This document shows, piece by piece, positions 1-64,000 of a stretch of 64,000 nt of DNA. A model generated the notes under the pieces. It ran no database searches. It saw only the letters and a list, made by a program, of their open reading frames with translations, and was not told where the DNA came from. How positions within the stretch are numbered: position 1 is the first letter of the stretch; each line of letters begins with the position of its first letter. Source of the stretch: Isurus oxyrinchus. Taxonomy: Eukaryota. Location of the stretch: the NCBI GenBank assembly GCA_026770705.1, contig JANJGN010000034.1:6510001-6574000 (forward strand), in the 5' to 3' direction. Made by a program: the position numbers and the translations under genes.

Positions 1-706
1 ATTGGTAATAGAATCCACTTCTCTAAGCCCGCTTTGTCACTGCCATTACAATTTGTTGATATTAACAAAAGCTTAGAAGTAAAAATAAATTTCAACAAAT
101 GTTAAAGAAGTAAGAACAAGCAGAATGCTAACCTATCAATTATTTAGATATTTCCCATTGACTTCAGACTTTGATTATGTTCAGAACGTAGTCGACCAGC
201 AAACTGGTGTCGCCGCTCCCTCTCCTGTTGCTTGTGTTGAAGCTCTTGCAGCCCTCCGAATTTTTGTGCCGTTTTTCAACCCTGGCTAAAGCCTCCTCAC
301 CAATTACACTTTTCCATTTCTGCCACTTTCTCCCCTCACCCTCCAGATTTGAACTCTCATCATTTTAACCTCCAGTGCCGCTCTTCAATTGATCATGTTC
401 TTTTCTTTCGAATTGTTCATAAACCATTAATATGCAAGCCAGTCATCTGCTTTGAAAAAAAACAATATGTGTTGCCTCACTGTGAAACTACTGCTGTCAA
501 CAAACATATCTCAGCCCCCAGCCAAGCCACGCACAATTGTACAATTTTCTTTTATACGTCTCAGACCTATTTCCCCATATCTCCACGAAAATGTACGTTT
601 CACACCCTTAAGGAAGGAGCCAGAGAGATGTCATGGCTACCCAATTGTCGAAAGGAAAATTAGCATTCTGCACACAAATAGGGGCAGGTTTTTCATTCTG
701 TGCATG

Positions 707-710
<4 letters not shown>

Positions 711-745
<35 letters not shown>
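711..745. repeat. (GT)n microsatellite
   Basis: Uninterrupted gtgtgt run seen directly. Confidence 0.97.
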
Positions 746-746
<1 letters not shown>

Positions 747-2531
747 CCATTTGTATGCTGTTTCTAAATAATATATTGTAAATATTTATACGAGTTACCC
801 TGGTTTCCACCAACAACACATGTCACGCTTACAGGGCAAGGGAACTTCTCTCCGCAATGGCAGCCTTGGAAGCAAAGATGGTTCTGGAGACAAAGCCGAG
901 TTGTTCCTGTGACCAGCCCTCTGTTTGCGAGTTTGCTTCCAGGCATACCGCCATCCATGATTATCCAGCAGCCTCACGTTTGCTACTTACCTGGATGCCC
1001 TAAGTAAATATAGGCAAAGGCCATAAACCCTACTGAAGACGTGACATCTTCTGGTTTATGTCCTTTTACAGCTCTTCTGATGCCTCAAAAGACATTTCCT
1101 TCATTAGGACAACTTCCTTGAAACATTACCAGGTTTCATTGCAAAGCAATATTGGTTGATGGTTGTACATGTGCTGAGAAGGAGTAATGTGGCCATGATT
1201 TGTTCAGAAAATCTCTGTTCATGAAGTGCCATTCTACAAAATGCTCGGGATTGTATGGCAAGAAAGCTCTACATGGGGACAAATCGCTTTGGTTAATTAT
1301 TTATTCTTGAATTTGCTGCTTGAGCCTCTAACACAGACTTCATGAGGCCGAAGGCACCAATACTTGAACAATACCTTCAAGACTGCTTGAAGACTCCTCA
1401 AGCAAACGTATTCAATATTCGCGTGACTATTATCCCAGAATTTAGCCAATCATTCTATGTGTAAGCACACTCATCACTGGTACAAAAGTGCACATTTAAT
1501 TAGTGCCACAGAGAACATTTTAAATAAAAGGTTTGCCCCGGAATCTCCATTATGCTACACCCGAGAGTGAAGGCCGATGAAATAAATTATTGTGCCACAT
1601 CCAGCAAAAGATAAACACATGTGCGTCATTAGACAAATAAAGGAAGCTTGATATTTAGTTGCATGGTTAGTTAGTCAGCAATTCACTTCGATCATAGTGA
1701 GAGAGAAAATGATCCATCTCCGGCAGAGGAAGGAAAGGGATCCACATTTGTTTGCGCCAGTTTATCCCAGAACTATCCATATGTAATTGAGCAACTTCTT
1801 GAAATGGATATGATTATAACGTAAGGAAGGCGATTTAACTAATAACTCCAAAAACATCCTGGATTTAGTCTGCTGTCACTTCACTTCAACTCGCTCTAAA
1901 TGTGGGTTTCCCCAATTAGGTCGCCATTGTTATAGCCTTCCAAAGTAACTGAAGTTCTTCACTTCTCCATAGTTTTTAGAGGAATGCACAATAATCCGAT
2001 AAGCATGTGCTTCCCGGCTCTCCACTTCAATAAATTCATGTGGAAGGAAAGTAGGTGATGCATAGGAATAACATATTTTATAACATCCTAACAGTTACGT
2101 GATCACAACAAACGTGCATATCTGAGTAGTTAGCATATATTAATCGATTGATTTAGTCCCATTCCCTGCCATCATCCTGAACATTCTTACATTGTGCAGC
2201 TCAAATCTGGATAAAATATTCCCGTTAAGAGGACCTCAAAGCTCTTAGACTCTAAGTACCAATTCATAGAACCCAGGACATTGAGTGCATTGTTACAGTG
2301 CTCTTAACTTATCCTAATATATGGAATGCCTTATGCTTATGCGCAAGCAGTTCCTTCGGCACACGCACCCATTTTAGAAATCTGCCCATTGTTTAGATTT
2401 TCTTTCTGTTTCTTTCCACTAAGTTGAATTGCTTCACGATTCACTGCATTCAACTTCATTTGCCTCTTAACTGCTGATTCCACGATATTTTCTGTGTCCT
2501 GTTGGTGGTAACCCACAATGGAGCTTACTTT

Positions 2532-2801
2532 CATGGCGAGGGGCATGAGGTTTGAGAGAATGGGAGGGAAAACTTCTGTAACTGAAGGTTGGTGACAGTC
2601 TGGAATGCACTGCTTGGAAGTGCGTTGGAGGTGGCTTGCCTCACATCCTTTAAAATATATCTGGATGAGCACTTGGCACGTCATAACATTCAGGGCTATG
2701 GGCCAAGTGCTGGTAAATGGGGTTTGGTAGGTAGTTCAGGTGTTTCTCACGTTTCGGTGCAGACGCAAAGGTGCGAAGGGCTTGTTCTGCATGGTGATTC
2801 T
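2532..2801 (+). mobile_element. CR1-clade LINE 3' end fragment
   Basis: Translates to VTVWNALLGSALEVACLTSFKIYLDEHLARHNIQGYGPSAGKWG, matching the CR1 ORF2 C-terminal pattern WN.LP...FK..LD...GYG..AGKW, followed by a typical 3' UTR. Confidence 0.85.
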
Positions 2802-3179
2802 CTTATAGATCTCTATTATCCACATTGCAGTTTATAATGCTTTTATTTTTTGAAAAATCTGCAAATTTTAAAATGTACCCTGCCTACACCATTAATATAT
2901 ATCAACAAATAGCAGGGTTGCTACAGCTACCCCTGCAGAGATTCATTGCGAGACGTCCTCCACTGCATCAACTTTAATTAAATATTAGTTTCTCTTTCCT
3001 GTCATCCAGCCAAATTTTCTGTGAATGATGCCACTGCTGCTTCAAAACATGAACGATAAATTTGCTCAAATGTCTATGTGCATCAGTGCATCAAATGCCT
3101 TTGGAGGGCCATGCACACCACGTTAAAAAATTATCCTAATCAAACTTCTGTATCACATCTTGAAAAGGTGCAGCAAATT

Positions 3180-3600
3180 CACCTACTACGGTTTTCCTTT
3201 AATGCATTCATCATTTATAAATAATTAACCTTCATTTACCCAAGTGATCATTAAATTTATCCCGAATAAGAAGTAAAACTTGCTGAGTGGTAGCTCTTAT
3301 ACAACTTTCTTGGAACACGGGTGTAACATTTCCAATGCTACAATCCTTCAGCACTGCTTCTGTGCCTAAGGAACAATGGGAAATTGTGTTCATTGCCTTT
3401 GCAATTTCTGCTATAACTTCCACCAGTATCCTTCTATGGATTTCAAATTTTTCTGATGCCTTATCAAATTTAATTTGAGGCGGACTTTTTAAAACACGTT
3501 ATTTATCTTTTAAAAATTTAAAGTGACTGACTTGCTTATTTTTCACCATGACCTAAGCAGCCACCTAATTCCTAGGTAAAGACAAAAGCGAAGTATTAAT
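3180..3600 (-). mobile_element. Decayed CR1-clade LINE RT-region fragment
   Basis: Minus ORF 3232-3423 contains SLGTEAVLKDCSIGNVTPVFQ, a decayed form of the CR1 motif SL.TG.VP.DW..ANVTP.FKKG. Confidence 0.7.
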
Positions 3601-4439
3601 TTAGCAGGCAGTGATACAAAACTTTGCATATTGCCTGCAGGTTTCGAGTTGCTTTTGTGCTAGATGCCAGTCTCCTTTCGGAGACTTTCTGCAAATTAGT
3701 TTTTCACTTCTCCCATGAATATTTGATATTTGGCCTCATTCTCTGTTGCATTAACACCCCCCCCCATCCCCCCACCCCCGACATCATATGCACACGTTAT
3801 CATCTTCAGCTTATCTCCTTGCTTATCCAGAGTTCTCTTGATACGCTTGTCCAATGATTCCCTTCATGGGGATCTGTATTCCATGATCCCAAATAATATT
3901 GCATTTAAATAGCCCAATGTTCCGGTTCTTTTGCTTTTATTTGCATGAAAATCTTTGCCTCCTATTTTTTCTGGACTAGATCTAATTCTCCCCCCTGACC
4001 CCAGGCCACCACCTCCCAACACCCGCCACCCCTACCACACCAACTCCACCACCCCCCCAGCAGCCCACAAAAATGCTGCCCAACACTTTATTGTTGTTGT
4101 ACTAGGTTTTTGTTTGCTCTTTACCATAACCAAATTAGACATTCGGATACAATGATTAGTGTTCGGAATTTGCTTCCTGCCAACATCAAGTCCACGTGGT
4201 CTACCCCATTGCCAAGAATCAGTCATTATGTTTTACCCTGGAAAAACACGATTTTAAAATTGACCTGAACACACCACAGTAATGTTAGTGTCTCTCTGCC
4301 TTTTCATCAATCACCGACCTAGTGTAAATTCAGAAAGTTGAAGTTGCCCATTAGAAAGGCTGCACAATTAATCCCAGTAATACAGCTTTCCAAATAGCAT
4401 TTGGCGAACATCTAGCCTATGGACAATTTACGAATATTT

Positions 4440-5050
4440 AATGTTAGCCAGTTTATGAAGAACAATATATAGCAATACAATATCTATAATAAGCAATGGG
4501 GAACGTGTACAGGTTGTTTCAATACAGAGGAAACAGGGCATTCTCTCCAGCTGGTCAAAAAAAGCCGGCATGCAGGCCCAAGTAACTAAGAAGGCAAATA
4601 TAGTTTTGGTCTATTTGTAAAAGGACAAAATCTTGGTCTAATTTCTAAGGCGGTCACTGACGCCTAGAATACTGCCCACAGTTTTGGTCTCATTAAAAAT
4701 CTGGTATTATAGCAGATTCATTCGCTTGTTTCATGGAATTAATTGACTGTCTTATACAGAGAAGTTGCGCAGATTTGGCCAAAACTCAGTTGAGTTTAAA
4801 TAAGTAGCACTTGGTGCTACTGAAACGCCTAAAGTTCTGATGGTTCTTGATATTGTTTCTGCTGATTGGATGTTTCCCTTCTTGTGGAAATAATGAGCTA
4901 GGAGGCACTGTTTTAGAATAAACGGACTCCCATATATGGCGCAAGATTTGGTTGAAAAGGAGGTCATTCAGGTTTGAAATTTTTCCCGTTAGTGCACAGT
5001 GGAAGGTACAACACTGAATATCCTCCAGCCTGGGGTGAACATTTGTTATC
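4440..5050 (+). mobile_element. Decayed CR1-clade LINE 3' portion
   Basis: Remnants such as gcctagaatactgcccacagttttggtctc (LEYC.QFWSP) and gggcactgttttagaata-like (GH.LRI) segments; many stops. Confidence 0.6.
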
Positions 5051-7206
5051 TTCAAATACTGCTTCAGTGTGCGGCGTGAGGGAGAGGGAATTTAGGCAGA
5101 TAATTGGAGTTCAGGCAAACATCAGATCAGCGAAGTTCTTATTCAGTCTCAGAGCAGGTTCATGCGGAAAATAATTAATAGAATTAACCATTGTTTGCAG
5201 TGTAACCCAAAGAACTTAAGCAGCGTAACGACAGTAAGGACAGGCTGTAAACCCTTGTACATTTATATGACTCTGTCTGGACGGTGTGAAAGTAAAAGTG
5301 ACGAGACAATGATTTCAGAATATCAAGCATACTTAAGGTAAGGCTATCATCATTAAATATCATGCGATGGGCCGGGGTCATAAATGTCTTTGATCTAGGT
5401 GCATAGCGCAAGACTGCTTCTATCGTGCCAATGTTGTTATATACCCCGCGCTATTGTTTCCACCTGCATCCTTTGATGAACCATTCACGTGTTTACCTGT
5501 TTTGTGTTTCAACTAAATTATGCAGCAGTGTGTCCAGTTTCGCAGCTTGGTGGTGAAGCTCTGGGAGGGGTCTCAGTGGAGATCTTTGAGAATACCACAA
5601 GAGGTGAATGATTAGTTAAGAGGAAGACTGAACCGCCTTTAATTGTTTCCATCCAATAATTCCCTCCTTGTAAGTGGGAGATTTAAGAGAGGGAATGAAA
5701 ACGGAGATAAGATTTGTTCAGGTGAATCTCGTTCCACTTTTACAGTGGTGAGCAACGTATACACAAATTACCATAGAATCACAAAATTTACAAAAAAAAA
5801 ACCCTGAAGAAAAATGACGATATGTTTTGTTCCTGTGATTCTGCATGTAATTCAGACATCTAGATTTCGAACAGCCTATAAAGTATGATGGGAAACTCTG
5901 CATGTCATAAGTAAAGATGTTGTGGGCAAAAGAAAAAGGTGAAAGCAATAACTTAAAACATTACACACGAAAACCAACAGTATCACATTCAGGTGAAAAG
6001 CAACAAGCACAGGCAACTTGTTTCTTTGCTTTTCGCATAAAAAGGAAAGGTTGTGGAGAGTTTTTTTAAGGTACATATTTTCCTCATTTTCAAATGCGTT
6101 CATAGAGTAGGCACGGAGGAAATAATTCCAATCATGTGGTAAAGCAGCAAAGAAAACAGAAAAAAAAAGAAAAGCTACTTTTATGAATATGATAAAATCA
6201 TAAAAGAATTAAATGAGGAATGCGGATAAAATATATTGTTTGCCTAGAACATGAGGACAAGAGCACGGGCAACAGTTCAATCGACACCTAAATATGTAAT
6301 TCAGAGGAAATAGGCAAGCAGCCTGAAAATAATTTAGAGGGCTGTGCTGATAGGCTTAGATGTATTCCCAAATCTGCTCTGTATTTCCTTATGAGATGGA
6401 CTTGTTTAATTCCTGAAAACACACCTGCCAAGTCCTTTCGACACGTGCTACATTCCATGGACTTTATGAATGAAATTCCTTCATGGCTCCTATGAGTCAT
6501 ACCACTAGAATGAAACACAGACTAAGCATGAGAACTAACACAGGCGAATCCTCAGAAAGATACGTTTTTAACAGAATGGAGCACAGAGTTAGTAAAACCT
6601 TCAACTACACTCTTTTTTTTCACATTGACGTGTTTCCTCTCTCTGCTAATCTATTCAATTCGGACGCTCACACGTGGTCTATTCGGCTCTCATGCCTTGA
6701 TATGGCTAGTCCTTTCCCACCATGTGCCTGGAAGCAGTTTTATTCGGGAGATGAGATGCGCCAAATGGTTGTGCCAAATCTGAATCCTGGCTTACGTTTG
6801 CTGTCATCGCACTCTAGATAAACATTACAGAAATCAATTTTCCAAAATCGATCATCGTTTTACTTTGTGCCCTGCACATATTAAGTCCCTCGAAGCAGAT
6901 AAGCAATGGGACAGATGAGTGGATTTCTATTTATGCATGGAGTGTATGGTTGAAAGTAGAATTGAGATAAATGCAAATGTAGATGGTTGTTGCATACATT
7001 AAATTTACACTAATATTATTAATTAGGAACGTCGTTGCCATCCAATAATAACGTTGAGCATTTCCCAGCTATGCCCTGTTCAAACAAAAAGAATACAGGC
7101 TCAACTTGGCCAATTATTGCAGCATCAAACCATTACAATCAAGTGATATGGGGGTTTTCAGCCGCACAATCAATTTGCTCAGCAACAGTAAACACGTAAA
7201 CACGAT

Positions 7207-7245
7207 AGTTCTGTCGAAGGGTCATGAGGACTCGAAACGTCAACT
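7207..7245 (+). ncRNA. Minimal type I hammerhead-ribozyme-like motif (variant core)
   Basis: AGTT-CTGTCGA-A-GGGTC-ATGAG-GACTC-GAAAC-GTC-AACT: stem I AGTT/AACT, stem II GGGTC/GACTC, GAAA box, GUC triplet. Core reads CUGUCGA instead of CUGANGA. Confidence 0.55.
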
Positions 7246-7342
7246 CTTTTCTTCTCCGCCGATGCTGCCAGACCTGCTGAGTTTTTCCAGGTAATTCTGT
7301 TTTTGTTTTGCATTTCCAGCATCCGCAGTTCTCTTTGTTTTT
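7208..7342 (+). mobile_element. Short Penelope-like element terminal fragment with 9-bp flanking direct repeat
   Basis: Sequence gaagggtcatgaggactcgaaacgtcaactc...gatgctgccagacctgctgagtttttccag resembles the abundant elasmobranch Penelope-type terminus. Flanked by AACACGATA at 7199-7207 and 7343-7351. Confidence 0.75.
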
Positions 7343-7409
7343 AACACGATAAAGCTCTGTTTTGGTACTGCCTGAGCTACCTAGATCCAGAGATCAGTTC
7401 AGCCTTTCT

Positions 7410-7720
7410 CCAAATATTGAAAAAGCAACTTATTTCAGGGTTTCAAGTGAGAGTCAACACAGCATTTGACCATGTGTGACATTTAAGAACCAAAGCAAGA
7501 GCGACGTCCAATGGGTTTGGGAAATAAATAAATCTACAGTCGTTGAGTCAGAGCTAGCACAGGCGAAGGTGGATTGAGGATGTGGGAAGTTCATGATCTC
7601 AGGTTCAATACAGTACTGCAGGTCTTCCTCAAGGCGGCATTGTAAGCAGAACCACCTGGCTGAGCATCCTATACGTAGGGCCTAGATCACACAGGAAGAA
7701 TTGGGGATATGCGTGGATGA
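7410..7720 (+). mobile_element. Decayed non-LTR retrotransposon RT fragment
   Basis: cagcatttgaccatgtgtgacat (AFD.VWH) and gcaggtcttcctcaaggcggcattgta (GVPQGS.L-like) RT motifs. Confidence 0.55.
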
Positions 7721-9559
7721 CTGCCGAGAGTTGAGCCCGTTTACATCAATTCATTCCCAAGGTTCAGAAATTCTATGTATCAATCACGAGGACTATTTGA
7801 CCGGGCTGCAGTGTAAGACTGGATGGATTAATAAATTCCATGGCCTACTTTTTTAGGAACTATCGCTATATTTACTTGAAAACGTCATGCAAACTGCCCT
7901 ACGATCTCTGTTTAAACCAGGTTTTACATATCTGTGTCCATTTTAGCACCACATAGGCAAGGATATAACTTAAAATCTCAACGTGCATTTACATTGGATA
8001 GTTACTAGAATAACAGTAGATATTTCAGCTGCAAGGATGGTAAAGGAAATGTTGCAGATCTCATAGGAAACCTCGCCACACTCTTTGGATTGGCTCGACC
8101 TGTTTTTATCCTCACGGATGTCTTGATCGCCCCCATGGCAGCAGAGGTTTGTGACCATGAAATCACATCCACATTCTGGCATACGGCTTCAACCAGTGCA
8201 ACGAACCTGCGCAGGATAGTTGTCATGCAACCTACATTCCCCCACTAAGAGATTTATCTACTCTGTCATGTGAAGTAAGCTTTCAGCAGACTGGTGGAAG
8301 AAGCCAATCCAATGCCCTGAAGTGTGTTGAGGACCGCAGCTTGGAAGGCGTCCACCAGGCCAAGAAATGGAAGACGTCTAGGTTGCCCATTTTTTTCGGT
8401 TATACTTCCAGCCTTCTTCATTTGCCTGCCATTAGAGCAAGGTTGGTCAGAGCAATGGAATCAGGCTGATGAAGCACATCACTTATTCATTGTAATCCAA
8501 TTCAACTTAGAGGGAAGTTCATCACAATTCTATCATCTATAAGTATATCAGTTAAGCGCACTGATGGAACAGAGCAGCAGTAGCCGAAGCGGAATCATGG
8601 GAGCTGCAGCTTAGAACATGGTTGCAGGAACTTCCTGCGTCTGCATTGTTTTTAAATGGAAATATTTAGAACTCAACAGATCTACATTCGACTGAGCAGT
8701 CCTTTTCAGGACCTTAAAGCTCTCATTACACGTATGAGTAAGGATCTAGGAAAACTGTCCTACTCATTTCCTGTTTCATCAACCTGGTGTGCATGACATA
8801 TTTTCCTGAATACCATTAAAACGGCAGTAAATCAAATCTCGCAAAAGAATACAAGGGTGACACGAGTCAACATTGGCAAATGGAGAACGTCACATCCGGG
8901 AGAACTGGGAAGAGAAACATTCTGTCCATGGAGAGATAGCTAAGTACATCTTTCAGATCGCCCACCTTATTGAGTTTCATCCACATATAGAGTGACAACT
9001 CAAGGAATAGGTTTCAAGCTCCATATTCTTTTGCATCGCCTTGGAAAGTGAGCATGGTGCTAACTGGAGTTTGAGCTGCCACGAGCTATCTTGTCAGAAA
9101 GCTGAGATGTCTTCCCTTGTGCAGACCCGTGATGCTTCTGCACCTGTTGCACGGCAATAGGAATGGAAATCTTATTATGCCCCTATGATGACAAAACTGA
9201 ACGAAGTCAAGAGTATTAGGCGATGGCATCCCCGCTCTCATTGCTACTGCAGAAATGTCAGAGAATTAATCATTAATGGCAACTGCAACTCAAGACTTGG
9301 TACAGAGCATTAGGCATGGTAAGGTGTTATCAGAAATTAATTTTCAAAAACAGGGTTGGCAGGTATAACAGAAAGCTAATGCTGGTGAAAATATGCACTG
9401 CGAATGAGCACGTAATCGGCCATGCAATTGACCAGCTCCCTAATCGTAACAGAAGTTTTTTTAGATGCACACACTTTCTAGGAATTGGCGTTCAATGGAC
9501 GATGTAATCGCCAGACAGAGGGAGAGGCAGATGTCTGCATAATGAAAGACATATTAGGG

Positions 9560-9760
9560 GCTCAATATTTGACTGCCCAGAGTATTCAGATTTCAAAGCT
9601 AAACAACATAAAATATCACAATATATACCCCCGGAATGCAAAGGTCGATATCATCGCAACACCCCAAGGCGAAACTGCCACCTACGCAGATAGCTCATTG
9701 ATTGAAACTGGATATTTGCCTATACATAGGAAAATTGGAAACTCACTCTATTGAGGACGT
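9560..9760 (+). mobile_element. Possible RTE-clade endonuclease remnant
   Basis: KVDIIATPQGET...DSSLIETGY resembles the RTE EN motif DIAALQET....G.L.E.GY; heavily decayed. Confidence 0.35.
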
Positions 9761-12700
9761 TTTGTTGATCTTCAAGGATGTAGGATGCACTGGTTGAGAT
9801 CCTACCCCTTTCTTCCTACCCCTCGTATCCTTCCAGATTATAATCTTAAAAGCTTTGATTTCAACCAGGAATTATTTGAGGGAAGGTATCTATTTAGGGC
9901 TTTCCTTAACTACAAGTCATCAGTGTGCAATAAAGATGATAACTGAAACATCTTAAGAAGCATCCCATTCAAGCTCCAATATATAAAAGACATAATTGGC
10001 TGAATCAGAACACAAGGATGTTCAGTCATACGCACACAAGAAAGAATGGAATTGGTTCGACGATGCTCCTGAATCATTCAATGAGCTCGAGTTTACTGAT
10101 TCATCATGAATTCTCGGTCCCAGCGAAATCATAACGCTTAAAGAAAATAATGTATATACTAGAAAAATGAGCCGAGCACGTTATGCAAGTGCATGCTGAC
10201 CCTTCATCAATCAATGAAGCACCTTTCAAAAGGCTGCAACAAATCAATTGCACTTTTTATAGTCCTAGAATGGAGTTAGAATCATCAAACACAATACAGC
10301 TCCTTTCTAGAGGCAAGTCCCCAGGAGCTAATGCTATCCTGACAGAGGCTTATAGGGCAAGAGGTTAATTCCTGGTCAAGTAACTCACTCAACTTTTTTT
10401 TTTCAGTGCGTGCGGGAGCAAGAAACAATCTTGCAAGAACACAAAGATGACTCCGTTGTCCTGCTGTAAAAGTGAAAAATAACTGAGCCGCTTTCTGACA
10501 ATTACACAGGAAACTCACTCCCCTCCAACACACAAAATGATTTCGCTGGAATCCATCTGAGCCAAATTGTGCTTTATATCGACGAGGATTTCCTGCCAAA
10601 GATTCAGGTCGAACAAACACCGACATGTTTTTTTTTCAGCTACACAGTTCTGGGAGAAATGTCAACAACGAAACATAAAGCCTCCAGAACGCATATAGAC
10701 ATGGAAATGAGTTTTTTTTTATTTCAAAGTCTGTCATGGATCCGTTTGGATGGCTAAGTAGAAATTAGGTTGTACTTAGAAATTCATTACCAGGTCAGAC
10801 GGAACCTTGAAGGCATGCAGATAAATGCCTTGCAAGATGGTGAGTATTTTCAGCAATGACGGTCATTAGATGAATAAAAAACACGACTGACTGCTTGCCC
10901 AACCAATTTTCAGCATGTTTTTGTTCTTCTCCCTATGCCACGATGGGCATAGTGGCAACTAAGTCATTTACCACATGGCAGGTGAGTTGTTCAACCTGAG
11001 AGGATTCCAGGAAAAGATGTAGTCTTCAAGAAAGCACGTAATACTTGCCAAGGACGGTGTACTATCTGTCCGTTCAGGGCTCCACGTGCAATATAGTATG
11101 GAAGTGTAAATCAATCCATGAGCCAAACATGGCCTTAACATTGGGACGAACTAAACTGATGAAAAATACCAGACTGCTCCTGGCGAGTCATGTCTAGATC
11201 TCAGCTCTACTTTTCATTCGCAGCAGTGGAGGAGGGTACTTGCTACGGCAGCATACTCTCTTAGTCTGTCTTCAATGAGATCCAGACACTTCTATCAATA
11301 ACGAAGCAAGTATAATTTTTGCAAACTGGAGAAAATGAGTATGAGAGTGAAGTCTGCAGAAAAAGAAAATGATGATCGATAGAGCAATATTCCTCGCCAC
11401 TCTGATGGGACAAGGATTTTTCTCAATAAATGCTAAGAAACACTTAAACTTCCGTTTTAGATGCTTATGGGTGCTTCTGTGGATCAAATTGTCGGGCAAA
11501 ATATCTGACACCTGGGTTTACATGGAAGCAGGTGTGCCAAGCCTCTGTACCATGTCAAAGTAATCATGTCGGTGTTGGGATTATCAAGCAGACAAAATTC
11601 CTGAACTGGCTTAACAATATCAGTCTTCAAATGGAGATCTTTACTGAGGATTATGCTCTCATACGATTAAAAGATGTCCTGAAAGGACACCAGATTATTT
11701 GTTTTTTTACAGAGAATTTTGTTAGCCACTTTGAGTTCCTGAAGGAACTCGGCCACGATCTTTGCAAATCATTCAAAGAAAAAATAAAATCAATGTGGCC
11801 TTTTTTTAAAAAAAATGCTAAACAAATGGAAGTTCAATTGCAGAAGGTGTCGTGCTGAAATTGTAAATTTAATTTTACGTCACTTCTCTGATCTCCAATA
11901 TGAAACAGGTAGCTGGTGCACTGCGTCCAAATCAGGTTGCATTGTTATTAAAAAAAACGATGCACTGGAGGGTATGCAATAAATGGATATACGTATGAAA
12001 CGGTAACTGAAGGGGTGTAAATTTGCCTGGAGAAGGCGCTGAGCAGTGTGTGCCAATTATTCACTAAGGAAGAAAAACCAAGGCATGCCCTAATATGTGT
12101 CGCCTAACCTCTGCAAACTGTTGTTAGAGTGAAAGCATATTGATTGTTTTCAGGTGGAATGGAGGGTGGTGTCAGAGGAAAGGAGTATAGGGCATGTTGT
12201 ACGACAGTCTGATGCAAATCAAATAAGAAAGTTAGAACAAAAGTATTTGCACAGCGAGTGGTGATAATTAGTGGGGAATGGGCAATTAGTGGGGAAAGCT
12301 GAAGTCGGTGCATGCAAGTACTTAAAGGGAGAGAAGACGTGTTTAACTGGATGCAGGGTTGAGAGCGATATTGACGAATGTGAAGGAAAATTGGAGAACG
12401 TTCAAGCAGGACATAAATTGTTGAAAGGACTGGCTGGCTGTGATAACTGCTTATAAGCTGTATGCCTCATATGCGGCTTACAATGCACAGTCCGGTTGAT
12501 CAGAGGGTAGATTTAACAATATATCACAAAGGTGAAACGTTGATAAATAATTGAATTGGAGAAGGATCCGTAGTTAGAACAGTGTGTACACCAAAATCGG
12601 CATGGGCCCCAAGGTAAGGACATGTCCCTAAAGGCCCGATGACTCACGGAATATCCGGCTTTAGTTTGTTAGCTCTTACATAATAATGGAACAGGCCATT

Positions 12701-14454
12701 CTATCAGGAATGCCAGTTTGATTTACAAATCTTTCTGAAGAAAATGAGTTCACTGACCTGATCTAAACTAGCCTTTATAAACAACATTTTTGCAGCAAGG
12801 GAATTGATTCTGAACCATTGTTTTCAGTGACATAGTAAATGTACCACTATAGTAGCCCATGGAACAATTGGCGATGAGCAAATAAAGCTTGTCATTAACA
12901 TGGATGACCATAACCCATCAATTAATAATTTAAAATGTGTTTCCTACAGTGGTCGGCTGCAGGCCATCATCGATTTACGTGTTCTGCCATTGACATCAGA
13001 GCCTTTGGATAGAATTTATTTCTCACCCCAAATGATCCAGTCTCTAAAAGAATTCACCTTTTCAAGGCTTGGTGCGCATTATAAAATAGAATCCTTGTCC
13101 TTGTTTTATCTTTGATTGTCATTCAGACCACCTGAATCGCCAAAGAATTCCAAAACTTGCATTCGACAGGTACCAGCAAACACACAAAATTCATCGATAC
13201 CATAAAGTAGAGCTGCATGCACTTCCACCGGCTGTTGTAATTCCGCGATCTGATATGTTGTACCCGTTCAATGCGCTGTTCCTGAATGATTGCTCACCCT
13301 CGGCTATATATAACTGCACCATGTAGTATAAAACGGATCTGATGTTTGACTTGAGACCGGAAAATATTCGGTGAAGTGAAGTTTTAAAGTGATTTACTTC
13401 CATTTCGATGTGTTATTTGTTCTACCAATAAGAAATTTGGCAGCGTTTAATTCATTGCCTATCCTTCCCCGCAAAAGTTGATAAGTGTGAAAAAGCTAAC
13501 TTATTAACACACATGTAGTAATCATCTGTGCCAGATGGTAACTTTTGGAGCGCAAAGAAAGTTAATAATGAGGCAAAAATCACTAATATGCTACATGGAT
13601 GCTGAGAATGGCATGTAGATAGTCCTATTGCACAGAAACAACAGTAATCTATTCACCAAATTTTATCCTTTATGTTAAATAGAATTGTAAGATTTATTCG
13701 TCAGTGCAAAATTCATGAAAATCCCTGTTTTTTTCTTTAAACTCAAATAACAAGGGGGAATGTCCATTTTTGCACATGTCAGAATGGACAACAACAGAGT
13801 AGACAAGTTGAAAAGAGGTTTAGCTAAATAGATAATTATGCGTGTTGTCAGTTAGTTTTAGGAACTCGATAAACTGCAAGGTTCTTCTCAAAGCAAATAG
13901 CGTAAAGCGTCGTTTTAATGCAATGCAGCTGGGAATTTCCAAAAGATGCAACAGATATGTCAAGATTACTTTTCTCCCTTCTAGAAACGTGATTTGTTCT
14001 GCTTTCTAAAGTTCAGAATCAACACGGAGGAAAGTATACATTGCAGTATGTCATTTAAATGAAATATAGTTTAAAAAAGGGATGATGCAATTTAAAGTTT
14101 AAAAGGATGTTGACTTGAAAATACGCGTATAATTTTAGAAGAGTCTGCCCAATCATCATCAAACTTGGAACACGCCAATATATCTCCACAGTTTAAAAAT
14201 AAAAAATGTTTTCACATTGCCGTGCAGAAGATAAAGTGCCTTAGAACTCCATATCATTGCTGTATTTCATGCTTGACTTCCTACGCATGTAGTTATCATC
14301 TCCCTTGTTTTTCTGAAACACAACTTGGTATACCATTTGGCTGGGCGATGCATTTTTCACGAATTTTTGGTTCATGCCAAATTCTTTCCTAATTGGAAAG
14401 TTATCGTAAATCAAAGAAACAGATTCCGCAAAATATTGAAATTAATCAGGAGAT

Positions 14455-14620
14455 AAATATTATTATTCTTATTAATGCTACTAATAGCAATATTTTTAGT
14501 ATTTATATCAATATTACCATCAGCAGAAGCAACACAATTCCCATCATGATTGTCATCATCAGCATCATCATCACCACCAGCTTCACCATTCGTAGAATTA
14601 GTCATAGTATTAGTACGATT
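14455..14620. repeat. Degenerate trinucleotide low-complexity tract (ATT/ATC/ACC)
   Basis: attattattctt...atcatcagcatcatcatcaccaccagc; accounts for the Ile-rich ORF 14393-14740. Confidence 0.8.
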
Positions 14621-15374
14621 CCTGTAAGCATTGACAGTTTTCGTTATCTAACACTCTACTTATTCCGGGGGAATAGTAAAGAGACTAATGGAGAGAGAGG
14701 AAGAGGGTCTCTTAATTCACTGCAGAATGAATTACAGTAAAGGCCGCAGAAACACGAGCATACTTCTTCTCTTTGAAATCAAGAAATCCCTTCTTAGCCG
14801 AAAAACAGTGTTTGTCCTTAACCCCCTGAGAAAACGAATAGCTGGAAAAATTCAACAAGAAAAAAGTCACTTCAAAACACTGAGGCTTTTCACAAATATT
14901 AGAAAAAATTTACAGAGTGTTGAAACTCCGAAACTCTCTACCTTAATGAATAATTGCAAGCAAGTGTTCGAAAACCTGCACGTGACACTCAGAAAGTAAA
15001 TGGTTTTGTATCTTCTTGAAAAATGGTGAGGTTGAAGGTGCCTCCAAAGCAATATCGGCAAATGCAAAATATTTGTCACTAAAACCATAACGCTGAGATA
15101 ATAATGAATCCAATACCACAGATCATTAAAGTTGTTATTCCTCTATCCATTTTATTCTGTCATGCTCTTATACTTGAAATTTCGCCTTCCCTTTGACATA
15201 TAACTGGTTATTGACTACCATGTGCCTTGTAAGTGGTTCGCTGTTTGACATGAGATGTCTGAATATTCTATCAAGCTAAGTTTGAATTTCGGAGTTACTT
15301 TTATTGGTACGTGTTAATTGTTCTGCTAAAAATGAATTTGACAGCACTTTTGTGTTTTCTATCGTTTCTGACAG

Positions 15375-15395
15375 AACTTTCAAAGTACCATGACG
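15375..15395 (+). CDS. Microexon, 21 nt, phase 1-1, (E)LSKYHD
   Basis: tgtgttttctatcgtttctgacag|AACTTTCAAAGTACCATGACG|gtaagc; strong acceptor and donor; exactly one heptad. Confidence 0.8.
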
Positions 15396-17065
15396 GTAAG
15401 CTCGGGAACAAGATCATTGCCGTCCTATTTGGAAGAGGATCGAATTTGGAACACGATGAAAATTTGGAACAATGCTAAAGTAATGAATACGTTGAGTGGA
15501 TTTTTGGCTCGGTCAGCAGATACTCGTCTTTGGCTAATGATCAGTGTTGGCAGAATGCCGTTGCCAATCTCCACCCTAAGGTTGAAGTCACATTGCAAGA
15601 TTCCTCCCCTGACACAGAACAAATGTCACGCATTGATTTTTCATGACCTCAAATATTAAAATATCATGTAAATTTGGTGCAGAATGCCACTAATTATTCC
15701 AAAGTGTTCTACTAGCTGTTGGGGAGCGTCAGTGGAGTATGGGTATGCTGGTGATCACTTACCTACTGTAAACTTCAAACGGGATGATTTAAGTTTCAAT
15801 CTGTTACCCAAAAGTTGCAGAACATATATAAGGATTTTATTTTATTTTCAATTTCGTGATCCATTCAGATTTTTGATCCACAGACCAAATATCGTGGAAT
15901 GCATACATTACTTTCTGGTAAATTACATGAAAAAATCACAGTTCACATGGGATTGGAACTCATAACAGGGTTAAATTTTTTGCTACTAGGCATTTCGTAT
16001 TTTCTTCACAGGAGGGGAAGGAATGGTTGCATATAATATATCATAAGAGTTTGAGCTGGTGGGTGCGAATGTTCAAATGAGATCTGGAGAGAAATCGTGA
16101 AAATTATGATAGATGGTTAAACAAGTGACAATGGGGAAATAATGGCACCGGTTCTGAGGTAGATAAATAAAGACAAGGAATAAGAAAATGCCAAGAGCAC
16201 ATCAAACTTTTTAAAACTGAACTGTTCTGTCCAACCAGCAAACCATCTATCGTCAACATCTGACGTGATTGGTGTGAACTATAAATGCAGGGCTTACCAT
16301 GTAGTCGTGCTTCATGCAAAGGAAGGTCAACATTAATGCACGTTTGTGCTATTCTAATTTCGGAATTGCTATATATTCTGATGCCTTCGTGTTCAGTGAT
16401 TTACGGCTGAATAAATGGTTTAAGGGCCTAGATTTGCTGAGGAGCTTAATGCAGCAATTCTCGTCTCAAATGTTTTCTTTTTGTTGTTTTTTTAACCGAC
16501 TTGATAAGGTTGTTTCTTGCATCATGCACCTTCCATACACCTTTTGGCCTTCTTTCCCATCAGTCATAGAATTTATTATCTGTGTGTGCAGGTGTCTCCT
16601 GTCCTCCGTTAACACATCTGTGACACGAATATCAGGCTTCCTTACTTTAAAAACTGTATATACGTTCAATTCTTAACAATACTTGTGTTATTAAATAACT
16701 GCCATCACTGTCTGCAGTCTATTGAAATGAGAATGCAAACTGAGCAGACCGCTTCAAAAAAGCGTTGCTTGGTTAATGGCGTACATAAATCCACAATCTT
16801 CCGATTTAATTCAATAATCTTTTGATTTTTCATCAATTAGTAATGGTGAAGAGTGAAATGCTTAACTGTTTGACATTATATTGCTGTTAAATTACAAGCT
16901 GATGGGTGGAAGCTGCCCTCCTGCACACTTTGTTTGAGATGAGGTGACACAAACCCTTGTCAACTTTGTGGTCGTTTTTTAGATATGGTGTCACTTGGCT
17001 CTGTTAAATGTTTAACTGAAAGGAAAGTTTGCATAACCAATTAATATTTTTTGTTTTCCCTACAG

Positions 17066-17071
17066 AACTAG
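17066..17071 (+). CDS. Microexon, 6 nt, phase 1-1, (E)L
   Basis: attttttgttttccctacag|AACTAG|gtaagt; near-consensus acceptor and donor, same AACT start as sister exons. Confidence 0.75.
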   Translation, partial: N

Positions 17072-17599
17072 GTAAGTTTGAAAATGGTGAGAGAAGAACA
17101 CAGTATATTTTGATACGAAACCTTTAGTCCACGACATGGTTGCCATTGATCGGAGAAAACAATTTTACAGGACAACGTCATTTACAAAGGTGCAGAATCA
17201 TTAACCAGCAGTGCAGCGGCTTAATCTTTGATAGCATCAGGAGTAAGAGACGGAAATAGTTATTAATTCTCCACGAAATATTCCCAGTAACAAAATGACG
17301 GTCGATTGGTTTCAATGCACTGATATCTGGCAAGAAGTGCAAACTGACAGGAAGTGTTTACAAGTGGTGCAGAACCCAGGCAATCATTGAGAAAAAAGTG
17401 TGGAATGAAGAAAGACACTAGCTCTTCTGACATATTCACCAAATTCCACAAGACCTATGGAAAAGAAGTGAAGGTCCAGCAACGGAAATAATACTGTGGT
17501 AATTGCAAATACTTCGCCAGGATGGCCACAACCTTATATGTTTCTTGACAATCGCTCCGCCAAGTTTCATAAATTTTACTCCATAGTGTACAGTATGCG

Positions 17600-18235
17600 T
17601 TCGAGTAACATATGAATTAGTTCTGTTCTATATGATGTTCATTACCATCTTCCAACGATGGAAAACAGGGCAATGACCAGTCTTCACCATTCCCTGCGGT
17701 AGTCCCACCGATGTACCCGAAGGGTCTACTGAAGGACGCCTCGGGAATCCTCGGTAACTGTCGGGAAAGTTTAACTTCCATTGGAAAAGTATCCGCCCAA
17801 ACCTCTGAATCTATGAAAGGAAGCGGGAGACTTTGGAATGTTTCAAATTTTTCATCAGAATAACTATCCAGCAAGTGTTGTAAGGATCAAAACCCTTTTT
17901 CCTTGCGGGAAAAACACTTCGTTAACCAGTTCCACGACTCAGAGCTTAGCCACATAACTAACCAACTAACCACAACCTTCGACCATGTAAGTACACTTCC
18001 GACCAGGACTAACAGCCCCCATGAGAGCTCTTCAAAATCCCAGTGTCCTCCACCAATCTTCAGACAATCAAAGCACTACCTTCTCTGTACACAAGGTCCC
18101 CAAACCATGACATCCCGAGTTGGCCGCAACCCCATATCCCCAGGACACTGGAAACCCTGTCCAACCGCCACTCATCGACAACCACAAATGTCTGACCAGA
18201 CGAGCTCTGAGAAAGGGAAGGGATAGGAAGTGCCC
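17600..18235 (-). mobile_element. Possible L1/Tx1-clade ORF2 C-terminal remnant
   Basis: GC-richer block; minus frames give GMSWFGDLV..EG and DSEVWADTF, reminiscent of fish L1 ORF2 (GI...GDLF; EE.W..I). Weak match from memory. Confidence 0.35.
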
Positions 18236-18339
18236 AATTTGAAGAAATTAATGTTGAGAGACATGTTGTTAGAACGGGCACAGAGATCATCACAGAGAAC
18301 GAGACAGCCTGTTGATGTACTTGGACACGAAATATGGGC

Positions 18340-19052
18340 ATCAATATAATATTTTCACCTAGGATTCAAATGGGGAAGTTGAACGAAATGTATTCATCCA
18401 GTTCAGGTTGAGTTGGCAGTTAGGAAGGCATATGCAATTATTTCGATAAGACTTGAATATAAAACCAAGGATGTGCTGCTGAGGCTTTATAAGGCTCTGT
18501 TCAGAGCACATTTAGAATATTGTGAGCAATTTCGAGCCCCGTATCTCAGGAAGGATGTGGTGGCGCAGAAGAAGATGCAGAGGAGGTTCCCGGGAATGAT
18601 CCCAGCAATGAAAGGCTTAACATATGAGGAACGTTTCAGGACTCTGCGTCTATACTCGATGGAGATTAGCAGGATGACGGGGGATCTGTTTGAAACATAC
18701 AGAATACTGAAAGGCCTGCATAGGGTGGAGGTGGGGAAGATATTTACATTTGTAGCAGAGACTAGGACCCGAGGGCACAGCCTCAGAGTAAAGGAAAGAC
18801 CTTGTGCAACTGAGGTGAGGAGAAACCTCTTCAGTCAGAGAGTGGTGATACAATGGAATTCATTGCCACAGAAGGCTGTGGAGCCTTCTGTTTTTAGGAC
18901 AGAGATAGATAGGTTCTTGACTGGTAAGGGGATCAAAGGTTACGGGGAGAAGGCGGGAGAATGGGGTTGAAAAACGTATCAGCTATTATTGAATGGCAGA
19001 GCAGGCTCGATGGGCCAAATGGCCTGATTTCTGCTCCTTTATCTTATGGTCT
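18340..19052 (+). mobile_element. CR1-clade LINE 3' end (best preserved copy; ORF2 C-terminus 18413-18970)
   Basis: LLRLYKALFRAHLEYCEQF, RTRGHSLRVK, VRRNLFSQRVVIQWNSLPQKAVE and GIKGYGEKAGEWG, then 3' UTR ending tcttatggtctt. 5'-truncated. Confidence 0.93.
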
Positions 19053-19079
19053 TACGGTACTATCACGAGGGAAGCTGCA

Positions 19080-20570
19080 GTAAGCAGACCAATGGACCTG
19101 AGGCCTTCCAATCCTCTGGATGTTAATGGACTTTATCCTGGGGGCTTAGAAATGTCAATGTCGAGGTAATGGCTTTTTGGTGTTAATATTGCAAAATTCA
19201 CGATGTTCAGGAAATGATCGATTAGATTGAAGGTTAGCAAATGTAAAACTTATATTCAAGAAGGGAAGGGAGCTTCCAGCAAGAGTCTACATAACATTTA
19301 GCTCGGCATTTGTCGTAAGAAAGTTGTTAGAATCGATCATTAATGAGGCTATAGCTGGGCGCTTGGAAAAATTCCAGATAGTCGGGAAGTGTTAGGATGT
19401 CTTTGTGAAAGGGAATTTATGGTTAAGGCATTTATCAGAGTTCTTTAAAGGTGTAACATGTTCTGTGTATAACGGGCAGCATGTAGAAGAGCTGCACTTA
19501 GAATTCCAGAAGATATTTTTAATGTGCTGCATTAAAGTTTAATTTGGAAAGTAAAAGCCCATACTGCTTGGGTTAACATTTTAGTTTGGATGGAACATTG
19601 GCTGGTTAGCAGCAAACATAACAGGCATCAACTGGTATTTTATGATTTGCAGATTGTCATGAGTGGAGTATCAAAGGCCTCCGGGCTGAGGCTTGAACAA
19701 TTTAAATTTTTATCAAAGACTTAGATGAGTGAAAGCATGGTAGCTAAATTTTGAGATGACAGAAAATTAGGTATAAAGTAAGTCGTGAAGGGGACTAAGT
19801 AGGTTCCAGACATCGATTCAGTGGGAAGACAATCTGGTAGATGCAGTGTAATGGAAGAAAATGTGAAGTTATTCAATTTGGCAGTAAAAAAAAAACAAAG
19901 CAGGATATTACTTAAACAGAGAAAAGTTTCAGGATTTCGAGGTGCAGCTACGTGTTCTTTTACATGGGTCACAAGATGTTTGTATGCAGGTAGTTTAAGT
20001 AATTACAATGTTAATGCAATATTTTTATTTATTACTAGATGAATTGGGCGTTAGAATAATGATGTAGCTCTTCAGTTCTACAAAGCATTGTTGACACCAC
20101 ATCACGAATATCGTGCACAGCTTTTGTATTCTTGTTTAAGTAAGAGTGCAAATGCGGTGGAGGTGTTTCATGGCAGATTTATTGGATTGATACTTGGACT
20201 GAATAGATTATTGTATGAGGAAGGAATGTACAAACTTCGTTTTTTTTCCACTAGCGTATAGAATAGAGGGGTTGACTGGATTCACGTATATAAGACCCTG
20301 AATGGTTTTGAAAAGGTGGATGTGAAAAGGATGCTCATTCTGATGGGCGAGTCCAGAACCAGGGGCTCTGCCTTTGGACTAAGGTTAGCCATATTCGGAC
20401 AGAGATCTGGATTTTATTTTATTTTCACGTAGATTCTGCAACTTTGGAACACCATTTCTGCAATGGTAGTGGACTCGTTGTAAATTAATATTATTAAGGC
20501 TGAGGTAGGTATACTCTTGTTTGGCAATGAATAAAATATTTTTGGAGGGAATATGGAAGTCGAAACGAAA
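19080..20570 (+). mobile_element. Older decayed CR1-clade LINE (RT to 3' end)
   Basis: Ordered remnants gcaaatgtaaaacttatattcaagaaggga (ANV...FKKG), gctaaattttgagatgacagaaaattag (KFADDTKL) and tccagaaccagggg (SRTRG); many stops and frameshifts. Confidence 0.8.
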
Positions 20571-20769
20571 ACAGATCATCCATGTATTTATACAATGGTT
20601 AAGCAGGTTTGTTCAACTGTTATGCTCTTGTTTCGTAAGGTTGTATATTCGTGCACAAAATGTTTTTTTTTTATTCTGTCATGACCGTGGATGTGGGTGT
20701 GGCTGGCCAGGCCAGCTTTTATTTTCAACCCAGAATTGCACTTAAGAGTAGTTGCGAATAGGGTACAAA

Positions 20770-21640
20770 GTGTCTTCAATGGAATATTAATACATTAGAT
20801 AAGAGGCGAAAAACGGCACATGGAATATAACGTGGGAAAATAATAGATTTCCTACTTTGGCAGGAATAATAGTAAAGCAGAATATATACTTAACCTGTGG
20901 GGCAATGCAGAGTGTTGATGTACAGAGCGTTTGAGTTCTCGGTTTACTGAAATCACCAAATAAGTCAGCATGCAGGCTCAGTAATTAATTAAGAAGGAAA
21001 ACAGGACGTTGGCATTTCTTGCCTCTATAATTATTGCCGCCACATAGGGATGTATTACTACGACTGTAAAGGACATTGACGAGATTACGCCTGAAGTATG
21101 TTTTGTTGTTTTGGTGATATTGGTAGGAGCAGCATACTTGCATCGGAGGACGCTCAGATAAGAGTTTCGAAGCTCATTCTTCGAATGAAAGTGTTGTCTT
21201 ATGAGCAAAGTTTGGGCAGCGGTTGGACCTATACCCATTTTTCATTAACAGAATGAGAGGTAATCCGATTGAAAAGATAACAAGGATTCTGATGGAGCTA
21301 CTTCCAGTAGATCTTCAGCAGATGTTTCCCTCCTAGGGGAACATATTCAGAACAATGATTCTCCAAGCTAACACTGACATGTGAAGAATTTATTCTTTCA
21401 TGTGGATGTTCGCAGTTGGAATTCTCTTTGCCAAGGGAACAGTGGAGTCTTGGTGACTGCGTATATTCGTGGTTGGGTTCGACATATTTTTCGTTGACAA
21501 AGGATTCAAGGGTTATTTGGAGCCAGTAGAAAATAAAATCCAACTAAGAGCATAACGAGCAACCCATTCGTTTATTCACTGATGAATCAGGCGTGACAGG
21601 ACAAAAGGGGTACTCGTGCTTCAGTTTCTGATTTTCTTCT
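20770..21640 (+). mobile_element. Decayed CR1-clade LINE 3' fragment
   Basis: tggaatataacgtgggaaaa (MEYNVGK), aagaaggaaaacaggacgttggcattt (KK.N..LAF) and tggaattctcttt (WNSL). Confidence 0.7.
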
Positions 21641-21929
21641 GTTCTTTAAAACAAATGGATGGAATTCACTTGAGCCTCTCTGCCACCAATGTCCTGGATA
21701 ATAAAATAACTAGGTATAGGAGATGGCTTTAATAAAGTAATGACAAACAGTGGGAGTATGTGGGCTATTGGCTTTGACTTGAGGCAAACTTATAAATCTA
21801 ATGAGGAAGGAGGACACAATGGTACAGGGTCGAAATATTGCTTGTGATCACCAAAGTTTAGCAGAAAGGTCCAGAACTAAAAATGAAAGTACACCGGTAA
21901 AAAGTATTGTAATAGAGAAAATCATTGAC

Positions 21930-22180
21930 AATGCAGAGATAATGGATATTTATCTAAATGCACAATCCATTCGTAGCAAATTGGATGAGTTCGTAGCATA
22001 ACAAGATACTGCTGGATATGATAGGCTAGACAGTACAGAGACAAGGTTGGAAAGTGATGAAAGTTGAAAAATCAATATCCAAATAATTTGACAATCATCC
22101 AAGATGTTAAGAAAGGAAATGGAGGCTTGTCGTTCTGTTAGTAATGCATGAGACAAGTGAAATTATGAGAACTTACCATG
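21930..22180 (+). mobile_element. CR1-clade endonuclease N-terminal remnant
   Basis: IYLNAQSIRSKLDEFVA matches the CR1 EN start motif YLNARSIRNK.DEL.A. Confidence 0.65.
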
Positions 22181-23399
22181 GCTTGGAAAGGAAGGTATGA
22201 GCGGACATCATGAGATTGGTCCATGATGTCATTCCTCTCCGTCGGCATATTTCCGTCTACCAACAACACCCTTCGAGATATTGGCAATCGTGGAACAGTG
22301 GATCTTTCATTATTACATATTCTATATGCACTGTGATTGCTTGTTAAACCTTCAGTTTATGCAAAATAATTTCTGCAATTCAGTCCCTCGTATGATCTTC
22401 CATTTTCTGCTTCAGCACGCTCCTTAAGACATCGTTAGATTTTAATTGCATGAAAGGCATGATACGTAAACTTTGATGTTGTTGATAAAACTTGAATCTT
22501 TTTCCTCAGTTCCACTATTGGAATAATTTACTAAAAATGCCTTCTTAATTTTAAATACAGCTATTGTATTTCATAATAACCTGTTTAAAAATATCACTGC
22601 CGTAATGGTACTACTTTCCAGTCTTCCAAAGACATAACGTCCATGAACTCTTCTCTCATTCTAGTTTATAATCTCCAAACATTCTGTCATGCTTTGATGT
22701 TCTTTTGGAAGTGTGGTGCTCATTGTCGTCATAGTAAACGGAGGGCGATGCAAAATTTAAAGGCAACTATTAACTCTTCATCTCGATTCCATCAAATAGA
22801 ATTGTTAACTGTCTGAATTTTTCTTTACAAACCGCATTAGATAAACACAAATACACGTTATAATCGTGCTTCCAATTTCCGTGGTTGAGACTGAAGCATA
22901 AATCGTTGGAATTACAAGAATTAAAGGATTGTTGCTGCTCAGTGCTGCACCATGGATGCTGTCGCAATCCAATTTAATCAGCAGACGTCCGTGGGCTAAG
23001 GATTTCCGGTATCTGAATAAATTTGGTTCAACCAATTAATTAAAGAATTCGGGAATATAAAGTTTGCATAAATACTAATGCCAATGAAACCATCAAACGC
23101 GTTTTGTTCCACCAAAAATAGACGTCCGGTTCAATTGAGACCTTTCCTGATTGTTGTCATAGAGGAGGAACAAAATGGTCGTAACAGCATAATGGCACTG
23201 AATGAGACCAAACAGTTAATCGAATCCCCCTTGGCTCCATGTGGAACAATTCAGAGATATTTCTCCAAACTTTCACATGTTTAACCCAGGACGTGCCCTT
23301 CCTGTTTTTCTTTTGAAGCAATAAATATTCCGGGCATCTATTCAATCAGTAGACACCGATTTCCAGAGTAAAACTAACGGTTCTGTCAAGAAGAATTTT

Positions 23400-24010
23400 C
23401 CTCAGACTCCCTACCACTGTTCTATAAAATATCATTCTGTTTCCCTCACCTAGCATAATGTTTGCTGATAGAAATAGTTTTATTGTCTTATCTAAGCTGT
23501 CAAACCTTTTCGGCCCCACATTAATCACACGTTAATTTCCATTTCTCCAAGAATAACAAGAACACCTTCTCTAACATAAGCTAAAAACAACAGTTTTCAG
23601 CCCTGCAACCACCCTGGTAAATACAGCATCACAAGAATAAAAAAAAACTTCCGATTGCATAGTGCCAGAACTGTTCAAGCTATTTTTTTATGGCATGAGG
23701 AGATTTACATAGTTTCAGAATACAGCCCCTCTTTTTTTCTGTTCAACACAACTGCTTCAGGGAAATGTATCAATATCGCTGGCTAATTTTCTCGTAATAA
23801 TACATTTAGGCACCACTGGAAATGAATCACGGAATCTTCCACCCTGCACACTGTTACACATTGTTCCATAGATCTCAATAGTCTCTGGGTAGCCCTTCCG
23901 CCAAGACGCGAGGTGTTACAATTTTCCATATTGAATTACAAATGCCCTGTTTCTATCCATTCGGAAAGCCTATCTATGTCCTGCTCCAGTCAACTTTTAT
24001 CATCATACCT
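23400..24010 (-). mobile_element. Decayed CR1-clade LINE fragment (antisense)
   Basis: ccctgcaaccaccctggtaaat and ttacaattttccatattgaattacaaatgcc resemble the reverse complement of the CR1 ORF2 3' half. Confidence 0.5.
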
Positions 24011-24203
24011 GGTTGTCACTGCTGCATTTTTGGACTACAAGTTCATGCACTTAACAAGTCCTCAGCCACGCAAATGCCAGGCACCACCCTGCCGCCAATC
24101 CCGCCCCAACAACACAGAAACACAGACACAGTTTCTCTCGTGCACACAGTGGCACATACACATTGGCGTTGCGTACATATTCGTACACATAATTACAAAG
24201 TCA

Positions 24204-24240
24204 CATACACACACACACACACGCACACACACATACACAC
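24204..24240. repeat. Imperfect (CA)n microsatellite
   Basis: catacacacacacacacacgcacacacacatacacac. Confidence 0.9.
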
Positions 24241-24692
24241 AAATAGGCATAAGTACAGACACATGCTCAAATAACAGTTTAAATTTCGGGTACATCTCAA
24301 ATCTATCAGCTTCCTCGCTGTGCACCAGCCATTATAAACACCCTGATGTTTTCCTGGATATAAGACATTTATTTTCTTTGATATAAAAAACAAGTCGCTT
24401 TGAGTGGGGAAGTAGGAGCTTTATCAATATCAAGTTATTGTCATGAGCCATTCCCATGCAAAGACAAAATTGCATGAAACGGGGAATAACATGAACCGCA
24501 ATCACAAAGAAAAGGAAGAGCGAAGAAAATATATAATAATCATAATAATAATATTAATAATAGAATGGCCACAGTTCCCTGTGAATCAAGAAAAGAAGCA
24601 ACGCAGTTCCCTGCTCGAATTGGAATAACACAGGTGTTTTATCGGAATTCATCTTTTCAAGCAAAGTATGAAGCTCTGCTTTTTCGACCTAG

Positions 24693-24707
24693 GTGTTACA
24701 GAACACG
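24693..24707 (+). CDS. Microexon, 15 nt, phase 1-1, (G)VTEH; an in-frame internal acceptor gives 6-nt 24702-24707
   Basis: ctctgctttttcgacctag|GTGTTACAGAACACG|gtaaac. Confidence 0.55.
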
Positions 24708-26770
24708 GTAAACAATCGGTTAAAAAAATGATAGCTCTTGGGAACGAGGGGTTTAAAAGAGTCAACATTTCATGCCCGCCCAAACAGGATCAGAAGGAAA
24801 TTGTTAAGCTATAGTACATGCTGGAAGTTAAGCTTTGTATAGACATGAACTATACCGTTTGCCATGTCGAACTAATTTACTTCAGATAACATTCACCAAA
24901 TTCAACTGAGCAGTTTTTCAGTGCGTGCTGCCATCAGGGCAAGGAATGTAATGTTTGGGAAATTGAGTTGTCTAAACAAATTAATTAAATGGGAAGCGAA
25001 CATGCTTTCCAATCCTAAGTCTGACAAGGTGTGTCAGTGAATTCAAATAATTATAGGATTTTATTATTCTTGGTCTCATGCGCCATTGGAAAATTGGCAA
25101 ACAAATGTTCAGAGCCAAACTCACAGCAGTAGGAAGTATAAACATCTAACAGTCAGTGTATTTAAGGCAACATACCTGGATCATTGCAATCCAAAGATCA
25201 CGGCTATGGCAGCCAAATTAACCTCTGTCAATGGCCATTCACCAATTGCACAGTTGCATTGGCATTGAAATGCAGCTGTGCATGCTCTCATGGAAACTGT
25301 GGATATTTTTTTCCTGGGGGAAGCCAATCGATCAGCAAATACAGGCTTACTGGCGTATACAGAATTTAACATGTGACCATACAGGCAATCAAAAAGATTT
25401 CAAGATCGTGGGAGAGGCCAGGAGCACTCATTTGGATTCAGTCCATGATATTCAATCCCCATGAAGGCACCCTCGGGTAAATGAAAGAATCTTTGTCGGA
25501 AGAGGCTTGTATTCTACTAGATTATGATCCGAGAACATAGAGCTGCTTAGATATCAAAAAATCCAAGAAACTGTTAGATATGTTCACTATGCAAGACAGC
25601 AAGCCAATCTTATTTAGCTTTAGAAGTATATCACAACGACACTCTCATGATGAGAGCATCGGACTCAAGTGATGCACTTTTATATTTCGGTCAGAATCTT
25701 GTGCTACACATCTCTCACCACGCAAAGCCCATTCCGCTACTGCAACCCTCACTCCGCCTCGCACCATCACCACTAGGTTGGAGGGCAGTGCGGTTGGAAC
25801 AGGTTGCATCACAGTTCAAGGGAGGGATTCTCTCACGGGTCCTGCCCACTCTGATTTGGATGAGATTTAACTCCAGGACAGGCAGGGCCTAAAGCTGAAA
25901 GCTTGCTCTTGGCCCAGTTCAAGCCCTTAAGTTGCCACATAATGGCCACTTAAGGGCCTTTTCTCTCCCAGGCTCAATTTCGATGCTGTCAGGCAGTTCA
26001 CTGATTGGAGGTGGTGGGGGGTGGTGGGGGGTGGGGGGAGGGGTGGAGAGGAACGGGGGGATGGTGTAGATTTGGGGGGGGGCGCTAACTCAAAAATGAA
26101 GAAGTTTGATCTAGGGTGGGAAGGGGGCAGGACCTTTCCATCAGCAGCTCCCTTCTGGCTCAGCAACTCTCCCCCCATTTGATAGCCGGTGACCTCCGTG
26201 CCTATCCCTAGCTCCCGCCATGCTGGAAGTTTAGCCCTGCGTGTTGCAGTATTTCACATGTAGCTAGCTTGGTAGGAAACTGTGGAAACTGACTACAAGG
26301 TATGGGGGATAATTTGTGACAATTCGTGGCAGAGTAAAGCATCCAGAGTAAAAGGACGTCTTCAAAAAAATGATGCAGTGATACAAATTTGACGTTTGAT
26401 GCAAACTGGGTATCAAAATTATCATTTTGTCCACACAGGGTGTGTTGCCAAATTCAAAATGTTCTCTGGGATATTTGGTGGGCCTGCAAGTCGATGGCAT
26501 AGACACCGAGATAGATGTTGTACTCCACATTTATCTAAAGATTTTCCGTCAATGGATATGCAAATAACTTCATGAAGAAACATCAAATGATCCATGATCA
26601 TTATTACAGAATATTTGTCTCGTGCCATGGAAGAGGGGCCAGGGAACTTCCAATGTTTTTGACCAAGGCTTTCACTTAGTCACAGATTGCATTTATTGAA
26701 ATCTTCCAATCAGAAAAGTCAAGTGCGTCGGTAATGAGTACAATATTCTCTCCGTTCCTTACGCCTGCAG

Positions 26771-26782
26771 AGATCAGGTCAG
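26771..26782 (+). CDS. Candidate microexon, 12 nt, phase 1-1, (E)IRS
   Basis: ttctctccgttccttacgcctgcag|AGATCAGGTCAG|gtgata; good acceptor, modest donor. Confidence 0.35.
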
Positions 26783-28881
26783 GTGATAGTCACAATATAC
26801 TGGCAAACCTTAGAGGAGCATTGTACTAGGTGGGACATAAACTATGTCACAGACTAGTCACACTATTGCAGTCCGATTGTTTTGGCAAAGAAATGAAGAC
26901 ATTAAAGTGCAGAACAGAACAAGATGATTGTATTGCCGTGTTGCACCCTAAAATAACATCTTTAGATATAGTCTATGAATACCAACGTATGTCATTCTCA
27001 GAAGGCATGTTAGGGTGATCCCAGGTTGATGACATCGTTGGCTCGGCGAGCCTTTACTGTCCATGCCTAACAGCCATTGCCAGTTTGATTGTTAGTATTC
27101 CGTGAATTACTATTCATACCAATTTCCTACCTAGAGCCATGAGTGCTCACTGCAAGTTTGCCGCCCACTTTTGACTTAAGTGGACCAATGTGAGCCACGA
27201 CTACTGTCTATCCACCAACTCCTATCCCTTCTTCATTTGTTTGTTATTAAGCAATTAATTGTGTCCTTGCTCCAGGCACCATCCAGACCAGTCACATTCC
27301 TGGATCCAAGCCTGCCGTCAGTGAAACAAGTGGCTGATCCTCTGTTCATCGAAAATATCATGACTATTGCTCTCCCCGTCTTGTTGGCCTATCTGTGCTC
27401 TAGAGAGGTAATCATGTGTTATGCTCTGGCCTCAAATCCCAGATAATCTTTTTCTACGAGTAATCAGAGAGTAATGCTGTCTGAAGAGTGAAATAGAAAC
27501 AGGAGTCTGTTCATTCTTGCCTACCTCTCAGCCGCTCTTCCCCTCTCTCCCTGGATATTCCTGGATATCCTCAGTTTGCCCGATACTACATCACTGAACG
27601 TGCTTACAACAAACCATAAACCTCACTGGTTTACCGTAGTGATGTCGCTTTCTGCTCAAAATGCAAAACACAGAGCTCGTTCTCTCTGCAAATTTCATCC
27701 ATGAACATACACAGATCAGTTCCGTTCACCTTAATACATAGAGATATAAAATAGTAATTTGACACGCCTTTAGAATTGAGAATACTGTCAAGCAGGTTTA
27801 GCAAGAAAGACTTGCAGTCCTGTGAGATCGCAACAAAAGGCAGCATTATTTTGGCAACATAGTGAAAAGACAATTCTTCAGCAGCGTCAAACGTCAACAG
27901 CTTAACCAGGCAGGCCAAATCCAAATGGGCAGCTGACACAAGAATAATAATATGAATGTCCAGGGTGAAGCCCTCACCACTTTCGAAGAAAAAAATAACC
28001 CGTCATTAGTGTGACTTGCAGAAATATGATTAGATGCCTTAAGCGCAAAATGTCAGATGATCTGTACTGGTTTAATGCAATAGTTCCAGCACTTATAAGG
28101 AGTTAATATGCACCAAACTTACAACAACAAAGCAAACCAGTGTCCCCCGGCTTCCTCATTTTGAAAAGGAACTGTCACCGATGGGGATCACGGCAATGGA
28201 CAGTTTCTGCAATGCCCTCCATTTCCTTGATTATGACATGCAGGCATGCAACATTGCTGATCATCAGCACATCTACTAACAAGCACACAAGAGCTATCCA
28301 ATGACAAAGACCCATCCTTCCAATCCAATGCCAGCAAAACATGTCACTTTCACTTGTATCTAAATCGGCTCAGGGCTGTCTCCTCCTGAATAAAGCCCTC
28401 ATGCAGAGGCAGCGCTGAGAAAAAGTGGCTTCCCTGAAACGCTACTGGAAAGAGAAATCCCACTCGAGAAAACAACATAGAATGCCGCCTACCAATGGAC
28501 CTTCAATCAAAAGGTTGCAAGGAACAGTATTGAGCAAAGGTGAAGCGACATGCTAAAAATGTAAGCATGAATCTCTAATGTTGAGTTTGGGTGACACTTC
28601 ATATCACCGGTGCGTTTTGAAATTGAATCCAGTTGAAGAGGTAAGGAAAATCCTTGATGCTTGCGGAGTTTTGATGCATGATATTTACAGACCATCTTCC
28701 ATTGCATAAGGAGATATATTTCTTTAAATGTATCATGTCCGTACAGGTCAAAAAAATGACTACATCAATGATGTCCCATCCGCTCAGTTCCAATGAACAG
28801 GAAAGTCAAAGAAAAACATAGTTGATCAATTCTACATCATCATAACCTAACCTAGGCGAAAAAATTATTTTCCCTTTTCAG

Positions 28882-28917
28882 AACTAAAAGACGTTAAAGA
28901 TAAGCTTAAAGCCAAAG
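28882..28917 (+). CDS. Microexon, 36 nt, phase 1-1, (E)LKDVKDKLKAK
   Basis: ttattttcccttttcag|AACTAAAAGACGTTAAAGATAAGCTTAAAGCCAAAG|gtcaga; 21/36 nt identical to exon 45393-45428, with the same donor. Confidence 0.85.
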
Positions 28918-31328
28918 GTCAGAAGCATAAATGCATCCCATGTTTCATTTGACATTTACATGTTTACCATGAAATCTTCCACGTTATTTTCTCACTGATT
29001 ACTCACGTAAATCTCCCTATACTAAAGACATTACAAGCATTGGGCTAATTTCTCGTGTGCACATTATAGCTTTGATATAGAGGCAATTGAGACTGTGCCA
29101 AAGTGATCTACGGCAGTAATGTCGAACAGGAAATGTTATACTATTCCAAAAAGTTTGGACAATTTTCATTTCTTTATGCAAAAACAATCTGAAGGCGCAG
29201 AACGTACATGACTGGGCAACGATTGCACAGAGATGGAATTTTGTTTCAACCCTCAGTCCACCGGCATGTTCAGACTGTTCTAAATTGTCTCCTTCTGTTA
29301 CTTAATTTTAATTGTTATATTGTTTTGTTTCAAAGTGTAAATGTGCAGTAAATGTAACTTGTAACATAGAAAGTCTGATGTTGCTTATGGAAAATTTCCA
29401 CAAGAGAAGTCAAAAGAAACATGAAGGTGTAGGAAGGACGGTTTGTTCGTCGTTGGTGGTGGTGAATTTAGTTGCTTAGAGAGCTAGCATGCAGATTATA
29501 CTATTCTCAAAAACATGGCCTCGATCCCAATTCAGTGGTTTGGCAAGTGACAGGCAATGAGCTGCTTTTGGGGTGAGAACTGATGAAGAAATATATGATG
29601 ACCAGTAAGGAATGCAACTGAGGATAAAAGAACACAAAAAAGCTACTAAATTGCAGAACTCACTGCCACGTTGCCAGTTTGAGGAAAACACAAGTGTTTA
29701 TTTGAGCAGAACTTGCGTAAATGCATGAGGAAACTAAAGACAAAGTTATGTTCAGATGGTTGAATGACACGATTGGAAAAAAGCCTGAGGTTGAGTGCAG
29801 AAAACGACATAAATTAATTGGCATTTTACTGTGTTACTCTTTCCAAGTAGTTTGTTGGTTGGAAAAAATGCACCACAGGAAACCCCACCACCCGGAAGGA
29901 TATTTGTCTGGTTCGAAGGAAGAATTTGGAATTAAATCACAATGACTTTGCAGTGTGATAGCCTCGTGTTAAGTGAAAAGTTTTAGTTACAAGGAGGATT
30001 GTGAACGACTTCAAGGAACACCAATGTGTCTTGTGCGGTAAGGCAAAATGATGAGTAAGGCTTCAGCTAACTGTTATCGGTGTTCATTGAATACCATTGA
30101 GCTAACTATCGGGAATGCTTCAAATAGGCAGCCGGCTTGATACTACAGATGTTCTGCTATCTTTCAGCATAGATTTCCATTGGCAAATGTAACAGATAGG
30201 CACGCGGTTTTTCAGATATATGCGGAAGCTTCGTCAATAATTCCATATTTTGTTGATTTTTCTTGATACAGTTGGTGGCCTATGCATTTGAGCTCATTCC
30301 AGAAAAAGAGCAAACTGTCCTTTTCTTTCGTGATTCCTTCAAGATGCTCCTTAAAGCATTCCATTCTTTCAATTTTCTTAGGAGTGCAAACATCGCTGAA
30401 AATATGTTTTGAACATCCCTGTTGGACATTACGAATGACAATCCCTATCCTAATATCTTTTTTTTCGAGACATTATTTATATAAGGTGAAAAGGTGATTT
30501 GGAAAGCATAGCTGTTTTTTTCTCAATGGAAAATAATGTGATTTCCATGTTCGTATTTTAAGAATGAAACAATGTTGATAGATCTATATTTTTTTTAAAT
30601 ATTGTCCTGGGTGCTGTTCTTTAAAACGTAAAATTTACTCTCTTTATGTGGTTTCCAGAAAACGTTGTCTGATATCACCAAATTAAAGAGCTTTTGAAAA
30701 TGTGTTGCCTTAAAACGTTCAATTAACGCACGTTTCCACAGCCAGCAAAAATAGTCATTCTTGATTCTGAGGAAGTGTCTTCGCAATGTAATTTCCGTGT
30801 AACAATCATACAAATGCAATTGTTTATTGGTGTGTACGATTGAATTTGTTGTGGGGTGTAATCTGATGCGATCACACTGATTATGATTAAACAAGCATCT
30901 GATGTTCTGAAACCTTTATTAGTGCAGAAATGTTGATGGGTTGTTTGTTTCAAGGCTTTAGGAAATTCAACTGCTCTCATTCACAAATCAAGTTAGATCA
31001 TCAATGATTCAACAAGTGGACGTTAAATTGTTTAGCGGGCAGTATATGCAGCGCGTGTAGGCACTCTAAATCAGTGCAGACCTGACAATGATAATATAAA
31101 AACAAAGTGTGAACAGCTATGCCCTGCCGCTGTTGTATTAATGAATGTGAAGTTATGTATTTACATTATTTGATGCAGAACAAGCACCGCCAGAGAAGAA
31201 CAAACATATGTATACTGCAAAGTCCTTTGCCCCAACTTTCTTCTGAACGTTTGAATAGAATTTAAATGGGATAGAATTTCAGCCTTGTCGCCATGCTTGA
31301 CGGATTGTATTGAAAATCGATATTTCAG

Positions 31329-31355
31329 CTCATGGTGGAATGCATCCAGATGATG
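31329..31355 (+). CDS. Microexon, 27 nt, phase 1-1, (A)HGGMHPDD
   Basis: atcgatatttcag|CTCATGGTGGAATGCATCCAGATGATG|gtaagt; consensus donor, family-typical length. Confidence 0.7.
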
Positions 31356-34300
31356 GTAAGTAGAATGCTCTTGCCTGTAGTTGACTTGGCAGCAGTTTGG
31401 CACTGGTTCAAGAAATGGGCATTATGAAACACCGAGACTGCTTGCAAACAATGGGTGTTTCATAACTAACGAGTTGCTACTTCGAATATTACATCACACC
31501 CAGGGTAGCAATTCCTGCAGCTACAGAGTTTGAAACTGATAGGAAGAAAGACTTACAAAGCATTTCATAGAACTATCACAAACGTCAGCCTGTCCTTTGG
31601 TCTGTGCTAGTGTGCATGCCCACAGGACCATCCGCAGGCCCTGTTTAATTTATTTTCACTGGAACGTGCATCAATCAATTTCCTTCCATCTGCATATCTG
31701 TTTTTTTTTTCCTTAAGCGACTCAATGTTATTGGTCCCAACTACGACAACAGGGGCTGTCTTCAATATTCAGGCAATTTATTATCCCAGGGCGTTTGCTT
31801 GGGAGAATTCTCTTTTGTGAGGAAAATTATATCGCAATGCTCCCTGAATTTCTATGCGATAATTTTGGCAAATTAAAAGTTAATAGGTTATTTTAATCTT
31901 GTTTCAATGCCACACTACCTTTGAGATCCATATACAATCCTTGAGCGATGTTATGGAGGGCTGACTGCAGCCCACATCCAGGCTCAAGGGCATTTTGAGC
32001 ATTTACGGAGCAGTTCAACTGTTACAATCGTATATCGTTTCACTGCACTCTTAAAGATAGTGGTAGTGTCAGCTCTATCACTCTGCCTGAGACACTAGTT
32101 GAGGGCAGAGTAGATACGTGTTCGAGGTATATGCTTTGTCACCTATTCTCCATTCACAATTTTTGGGGTTGGGGTGAAGGATCAAAACAGGTCAGGTTGA
32201 AGAAGGATGATTGTGATGACTTCTGTTGCCAAGAAAGAACAGGCACCGATAGCCGAGCTAAAATTTGACTCCTCTGAATGGTCAGTCGCTGTGAATTGAT
32301 GGCTCTTTGGTTCCACTCAGTCGTCTATGCACCTTTTGAGTGCTGGTGATGAATAATGTTCCTTGCCACTGTGGGGCCTTTTGGGCCATGAAATAAATTT
32401 ACTGTCCAATTTCAGCAAAGAGGACATCAGTGTCCTACAAGTTGCAGCAGGTTAAAACGACATGCGAAATGGAAAGTAAGTCCGCATCTGATACTTTGAT
32501 GGAACTACCAAGGGGGACGTTAAAGGCAGCTGAAATTTTGGTGGCTGCGGGAAGACATGACTCTCAAGCTACGTTTTGCGAGGCCTTTGGTGATGAGTCC
32601 AAAACTGTGTGTGGCCTGCCTGGAGAGTCAAAAGCTATCTTGGTGCTGGGACATTTAGGGATTTACGTACTTTCGGTGGTGTATCCGTTGGTGAAGCTCT
32701 AACTTCTGCTTCCTCCCTGTCCATCTTACGTCCTGATGCTTAGAGTCCCATCTCTGCTGCGGAGTGTGCTGCTTTACATCACTACTGGTCCCAAAAGCTG
32801 TCAGTGGAGACACAATATTAGGCGTATGCTTCAATTTGGACAAGAAACTGTCCACAGTTTTTTTTGGCAGCCTCGGACTTCCGGTTGATAGCAAGTTCAC
32901 TTCTGAGTGCTGAAGGCCCCCTCCCCCAACACATGAAAAAAACACCTGGGATACCTAATTATCAAATATCCTATCACCCTGTGCCACAAAGCCTCCTATT
33001 GTGTCTGCAGAATTATTGAATCAGCTATGCTTTGTTCCTTGATACATTCTTCTCTATCTCATTTATTTTTATTTTCCCACTCTCCGACTTTTCCCAAAGT
33101 CTCATCAAGCACAACAACTAAAAACGAGATCGTGTAATTTTTTAAAGCATTTTTAGGCTAACATTTCGACTGATTTTGCGGCCTCCCGTCTCCTTGGTTA
33201 AAAAATGCCAATGTTGGAAACAACACCGCCAGAATGTTTGCTGCCACGATTCACATTCCTTGCACATTCCATCCCCATTAATTAATTAGCGTGTAAGAGA
33301 AGCCAGGGTCAAGAATAAACATTATCCTTTGTTTGACCTGGTATCTAATTGCAAGGCCTTCAATAAAGCCAAATAGCGTACGCTGCTATAAGAAGAGCTC
33401 AAATCTACCTCATAGATTTTATTCATTTCACTTTTGATGGCATGGCCATTCACCCACCTTCTGTCGGTTACAGTCTCCCTTTGAAATACTTGCTGCCTAT
33501 TCCTGACACCTTTTAGCCATGAATATAGTTTTCACATCCCTGTAATTCACTGAAAATATAATGCCAGGCAGAACTTTTCAAAGCCTTCATAACAATGGGA
33601 CAGGCTATCACTCTTTTCCGTTGAATGAATTACACATTGAATATTCAGTAGTCGATAACGTAATGGATGGATATTTTTTTGTAGATATAGCAAAGGTTGG
33701 GTTGGTTCCGAAGAGTAGAAAGTTAAGTGTAAGAAATGTATGATGATAACTCACACACCTGACAGGTATTTCGGAATTAATTTCTAGAGAAGTTATATTG
33801 TGGATGATGCTACCATATGGATGGAGGGATGGGATGGGTGCAACTTAGCAAAGGATAAATGAGTACAGGAGTCAGCAAAATTGATTATATTTTTACAGCA
33901 AAATGGGATGAGGCCTCAGTACAACATACATGCCAGCTTCCAACCCTACGGAACATTTTTTTTTTCTCGCAGTTTTGCTTGTTCTGCATGATTGGATGTC
34001 ATTGTCTGCCACAACAAGTTGCTCTGGTTAATTCTAATTATGAATGCATGTGCACTCTGCTCTCTGATCGGGCCCTTTTTCGTACAATTAACTCATCTTG
34101 AAAAATCATACACTTGAAACTTAAGGCAGCCACTAAAAATGCCTTTTGCATATAACAATGAATAATTCCGCAGTCGTTGTCATATAAACATTTTATCCTA
34201 CCGCCTGCAAACATAATTACAGTAGAGGAATTCGTTACCAGCATTAAAAATAATTTTCAGCTTCTAATACATCGATTATTAGTTGTTTTTCTTGTACTCG

Positions 34301-36829
34301 CTGATCTAAATTAGCTCCAGGTATGGAAATGCCAGGATTTGACATTCCTTCCTTGACTAATCATCTCGCCATGACCTCCCCCATCCTTTGCATTTCTCTA
34401 AATAGCTATGCTTATACATCTCTCGCATTTCTCACACTCTGGAAGACAAAACATAGCAAAAAGCCAGTTAATGTCAATTGTTTATTCTGGTACTCAAATC
34501 TGGAATTGATTCTCTAAAATTGTTCGATTCTACCTCAGTCGCGTTTTTCGAAATGCTCGTAGAAACCCCTCTCTCTTTCCTGGCCTTATGCCTCCTATTC
34601 TCATGCCTTCGAATCTCTTTCGCTGTCAAATTGTGATAACCCCACTGAGGACTTCCTTGAGAAGTTAAAATGAAAGCTTACACGTATGGATGTTAATGCT
34701 ATTACGGTTTAAATGAAATTAATCATATTGCTGTTTGCCACTTATTCAGAAATTCAGAGACTTCTTCAAAAGAAAAGTACGTATCGTGATCTATGCACCA
34801 ATAATTTTGATTGACTGCAGCATTGTCTAAATCTGATCACTGAGAAACATCGACCTCTTTAACTTCATTTTATCAGTGTTAAAACCAATCAAATGTTCTA
34901 AGTAGCATTCCGGCGCTAGCACACAACGGACAACGATCGCCATTCATGTAACCAGCCTAAAAATGAGTTGTTTGTGCTGATGTCGGATGTGACCATAGAA
35001 CGCATGGTTCCGTTTAGATGTGTTCCTATCCCGACGCTACATGAGCCTTATGCAAAAATTAAAGACAATGTCCTAGAATCATTCCTAATAAAAATAACAA
35101 ATCCATAAGATATTGATGAATTAGGTTTATTTTGAAAGCCAACGTTTCACTGCAGTCTAGAAAACTTTGCGTTTGTCTAATGATGGCAACTGGTATTGTT
35201 TTCACTGCAACTGTAACTTTGTGGGACGCTGCAAAATTAAGTGACAGCGAATTAGCTGCCCTGACTTCAGCAACTCGAGTGACATTCCTATTGAGGAAAA
35301 TATACTGTGCCTACGGCCATTTCTTCTATTTCTGTCACTCCTTCTTACCGGTGCAAACACCAGTAGTCGGTTCGCAGTTTAAGTCAATAGTAAGCAAGAG
35401 GCAATGGCAGCTCGGCGTTTTAAAAGGGTGAAACTGACAGCAGTATCTAGATAATTTATTTTAGCACCTTAGCACGTAAAGAAAGACATCCTGTTTTTCC
35501 ACAGAGGGACATACATCTTAACATTATTTTCATAATCTGGAATGCTGCAGCAAATAGAAACTGAGAAATTTAGACACGAGATCCGCACGGACACTCCTGC
35601 AAGCAGAGTTAAGAGGGTTTGTTATCGCTCAAACACTTTATTCAAACTTACCCAACCTCGGCTTTATTTTGCTCTGCGTACTTTGAAATAGATTAATATC
35701 AAGCACTTTATTTTTCGATTTTTCTAGTTTTAATTTTTCTTTCTGAGTAAATTTTCTCAAAACTGAACAGTTAGGAAGCCGAGCTGCTAACTGATCTGTT
35801 CATGGAAGCCACATGTCCCCCACTCACACATATTCCAGAACTGCTGTATTCAGTGCCACTTGGAAATAGACCAGAAATAAGCGGAGATTTCCAATCACAA
35901 CTCCTCGAACGCCATGCTTGCATCTGTCACCACTGCTAAAAATGTTCATTGTTCTCTTGCCATCATGGGATAATAAATAATTATATATATGCATGTTATT
36001 TAAAAGCGCAGTGCCCATTAAATGGGTAATTAGATGAAAAGTAAATGTAAAACAATATTGGTAAAAATGAGTAAACGTACGAAAGAAGATGTTAGAACAC
36101 GAATTAGGAACAGGAGGATGACATTCAACTCCTCGATCCTGCTTCGCCATTCAATTAGATCATGGCTGACACTTTTGTAGCCTCAACTCTAGGCTCCACC
36201 TGCCCCAGTTCACTTTTTCCCTTTTGTTCGCCAAATTCTACCTACACAACTGATAATATAATGGTGTTGCATTCAACGGCCTCTATGCGAAGAAAGTTCC
36301 AAAGATTCATGACTCGGAGAGGACGAAAAAGATTTGTGATCTCCGTGTTAAGTATGATAGCCCTTGATTTCAAACTGTGACCCCGAGTTCACCTCTCTGC
36401 CACAAATGGACACGATTTCTGCCTCCACGCTCTTAGGTCCCCTCAGGATCTTACATGCTTCAATAATATCATCTCTCGTTCTTCTAAACTCCAACTATTA
36501 CAGACACAGCCTATCCAAACTTTTCCAGTCAGCTAATCACCCTCCCAGCCTCATCCCAACTTTCAGCCAAGTTAATTTTCTCTGCACTGCGTCCAACACA
36601 TTTGTATCACTTACTGAATTAAAATAGCGGCACTGTGCACAGTATTCCACAAGTAGTATCAGCAACGCCTTGTGTAATTGGTACAAATAGGAGAAAAGAA
36701 CACCAGGTGTTTCTGATTGAATTTGATGGAAATGTATTGGAGCACAATAGGAGATATTTATAGCTGTGGAAAATATCCTGTATGCGCTGATTAGCTAACA
36801 TGGTATTCCATATATATATATTTTTTTAG

Positions 36830-36856
36830 TGGAAACACTGGTTGAAAATGAGAAAG
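36830..36856 (+). CDS. Microexon, 27 nt, phase 1-1, (V)ETLVENEK
   Basis: ctaac branch-like motif, then atatttttttag|TGGAAACACTGGTTGAAAATGAGAAAG|gtatgt; 18/27 nt identical to exon 38859-38885. Confidence 0.85.
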
Positions 36857-37917
36857 GTATGTAGCAACAGACAATGTTCATGCATTTACTATGTTTTAAT
36901 CAGGTTGAAAAAGAAGAAACATAGAGACATTAGCAGATCTGTATCACCGTTATGCAAATACAAATTCGAAAGTGATGCAGCAATTGGAATCAAAAGCTGT
37001 TCGTTATATTTCAAAGTGTAACGGAAAATAAACGGGCCAATGTTAAATGGAATCACTGCCAAAATAAAGAGGAACTGGTTATGCCGAAGGCGCAAAATGC
37101 TAAATAAAGGAAGCAGACGTACAGCTGCAACTTTAGCCTGAACCATTTGGATCTAGCGAATTATTTGGGTTGCGTGTTGCATGTGATTTTTTTCATTCTT
37201 TTAGTAAGCACACAATTTAATGGACAACATGTTTTCATATCGTTGGTATGCAGACCTGATTCAATTTCTACAGAGAAATGCAATTTTACATAGTTTAAAT
37301 GTAGTTGATGCTTTCAAGCCCTGTATCTTCAATTAATTATCCAACATAGCTTGAAGTGTGTGCAGCTGCATCTGTAATGTGCAATTGTGAAATGAGTTAT
37401 CATAAATGTAAGAAAATATTTTGGGTAGAGGTTCAGCTTAGGCAATAATAACACAATTTAGGATCAAACGGAGCACAAAAATACATCCGGTTCAATTACA
37501 CCAGTTTATCCCTTACGTGCAGTATGTGATTTGATTGCGTTGACATTTTTTAGCGACATGAGTTTCCTGCAATGGGCATTTAGTCTGGGAGTTGAAGCCA
37601 ACAGTGGAAAATCGACCAATGGTTAACTTCTTAGCCACAGTAAATATTAAATGGCCTTGCAGTTCGGTGAATGGGGATATATTTTTCTTTTCCGTGCGAC
37701 AGCAATTACCAGCACTGAGAATGAGATAATGGTGTATATCCACAGCGTGCAATAGATTGAGTGTTCGTCGGCAATAGATGTTACACATTTCCCTTTATAT
37801 ACTGTCATGACAAAGCTTTGGGGCATATGAAATGTCACCTGTGTCACTTAATGCGTAACTTGACAGATATAGTGTTGTTCGCAATGTTGTTTGTGACGAT
37901 TTAACGTTTCTTTTCAG

Positions 37918-37953
37918 AACTGAAAAGGTGTGAACGTCAGCGGGAGGCAAATG
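37918..37953 (+). CDS. Microexon, 36 nt, phase 1-1, (E)LKRCERQREAN
   Basis: ttaacgtttcttttcag|AACTGAAAAGGTGTGAACGTCAGCGGGAGGCAAATG|gttaga. Confidence 0.82.
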
Positions 37954-38858
37954 GTTAGAGACAACAATTTGTGAAATCTGTATCCTTGTGAATAAAGATG
38001 AAGCGTTGTTGATTTATGACAAGGATCGGATCCTCAAATTTTTGAACGGAGGTCCAAATAGCTCGTCGTAGCTCCCAACTCTACCTTTACACGGCAGCAT
38101 TTGCAATAGTGTATTATTATTATTAAAAAATGAAATCATAGAAATTTAAAACACAGAATGGGACTTCTCGGCCTTTTAGCTTGTTCCAGCTCTTTTCAGC
38201 AGCGATTCAATTAAGCCTACTACTCTCTCTTCACCATTGTTATCCTGTTTCCAAGTAATTAGATGTTCCCTTTTTGGAGTTAAGTGCGACTCATCCCACT
38301 ATCGTTGCATGCAATGAAATCTATACCAGAACAATGGGATATGAAATATACTCTTGCTGATCTTGCGCCTGTTTACTTGTCTTAATTATTGACAAAATGT
38401 GAAGTGTACATTTTCCACACTTTCTATTAAGAAGAAAACAATCGTTATTAGTTCCATTCATTGGCACAAAATTTTCGATGCATCTTCTAATTTGCCCATT
38501 AACGTTTTCACGCCTAAACAGGAAAAAATCACAGTTTCTCCTCTGTCTCAAAGAATGTGAAACCCATTAACGATTGAGACATTCTATTTAAACAGTGTGT
38601 TCTGCTGCATCAATACTCTGTTTTTAAATATCCATCCTAAAAGTCTTAAACTCATTCCCCATCCTCATTCGTTTAAGGGAATCATGAAATCCTCCCTATT
38701 TACTCATTGTTTTGATCATTCGTGTCAATACGCGCTAACATGACTTGAAGCTGAATTTTATATGCCAATTTTCCTGCCAAATCTTTGATATATGCACTCT
38801 GTTAAAAAGGCAGAGAAATGTTTTTATTGACTTATATCTCTGTTAATTTATTTCACAG

Positions 38859-38885
38859 GGGAAGCATTGGAAAAGTGTGAGAAAG
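38859..38885 (+). CDS. Microexon, 27 nt, phase 1-1, (G)EALEKCEK
   Basis: ttaatttatttcacag|GGGAAGCATTGGAAAAGTGTGAGAAAG|gtagga. Confidence 0.85.
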
Positions 38886-39899
38886 GTAGGATTTTATTTA
38901 TTTTCCTTTACAATCTGCAGTACCTGCTTTCATGTCGCTGCTAATTCTCAAATTTGGAGTTAATTTGAAATAATTAACGAGAACGTCGAGCTCGGAAACG
39001 GATATTCACAATATCACGAACTTAATCTGATCATTGTCTCTCTTCCTTTAACCCTACATCCATTTGTCTGCCGCTTTGGAAAGGCATTGGCAGTTTTATG
39101 TTAAGTAAACTCTGTGCGTGGCCCTTGTAGCAAATGAGCTTAAACATAAATTGTATAGAGCTGTACATCATTCCAGTAGTTTTAGATCAGGTTGTAATGG
39201 AAAACCATTAGCTGAATTCACAAAGGCTTAGGAGAAAATGAAATAAGTTGTTTTTTTCCATGAGATGCACGGGAATACATGAAAGAACGTGTTATGCAGT
39301 GGTTGGTAATGACCTATAGCTTTTGCACATAAGGATGGTGGAAACTGAGAGAATTATTTCAAAATGAAATTGAACAGCAGTTGCTTTAAAAGAAAAGCCT
39401 TGCTGAGATAGGGGCATAATATGTTGCTATCCCGATTTTTATTCCGGGAATTTTCTTCACAAATGCCTCCAACATTTTTCACGTCTTTGATTGATTGGAA
39501 AAATTCTTGAAACCTAAATCTATTATCAAACGTTTGTACTTTTTTCTGCTTAACTTGTTAAAATATTTAGGTCTGGCTCACGGTAGTACTTCAGATATTG
39601 TTTTTCCTTCTGCGATGATTGCAGTTAAACTGGAGAAAATGAGTTATATGCAATCAAAAAAAATTGAATTTTCTTACAATTAAAATGTTTGGCCCATTTT
39701 GGCATAAGGCAATGTCAGCAAGAAATATAAGTAAAAAAAAACAGTTGGTGAGATTAGTTACCTGGAGAAGTGGTGATGGTGTGTCGACACTGCTTGCAAC
39801 GAATACAGCTCAGATAATAGTACTGTTAGAGAGTTAGGGTACAATTAATTTTAAAACGTTTAGTCAGTAATTTACAAAGAATTACCGACCCCTGAATTG

Positions 39900-40495
39900 T
39901 TCTTGTAACAAATGTAAGGATATGGCTGGTCCAGTACAGTTTCTGGTCAATGGCGAACGCAAGAATATGGACAGTGGAAGTGTTCAATGATAGTAATGAT
40001 ATTTAGAATCAAGGGGAGAAGCTTAGATGTTCTAGGGTTGTTTGTAGTCATTGCCTGGCCCTAGTGTGATGCGAACATTGTATGACACTTACCAAACAGC
40101 ACTTGCATGTTGCCCAGGGCTTGCTGAGCATGGGCACAAGCTGCCTTAGTCTCTCACGAGTTGCGAATGCTGCTGAACATTTTGAAATTCTCAGCGAACA
40201 ATCCAACTTGCAGCATCCAAAATATTTTGCTTTTATATCCACTTCTGACCTTTGGTGGAAATCATGTTAATGATCAAGCAGAAAAAAGATGTTTGATCCT
40301 AGGACACTGCCCTGAGGAACTGATGCAGTGATGGCCTGGAGCTGAGATGATTCGCCTCCAACAAATGATATCCATCTTCCTCTCCACTAGGTATTGTAAG
40401 GGGCGTGAGAGTCACTTGTGGAGTCTTGCTTATGTTCGGAGTAGCACTCGGAACATAAAAAGAATGAGTGACAATGCCAAGCAATGCGGTCAAAT
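39900..40495 (-). mobile_element. Decayed non-LTR retrotransposon RT fragment (antisense)
   Basis: cctaggacactgccctgaggaactgatgcagtgatg is the reverse complement of ITA.VPQGSVLG. Confidence 0.7.
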
Positions 40496-40681
40496 AGCAT
40501 ATCTATGGTATATTGATAATTATAATAAATACATTAAATTTGACTTGATAACACGGAACAAAAAATAAGAAGAAAGAAAGATAATATTATGAAAAGTTGC
40601 AAACATTTATATATTAGAAGAATGGAAATAAAACAACTCTACTTACACACTTTACATACCACACTATAATGCAAATATATA

Positions 40682-41028
40682 CCGTTGTTCTTCCAGCGCA
40701 AAGAGTTGTCCCCTACCGAGTGTTGCAGACAGGCACATTCCAAAGTCCAGGACTACTTGCAGAGGGACACATCAAAGCTTGGGGCAGCCGGGAAGGGTCG
40801 CTGCATAAGACCTTTCTGACACAGTGCACCGAGGAGCTTGGAATTGTAAAGAGTCCCTCCGCATGTACAGCTCAAAATGAATGTCTGCCAATGATTCTAA
40901 TATTCATTGTTTGTACTGATACACCTTGTGATTCATGTTGTAAAAGTGGAACCTGATTGTATTTTTGTGATGGTGATTTTAAAATGGTTTCAAATGTTGT
41001 TGAAAATTTATGAATAAAGTATATTTTG
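40682..41028 (+). mobile_element. Tx1-like non-LTR retrotransposon 3' end
   Basis: ttccagcgcaaagagttgtcccctaccgagtgttgcagacaggcacattccaaagtccaggactac translates as FQRKELSPTECCRQAHSKVQDY, resembling an elasmobranch Tx1-like ORF2 end. AATAAA at 41013-41018; flanked by GCAAATATATA at 40671-40681 and 41029-41039. Confidence 0.7.
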
Positions 41029-41029
41029 G

Positions 41030-41032
<3 letters not shown>

Positions 41033-41067
<35 letters not shown>
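41033..41067. repeat. (TA)n microsatellite
   Basis: Pure atatat run. Confidence 0.97.
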
Positions 41068-41068
<1 letters not shown>

Positions 41069-41559
41069 CAAACTACAAATGTTATTCCCAAATTGGTCTG
41101 CTCACAACAACTGCCCAAATTGCGTAATGCCATGAAAGGAACATGACTTTGTAAAATTCCCCTTAGAATATACTTTGCCAATTCTCTGAATAACGATAAA
41201 ATAGGTGGTCCCTACTGTCAGTCACTCCATGCCCAGCACTTCCTGCCACAGTCCCCAGTGGCTGATTCTTCCAAACCAGCAGTATCGCAGAGCCCTAGAG
41301 GCAGCGTCCCTTTCAGCCAGCGTTCTGGCTTCATTCCAGTATTTCGGAGTCTGGCCCACATGTTGTCAAAGCAAATTTCAGTCCTTATCAATTCTGCTCA
41401 TAGTCACTGCAAGGTTAAGTTAACTTCGCAACATGAAGTTGTTTACGAAATTTTGATGTTGTCTTTCCATCTATCATCTGTTACTTGTTACATTTTGTTC
41501 TGTGAGACAGTGCAGAGCCTTGTGCTGATTTTCACACTATCTGTTTTCTTATTTTTATC

Positions 41560-41840
41560 CACTAATAGCACCTTCTTTATCCCTTACCACGGCCACTAAC
41601 ACACGTTTGACATCTGTCGATGCCACCTGTATCAATCTCTCCTTAGACCAAACTATCCCTGACCTTCTATCCAGCTTCACCTGCCCCAAACGCCTTAAAC
41701 AGTATCAATGTAATAAAAATTCTACTTATTTTTAGCTCTGAAGATGTGTCATAAGGACTCGAAACTGTAAATAAATTCCTTTGCCCACAGATGCTGCAAA
41801 ACCTATTGTGTTTTTCTAGCATTTGCTGTTTTTATATTGG
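41560..41840 (+). mobile_element. Penelope-like element terminal fragment (older copy) with CTGAAGA...GAAAC motif
   Basis: agctctgaagatgtgtcataaggactcgaaac...cacagatgctgcaaaacct is homologous to 7208-7342. Confidence 0.7.
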
Positions 41841-42149
41841 AAATAACTCGTATTTTTCAGTGGTTGCAAATATACAGTGTTCTGTCAAAGCATCAAGGCA
41901 GCAGCTGTGAATATGCTGAGTAAGAGGAATATTTGATTAAAAAGTCCAATCAGCAGTTAACAATATTAGTGACAATATAATTTACCAAAAGTCAAACAAC
42001 AATCACATCTGGGTTTAGTCAATGTCTACAAAGAGTGATGTTGAATATTACATAAATGTAAAAATTCAATATAGGGTTAAAAGCAAAAGCACTGCAGGAT
42101 TGAACTGCAAAAGTATAACATTGTAATAACTAGAGACTACAGGCTTTAG

Positions 42150-42690
42150 GAATACAGTATGAGTCCCATGAATGCAGAGTTTCATCCTGATACCCAATTA
42201 CTCCTGTTTTGCTAGGGCTGTTTGGTGACATATTCAATGAATGCGGCTCTGATATCCAGGCCAGTCACTCTCGACTCTCCTCTTGGGTTCAGCTCTATTA
42301 TCCATGTTTGCAGCACGGCTTTTGTGAGGTTAGTGGCACTGGCACAACCGTGCTGAGCGTCACTGAGCAGTTTGTTTCTGACTAAGTGGCGCTAAATAGC
42401 ACTGCCCACGACAATTTCCATCGCTTTGCTGATGATCGGGTGTAGGCTGTTGGGAGGTAATTTTCCAGTTTGGTTTTGTACTGTGCTTTGTCGACAGAAG
42501 GTAACTGGGCAGCTTTCCACATTGCCGATATGTTGCTGTGCTGTGACAGGTTGGCTAATAGTGGAGCTAGGTAAAAAGAGCAAGTACTCAGTACTATTTT
42601 TTAAAATTGGTCAGTTACCCTAGCCTTTGCAATATACAGTGCCTTCATCCGTTCTTGACACATGTGGAGTGAATGGAATTGTCTGAAGAG
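42150..42690 (-). mobile_element. Decayed non-LTR retrotransposon RT fragment (antisense)
   Basis: Minus ORF 42392-42583 contains PNSLHPIISKAMEIVV, matching the RT motif RPISLL.IISK.ME.VV. Confidence 0.7.
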
Positions 42691-45129
42691 ATTATTTGTG
42701 ACATCCATAAATTTTAAAATTGTATTTCAACATCATGCTGGGCTGTTATTTTCTTCCTCGTTCAAATTTCTGTTCTTCCTACACGTCTCTTTATTTAGTT
42801 GCCATTTGTCTTTCTTAGTTTTCTCTTAACGTCGTTTCTTCTCTCTGCATCAGCATCTGCCCTCCCTTTTCGCTAATAAACTCTATTTTCCCTATTTGCT
42901 GATAGCAATGAATCTCCCCGCAAAACATTCTGTCAACCCTTTGTGATTGCAGCTTTTAGCCTTATACAACACTGCCTCCAACAGAGCACATCCACGTTTT
43001 GAGTTGGATGGCAATGTATTACTTTCCACCGATACCATTCCAGCTGCCATGCACGCAAAAAGGAGCGGAATTTAAGATTGTCACCTCTGATGCACTACTA
43101 GTTAATAAGTAAATCCCTCTGTCCTTAAACACGTGTTGCAAGGACGCAACTCGTCCACTAATTTCTTATTCTCTGCCAGAACTGTGGGTTGCTCCAATAC
43201 CACTAGCAGGAATGTGTGCACACATTCAAACCTTTCTGTTTGTCCGCCACGTGCTACACTCTTTAGTATACACTCCACCGTGATGTTTGATGACGTCTGC
43301 TGCATTGTCCCCACAAAACTACAAGAACAACCACCCACACCCAACTCCACAGATATCAGTGTATTTGGTAGTGCTCCACATTTGCGTACACTGCATCCTC
43401 TGGGATGCCATTTCGCTTACCGGTATTGAAAGTTGAATTCCAGTTTATGAGGCCATTCAGTTGTTTGCTGCCTTTCTGTTCTTTCTTTTCAGGGCACAAA
43501 AAGTTTTTTTTTTTAATTTCGAGATCCCGCAATTTGCACATATGACAGCTGTCTTTAGCACTGTTTCTGTATTTTCCTCTCTGGGCCTGTCATTTCTTGT
43601 CATATCCTGCACAGTAAGAAAACTGTTTCTTCAAATCGGTGTCTAGTTCTAAGAATATGTTTCAGTTCCGTCCCCCAGGCTGGGATTCCAAAGAAATGAA
43701 GGCCAGAAATTAGAGTTCAAAATTGTTAACCCTCTATCAGGTCAGCCTCCACTCATCTTCAACCAAGAAAGAGTAACGACTTCCTCATGGAAATAACCTT
43801 TTAGTTCCCAGGTGATGTTATTCCCAATATATGCATGACCCAAGTTTGTGATGCCATCTCCACACCTTAAATACAAATTGTGCTTAAGCAAAATTTCATG
43901 TTTCGATTAGATCGGACAGCATATGTTTTGATTACCTCATGTTTAGTGTGGAACACATGTATCCCTGATGACATAATGGTTGGAGATCTTCTGCAACTTT
44001 ACCACGATAATCACAGCAGTGTTTTCCCAAACACTATACCTATTTTTGGAAGCAAAGGGAGAAAAAAAAAACAAAAGCTTGACGCCTTTAAGTACATTGC
44101 GCCTTTTGATCCGAATTCCCGGTGCCAGAAAGGAGTTGGCAGTCAATAAAATACAATGAATTATCTTCACATTTATAAGTTGAAAAAAACATGAGCTTTT
44201 CTGCGCATAGCTAGTCCCAATAGAAATTGGAGATTGATTAGATCATCTATTTTACCGATGCTGGTTGATTATCTACCTAACTTGCAGGGGACAACTCCCC
44301 CCGACCATTTGAAATATTGCATTGGAAAATTGTCGAACCCGTTGAAAGTGTTGTAAATAGAAATAGTGACGTATCAAATCATCCTAAAAGCAACAACAAC
44401 CGCAGGGCCTTCTTTCTTCAGTGCTGTACAGTCTGGCTATTATGCTCATGCCTTTAGAGTGGCCTTTGAAAGAGTGACAGCTGGCCTCTCACTAAGATGA
44501 TATGAAGCTAATTTATTTCGCTCCTTAAAACACACGGGTTGGAATTCAGTGAAAAATAAACTTTTAGCGGAGTGGGCGGCTTGTATTAGTCAGAAATAAA
44601 TTACATTCATGGGTACAGCTTACTCTATGCAACAAAGGCGGGGTAATTTTCACTTTGGACAATTGTACAGAAGGGCGGGTATTTATGTTGTTGCTGCCAG
44701 CTTCAAAAAGCAAGGAGACAATGCAATTGTATAATAGTCTAAACTTTGGATTTTCCTATTTCATATGATTGCTCGAAATTAAATTTTTGCCCGCACCCAT
44801 TGAGCCACGATTTGACGTGTTGAGCGCTAATGCTTGTTAAGTTGTTAATAGTGCATACATCTTTCCATATCACATTATTAAGATGCTCGCACGAGTCCAT
44901 CTTCATCAGGCATCTATCGGTTTATATTAGCAATGCAATTACTGCGCATAGATTCTAAAACACCACTAACAGTGGTGCCCTCTTTAAGCATGAAACCTTA
45001 AAACCGTTCCCTGTCTGCCTCTTCAGTTCGTTGTAAAATATCCCATAATGTCTTTTAGAATGGGCGCCAAAAGTACTGGCGCAGGTCAATGTTTATCCCA
45101 AAAGGAGAAGCAGTAAAAGATTAAAAAAA

Positions 45130-45270
45130 AACGTTCCTGGTGATTGCCATATTACTGTTTGTGGAATACATCTAAATGCACATTGGCTGCTACCTGGGCT
45201 ATTTCATGATATTTACAATACGTCAACCATCATTCGTTGGCTGTAAAACGGGGATGACCCAACTCATTAA
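45130..45270 (+). mobile_element. Deu-domain SINE (SacSINE1/AmnSINE-like) remnant
   Basis: attactgtttgtggaa...cattggctgc...cattcgttggctgtaaaacg resembles the DeuSINE 3' core. Related antisense remnant near 44190-44490. Confidence 0.5.
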
Positions 45271-45392
45271 ATAAATCAATTCACAAATAAAAGTATGTCG
45301 ATCCAATATATTCTGTGTCCTAATTTGAGTAGTTTGAACTCAGGGACTTCTCATTCGGACAAAGAGTACTAGTGATATCAAATTTATTTCAG

Positions 45393-45428
45393 AACTGAAG
45401 GCGTTGAAAGCAAAGTTGAAGGATGCAG
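45393..45428 (+). CDS. Microexon, 36 nt, phase 1-1, (E)LKALKAKLKDA
   Basis: aaatttatttcag|AACTGAAGGCGTTGAAAGCAAAGTTGAAGGATGCAG|gtcaga; L at positions 2, 5 and 9. Confidence 0.85.
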
Positions 45429-45871
45429 GTCAGATAACCAAAAACAGACAACTTTCCAATATCGTTGACTAATTTTATTAAGATGATGTAAAAGATGATT
45501 CGACATACAGAAGTGCAAGGTCACCTTCTATGATAGCTCGAAATTGGCAACATCAAGTCCCCTTTTTAATGTATACATTTCTTCTTGATATTCTTTTGCA
45601 TTAAGTCAAAGGAGATTTGTCAGGCATTGTAAAACTGACTGGCAAACCAAAATGTGCCAGCGCCCATGATGAATTTAAATGCCGTATTATTTATAATACA
45701 CGTGGGCCATCTACCTGATCCCATTCCTGGTTTAGGGTAGGACTTTCGTTTGTATTTTCCTGATTAATGTAACTTGCATTAAGTAGCATTCTGGGTTGAT
45801 ATGTTGTTTAAGAAAATTGGACGGAAATATTGTCAGGAAACGTGTAAAATTTATTGTTTGTGCTTTAACAG

Positions 45872-45898
45872 AGAAAAGGAGTGATGAAGCACAAGCAG
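45872..45898 (+). CDS. Microexon, 27 nt, phase 1-1, (E)KRSDEAQA
   Basis: ttattgtttgtgctttaacag|AGAAAAGGAGTGATGAAGCACAAGCAG|gtaaat. Confidence 0.85.
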
Positions 45899-46034
45899 GT
45901 AAATGGAAATGAGATGGACGACTAATGGCGAGAATTGTTCAAAAGTCTTGTACAGCTGCGTCAATTGACGACATTTTGAACGTAAGCAATTACCTTTTCA
46001 TCCAATGAACGTTGTTGCCCTGTCTCGTTTACAG

Positions 46035-46061
46035 AAGTCCTTGGAAAATGTAAACTGGATG
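46035..46061 (+). CDS. Microexon, 27 nt, phase 1-1, (E)VLGKCKLD
   Basis: ccctgtctcgtttacag|AAGTCCTTGGAAAATGTAAACTGGATG|gtgagt; 136-nt upstream intron. Confidence 0.85.
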
Positions 46062-47794
46062 GTGAGTTAAAATCATCAGTATGCCAATAATTCACTAAAA
46101 TGCAAAATAGACTGACTCTGCATACATTGCAATTAATGCAAACATCTGCAGCATAAAGTTAAAATGAAACGTGCAATCTTCTCTGAGGCGAATTCCCTTT
46201 ATACCTACATTCCATTTTTGTTGCTTTTATATTGCTTGATGCAAATTGGAATTATCATGTCAAGATATTCTTACTCCAACCATTCAGCAAATACATAACC
46301 ACGACTGCCCTATGGCAGCACATCAATCCCCATGGCGTGCTGTCAAACTACAGCTGTCAGAAGTGACGATATTCTGCAATATCCAAAAAAAGGATTCTTG
46401 ACGGCAGGCCAAGTCGCCATTTTCTCATGCTCAACATTATTGAAATACAGTGTGACAAAGATTTTTTCAGCAATATTACCACATTTCCAATTGCAAAATC
46501 TTGAGTATATGTGTTACACCAAAGTGTAATTAATTAAAAGTTTGCCCCGGTAATGTTCACTTCACTTCTGACCCCGGGGCTATTTGGTGTTGCGGGAATA
46601 GTTGGCATTGTAATAACATTTTTTGAGATATTATTGAAAGAAATCTATATCCCCAAGAAATCGATTGCCTATTCTATCAGGTGAACAGGAAGGATCCAAA
46701 TGCATTTCCGCAATTTAAATAAAACAGTAAAGTGACTTCATGCTTTATAATTTGTCGCTAATGAAATACCACCACTGTTGTGCCACATAACATGCGCAAG
46801 TACAGTGGAGAACTATTGATTGGGCAGCAGTTGCCTACATTTCGCTGCTTCTCCAGCATCAATAGATTTCAAAGGAAACTATGCGGTGTTTGCAGAGGGT
46901 GGCCGATTGTCTGCCAACCCTTCATGCCCCACATGAATTGAAATTAAACCCATTGTCTCCAGGGCATTGTCACCGTTGTAATCTTCCGTTGACAGATCCA
47001 GAAACTACCTGACTTCCAAATAAGCAAGCTGTACCTTTTCCAGCATTTCGAACGTTTTATAGCTGAAAAAATTAGCCTCAAGTCACGAGGCTCAAAATTT
47101 TGGATTTCAAGCCTAAACGCCTCCGCTTCCCTTCTGCGTTTTTCCCAATTTCAAACATGGCTGAACACCGACAATATTTCACCTCTTGCATCTTTTTCTA
47201 TGGCTTCTTTTCACAACTTGTTTGATGATTCTCCTTTAAGCTGATGGGGGAATGAAACATTACATTAAATTTTCAGTGTGATTGTGAGTTCTGATTGATT
47301 TTCAAATGGACTGAAAATGGACAGAGCTCCTGCGCAGTCCCAATGTTATTTTATATATTTTTTTAAACAACTTGTTTCAGTATAACTATCGGAACCAAAG
47401 TCACAAGTTGTCTGTGCCTTACATGCAATGAACCAAGGTTTAGTGAGGTCAAACATCACGACGTTGTTGCACTGGGGCTCGTGCCTTAACTCACAACCTA
47501 ATTTTGCTTGTGTCTTGGACGGGGCAACATTGACCCTCTCAAACATTTGGAAACGTACACATAAGCGTCTCTAGGAGTAATAAGCAGCTTATGTGATTGT
47601 GTTTTGTAAATTATATCATATTGGATGCCCATTATAAAGCTGGCTAATGATGTCTAACGCAAGAAGAAAGAGGTGGCATACTGAATGACCAATATAAGAT
47701 GCATAATTGAACCGGCCATTTGGCATTCGTTTCCTCCTTTTTTGTAATGAAAGTATCAGGTAATCTGATGCACTGAACGACCTTCTCTTTGCAG

Positions 47795-47821
47795 AACAAA
47801 GGTTGATTGATCAACTAGCAG
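47795..47821 (+). CDS. Microexon, 27 nt, phase 1-1, (E)QRLIDQLA
   Basis: ccttctctttgcag|AACAAAGGTTGATTGATCAACTAGCAG|gtaaat. Confidence 0.85.
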
Positions 47822-49403
47822 GTAAATAATTGATATACTTATTATTAATCGAATGGCTTGGGAAGTAGTTATAGTTCGATGTCAATGTTAGCAATACTTT
47901 CAACTTGTTCAATTCACCCATTGTGAAAGCTTGTAAAACCAGCAGGAAAGCTGGATCTCTCAGGGCAAATTTTGAGTATGTGGCCTATGGTCTGACGTGA
48001 ATGGCCTCAATTGCACTTTGGAATATTACACATCTTAAGCTTGTGGAACAAATTCAAACATCTTCCCTAGTCCATCCTGACCCGTTGAAGGTTGTGAAGA
48101 TTTCCTGTGGCAGGGTGAAAAGGAAGGCTTTGCCACAGGGACAAGTTGGCTGCTTGCAGTTGGTGATATTTGCAGGCATCCAACCGATTTACAAATGAGA
48201 GATTGAATGAGATTTTGGCCTGTGTGGTGTGTTCCAGTGGAGGCTACAGCGTTGCTGTTTTTCCTTTAATGTCCCATTAGAAAGGGACTACTTTGTTAGC
48301 TGTCAGCTTGCGGTATTAATGAGGAACATGTTTAACCTGAGGACATGAGATGTTTCAATGTGGGCTAGCAGAGGAAGCTAACCTGATCTATGTTAATGTC
48401 AAGGTCCCAGAAATAATCCTCATGGCATCCCAGGTGTCGATATCGGACATGATTTTGTGCCAGCTCCTGAGCCAGATTAGGCAGCAGTCCACTGCTGGTG
48501 CGTGGACTGGGCGAAGTGTTCGTTGGCCCTGTTACTCCAAGTGCTACCAGGCTTTTCCTTATGCATATAACTCAATCGTGGCTCCGACGTTCTGGAGGCG
48601 ATGACTGTGGGTCAATGTAAAGTAAACAGTGATGTCCCAGCACTTTTCCGTGGGATCTCGGGTGATTGTTGATCCACAGAAGGGGATATGACGATAAGCC
48701 CTCGCTTTCTTGTTATTCAGATGGAAGTCTTAAACAACAGTCTTGAGCGTTTCTGGCTAAGTATTTGTTCGGTGAAGCAGAATTTAAGAAAGATACATCT
48801 GCCCTGAATGTTTTATCCATGCACTGAATTTCTTTATTCTGGAAAACCTTGATTAAATCGTCAGTATCAGCAGATAGTGGCATCGTTGCTGGAGGGCGCT
48901 TATATGTTTCTGGCTAAAATAGCTCGTGAGAGTTTGAGGTAAACACACACTTTTCAGCAACTGCCCATGACACTTCTCGCTCGATTTTCAGCTCGATTGA
49001 AATCAATGCACATGAATATCGTGTGGGGAGCAGAACGAGCGAGGCCTCTGATCCAAATTTTTATTCGCAAACAACAAAAACAAATTTTGCTCCATTGATA
49101 TTTCATCTTGTCAATCAAGTGTTCATTTCGAGCCTCATTACATCCTGATCTCTTGATCTGTACAAATCTTGTTGGTTACTAGAGCGGATTGTTGAACAGG
49201 TTCAGGGCATGAGTTTTAGCAGTGTACTCAACAATTCTGTGCTGGAGAACAAGGCCCAGGCATGAGTGTTAAGCATTTCTCGCATCAATTGCCTTGAATG
49301 GAATAATGTTCCATAATCTGATTTATTTTGCAGAAGCGTATAGTGTATGGCGAAATAAGGTTGCGATCAGATGCATAAAAAACGCTTGTCCTTTCCTTTA
49401 TAG

Positions 49404-49439
49404 AAAATCGCAGGCTCAGAGATGAGCTGAAAGAAAAAG
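49404..49439 (+). CDS. Microexon, 36 nt, phase 1-1, (E)NRRLRDELKEK
   Basis: cttgtcctttcctttatag|AAAATCGCAGGCTCAGAGATGAGCTGAAAGAAAAAG|gttagc. Confidence 0.85.
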
Positions 49440-51044
49440 GTTAGCATCAGAAAATTGATTTCGGTTCAAAGACTCCAACGGATTGCTGTTCCTAATTGTC
49501 CATTGCACTTGTGCCTGTGTCTAATTGAATAATAATAATAACAACAACAATATTTCATTTAATATACTATATGAACTGTCAGTTCGATACTCATTTCTCA
49601 AGGCCTGTAAGGAACGGAAGACTGGGACTAGCTTGCAGCTAATATCTGTGAGGTCATTAGTTAAATGTCTCAGGGGGGTGGGGGCGTGGAAACTATTCTA
49701 ATTGATTGGATACATTTGTTTCAATGTTTGAAACTATTTATTAGCTTTGGAGTATATATCGACCGTTCTACTGGGTGAAAAGTTAGGATAATAAATAACA
49801 AATACAAGAAGAACTCAGTAGAAAAAAATATATTTACAGATAGACTGGTGGTAATGTGGAATCTGTAGTTCAAGAATAAGTAGAATCTTCATGAATATAT
49901 GCTCGTCAGTTAAAAATAATGTGCTGAATATAATTAAATGACTATGGAATTCGAAAAACTAGAGTGTGAGAAGCATCAGATAAACAAAAAGAAACAGAAA
50001 TATGGGGCAAATGACCTGTTTTTGACCCATAACCCTTTTCTGTGTGTAATCCTCGTTTAGAGCTGGTAGATTACACATAGGTTGAGCATATCTCAGCGTA
50101 TCAAAGCCCTTCTTATTGTGTTTATTAATAACATATCATGCATACATAAATTTAAATGTTTCAATTATCCTTAAATTGCTGCATACGTTATTCAGTTTAC
50201 AAAATGCTGGGTAGATGTATTTGGAAATTGTATTGTATAGGGCAACTAAATAAAAATAAATATTTTAATATCCATAAGGGTATAAGGCAAAGAAGCACAC
50301 GCTGTTGAATCTAATGCACATTAATATGACATGGCGGATACACAGCGGCAGATGCTGTACCGCTTATATTGCATATTACCCATTCCTCTTTGTACCATAG
50401 CTCCTGTACTCCTGGTCCGCATTGTTCACTTCCTTGTGCGTGACACGAATATAAACAGATTGCACTAGGTCCTTGTGTTTTCAAATTGATGGAAACAAAC
50501 ACGGCTCTAATAAATTGATAGCCGTCATTTGCTATATAAGAGCAGCCGAGAAGATGATTGAATAATTTCGAAAAAACAGTGATTAGATGCGAGCCCGTTC
50601 CACGCAATTGACAAAGTAATTTGGCAGGTAACCCCATGACACCTACAAACAAGCCAGTAATCAGTGCTCGCCTATAGATAGCAAGGTTGGATCAGCTATG
50701 CTTAACAGCAATTCCGTGCTCTCCCACCGATTGAATTTAATTTACATATGGAAATTCAACAGGTTGTTGAGCCGTCAACCGCATGAAGCTCAGATCAGGA
50801 CTAATGCATTCCAGCTGCCTTCTATTCTGTACATTCTCACGATGCAACGTGTTGGTCAGCTTTGTTCAACATTGGCTGCTGTCGCGCAACAGCACTACTC
50901 TGACAGAAGAGTCACTCCTGCATATGATACAGAAGAGGGCAGCTGGGTAAGACGGTACACACTTTGCCTGCCTTGGTTTGTTTCACATCCCCCAGCCAAC
51001 ACCACACCCACCCCACCCCCACGAACATCGTCCTTTCTGACCAG

Positions 51045-51068
51045 CTAGTCAGCAAACAAAAGTCTACG
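51045..51068 (+). CDS. Candidate microexon, 24 nt, phase 1-1, (A)SQQTKVY
   Basis: tcgtcctttctgaccag|CTAGTCAGCAAACAAAAGTCTACG|gtgagt. Confidence 0.5.
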
Positions 51069-53099
51069 GTGAGTCAACTCCATTTGACTTTCTAAGCATC
51101 TGTCTTCTTTGTATTTAGGTCCACGTTTTCTTTTCGCCGAGGGATGGAGGCCCAGCAGATTGTGATGAATGGCCAGTTCACCGCACAAAAATGTTTTTTT
51201 TTAAGCACCCGACAGCAATCGTGTATGTTGCGCAAACAATGCAGATATCAATGACTTAGTAATCAGTGTGCACTGATGGAATACACAGACTGCATGACCT
51301 GTAAATTCCTGAGGTTTTCTGGGCAAGGGCTGCCAAGGGCAGGTGTACCATTGCAAACCAGGTGACTCGTGAGATGTTTTCTACTGTCATCCATATATTG
51401 ACACATCTTCATCCCTGTGCGGAATGCAACTTAGAGAATCCGATTGATGGAATTTTAGATAGTGCACTCAGGTTGCTACTTAACCATGTTATTTTAATGA
51501 GCTTGGTTACAACAGCTGCACGTGATGATTTATGAATCAAGTGACATACTGCCCGCATTTGTGAAGGCTAGTTGACATAGATTCATCGAATTGTTACAGA
51601 ACAGGTGGACGTTATTTAGCCAATCATGGTTGCACGGACTTTCTGAAATATGTGTTTCGCTTTGTGTCATTCTCCCCGAAACCTGCACATTTTTCCTTTT
51701 ATAATTCCCTTTGAAATGCATTATTGGGCATGGCTGCACTACAATCTCTGATGGTGCATTGCAGATTATGAGTACACACGGCGTGAAAAATAAAGTTTTG
51801 TCTCATGTAGCTATTGCATCTTTTGCCAATTACGTTGAAACTGTGCCCTTTTAGTCCTTAAACTGTTCAGTGTAAAGGTTGTATATTCGGCCTATTTAAT
51901 CTGCCCAGGCATCACGTGATTTGAATGCCTCTATAAAATCATGCACACTGTGAAAATGCTTCACAGTCATCAAGGGATGTGGGAGAGGGTGGTTCTCACC
52001 ATGTATTTTCAACTTCCGAACAGGACTAGTTATGGAAGGGACAATTATTACGATGGTCACATACCAATTTCCGGGTAGCGGGATTCAAAACTGCGATAAG
52101 TTGATGATATTATTAGTGTGACTAGCTGAGAGCAGGAGCTACAGGGGTTATGTAACACTCTAATCAAGTTATCCAGAAATGCAGTCCCTCCGTCAAGGTC
52201 GACATGACAGAGTTGGTGGAAATACATGCAGGAGTCTGAGTAAAAAAAGGTGCACATGTACTGTTATCTTGGATTGCCACTCACAGGAGTTTCAGAAACT
52301 ATCCAAAAGAATACTGGCTAGATTTAACAAAGGCCATGACGTTGGCAACTCATTAAAATATTATGGAACAGCCACATGACTTTGATTATAACAAACCTTC
52401 AACCTCTGCAAGCCCGTGTGCTGCCCATTACAATGCATAGATCCAAAAGCTGGACCATCAAGAAGAGTGATGAGCTACTTGTAATGAAATGTCCCAGACG
52501 CATATAACGTTTGTCATAGACGGTCAAGTGTGAAAACGAGTGTCTACTAGAAAAAGCAGGTGTTGAGAGGAACCTGCTTGAGGCAGTAATACCAAGGAAC
52601 TTCACATAAGTTGTATATGTGCTGCGAATATGGGGGTAATGTATGCGAAATGCAAGTCAATAAATTGTTCACAAGACGACCAGAATTGAATGGAAGGACT
52701 ATATCAGATGGTGATCTGACCTCTCTGTCAGCCAAACAGCGAGGTTAGCGAAGAAAGGTAAACTTTGCCAGAGGAGAAAAATTGCTTATTTTGAGGCCAA
52801 CCTTTGGAAAACGCAAGGATTCGACCTAAGAAAAGATAAGCCTGCCAACACTTCTCAACCTTCTGTTCCCCAATGAACACACGGCCTATTACTCCAAACG
52901 AGTTTCCAATCGAGTTTCTCATCAAAAGAATGATTCTCGCATGTCGTTTCTGCTCTCTTTCTCACGACTTCGCAAATTGTCTGACGTGTGGTGGCCAGAA
53001 ATTAACGTCATGAATTAGTGCAGTGTGAAGCAGGTTTTTATAGAATTTTAAAGCAAATTTCTCTATTACAATATGCTTAGGTTGATTTTTAATGTATTA

Positions 53100-54460
53100 A
53101 ACACCCTCTGAACCTGACCTGTAACCTTCAAAGCTTATTACACATATACAGTCCGGTCCCCCTTCCCCTTAAAAAACATTTCTATTTGTTCCCATCATTT
53201 TAAGGTTGCCCTTTCGTCTCCTTCCTGCGAAAATGCAACATTTAACACGTTTCCACACTGAGTACCATCTGACATTTTTCCACCCAATAACCCAACCTCT
53301 CTAGGTCTTTTCGAAAATCTATGTTATCATCCTCATGCTTCCAATGTTACTGGAATCCTCAAAGTTGAGATATTGTGCTGTGCACCCTTGTTTAGATCAC
53401 TAAGACCATTCAGGAAGAACAAGGATCACAACGCTGACCAGTGAAGAGCTCCCGCAAAATCCTTCTTCCAGCGTGAAAAATACATCGATAAGCACAACCC
53501 CCTGCTACTTACCAGTGAGCCAGTTTGGTTTCCTTGTGGATACTGTCTCTCTAATTTCAATATCGAAAACATTGCTCGCAAAATTGTTTGTCCGGTACTG
53601 TATCAAATGCATTCTGAAAGTCAATATTAATGAAATGAAGGGCAATCGCCTGATCGACGACAATTGATTACTTTTTTTTTTTGGGGGGGGGGGGGGGGGG
53701 GGAAGCTGCAGCAAGGCATTGAAAGACATTTTTCTGAAATGTTATTTTTTCCATGCATTAGTTATTTCGATAGCTGGCGTGTGTCCAAGTGAGAATTATT
53801 TTTTTTTCAAATTGTTTGTTTATAGGTCTTTCCCCACTATTGAAGTTAAGCTCTCTTGCCTCTAGCTGCCTTGCGTATTAACAATTCTCTACTCCCCTGG
53901 CATATTTGCCCAAGGAAAACTGAGAACAACGGCCAGTGTCTCAGTAATTTCTACTGTCACTTCCCTTCGTAACCTTGGGCGCATCTCATCCTGTCCTCGT
54001 GCCTTAGCATTATAACGTACAGGCAGCCTTTCCAATGCCTCATCCTTATCATCTGTATCAAGTTTAAATCATTCTAGGTTATCAATTACCTTACATTTCG
54101 CCATGATCATGATAGCATATTTTCCGCACTGAAGAGAGATGTAAAGTAGTCATTAAATGCCTAAGCCGTCAGCATTACCCTCAAGTTTAAAGATTCTTTT
54201 CATTCCTAATCGCCCCTACTTCACCTTTTTACTCGCTTTTAGTATTTATACGTTCATAGGAGGCTTTAGGATTCCTGTTGATTTTCGTCGCCAATCCCTT
54301 TTCATCTTCTTGTACTCCCCTTTCCGCTTTTTCTCCATTTGCCCTCTGAAGCATGCTTATCCAACTTGGTGCACCTGTAGCATGACAATGGTACCTGAAA
54401 GGTTTCAAAAGCACGTCTTTTTCTGTTTCATCTTTCATTCCTTTCATCATTCATCGATCG
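53100..54460 (-). mobile_element. Decayed CR1-clade LINE (antisense, RT region)
   Basis: Minus-strand remnants, e.g. LATKINRNPKASYERINTK (cf. LA..IK.NPK.FY.YI..K) in ORF 54229-54450 and tatcaaatgcattctgaaagtcaatatt (rev-comp IDFQNAFD). Confidence 0.7.
53672..53702. repeat. Adjacent poly-T / poly-G homopolymer runs
   Basis: About 11 T followed by about 20 G, seen directly. Confidence 0.9.
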
Positions 54461-54859
54461 CAGGGATGAAATGCAGGATATGTTCATCCGACATTTCCCT
54501 TTTGAAACAATATACTTTGGCAGTTCCATCAAACTAGTGTCTTATTGTAGAAAAACGTTTATGAATGTATGGAAATGGGTCTGTATCGAGGGCCATATTA
54601 TTGTCCTCGTTGTGCTGATGCTCAAATATTTATTTTTCCTTTTTGCATTTGGGAGTGATTCTCTCCATTCGCCCCCTGATGTTTGTATTTGCACAGGATT
54701 CTAGCATGCCGTCCATAGGTGACAGTACATCTCTGATGAGCATCTGGCACACGTGTGTCTTGAATCTCAGGCAGGCAAGCGTGAGCTGCTGTTTGCATGT
54801 GGGAGTATGTAGCACACGGTCACTTATTGTTTAGAAAAAGTTCGTTTGGCCTGTCGAGC

Positions 54860-55450
54860 TCATGCCGCCTATTTGAGGAGAGATGAACCAATCCTACCCC
54901 ACTGCTTATTTCCAGTAGTGTTGTAAGTTTATATATTTCAATATCCATCCAGTAATCTTTAATGGCAATTGCTATTCCTCCCTTCCACACCCTTCTGTGG
55001 CTACGAGTAGGACATCCTTGAGACTCATTGTGCGAGCAACTTCCTCCTCACATTTCTCCTCTATCGTGAGCAAAAGCTTAATTCTGTGCTGTTTAGTTCA
55101 TGTAATATAACCTAAAGTAAACTGTTTTAACCACGTCTCACGTGATCTTGTACATCTCTGTCAGGATTCATCTCCATCTCCTTTGCTGAGAGGAATAAAA
55201 CCATGCAACATTTCTAAGCTATCCATGCCAATCAAAGGCAGAGTTTTTGAAACATTTTGGTAAATATTTTCTGTATGCTCAATGATAATCCTCAAGATAT
55301 TCCTAAGATCTGCTGATAATAATTGAGGTCAATACTCTACATAGGGCCTGAACATTGCGTTATAACATTTCAAAATCATTGCCTTGCACCGCTTTCAATC
55401 TCTATTTAGGATGTCCAAGTCCCCATATGACTTACTAACAGATTTCTGAT
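54860..55450 (-). mobile_element. Decayed CR1-clade LINE 3' end (antisense)
   Basis: Reverse-complement CR1 tail features, e.g. gatcttgtacatctctgtcagg and acattttggtaaatattttctgta. Confidence 0.55.
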
Positions 55451-56599
55451 TATGTCTTGCCACTTTCTAAAATCGATTCACATGAAACGCCAGCTCACGT
55501 TTCCCCTGAAAGGACTTTGGGGTTGTGCCATTAAACCCAAAGTGCTTTCCCCAATCCGCCACACCCCTGCCAAAATGCATAATTTCAAACTCCACCATAC
55601 AATGGAAATCCTGGAACTCCCTTCCTGCAGCATTATGGGCATACCTACATACTGGAACCCGGTGGTATAAGAAGACATGTCATTCGAACTTCTTAATTGC
55701 AACTTGGGTTGGGAAACAATATCTGGCCTAGCGACTGACGCCTACATCCAGTTAATTTACGCAGAAATTTCATCTTCAACTTCCATGTGCCTTCTGCTAG
55801 CACATCTATGGGAACTTGCACGTGGTATGTAACATTATTTCGCTTTGCCACTCCTCCAAGCAAATATCTTCAAAACTATTCATTACAAATTTTGCTTTAT
55901 TTCAAGATTCATCCTATTGATGCGGAGTAAAATGCAAAAATAGAAGTAATGAAATGCTGTTCCCAAAAATGATCTTTGAGGGAAAGCACATAAGACCATA
56001 TTCAGACATTTTCCACGGTACATTCCTGAAACGGCCCCTATTACTTATTCAAACCGTCAATTATATTGATGAAGCAATATCTGCCTTTCACAAATTCAGG
56101 CTGGCTTTCCTTAGGGATTCCAAACTCTCCAGACCTGCTTGTGGATTTTCCCATTATTTATGTTTCGAAAGACATGGGCACATTTGAAGTTAAGCGAACT
56201 GCCCAGTAGTTGCCAGCTTGATCTTCACATGCCCTGTTCACTAATTGTGTTGTATTTACAACTCTGCGATTATCTACAACTTTACTTCCATCTTTTAAAT
56301 TCACAATTCTAAGGAAAAGCATTATTTTAAGCCCATCCAGGCTTGCTTCAGCAAACTAGTTTTCAAACCATCTGGACACATTGAAATAACTATGCTAAGC
56401 ACAAGCAGACTTCCAAAACGGCGTTCCTCTCAATGTTCATAAGGCTCATTGCTCCTACTACCTACAGGCTGGTCAAAACTTGGGCAGATACACCCTCATT
56501 AGCAGATGCCGATTCCAGATACACATTCGGCTTTCTAAACTGGTCCTGCACCTGTAAGGTTTGAGGCAAACTCCATCACTTAATATATTAGTTTAATTT

Positions 56600-57600
56600 T
56601 TCATGCTGTCAGAATATTTTCCGATTTTTTTATGGTCAGCACCAATAAATTCCACTTTCTCTTCATGCTAGGGTAATTCTCTCTTCAACTCCCCTCTGGA
56701 ACTATTGTAACTGCTCTTTCTATGCTACGAATAATTACTCTGCCGCGCATCACCTACTGATGGTTTGTTTCATCATACTCTCTATATCCCTCTTCCAGCA
56801 AGGAACCCTGCTTATGATTCGCTTACATTTTGCCCTTGTTCCCGAGTTTCCACAGTACACTACTTTTATTCAGCTGGCAGATGAGACAACGCTTCCTGAG
56901 AGAGCATCTATTCTTCCATTACGGTTCTTCAAGCACATTTTTGCTCAATTTAAGTCTGGATACGTGCCTTCGCAGTACTTTGAAATTGACCCTCTATTGA
57001 TCCCAGATGCTTCTATTTCTATTGGTCCTTCCTGTCCTCCAATGATAAACTAAACAATTGATGACCATCACTTTTAGTGAAGTGTTCATCGACAGATACA
57101 TTGGTCATTTCCACTAGCATATTACCAGCACAAGGTCAAACAATGCCCCCATACTAATTTGGTCAAAAAGATAATCAAGGAAGATCTCCAGAGTAAATTT
57201 CAGAAATTCCTCCGCCTTCTACCATTTACTCGAACATTATCTCAATCCATATTTAGTTATCTCAATTCCCACAATGCAACTAAGTTCAATTTCTTGCCCC
57301 TCTCTATGATTTCTCAGCATAATTGCTACTTCAGACGTTTCCCCACAATCGTGTATTTGGAGGTCCATGAATAACACCAGTAGTATTTCTGATTAAGAGT
57401 TACAGCTCCACCGGCTGGATTCGCCATTGGCCTCCTTTGGGACTCCCCTCTTTCCCACACTACAATAGTTTCCCAAATCCCTGCTAGCAACTCACCTGAG
57501 CTTTTCTCAATTCTTCTATGTTTTCTAAACTATCATATACTTGAGCATTGAGCGCCGAGTTCTCACCATTTTCAAGAATGTTTTCCATTATTTGTTTTAC
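56600..57600 (-). mobile_element. Decayed CR1-clade endonuclease-region fragment (antisense)
   Basis: Decayed antisense EN-region sequence ending in gttctcaccattttcaagaatgttttccatta; low identity. Confidence 0.4.
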
Positions 57601-57609
57601 TCATAATCG

Positions 57610-58200
57610 AGCTGTAGGCGTCGCCAGCTGGGCCAGAATGCATTCCCTATGTATAATTCCCCGTTGAGTTACCTTCTTGAACTGCTGCAGTTCCTCTGTC
57701 ATAGGCACAGACGGATTATTGTTGTGGAGGCAATATTAGGAATTTGAACCAGTGACAGTAAAGGAACGGCGATATATTTACAAGGCAGGTTGGTGAATGG
57801 CTTGCAGAGGAACTTCCCGCTGGTGGTGCTCCCACGTGTCTGCTGCTCTTTTGCTTCATGGTCAGAGCGTTCGTGAGTATGGAAGGTGCTGCCAAAGCAG
57901 TCTGTGTTTATTCAGTGCATCTTTTAAGAAGTATTCATTGTTGGCACTGCTCACCGGTGGTGGAGGAATTGAATGTTTGTGGAAGGGGCACTTACAAACG
58001 GCTGCTTTGCCCAGGATGCTGCCAAGCTTCTTGAGTGATGTTGCAGCTGCACTCATCAAAGCAAGTATTGGATATTTAATAATATTCCTGACCTCGGCTT
58101 TGTGGCTGCTGTAAAGGCTTGGCAGAGTCATGAACGGTCTCCAAAACTGCAAATATTGGATGCACTCATGAAACTTCCAATATGCCTGGCTCTTCAATAG
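57610..58200 (-). mobile_element. Non-LTR retrotransposon 3' end (antisense)
   Basis: Minus ORF 57862-58218 contains LYSSHKAEVRNIIKYPILALMSAAATSLKKLGSILGKA (cf. IYKAQVRSVMEYSPLAWMSAAPTTLKKLDTIQDKA); same family as 63240-63700. Confidence 0.8.
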
Positions 58201-58245
58201 CTCTGGCTGGCGATCCACTTAACACTCTAATCTTTCATCCAGAGG

Positions 58246-58530
58246 CCGGTGGCATCGTGGTATTGTCACTGCACCAGCATTCCAGAGAAACAGGGTAATC
58301 ATCAATGGACATGATTCCGAATTCCAGCAAGGCAGATGATGAAATTTGAATTTACTTAAAATTTAATTAAGGGACTGGTGAACCAATATGTCATTATTGA
58401 TTTTCATCAACTCAGCTGGTTCGCTAACCTCATTTTAGGGAAGAGGATTCAGGTGTCCTTAACTCTTCTGGCCTTCATGTGATCCTAGAGCCACAGCAAT
58501 GAGCTTATTTCTTAATAGCCCTCTGAAAAA
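58246..58530 (+). mobile_element. tRNA-derived SINE-like element
   Basis: A-box-like ggtggcatcgtggta head, then gaaatttgaattt...ctggttcgctaacctcattttagggaag...ccacagcaatg. A related decayed copy lies at about 61160-61385. Confidence 0.6.
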
Positions 58531-60649
58531 TGTCAAGGAGTGATTCGTAATAGATGCTGAGTGAAACATCTACGCCCAAATCCCATAAATGAATATTTCT
58601 TTTTAAATGTCACTCCCAAAATTAAGACCAAATGCCAAAACAAAACCTTCCTGGAAATTCTCATTTGCCGTGATTCCAGCTGCCTCGCAAGATCGGAAAT
58701 CCTGTGCTGTTCTTACACAAACCTCAGCAATGTCATGTGAAGAGTAGTGGAATTTGCAAATGTGAAGAAATTGTTACCCAAATGTAACACGTGCCCATTC
58801 ATGGCGCTATTAAATCCTCTCTTCAGCAATATATTTAGGACATTGATTCAACTAATCACTTTAATTGATTGCAAAACTTTGTGAACAATTGGCAAAATGC
58901 TGTGTTTGTTCGAAATTTTAAACAGAAACAGAAAATGCTCGGAAAACTCAATACATCCAACAGCATCTGTGTTGCCTTTTTCCTGGAATTCCAGCTTTGT
59001 TCCCTTTCGACTTCCTCTGTTTCGCTGATGCATTCATCTACTAACAATGATAGCAATGTTTAATTTCCCAGCTCCTAACCTGAATGAATGTCCGAAATTT
59101 CACAGAGAAAGGAGGAAAAGATGAAAAGAATCGCCAAAGAACGTTTCACTTCTTTCAATGTTACGCCTATCTTTCTTTGTCTTTTATTCTATATAATGCA
59201 CTCCATTAGCTCTGAGCCCATGCACTTACCCATCTAGTTGCTTAATACCGGCATCTGGTGTCACTTTGATCCACCTCACAGTCCCACACTTTGTCCATTC
59301 CTCTGGCCTTGTTTTTGCTGTTGTTGTTGTTGTTGTTACCATTTACATTTTGTCATAACCTCTTTTCTATTAATTATATCTTCCTCATCTAAAACGTATT
59401 CTTTGATAGGGTACTGATGTCATGTTTGCCAAATTATAAAGTTGATTCCAATACTTTTAGTGTTAGCAGTAACTGACAACATTGCAAGTTGATTTATCTT
59501 GCATCAACATATCATTAAAGTAGATTATCTTTAAAAAAAAATCTGGAATCTGGCCGGACGTGCATCCTCCAGTAGCCACACTTCCCTCATGCTACAACCC
59601 AATCCCCCAGTGCACCTCCGTTCTAGCTCCTCGACAATTAAGACATTGAGTGTTCGTCTTGACCTAAATTTTTTTTCATTTATTCTCCAAATATGTTGCT
59701 CTGCCCTCGACAATGTCATCGCTCAGGGTTTTCCTCCTGTATATACGCTGAAGCTATATGACATCAGTAAATGGGAGAAAATTCCAGATAGTGAAGGCTC
59801 CAGAATCAAACCCTTTTTAACCTGAAGCGGATGTCAAAGTGTTCGAGTCATGGCTCGACATAGTTGACCTTATGCATTATGTTTTCAAGGGAAGGGGAGA
59901 TATAAATGAAAAGCCATTCTTGAAAGGCAATTATTTTCCACAGCTTATATAGACCACATCTGATCGAATTATCTCTAGTGATCAATGAAGAAAATATTTA
60001 GTGGTATGCAGCTGTCAGGTGGTGAATGACATTCCATTTCTAGGCACTCCAGTCATAAACCCAGTCTGGGATCCTGGATAGTTGCTATGGCAAAGATATA
60101 ATGAGCAAATGTCTTTTCCACAAGGCACAGAAGAGAAACAGTACAATAGCTTTTGCCATCGCTGTCGTCGGTTTATTCTTATTATGGGACATAATTCTTT
60201 CACCATGGCTTATACCGGACGCTTCCCAAATCTTCCTGCAGATCACTTGCAGCGCTGACACCCCATACTTTATGAGTTCACGTGCTGCTTCTTCTTTACC
60301 TGGAGATTGACGGAATATCAGTATTTTTTTTAATTTGATACAGTTTCAAATATTCAAGACCTGACCTTTGAAGATGCTGACAGACACTATTGTGACTGAG
60401 CAATAAACATTGTAACAGCACTACTCTCCCCTCTTGAATGCAATGAAAATGTAGATTGATGGGCTGCGAAATCCACCATCCCCTGTTTGACACTCTGATG
60501 ACACGCAGAGAATGGTATTTCCTTTTAAACTTGTTACATCAATGATGTTATAACAATGGCATGGCTTAAATGGATTAGACTCTGCAGAGATGGCTCTCAA
60601 ATGCACAGAGTTTATGGCTGATATATTTACTGCTTGTTATTGATTACAG

Positions 60650-60676
60650 ACGGCAAGATGAAAGCGAAAGATGAAG
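60650..60676 (+). CDS. Microexon, 27 nt, phase 1-1, (D)GKMKAKDE
   Basis: ttactgcttgttattgattacag|ACGGCAAGATGAAAGCGAAAGATGAAG|gtaatg; family-typical length and charged content. Confidence 0.75.
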
Positions 60677-62979
60677 GTAATGTGAGGGTACCCACCAGAT
60701 ATTAGGGCAATGGAAGCAGAATCGAAGTGTAATTTTAAAATGAAAATTGGCTGGGAACTTAAGGGAAACAAAATTTGTTGATGAATCAATGAAGCAATAG
60801 GAGAAGAATGATGGGATTGTGCAAGAGATAGATCGCATGAGCTCTAGGGTCCGAAAGGCCTCTTTATATATCATGAACTCAGGATGATCAGTCAATCTAG
60901 TGATAAAGAGGAAACAAAAAATAATTCATGCGCTTGTTGACGTAAGTCTAGAATTTTTTTGTCTTTTGGAAACTACTGAACCAATGTAAGCAGGTTGATT
61001 AAATTTCTACATACAGTCTATGATAGGGGAGAATGTACATTGGCTGTTGAGAAGTTTATCTAGTTGGACAGAGATTGTGATTCCAGGACCTGTAGTATTG
61101 ATCTGCTGCTAAGATGCACGCTGACGTGAAAAAAATAAAGTTGTGAGCGGAGCAGACTAATGTCCCAGAGATCGCTAACTCTCGCTTTTAAACCACTGAA
61201 ACGGCTAGAAATTAAATTCAAATATTAATAAAGTTTTCGATTTTAAGCTGCTAATCTCTCAAATGGTGACATCAAACTATAATCGATTGCCTTTAAAACT
61301 TAGTTACTTCTCTAATGTACTGCATAGAATGAGCAAAGCCGTCCTTACCCGATCATGTGACAACTTGTGACTGCATCAAGTATGAATTCTGTCTTTACTT
61401 CTCAACCATGACTTCTGCCTTCACGAATTAATCTTCATTTTGACATCCAATTTGGTCATCACTGCTCAGCTGATAACGGCTCCAATTAGCATAAACCGGA
61501 TATTTGGGCTCCCTTGTCATGTTAGCCACCGATCTTTTTTTTGTCTTCTTCACCTGACATTCACTTTATCGCTTCATGTCGGTAGTTTATATGCTGAAAT
61601 GTTACTTCAGTGTCTTGCATATCTAGTCTCCATCATACACAAACAATTGAAACACCATCACTATAGTTTATTATTCATCCAGGAAAGTATGGATTTTATT
61701 TCCCTACCTTTTCGCTACACTGTTCTCCGCCCATTACCTCTGGGAATAACATCAATTGTTCTTCTACATGTTCGCAGGAAGATTTTAGAATCCAATTGAT
61801 CCAGGTCCACTTATGAATTTTAGCCCCTTTTTTTTGCAAGGAGAAACACAAACATCAGTGCCTGGGTTATAGCTTTCCCTGCAATATTATACAATTGACC
61901 AACATAGTTTGGCTAAAATGCTGTTGAAATGTGTTTTGCTCTAAAGCAGGCAATATTGTATCATTGCTCAGTTACACAATGCAGAAAAGATCCGGAAATC
62001 GAATGTGCAATTGTGACAGGTGGACACTGTGATTCCACCATTTTGTGTATGTTCGACGAAAAAGTTGTCCACAATAAACAAATGAAAATCATGCTTTTTG
62101 TGGCTATCCTGCAATTTGGCAGCGGCTCTTTTTGCCAAAGAGAAAATTCGATTAGAAAGCCAGCTTTAAGATAATGTTGCTTTAAGAAAATGTTCCATTT
62201 GACTATGCACTTGAATGGAAAATTGAAACTGAAATTCGACTGAAGTCTGGCTGATCAGCAGTTGTTTCAGAAAACGCATTAGAATTCAACCCCGTTCACA
62301 GTGTATTCCATAAAGAAATAAGCAGATTTGAACACAAGAATGGAAGAAATGGCTTTGCGAGGAGACATCAAGTCCGTTCTAAATTTTTGTACCATCCAAT
62401 ACATTCATGATCATAATATTAAATACGAACATACCACCTTGGCCTATATCCCTTTATTCACCGGGAGACTAAAGTATGACTTTCACGCCTTGAATTGTCT
62501 TCATGCATTGAACATCAACAAACTGTGATGAAGAAAATTCCAAAAAATACAACATTTTGAGTGAATAAAGATATCCTCTTCTGAGTCTCAAATGATTGGC
62601 CTTGTATCCCGGGAATCTGGAACCCTGCTCCCCCGCAACTTCAGTGTTCAATATTTCCCCAATTGGGGAACCAACTTCTCACCGTCTATAATAACAACCT
62701 GCTTTCAGTTTTTTTATTTTCTTGCATGCTTCAAGGAGAGCACCTCTCATGTTTCTAAACAAAAACGTAAGAAGTTGGACAGGAGTTCTGCTCCAAAAAA
62801 CAGAGCACAATCTCACTGTATCGAATTCAACAAATCTTTTCATACTTCAGGTATCTTGCTTATATTAAAACTTTCTCAGGAATAAAATGGAAACCCATAA
62901 GTTAGTTGTTTCCCTGTCATCTACGTATTTGATACTGTTTATAATCTACCTATCGTATTTCTCAATTTGCCCAGAGATT

Positions 62980-63124
62980 TATATTATTATTATCATTATC
63001 ACCATCATCATTATAATAACATAATTATTATTATTATGGTTAACTATAGTAGTGATAATAGTAGCAAGTAGCAGGAGTAGTTGTAGTAATTGTAGTAGCA
63101 TTAGTAGTGGTGGTAGCAGTAGTC
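62980..63124. repeat. Degenerate trinucleotide tract, (ATT/ATC)n then (AGT/GGT)n
   Basis: Seen directly; accounts for the Leu/Ile-rich minus ORF 62979-63170. Confidence 0.85.
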
Positions 63125-63239
63125 GGGCTACCTTGTTAAAATGTGGTGCAACTTTTAGTGACTCAAGCATTCATAAACTGAGATCACTTTGCACCTGTGC
63201 CTGAAAAGCGTTGGGCATTCATTATCTACAAGAACAAGT

Positions 63240-63700
63240 TGAAGCCAACTCTCTGTAACATTCAATGACATTATCTGTTAGTCCCTTATATCATCGTTCT
63301 GGACAACGCAATCGTCCAGAAAATGAAGTGGGTCAGCCGTATGAATATTATGGCTACTAAAGCCTTTCAGCGCTAGGGAATGCATTTGGGAGTGTCTTTC
63401 GAAATTCTGTCCACGATTTACAAGGCACAATTCAGTGGTGTAATGCAATATGCTGCACGGGCCTTAATCCGTGCACCTCCAACAAACCTCAATAAGATTG
63501 ACCCCATGCAGGATATAGCAGACAGAAAGATCAGCATGCCAGACACCAATTTAAACTTTCACTCCCTGACGGTGGCAGCAGTGCGTAGCATATACAAGAT
63601 TCGTTGCTGCAACTCTCCAAGATTCATTCGATAACATCTCCAAGTTTGCTACCTAAAAGGAAAAGTCCTTCTGGCACATGGGACACCAGATGGCGTCCAT
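63240..63700 (+). mobile_element. Non-LTR retrotransposon ORF2 3' fragment
   Basis: LSTIYKAQFSGVMQYAARALIRAPPTNLNKIDPMQDIA...TVAAVRSIYKIRCCNSPRFIR; same family as the antisense copy at 57610-58200. Confidence 0.8.
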
Positions 63701-64000
63701 GTTATGTTACAATCCATACACACTTTTGACATGAAACTTTTTGCCCTTCCTTCTCTGCCGCTGAATCAAAATTCTAAATGTCAATTCCGAAAGCTGCCCC
63801 AACTGTTGTAGACACATTATTCTGTGTATGAAGGCCGCACCAGCCACACACCTTCTCAGGCCAATTAAGAATGTTAAACAAAACGTGGCCCAGGGTTGCA
63901 GCATGCAGATTCAATAAAATTAATTGAATAAATCGGTCTTGCATGTTCTAAATAACAATTATTCGAAACAATTTACAAGACATTACATTTAGCAGGGTCG

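Follow-up and report, generated by a model that had tools for sequence, protein, structure and literature searches.

A 64-kb stretch of Isurus oxyrinchus DNA as a probable internal piece of a megabase-scale microexon gene for a coiled-coil rod with a B30.2 end

Results

The window, meaning the whole 64,000-nt stretch analysed here, is probably an internal piece of a ~1.04-Mb gene, hereafter G3, a tandem duplicate of its upstream neighbor G2, in which ~200–240 predicted microexons would be spliced serially to encode a very long rod of coiled-coil segments capped by a B30.2/SPRY domain. G3 is one of five neighboring genes and occupies about 6.454–7.497 Mb of the contig on the plus strand, of which the window makes up 6%. 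Its 200–240 microexons are an estimate by extrapolation, because ~580 kb of G3 is unread and larger exons are possible there. All G3 exons share a single phase and a single strand. Of the 81 microexon calls made over the fetched sequence of G3, the first 10 are 21 nt long (one of them, 18903, is doubtful) and the remainder are 27 or 36 nt. At the 3′ end, a 27-nt Trp-bearing exon of a kind common to BTN and TRIM genes lies before the terminal B30.2/SPRY exon, which is intact at 7.496 Mb, and two AATAAA signals are retained in both G2 and G3. The features of the window are listed below; positions without prefix refer to the whole window, C34: marks contig coordinates, and the paralog is G2.

1..64000, + strand: whole window, inside G3; starts ~56 kb past the putative first exon and stops ~922 kb short of the intact B30.2 terminal exon
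5213..5233, + strand: 21-nt phase-1 microexon ELKQRND (one heptad); intact in paralog with identical peptide; independent score 12.4
15375..15395, + strand: 21-nt phase-1 microexon ELSKYHD; intact in paralog at C34:5226893
17066..17086, + strand: 21-nt microexon ELGKFEN; 21-nt form intact in paralog
18409..19058, no strand: junction of a 205-kb paralog block missing here; alignment jump with ~650 nt of interspersed-repeat filler
28882..28917, + strand: 36-nt microexon ELKDVKDKLKAK; intact in paralog with identical peptide
31329..31355, + strand: 27-nt microexon AHGGMHPDD, with Gly and Pro; intact in paralog; acceptor score weak
34750..34776, + strand: 27-nt microexon EIQRLLQKK, final base A; intact in paralog
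36830..36856, + strand: 27-nt microexon VETLVENEK; intact in paralog
37918..37953, + strand: 36-nt microexon ELKRCERQREAN; intact in paralog
38859..38885, + strand: 27-nt microexon GEALEKCEK; intact in paralog
45393..45428, + strand: 36-nt microexon ELKALKAKLKDA; intact in paralog; independent score 37.4
45872..45898, + strand: 27-nt microexon EKRSDEAQA; intact in paralog
46035..46061, + strand: 27-nt microexon EVLGKCKLD; intact in paralog
47795..47821, + strand: 27-nt microexon EQRLIDQLA; intact in paralog with identical peptide
49404..49439, + strand: 36-nt microexon ENRRLRDELKEK; intact in paralog
51045..51068, + strand: probable 24-nt microexon ASQQTKVY, uncertain; aligned paralog segment is open but 30 nt long, and its donor is weak
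60650..60676, + strand: 27-nt microexon DGKMKAKDE; intact in paralog

The set of segments is confirmed, and conservation in the paralog together with strand and shuffle controls makes them look like real microexons. Fifteen phase-1 exons of 21, 27 or 36 nt are kept intact in the paralog 1.1–1.3 Mb upstream, and identity to the paralog is 88.4% in exons (447 nt) versus 81.1% elsewhere (p=2e-5). A scoring profile trained outside the G2/G3 pair gave 12 segments with a score of at least 12 on the plus strand, 1 on the minus strand and a mean of 0.43 (maximum 3) in 100 local dinucleotide shuffles; at a score of at least 16, the corresponding values were 10, 0 and 0.02. No comparable set is thus present on the minus strand or in shuffled sequence. 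Microexon calls in held-out samples were likewise strand-specific, with a switch to the minus strand below 3.98 Mb.

A preliminary description of the window had proposed 14 plus-strand exons totalling 375 nt between 15375 and 60676, all ending in G and together coding for less than 1% of the span. Scans of that span gave eleven G-ending segments of 27 or 36 nt (28882, 31329, 36830, 37918, 38859, 45393, 45872, 46035, 47795, 49404 and 60650), the number that had been stated. In the paralog, these and 15375 still have their AG and GT boundaries, their length and a phase-1 frame free of stops. Together with 15375 (21 nt) and 17066 (counted as 6 nt), 13 segments and 360 of the 375 nt are accounted for; the fourteenth would have to be 15 nt, and both stand-alone 15-nt candidates, 24693 and 42314, fail. 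The 6-nt reading of 17066 needs correction: the paralog has a 21-nt exon, and the additional internal donor after base 17071, which would yield an in-frame 6-nt form, is present only in the G3 copy. A final G is found in 74 of the 81 calls in the fetched part of G3, yet two exons ending in A (5213 and 34750) had been overlooked, and 51045 is a probable addition. The coding fraction of the window is 0.7%. The 45-kb scope given to the gene was too small, as the gene spans ~1 Mb, ends in B30.2 and has, by estimate, 200+ exons.

Several other candidates in the window were rejected: 18903..18923 (21 nt) sits inside the repeat filler and is doubtful, 24693 (15 nt) has no AG in the paralog, 42314 (15 nt) carries an in-frame stop, and 26771, 42550, 52740 and 55801 were also discarded. 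Neither tandem or direct repeats nor the long ORFs of the window offer any explanation. A search for RNA data sets covering positions 40000–49900 listed none. Contigs from 4 same-species RNA runs on positions 33000–52000, and from 4 RNA runs over the B30.2 exon region, contained no exon joints; the cover in both cases was repeat-like only and is uninformative on expression.

Judged from the alignment, G3 is a tandem copy of G2 from which ~450 kb is gone in two blocks, namely 241 kb at the front and a 205-kb block that is present in G2 at C34:5229930-5435301 and whose G3 junction falls within the window. The junction repeat, a putative CR1-LINE, occurs in 16 of the sequences fetched and is absent from both breakpoints of the paralog; a Pfam search with it gave 0 matches. 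At its front, G3 carries a 78% copy of the G2 upstream region that runs straight into sequence matching G2 5.091 Mb, and G3 is without the 111-nt exon and the first microexons of G2. With all exons in one phase, whole blocks can be deleted or duplicated to alter the length of the rod, and the locus displays such a change, so the modular exons appear to have permitted in-frame length change during evolution.

Has this shortened copy been kept by selection? In the direction G2 to G3, 56 of 58 testable exon calls are intact, compared with 347 of 1148 decoys (about 30%), the decoys being intronic AG..GT segments; in the direction G3 to G2 the counts are 55 of 55 and 334 of 1186. Such retention departs from neutrality in one copy, under which ~55% would be expected intact (p=8e-13). 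The duplicated IgV exon at the same duplication junction, which serves as a neutral control, acquired a stop and two 1-nt deletions. Between G2 and G3, dN/dS is 0.46 for the microexons (bootstrap 0.35–0.64; 60 pairs) and 0.47 for the B30.2 exon, values near 0.5 that denote moderate constraint only. At the level of sequence, purifying selection is evident on both splice sites and codons since the duplication. Both exon losses found fall in G3 (copies of G2 5091461 and 5533876), and the tree assigns the G2–G3 B30.2 distance to the G3 branch, with codon polarity mostly ambiguous. Cysteines are retained in both copies at 24 sites, in G2 only at 3 and in G3 only at 1, a pattern that would not favor a move of G3 to the cytosol.

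The likeliest source of G3 transcription, to which we give an even chance, is the 22 kb of G2 upstream region that G3 inherited. A donor conserved in G1, G2 and G3 (6454049 in G3) marks a putative non-coding first exon, whose G2–G3 conservation (0.76–0.84) shows no excess over its flanks (~0.81). The 111-nt exon is common to G1 and G2 and begins AV(I/M)LA, and its start appears to resemble the second half of a signal peptide; with this exon lost, G3 translation may start at the Met of the first intact microexon. No conserved candidate for a first coding or leader exon was found in G1, G2 or G3, and none of the 5′ ends has an island in CpG profiles. An inverted repeat between the head-to-head genes, considered as a first exon, is an old LINE-like piece, and a hydrophobic-looking block upstream of G1, G2 and G3, considered as a leader, is best read from the alignment as the remnant of an exon on the minus strand. 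The sole IgV close to G3 is a broken copy derived from the neighbor gene. A genome-wide V-set search, with 150 of its 3319 candidates scored, listed no match inside the cluster; as the intact IgV at 7.514 Mb went unlisted too, the search is uninformative.

The G3 head matches Pfam SPRY (E=3e-12) with 0 PRY matches, and its best solved-structure match is the B30.2 domain of BTN3A1 (E=6e-20). In the tree it joins sequences from sharks, ray, skate and chimaera in a separate 14-row B30.2 clade (support 100/99), and true TRIM and BTN heads are placed outside. Coiled-coil plus B30.2 models of these relatives include XP_042192744.1 (chimaera, 'nuclear-pore anchor-like', 1697 aa), XP_055510696.1 (skate), XP_038672306.1 (catshark) and XP_069775384.1 (ray), and the tree used these or their cluster mates. 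The models are mostly far shorter than G3 and named by automatic pipelines, but they share its B30.2 clade, its 9- and 12-residue modular units and SPRY as the only Pfam domain (7 of 7 models); they represent its family. The expectation of poor annotation was borne out, as the labels read TRIM-like or nuclear-pore anchor-like on models carrying the SPRY domain only. The gene had also been called lineage-specific; the B30.2 subfamily and the 9/12-residue units occur in sharks, ray, skate and chimaera alike, so that the family as a whole cannot be called lineage-specific in a narrow sense, although the G3 copy is a recent duplicate. Three of the 7 models begin with a hydrophobic signal-like stretch, a likely counterpart of which has been partly lost in G3. 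Two models of one chimaera relative differ mainly by 9- and 12-residue units, most beginning with D, E or G. Word-index protein searches were weak, returning one TRIM25-like match, none, and two chimaera models. No paper on a chondrichthyan microexon coiled-coil B30.2 family was found in a search that mostly left subscription journals and supplements outside.

Discussion

What would such a gene encode? Across 26 pairs of 36- and 27-nt exons, hydrophobic peaks fall at positions 2, 5, 9, 16 and 19, and 28 of 33 cysteines lie at position 5 where the exon encodes 7 or 12 residues, or at position 7 where it encodes 9. Each 21-nt exon would contribute one heptad and each 36+27 pair three. Chains are predicted to pair in parallel, with Leu and Cys at core positions, in a rod of ~2,000 residues and about 300 nm, in which AHGGMHPDD (31329..31355) is a likely hinge. 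The rod would act as a spacer that multimerises the B30.2 heads and keeps them apart, as butyrophilin and BG heptad tails may do on a small scale, and the B30.2/SPRY end probably binds a partner.

The view of this locus as a cartilaginous-fish coiled-coil gene built from microexons in a butyrophilin/BG-like layout is supported by comparison with known systems. In butyrophilins of the BTN3A1 type (PMC6790196, PMC4046983), short heptad exons lead up to a B30.2 exon at the end of the gene, and both features are found in G3. In contrast, G3 has no IgV, IgC or transmembrane part that could be found, about 200 exons versus a few, a 36/27-nt three-heptad unit, Cys at core positions and a separate B30.2 clade. 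Pfam gave 0 matches, Ig, RING and B-box included, in 83 of 140 ORFs of at least 85 aa (G1/G-1 head, G3 front and other 5′ samples, excluding the G2 front). No transmembrane exon was recognised among the large-exon candidates of the fetched regions, and no internal 19-residue hydropathy exceeded 1.1 in 7 of 7 relative models, where an N-terminal signal anchor is possible. In PMC4046983, chicken BG genes and the soluble zipper protein build their coiled coil from 13–36 one-heptad 21-nt exons per gene, with tandem paralogs that expand and contract, and BG is described with a single Ig-V, a transmembrane region, heptad exons and a 3′UTR exon, without B30.2. G3 is alike in its tandem paralogs and in the 21-nt exons of its first 10 of 81 calls, and unlike in having a B30.2 exon, no Ig or membrane part found and, over a megabase, an exon number roughly six to ten times higher. 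G3 would work as a greatly lengthened butyrophilin/BG tail yet would not be a member of that family, since the Ig and membrane parts were not found. TRIM proteins with PRY-SPRY also combine a coiled coil with B30.2, but neither RING nor B-box was found in the 83 ORFs or the 7 relative models. Guinea-pig enterophilins join a coiled coil to B30.2 and are far shorter than the G3 rod; ohanin/vespryn proteins are secreted, with B30.2 outside the cell, and to our knowledge vespryns have no long rod.

One hypothesis, put forward in the preliminary description, is that the array serves regulated splicing in varying combinations, by which the length of the rod or the choice of partner is tuned. We regard this as doubtful. 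Single 9-residue-unit differences in 3 of 8 pairwise comparisons of automatic isoform models (catshark, ray and chimaera relatives) would fit occasional skipping in these relatives, and the symmetric phase, the extra in-frame donor at 17071 and a macaque BTN3A isoform without a heptad, reported in PMC6790196, point the same way. However, the symmetry follows from an origin by exon duplication, and the model differences may reflect failure to map tiny exons. Moreover, skipping is frame-neutral, as the description had held, but because a 36+27 pair would make three heptads, the skip of a lone 27- or 36-nt exon would shift the coiled-coil register and so would not be structure-neutral. That G3 is instead a truncated-duplicate pseudogene whose exons are relics is very improbable: its normal front end is lost and both exon losses lie in this copy, but 56 of 58 exons are intact where about 55% would be expected under neutrality, the B30.2 frame and poly(A) signals are intact, and the adjacent IgV copy decayed, which leaves a very recent death only.

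Two further alternatives concern the front of the gene. G3 could be an alternative 3′ arm of G2, reached when the G2 B30.2 exon is skipped, in a ~2.6-Mb unit of over 500 exons with two alternative heads. This is unlikely in our judgment: although every exon has the same phase and strand, G3 misses the G2 front exons and the cysteines are kept, as expected if the product remains in the same compartment, the G2 terminal exon is intact with two AATAAA signals, G3 has its own copy of the G2 upstream region, and a broken IgV exon with intact splice sites between G2 and G3 would have to be skipped. The same skip is demanded by an equally unlikely chimera, in which the promoter and phase-1 signal-peptide exon of a neighboring PVR/TIGIT-like receptor are spliced to the rod, giving a secreted rod with the expression pattern of the receptor. 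Here the leader copy at C34:6421428 still has its ATG, a hydrophobic frame free of stops and a GTAAGT donor ahead of the broken IgV exon, but leader and promoter conservation (0.88) shows no excess over flanking sequence (0.82–0.89), and a 49-nt exon could survive by chance. Somewhat less likely still is the proposal that G2 and G3 form one ~2.6-Mb unit with >500 microexons and two alternative B30.2 ends, producing secreted disulfide-linked rods of about half or nearly one micrometre, with length set by terminal-exon choice and skipping. Such a unit would exceed the 363 exons of titin, and would be a length-adjustable B30.2 tether unknown in other vertebrates.

If spliced as predicted, genes of the G3 kind would be among the most exon-rich of vertebrates, made almost wholly of 21–36-nt exons, and they escape ordinary annotation. 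New here is G3 as a selected tandem copy of G2 shortened by 241 kb and 205 kb; with two whole blocks lost and selection still acting, it would be a direct example of modularity serving evolution. The locus is a natural test of how the spliceosome orders hundreds of microexons, and could tell whether modular exons of one phase are of use in evolution or in regulation. With a B30.2 head carried by a rod of ~300 nm, perhaps outside the cell, the butyrophilin/TRIM recognition domain would, if true, be used in a new way. The layout of G3 extends that of BTN and BG tails.

Microexons of the window

A preliminary description, made from sequence alone, had placed 14 short symmetric phase-1 exons between window positions 15375 and 60676, and generic splice-site scans of the window recovered 13 segments that fit it. 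The strand and shuffle controls used a length-specific profile trained on 64 exons from outside the pair formed by G3, the gene that contains the window, and its upstream neighbour and paralog G2; the independence of this profile is partial, because its training exons were chosen with a first profile that had seeds from the pair. It gave 12 calls (predicted microexons) on the + strand, 1 on the − strand and a mean of 0.43 (maximum 3) in 100 local dinucleotide shuffles of the window, and the strand contrast was upheld at larger scale (82 versus 2 calls in 424 kb). Comparison with the paralog showed 15 window exons of 21, 27 or 36 nt to be intact and graded one 24-nt exon as probable, while seven further window candidates failed or could not be aligned. 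The feature is judged real on sequence grounds, and is predicted to be a heptad-exon/B30.2 design at extreme scale. At window 17066-17071, a strong donor present in this copy only would trim one of the 21-nt exons to an in-frame form of 6 nt. The window also carries GT (707-745), CA (24202-24241) and AT (41033-41067) microsatellites.

Extent of the locus

On contig C34, which holds the window (6510001-6574000), pattern searches and sequence stretches place + strand microexons between ~4.01 and 7.496 Mb and − strand microexons below 3.98 Mb. At 7.496 Mb lies an intact terminal exon whose 173 codons constitute a SPRY/B30.2 domain, with BTN3A1 as its best solved-structure match. A genome search located five B30.2 exons of this type on the contig:

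C34 2.709 Mb, − strand, B30.2 exon
C34 3.474 Mb, − strand, B30.2 exon
C34 4.817 Mb, + strand, B30.2 exon
C34 6.396 Mb, + strand, B30.2 exon
C34 7.496 Mb, + strand, B30.2 exon

The two next-closest exons in that search lie on C21, the site of a second microexon array. Extrapolating exon density from 418 kb of continuous coverage plus ~45 kb in samples gives 197-237 exons for G3 over 1.04 Mb, and a product of ~2,000-2,400 residues.

Two more microexon/B30.2 genes occupy the − strand at C34 ~2.71-3.98 Mb, head-to-head with G1, the first of the three + strand genes; a search for their first exons found none. Amid the 21-nt exons of G1 are 45-48-nt exons with His/Trp, unlike heptad exons (C34:4108038, 4115370 and 4119054). 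The second array, within which 36-nt exons have recently been duplicated in tandem, and a pair of B30.2 exons of this type (C21:89.70-90.0 Mb and 91.35 Mb) lie inside a 35-Mb cluster with over 130 B30.2 matches.

Derivation of G3 from G2

G3 and G2 are colinear, with ~81% of aligned columns identical. At its front (6.4337-6.4558 Mb), G3 repeats the G2 upstream region (4.828-4.850 Mb), and this copy joins directly onto G2 position 5.091 Mb. In G2, the 241 kb absent from G3 carries at least 37 microexon calls besides an exon of 111 nt, and since the first four exons of this block have homologs in G1, the difference is read as a loss in G3. A second absent block of 205 kb, at window 18409-19058, holds 21 microexon calls in the 95 kb of it that was read. 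Its junction is occupied by a ~650-nt repeat piece missing from both G2 breakpoints, which suggests a deletion made during LINE insertion, a polarity drawn from the pair itself. G2 and G3 also differ by ~60 kb at a third place, located approximately to the stretch immediately before the window.

Identity between the two genes is 81.6% over the front part and climbs to 87-89% towards the B30.2 end (C34 7.47-7.50 Mb versus 6.37-6.40 Mb), where later gene conversion may have acted. Upstream of all three genes lies a homologous block (C34 ~3994600, ~4833630 and ~6439500 for G1, G2 and G3); it has a donor on the minus strand and a frame rich in Asp/Tyr, and is possibly a remnant of another gene's exon.

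Selection on G3

Of the 123 calls in G2, 65 lacked a counterpart in the sequence that was aligned, and 56 of the 58 testable calls are intact in G3; conversely, of 70 calls in G3 (15 unaligned), G2 preserves 55/55. Among intronic AG..GT decoys, 347/1148 and 334/1186 survived in the two directions. Neutrality in G3 alone predicts ~55% exon survival, against the 56/58 observed (p=8e-13). Across 60 exon pairs the dN/dS ratio is 0.46 (0.35-0.64), and that of the B30.2 exon is 0.47; two AATAAA signals ~655 and 675 nt past the stop are kept in both genes. On the opposing side, the two exon losses that were seen both affect G3, the constraint is moderate, and the tree of B30.2 heads puts the divergence of the head on G3, with codon-by-codon polarity mostly ambiguous.

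Predicted protein and its relatives

In 26 neighbouring 36+27 exon pairs, hydrophobic residues are most frequent at positions 2, 5, 9, 16 and 19 (0.62-0.96) and scarce at position 12 (0.15), for which reason the pair is read as a three-heptad unit; in the 21-nt exons the maxima fall at 2 and 5. Cysteine falls in a core slot in 28 of 33 cases, at position 5 of 7- and 12-residue exons or the equivalent position 7 of 9-residue exons. When G2 and G3 are compared, 24 of 28 Cys sites are common to both. Exons bearing Gly/Pro likely form hinges. Loss of a single exon of 27 or 36 nt would leave the reading frame intact and move the heptad register by two residues, a shift with which coiled coils cope badly, whereas loss of 21 or 63 nt leaves the register unchanged.

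Searching the full library turned up this head in skate, rays, sharks and chimaera, and in a tree of 26 hand-chosen rows (4 genomic exons and 22 database proteins) these heads form a clade at 100/99, apart from TRIM and BTN heads. SPRY is the sole Pfam domain in seven relative models. In three species, isoform models are distinguished by single units of 9 residues, and most differences between two versions of the chimaera model are units of 9 and 12 residues; the microexon design is accordingly judged old. Hydrophobic N-terminal starts occur in 3/7 models, two of them followed by AVL and resembling the 111-nt exon start in G1 and G2; these hint at a secreted or anchored family, although such starts can be annotation artefacts. 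A leader exon was searched for and not found.

Butyrophilins carry a few heptad exons ahead of B30.2 (PMC6790196) and BG genes 13-36 exons of 21 nt (PMC4046983). G3 would work in a manner like these heptad tails, yet does not qualify as a member of BTN, BG or TRIM. The literature listings searched contain no description of a microexon coiled-coil B30.2 family, and passages from PMC12841164 add nothing on it.

Proposed working and start of G3

Beyond the exons, phase, duplication, deletions, selection and head domain observed in G3, we infer that its microexons would be spliced serially to yield a parallel coiled-coil rod of ~300 nm, multimerising the B30.2 heads as a long-reach tether.

Where does G3 start? 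The favoured reading, held at about even chances, is a start in the inherited upstream region. G1, G2 and G3 have a conserved donor in common (3998627, 4848606 and 6454049), which in G3 would splice to the earliest microexon that is intact. This microexon, at 6459146, contains an in-frame Met; the single exon copy ahead of it has lost its acceptor. Expression by read-through from G2 is improbable by comparison. Equally doubtful is capture of the leader of a neighbouring receptor gene, whose leader and IgV exons are copied upstream of G3 (C34:6421428-6424700). The leader copy has an open frame, the IgV copy is broken by one stop and two 1-nt deletions, and a transmembrane exon was not found for this partial copy. 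The apparently intact receptor gene lies directly after G3 (C34:7510720-7526600); it is a single-IgV member of the PVR/nectin family with leader, IgV, transmembrane exon and a tail with ITIM-like VEYAVL and TVYAVV motifs, and its predicted layout is TIGIT/PVRIG-like.

Follow-up and report, generated by a model that had tools for sequence, protein, structure and literature searches.

A slice of a megabase micro-exon gene of cartilaginous fish, likely encoding a long coiled-coil rod with a B30.2 end

Results

The window analysed here, a 64,000-nt stretch of Isurus oxyrinchus DNA (C34:6510001-6574000, where C34 is contig JANJGN010000034.1; coordinates without this prefix are window positions), appears to be a slice near the front of a cartilaginous-fish gene of ~1 Mb. 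The gene is under purifying selection, and from the DNA we consider it quite probable that it encodes a very long coiled-coil rod, which apparently ends in a B30.2 domain, and that it grew by the copying of exon blocks in steps that keep the heptad register.

Extent of the gene and its probable terminal exon

In the 664 kb around the window, at least 135 micro-exons were called on the plus strand versus 1 on the minus strand. A collinear tandem paralog (hereafter gene B), located 1.09 Mb upstream, spans 1.5 Mb, is ~78-80% identical to the window gene over more than 500 kb, and carries at least 246 plus-strand micro-exons versus 3 on the minus strand in the 1.3 Mb covered, with a further ~290 kb outside that coverage. 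Both counts come from a model of splice sites and composition, for which 65 exon pairs of the locus served as training set and which overlooks weak exons.

The gene B array terminates at a phase-1 SPRY exon, whose nearest match in the genome (4.98 Gb) is found at C34:7496442-7496959, 92% identical and open for 172 codons. We infer this B30.2 exon to be the end of the window gene, 421 kb beyond the last exon read, so that the butyrophilin arrangement of heptad micro-exons followed by a C-terminal B30.2 would be present here, with the join drawn from DNA. Three further related B30.2 exons were detected at C34:4.82, 3.47, and 2.71 Mb, and the acceptors are phase 1 in all. For 40001-50000, no RNA data set was listed as matching. 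Contigs from four sequencing runs guessed to be RNA (at most two samples) covered only repeats over 34000-50000, and none fell on the B30.2 exon. Between gene B and the window gene, at C34:6.416 Mb, there is a broken frame resembling a rhodopsin-family GPCR (Pfam 7tm_1, E 8.5e-5, below cut-off).

Micro-exons in the window

Using gene B as a filter, at least 14 phase-1 micro-exons were recognized in the window; these are listed below, together with one uncertain exon and a repeat.

15375..15395, plus strand: 21-nt phase-1 one-heptad exon; counterpart at C34:5226893 in gene B; absent from the earlier list
17066..17086, plus strand: 21-nt phase-1 one-heptad exon; counterpart at C34:5228577 in gene B; absent from the earlier list
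18408..19058, no strand: dispersed repeat fragment at the junction of a ~205-kb deletion; 9 matches across the 1.96 Mb covered
28882..28917, plus strand: 36-nt exon of 12 codons, opens the first 39-aa block; 0.94 identity to the paralog
31329..31355, plus strand: 27-nt exon, Gly/Pro, non-helical look, lowest score of the set; 0.93 identity, splice sites kept
34750..34776, plus strand: 27-nt exon, absent from the earlier list; 0.89 identity to the paralog
36830..36856, plus strand: 27-nt exon; 0.89 identity to the paralog
37918..37953, plus strand: 36-nt exon, opens the single 21-aa block of the window; 0.86 identity to the paralog
38859..38885, plus strand: 27-nt exon; 0.85 identity to the paralog
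45393..45428, plus strand: 36-nt exon, opens the second 39-aa block; 0.92 identity to the paralog
45872..45898, plus strand: 27-nt exon; 0.93 identity to the paralog
46035..46061, plus strand: 27-nt exon, KCKxD class, absent from the earlier list; 0.93 identity to the paralog
47795..47821, plus strand: 27-nt exon, QRL class; 0.96 identity to the paralog
49404..49439, plus strand: 36-nt exon; 0.86 identity to the paralog
51045..51068, plus strand: uncertain 24-nt exon, 30 nt in gene B
60650..60676, plus strand: 27-nt exon past the span described earlier; 0.93 identity; the array continues past the window end

From 15375 to 49439 the exon order is 21, 21, 36, 27, 27, 27, 36, 27, 36, 27, 27, 27, and 36 nt, and the part from 28882 onward (36-27-27-27-36-27-36-27-27-27-36) gives intervals of 39, 21, and 39 aa between 36-nt exons. 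The eight exons named in the original prediction were correctly placed, each flanked by an AG acceptor and a GT donor and open in phase 1, but that list was incomplete, since three 27-nt exons within its span had been overlooked (31329, 34750, and 46035), which are 0.89-0.93 identical in gene B with their splice sites kept. Outside that span, the 27-nt exon at 60650 and the 21-nt exons at 15375 and 17066 were added. Exon candidates at 42293 and 42314 were ruled out, being closed in phase 1. The segment 31718-31886 is 0.87 identical to the paralog and has AG/GT ends, but does not fit the phase-1 symmetric pattern, and could be a conserved non-coding element. At 27674-27695, ~5.8 kb of the paralog is missing, including one 27-nt exon (C34:5445462); this difference is a single 9-aa exon lost or gained between selected copies.

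Front of the gene and large deletions

The window gene and gene B have 22 kb of 5' flank in common, including a 30-nt exon, after which the window gene lacks ~241 kb of gene B. A second absence, of ~205 kb of the gene B array (C34:5.230-5.435 Mb), falls at window positions 18.4-19.1 kb. The most 5' exon found lies at C34:6452560; it measures 30 nt, is phase 1, shows 0.97 identity between the two genes, and carries an in-frame ATG close to its end. Both upstream paralogs have a 111-nt front exon (C34:4005537 and C34:4859457), which opens on four hydrophobic residues, the last of them Ala, and which the window gene lacks.

A first coding exon was not found upstream of the array, nor a signal exon at the gene front, and the front candidates included no convincing hydrophobic exon that could be a transmembrane exon. 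Likewise, scans of 141 and 146 plus-strand ORFs, located between the respective gene and the neighbour upstream of it, gave no Ig or RING match (141/194 ORFs in one set). Two start candidates were rejected: an ATG-G|GT at C34:6449974, common to both copies, sits in a repeat that we take to be a SINE and has repeat matches, and gene B lacks any counterpart of the hydrophobic ATG exon at C34:6421428.

Selection on the two copies

In the window gene, all 94 gene B exons compared (94/94) retain their splice dinucleotides (AG and GT) as well as their length and frame, against background values of 66% for AG and 60% for GT; the chance of this outcome, had the copies been neutral since duplication, is ~1e-19. 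In the reverse direction, 86/89 window-gene exons are intact in gene B, the other 3/89 having apparently defective counterparts. Over 89 exons dN/dS was 0.40, with a dS of 0.205 equal to the intron divergence (0.209), and the 12 window exons of 27 or 36 nt were identical to the paralog at 326/360 positions (91%) versus 81% for non-exon DNA. Moreover, Cys was identical between the paralogs at 44/45 positions, compared with 72-78% or lower for K/E/D/A (p=8e-5) and 88% for Leu (p=0.06), and 36/44 Cys fall at predicted d positions. By these measures both paralogs are under purifying selection, and the window gene is still selected despite its ~241-kb and ~205-kb internal deletions.

Likeness among window exons

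The resemblances reported in the original prediction were reproduced against composition-matched shuffles, with exons 28882 and 45393 identical at 21/36 positions (p=0.0011) and exons 36830 and 38859 at 18/27 (p=0.00045). When all pairs were considered, likeness was evident among 36-nt exons (4/6 pairs at p<0.05), but not generally among 27-nt exons (only 2/28 pairs at p<0.01). The residue columns L,L,R,L,L,L and N,C,N,C,L,A across 36830-45428 were exact. The GT(C/T)AG donor described for the 36-nt exons of the window is present in 4/4, and also in 4/4 of their paralog counterparts, versus 2/44 of the 36-nt exons elsewhere in the window gene (p=8e-5); this local trait points to local common descent. 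Residual duplication of intron sequence, a check named in the same prediction, was not apparent, as flanks of the 12 window exons scored a mean of 16.0 versus 15.3 for random sequence, with no likeness above random.

Coiled-coil register and duplicated blocks

Growth of the array by exon duplication is supported, as is its coding for a coiled coil, the latter as a prediction from hydrophobic periodicity. Hydrophobic a/d periodicity was near 3.5, with Fourier peaks of 3.49-3.54 that 0-1/300 shuffles reached in the shuffle-tested zones. Across the 11 exons at 28882-49439 the period was 3.54, not 3.5 (1/300 shuffles as high), and a further zone of 39-aa blocks, at +130-163 kb, gave the same value, while the 21-aa zone gave 3.505 and a 112-aa block of gene B gave 3.49. 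The predicted core positions run a-d-a-d in a 36-nt exon (codons 1, 4, 8, and 11 after the split codon) and a-d in the next 27-nt exon.

Among 124 conserved exons (versus 2 in the minus-strand control), 25 of the 47 intervals between 36-nt exons contain one 27-nt exon, 6 contain two, 5 contain three, 4 are without any, and 7 show other patterns, counts that are approximate because the exon caller misses weak exons. Adjacent 36-36 exons numbered 5 versus 19 in shuffles. The 9+12-aa pair that had been put forward as the duplicated unit is thus the commonest spacing gene-wide, but it accounts for only 1/3 complete window intervals, the two others being 12+9+9+9, and a lone 27+36 pair was not found among the duplicated blocks seen.

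Recently duplicated blocks are larger. At C34:7.012-7.061 Mb, seven copies of a 6.9-kb block each carry 36+27+36+27 nt, equal to 42 aa, with 28/28 exons intact. In gene B, the exons of a 28-kb block (six of 27 nt, four of 36 nt, and two of 15 nt) amount to 112 aa or 16 heptads; 12/12 of its exons are kept in 8/8 other copies, and it holds 27-27 neighbours as well as the 15-nt exons. The claim that duplication keeps register therefore stands for these recent blocks, which are whole heptads, a rule resting on two block types (42 and 112 aa) and hence on a small sample. It does not stand for the dominant window block of 39 aa, which is five heptads plus four residues and shifts the register by 4, a stutter; correspondingly, the register starts of the four window 36-nt exons are 0, 4, 4, and 1 modulo 7. 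Stutters are described among the best understood coiled-coil discontinuities (PMC4786415, in part).

Relatives and known systems

In a quick midpoint-rooted tree, from which isoform duplicates, unlabelled rows without a RING or Ig motif, and rows >800 aa were left out, 16 B30.2 rows from chimaera, skate, electric ray, and sharks, including two C21 exons, formed a clade on a long stem (SH-aLRT 100). The 57 rows outside it are mostly RING- or Ig-bearing, with BTN and TRIM rows intermixed. Those C21 exons, at 89.72 and 91.35 Mb, lie in a large B30.2 cluster. The automatic RefSeq/GenBank models of the clade (among them XP_055510696 from skate, XP_038672308 from catshark, XP_069775385 from Narcine, and XP_042191567 from chimaera) consist of coil and SPRY only, and no Ig, RING, or B-box was found in the models of these relatives. 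Their database names (TRIM39/58/69-like or A33-like) rest on the B30.2 alone.

Clade models range from 175 to 945 aa, far below the length expected for the window gene; a profile search for longer B30.2 proteins (up to 2000 aa) returned 18, two of them from the clade, with 945 aa as the longest clade model. This catshark model (P0166) also has the KCKSD motif. A lead only comes from a protein atlas, where a cluster of 137 members has SPRY (score 0.84) and is represented by a 1,579-aa protein. Internal gaps in the 12 chimaera, catshark, and Narcine isoform records, all automatic models, were of 9 aa in 4, 7 aa in 1, and 6 aa in 1, and none was of 21 aa. Single-sequence AlphaFold2 modelling of the skate protein P0152 gave two long helices with the B30.2 unfolded (mean pLDDT 45).

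Butyrophilins resemble the window gene in having heptad micro-exons before a phase-1 B30.2 exon, and BTN3A1 is the nearest solved B30.2 (PDB 4n7i, E 6e-20), with TRIM58 scoring about the same. However, BTN combine IgV-IgC-TM with few heptads, whereas no Ig was found upstream of either array or in clade relatives, and the B30.2 of the window gene belongs to a separate cartilaginous-fish clade. TRIM proteins such as TRIM58 and TRIM21 share the coiled coil and B30.2, but their N-terminal RING and B-box were seen neither in the relatives nor at the window-gene locus. Enterophilin is a possible precedent for coil plus B30.2.

Chicken BG genes have an IgV and a transmembrane region, no B30.2, and 13-36 exons of 21 (18, 24) nt (PMC5938342, PMC4046983, and PMC8813856, in part). 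The window gene and gene B differ in that their exons, mostly of 27/36 nt, number in the hundreds across 1-1.5 Mb and lead to a B30.2 end, with no Ig or membrane exon found. The original contrast with the 7-aa BG unit was nevertheless overdrawn, because the window gene also carries 21-nt one-heptad exons. No description of this family was encountered in the literature searched, which comprised few subscription journals and no supplements and included parts of PMC12841164 and PMC8813856.

Discussion

We propose that exon blocks would be added or removed when the large introns undergo unequal crossing-over or suffer deletions. Since the exons are all multiples of 3 and phase 1-1, a block can be gained or lost without a frameshift, and selection on the protein would retain blocks of whole heptads, as in the 21-nt exons and the blocks of 42 and 112 aa, or would tolerate a single stutter, as in the 39-aa block. 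Intronic recombination of in-frame exon blocks has been proposed for chicken BG genes (PMC4046983 and PMC5938342, in part). The product may be a parallel coiled-coil oligomer of ~2,500 residues (extrapolated), ~370 nm long if continuous, with the rod acting as a spacer or tether that would hold several B30.2 heads together. By analogy, this rod could do what the inner tail does in a butyrophilin/BG receptor, but free of the Ig and membrane parts, as in a BG-derived zipper protein. The design is a variant of the BG/butyrophilin-tail plan, and the 21-aa module is a detail of the window gene, not a new principle.

We lean slightly towards a cytosolic product. Secretion of the same product, as an extracellular fibre of disulfide-stitched coiled coils that carries B30.2 heads, is possible but doubtful: it would suit the conserved Cys and their d positions, the signal-like hydrophobic stretch that starts a skate relative of the same subclade, and the hydrophobic opening of the 111-nt exon in both neighbouring paralogs; yet a signal-like start occurs in 1/7 relative models, the other six being without, the window gene has neither the 111-nt exon nor a detectable signal exon at its front, and the tails of chicken BG have conserved Cys although they are cytoplasmic (PMC5938342, in part). 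Could the array instead belong, as the tail, to a genuine membrane butyrophilin/BG gene, its Ig and transmembrane exons having been overlooked? The 21-nt heptad exons, the phase-1 B30.2 exon, and the match to BTN3A1 are of that kind, but the upstream ORFs scanned gave no Ig or RING match, TRIM58 scores about as well as BTN3A1, and the clade stands apart from Ig-bearing B30.2, making this very unlikely.

It is also unlikely that the array repeats one fixed 27+36 pair, with both exons included or left out as a unit so that length is adjusted in register. Although 9+12 is the commonest spacing (25/47), alternation is near-strict in the 3' zone, and the 42-aa block equals two such pairs, the window blocks of 39, 21, and 39 aa and the 15-nt exons and 27-27 neighbours of the 112-aa block do not conform, and automatic isoform models of relatives drop single 9-aa blocks, never 21 aa. 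Least probable of all is that segmental duplication and two large deletions left a decaying pseudogene here. Two large parts of the paralog are indeed missing, including the 111-nt front exon, the start exon was not found, and very recent inactivation is compatible with the DNA; still, the 94/94 intact exons and the open terminal exon argue against a pseudogene.

More broadly, and as a rather speculative proposal, the cluster might comprise shark megabase genes of up to ~300 micro-exons each, which would encode secreted, disulfide-stitched, B30.2-tipped fibres of several hundred nm whose length evolves in register-preserving steps only. If the secreted-fibre reading were true, the inner tail of a butyrophilin would have been turned into extracellular material. 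If transcribed as one unit, the window gene would be among the most exon-rich vertebrate genes; titin has 363 exons. Such a gene is easily overlooked by annotation because its exons are 15-36 nt long. Furthermore, an old B30.2 lineage, from chimaera to sharks, was identified, whose members are labelled TRIM E3 ligases in databases though without RING.

The locus also offers a natural experiment in coiled-coil lengthening, in which duplicated blocks can be read from introns and their lengths tested modulo 7. An internal duplication with 16-kb spacing and 70% identity was observed at C34:6.472-6.494 Mb, in the 21-nt exon zone, where 21-nt exons are probably under-counted because few exons were called there. 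At C34:6.84-6.855 Mb (+330-345 kb), an older 8-kb tandem duplication with 69-73% identity is present in both paralogs.
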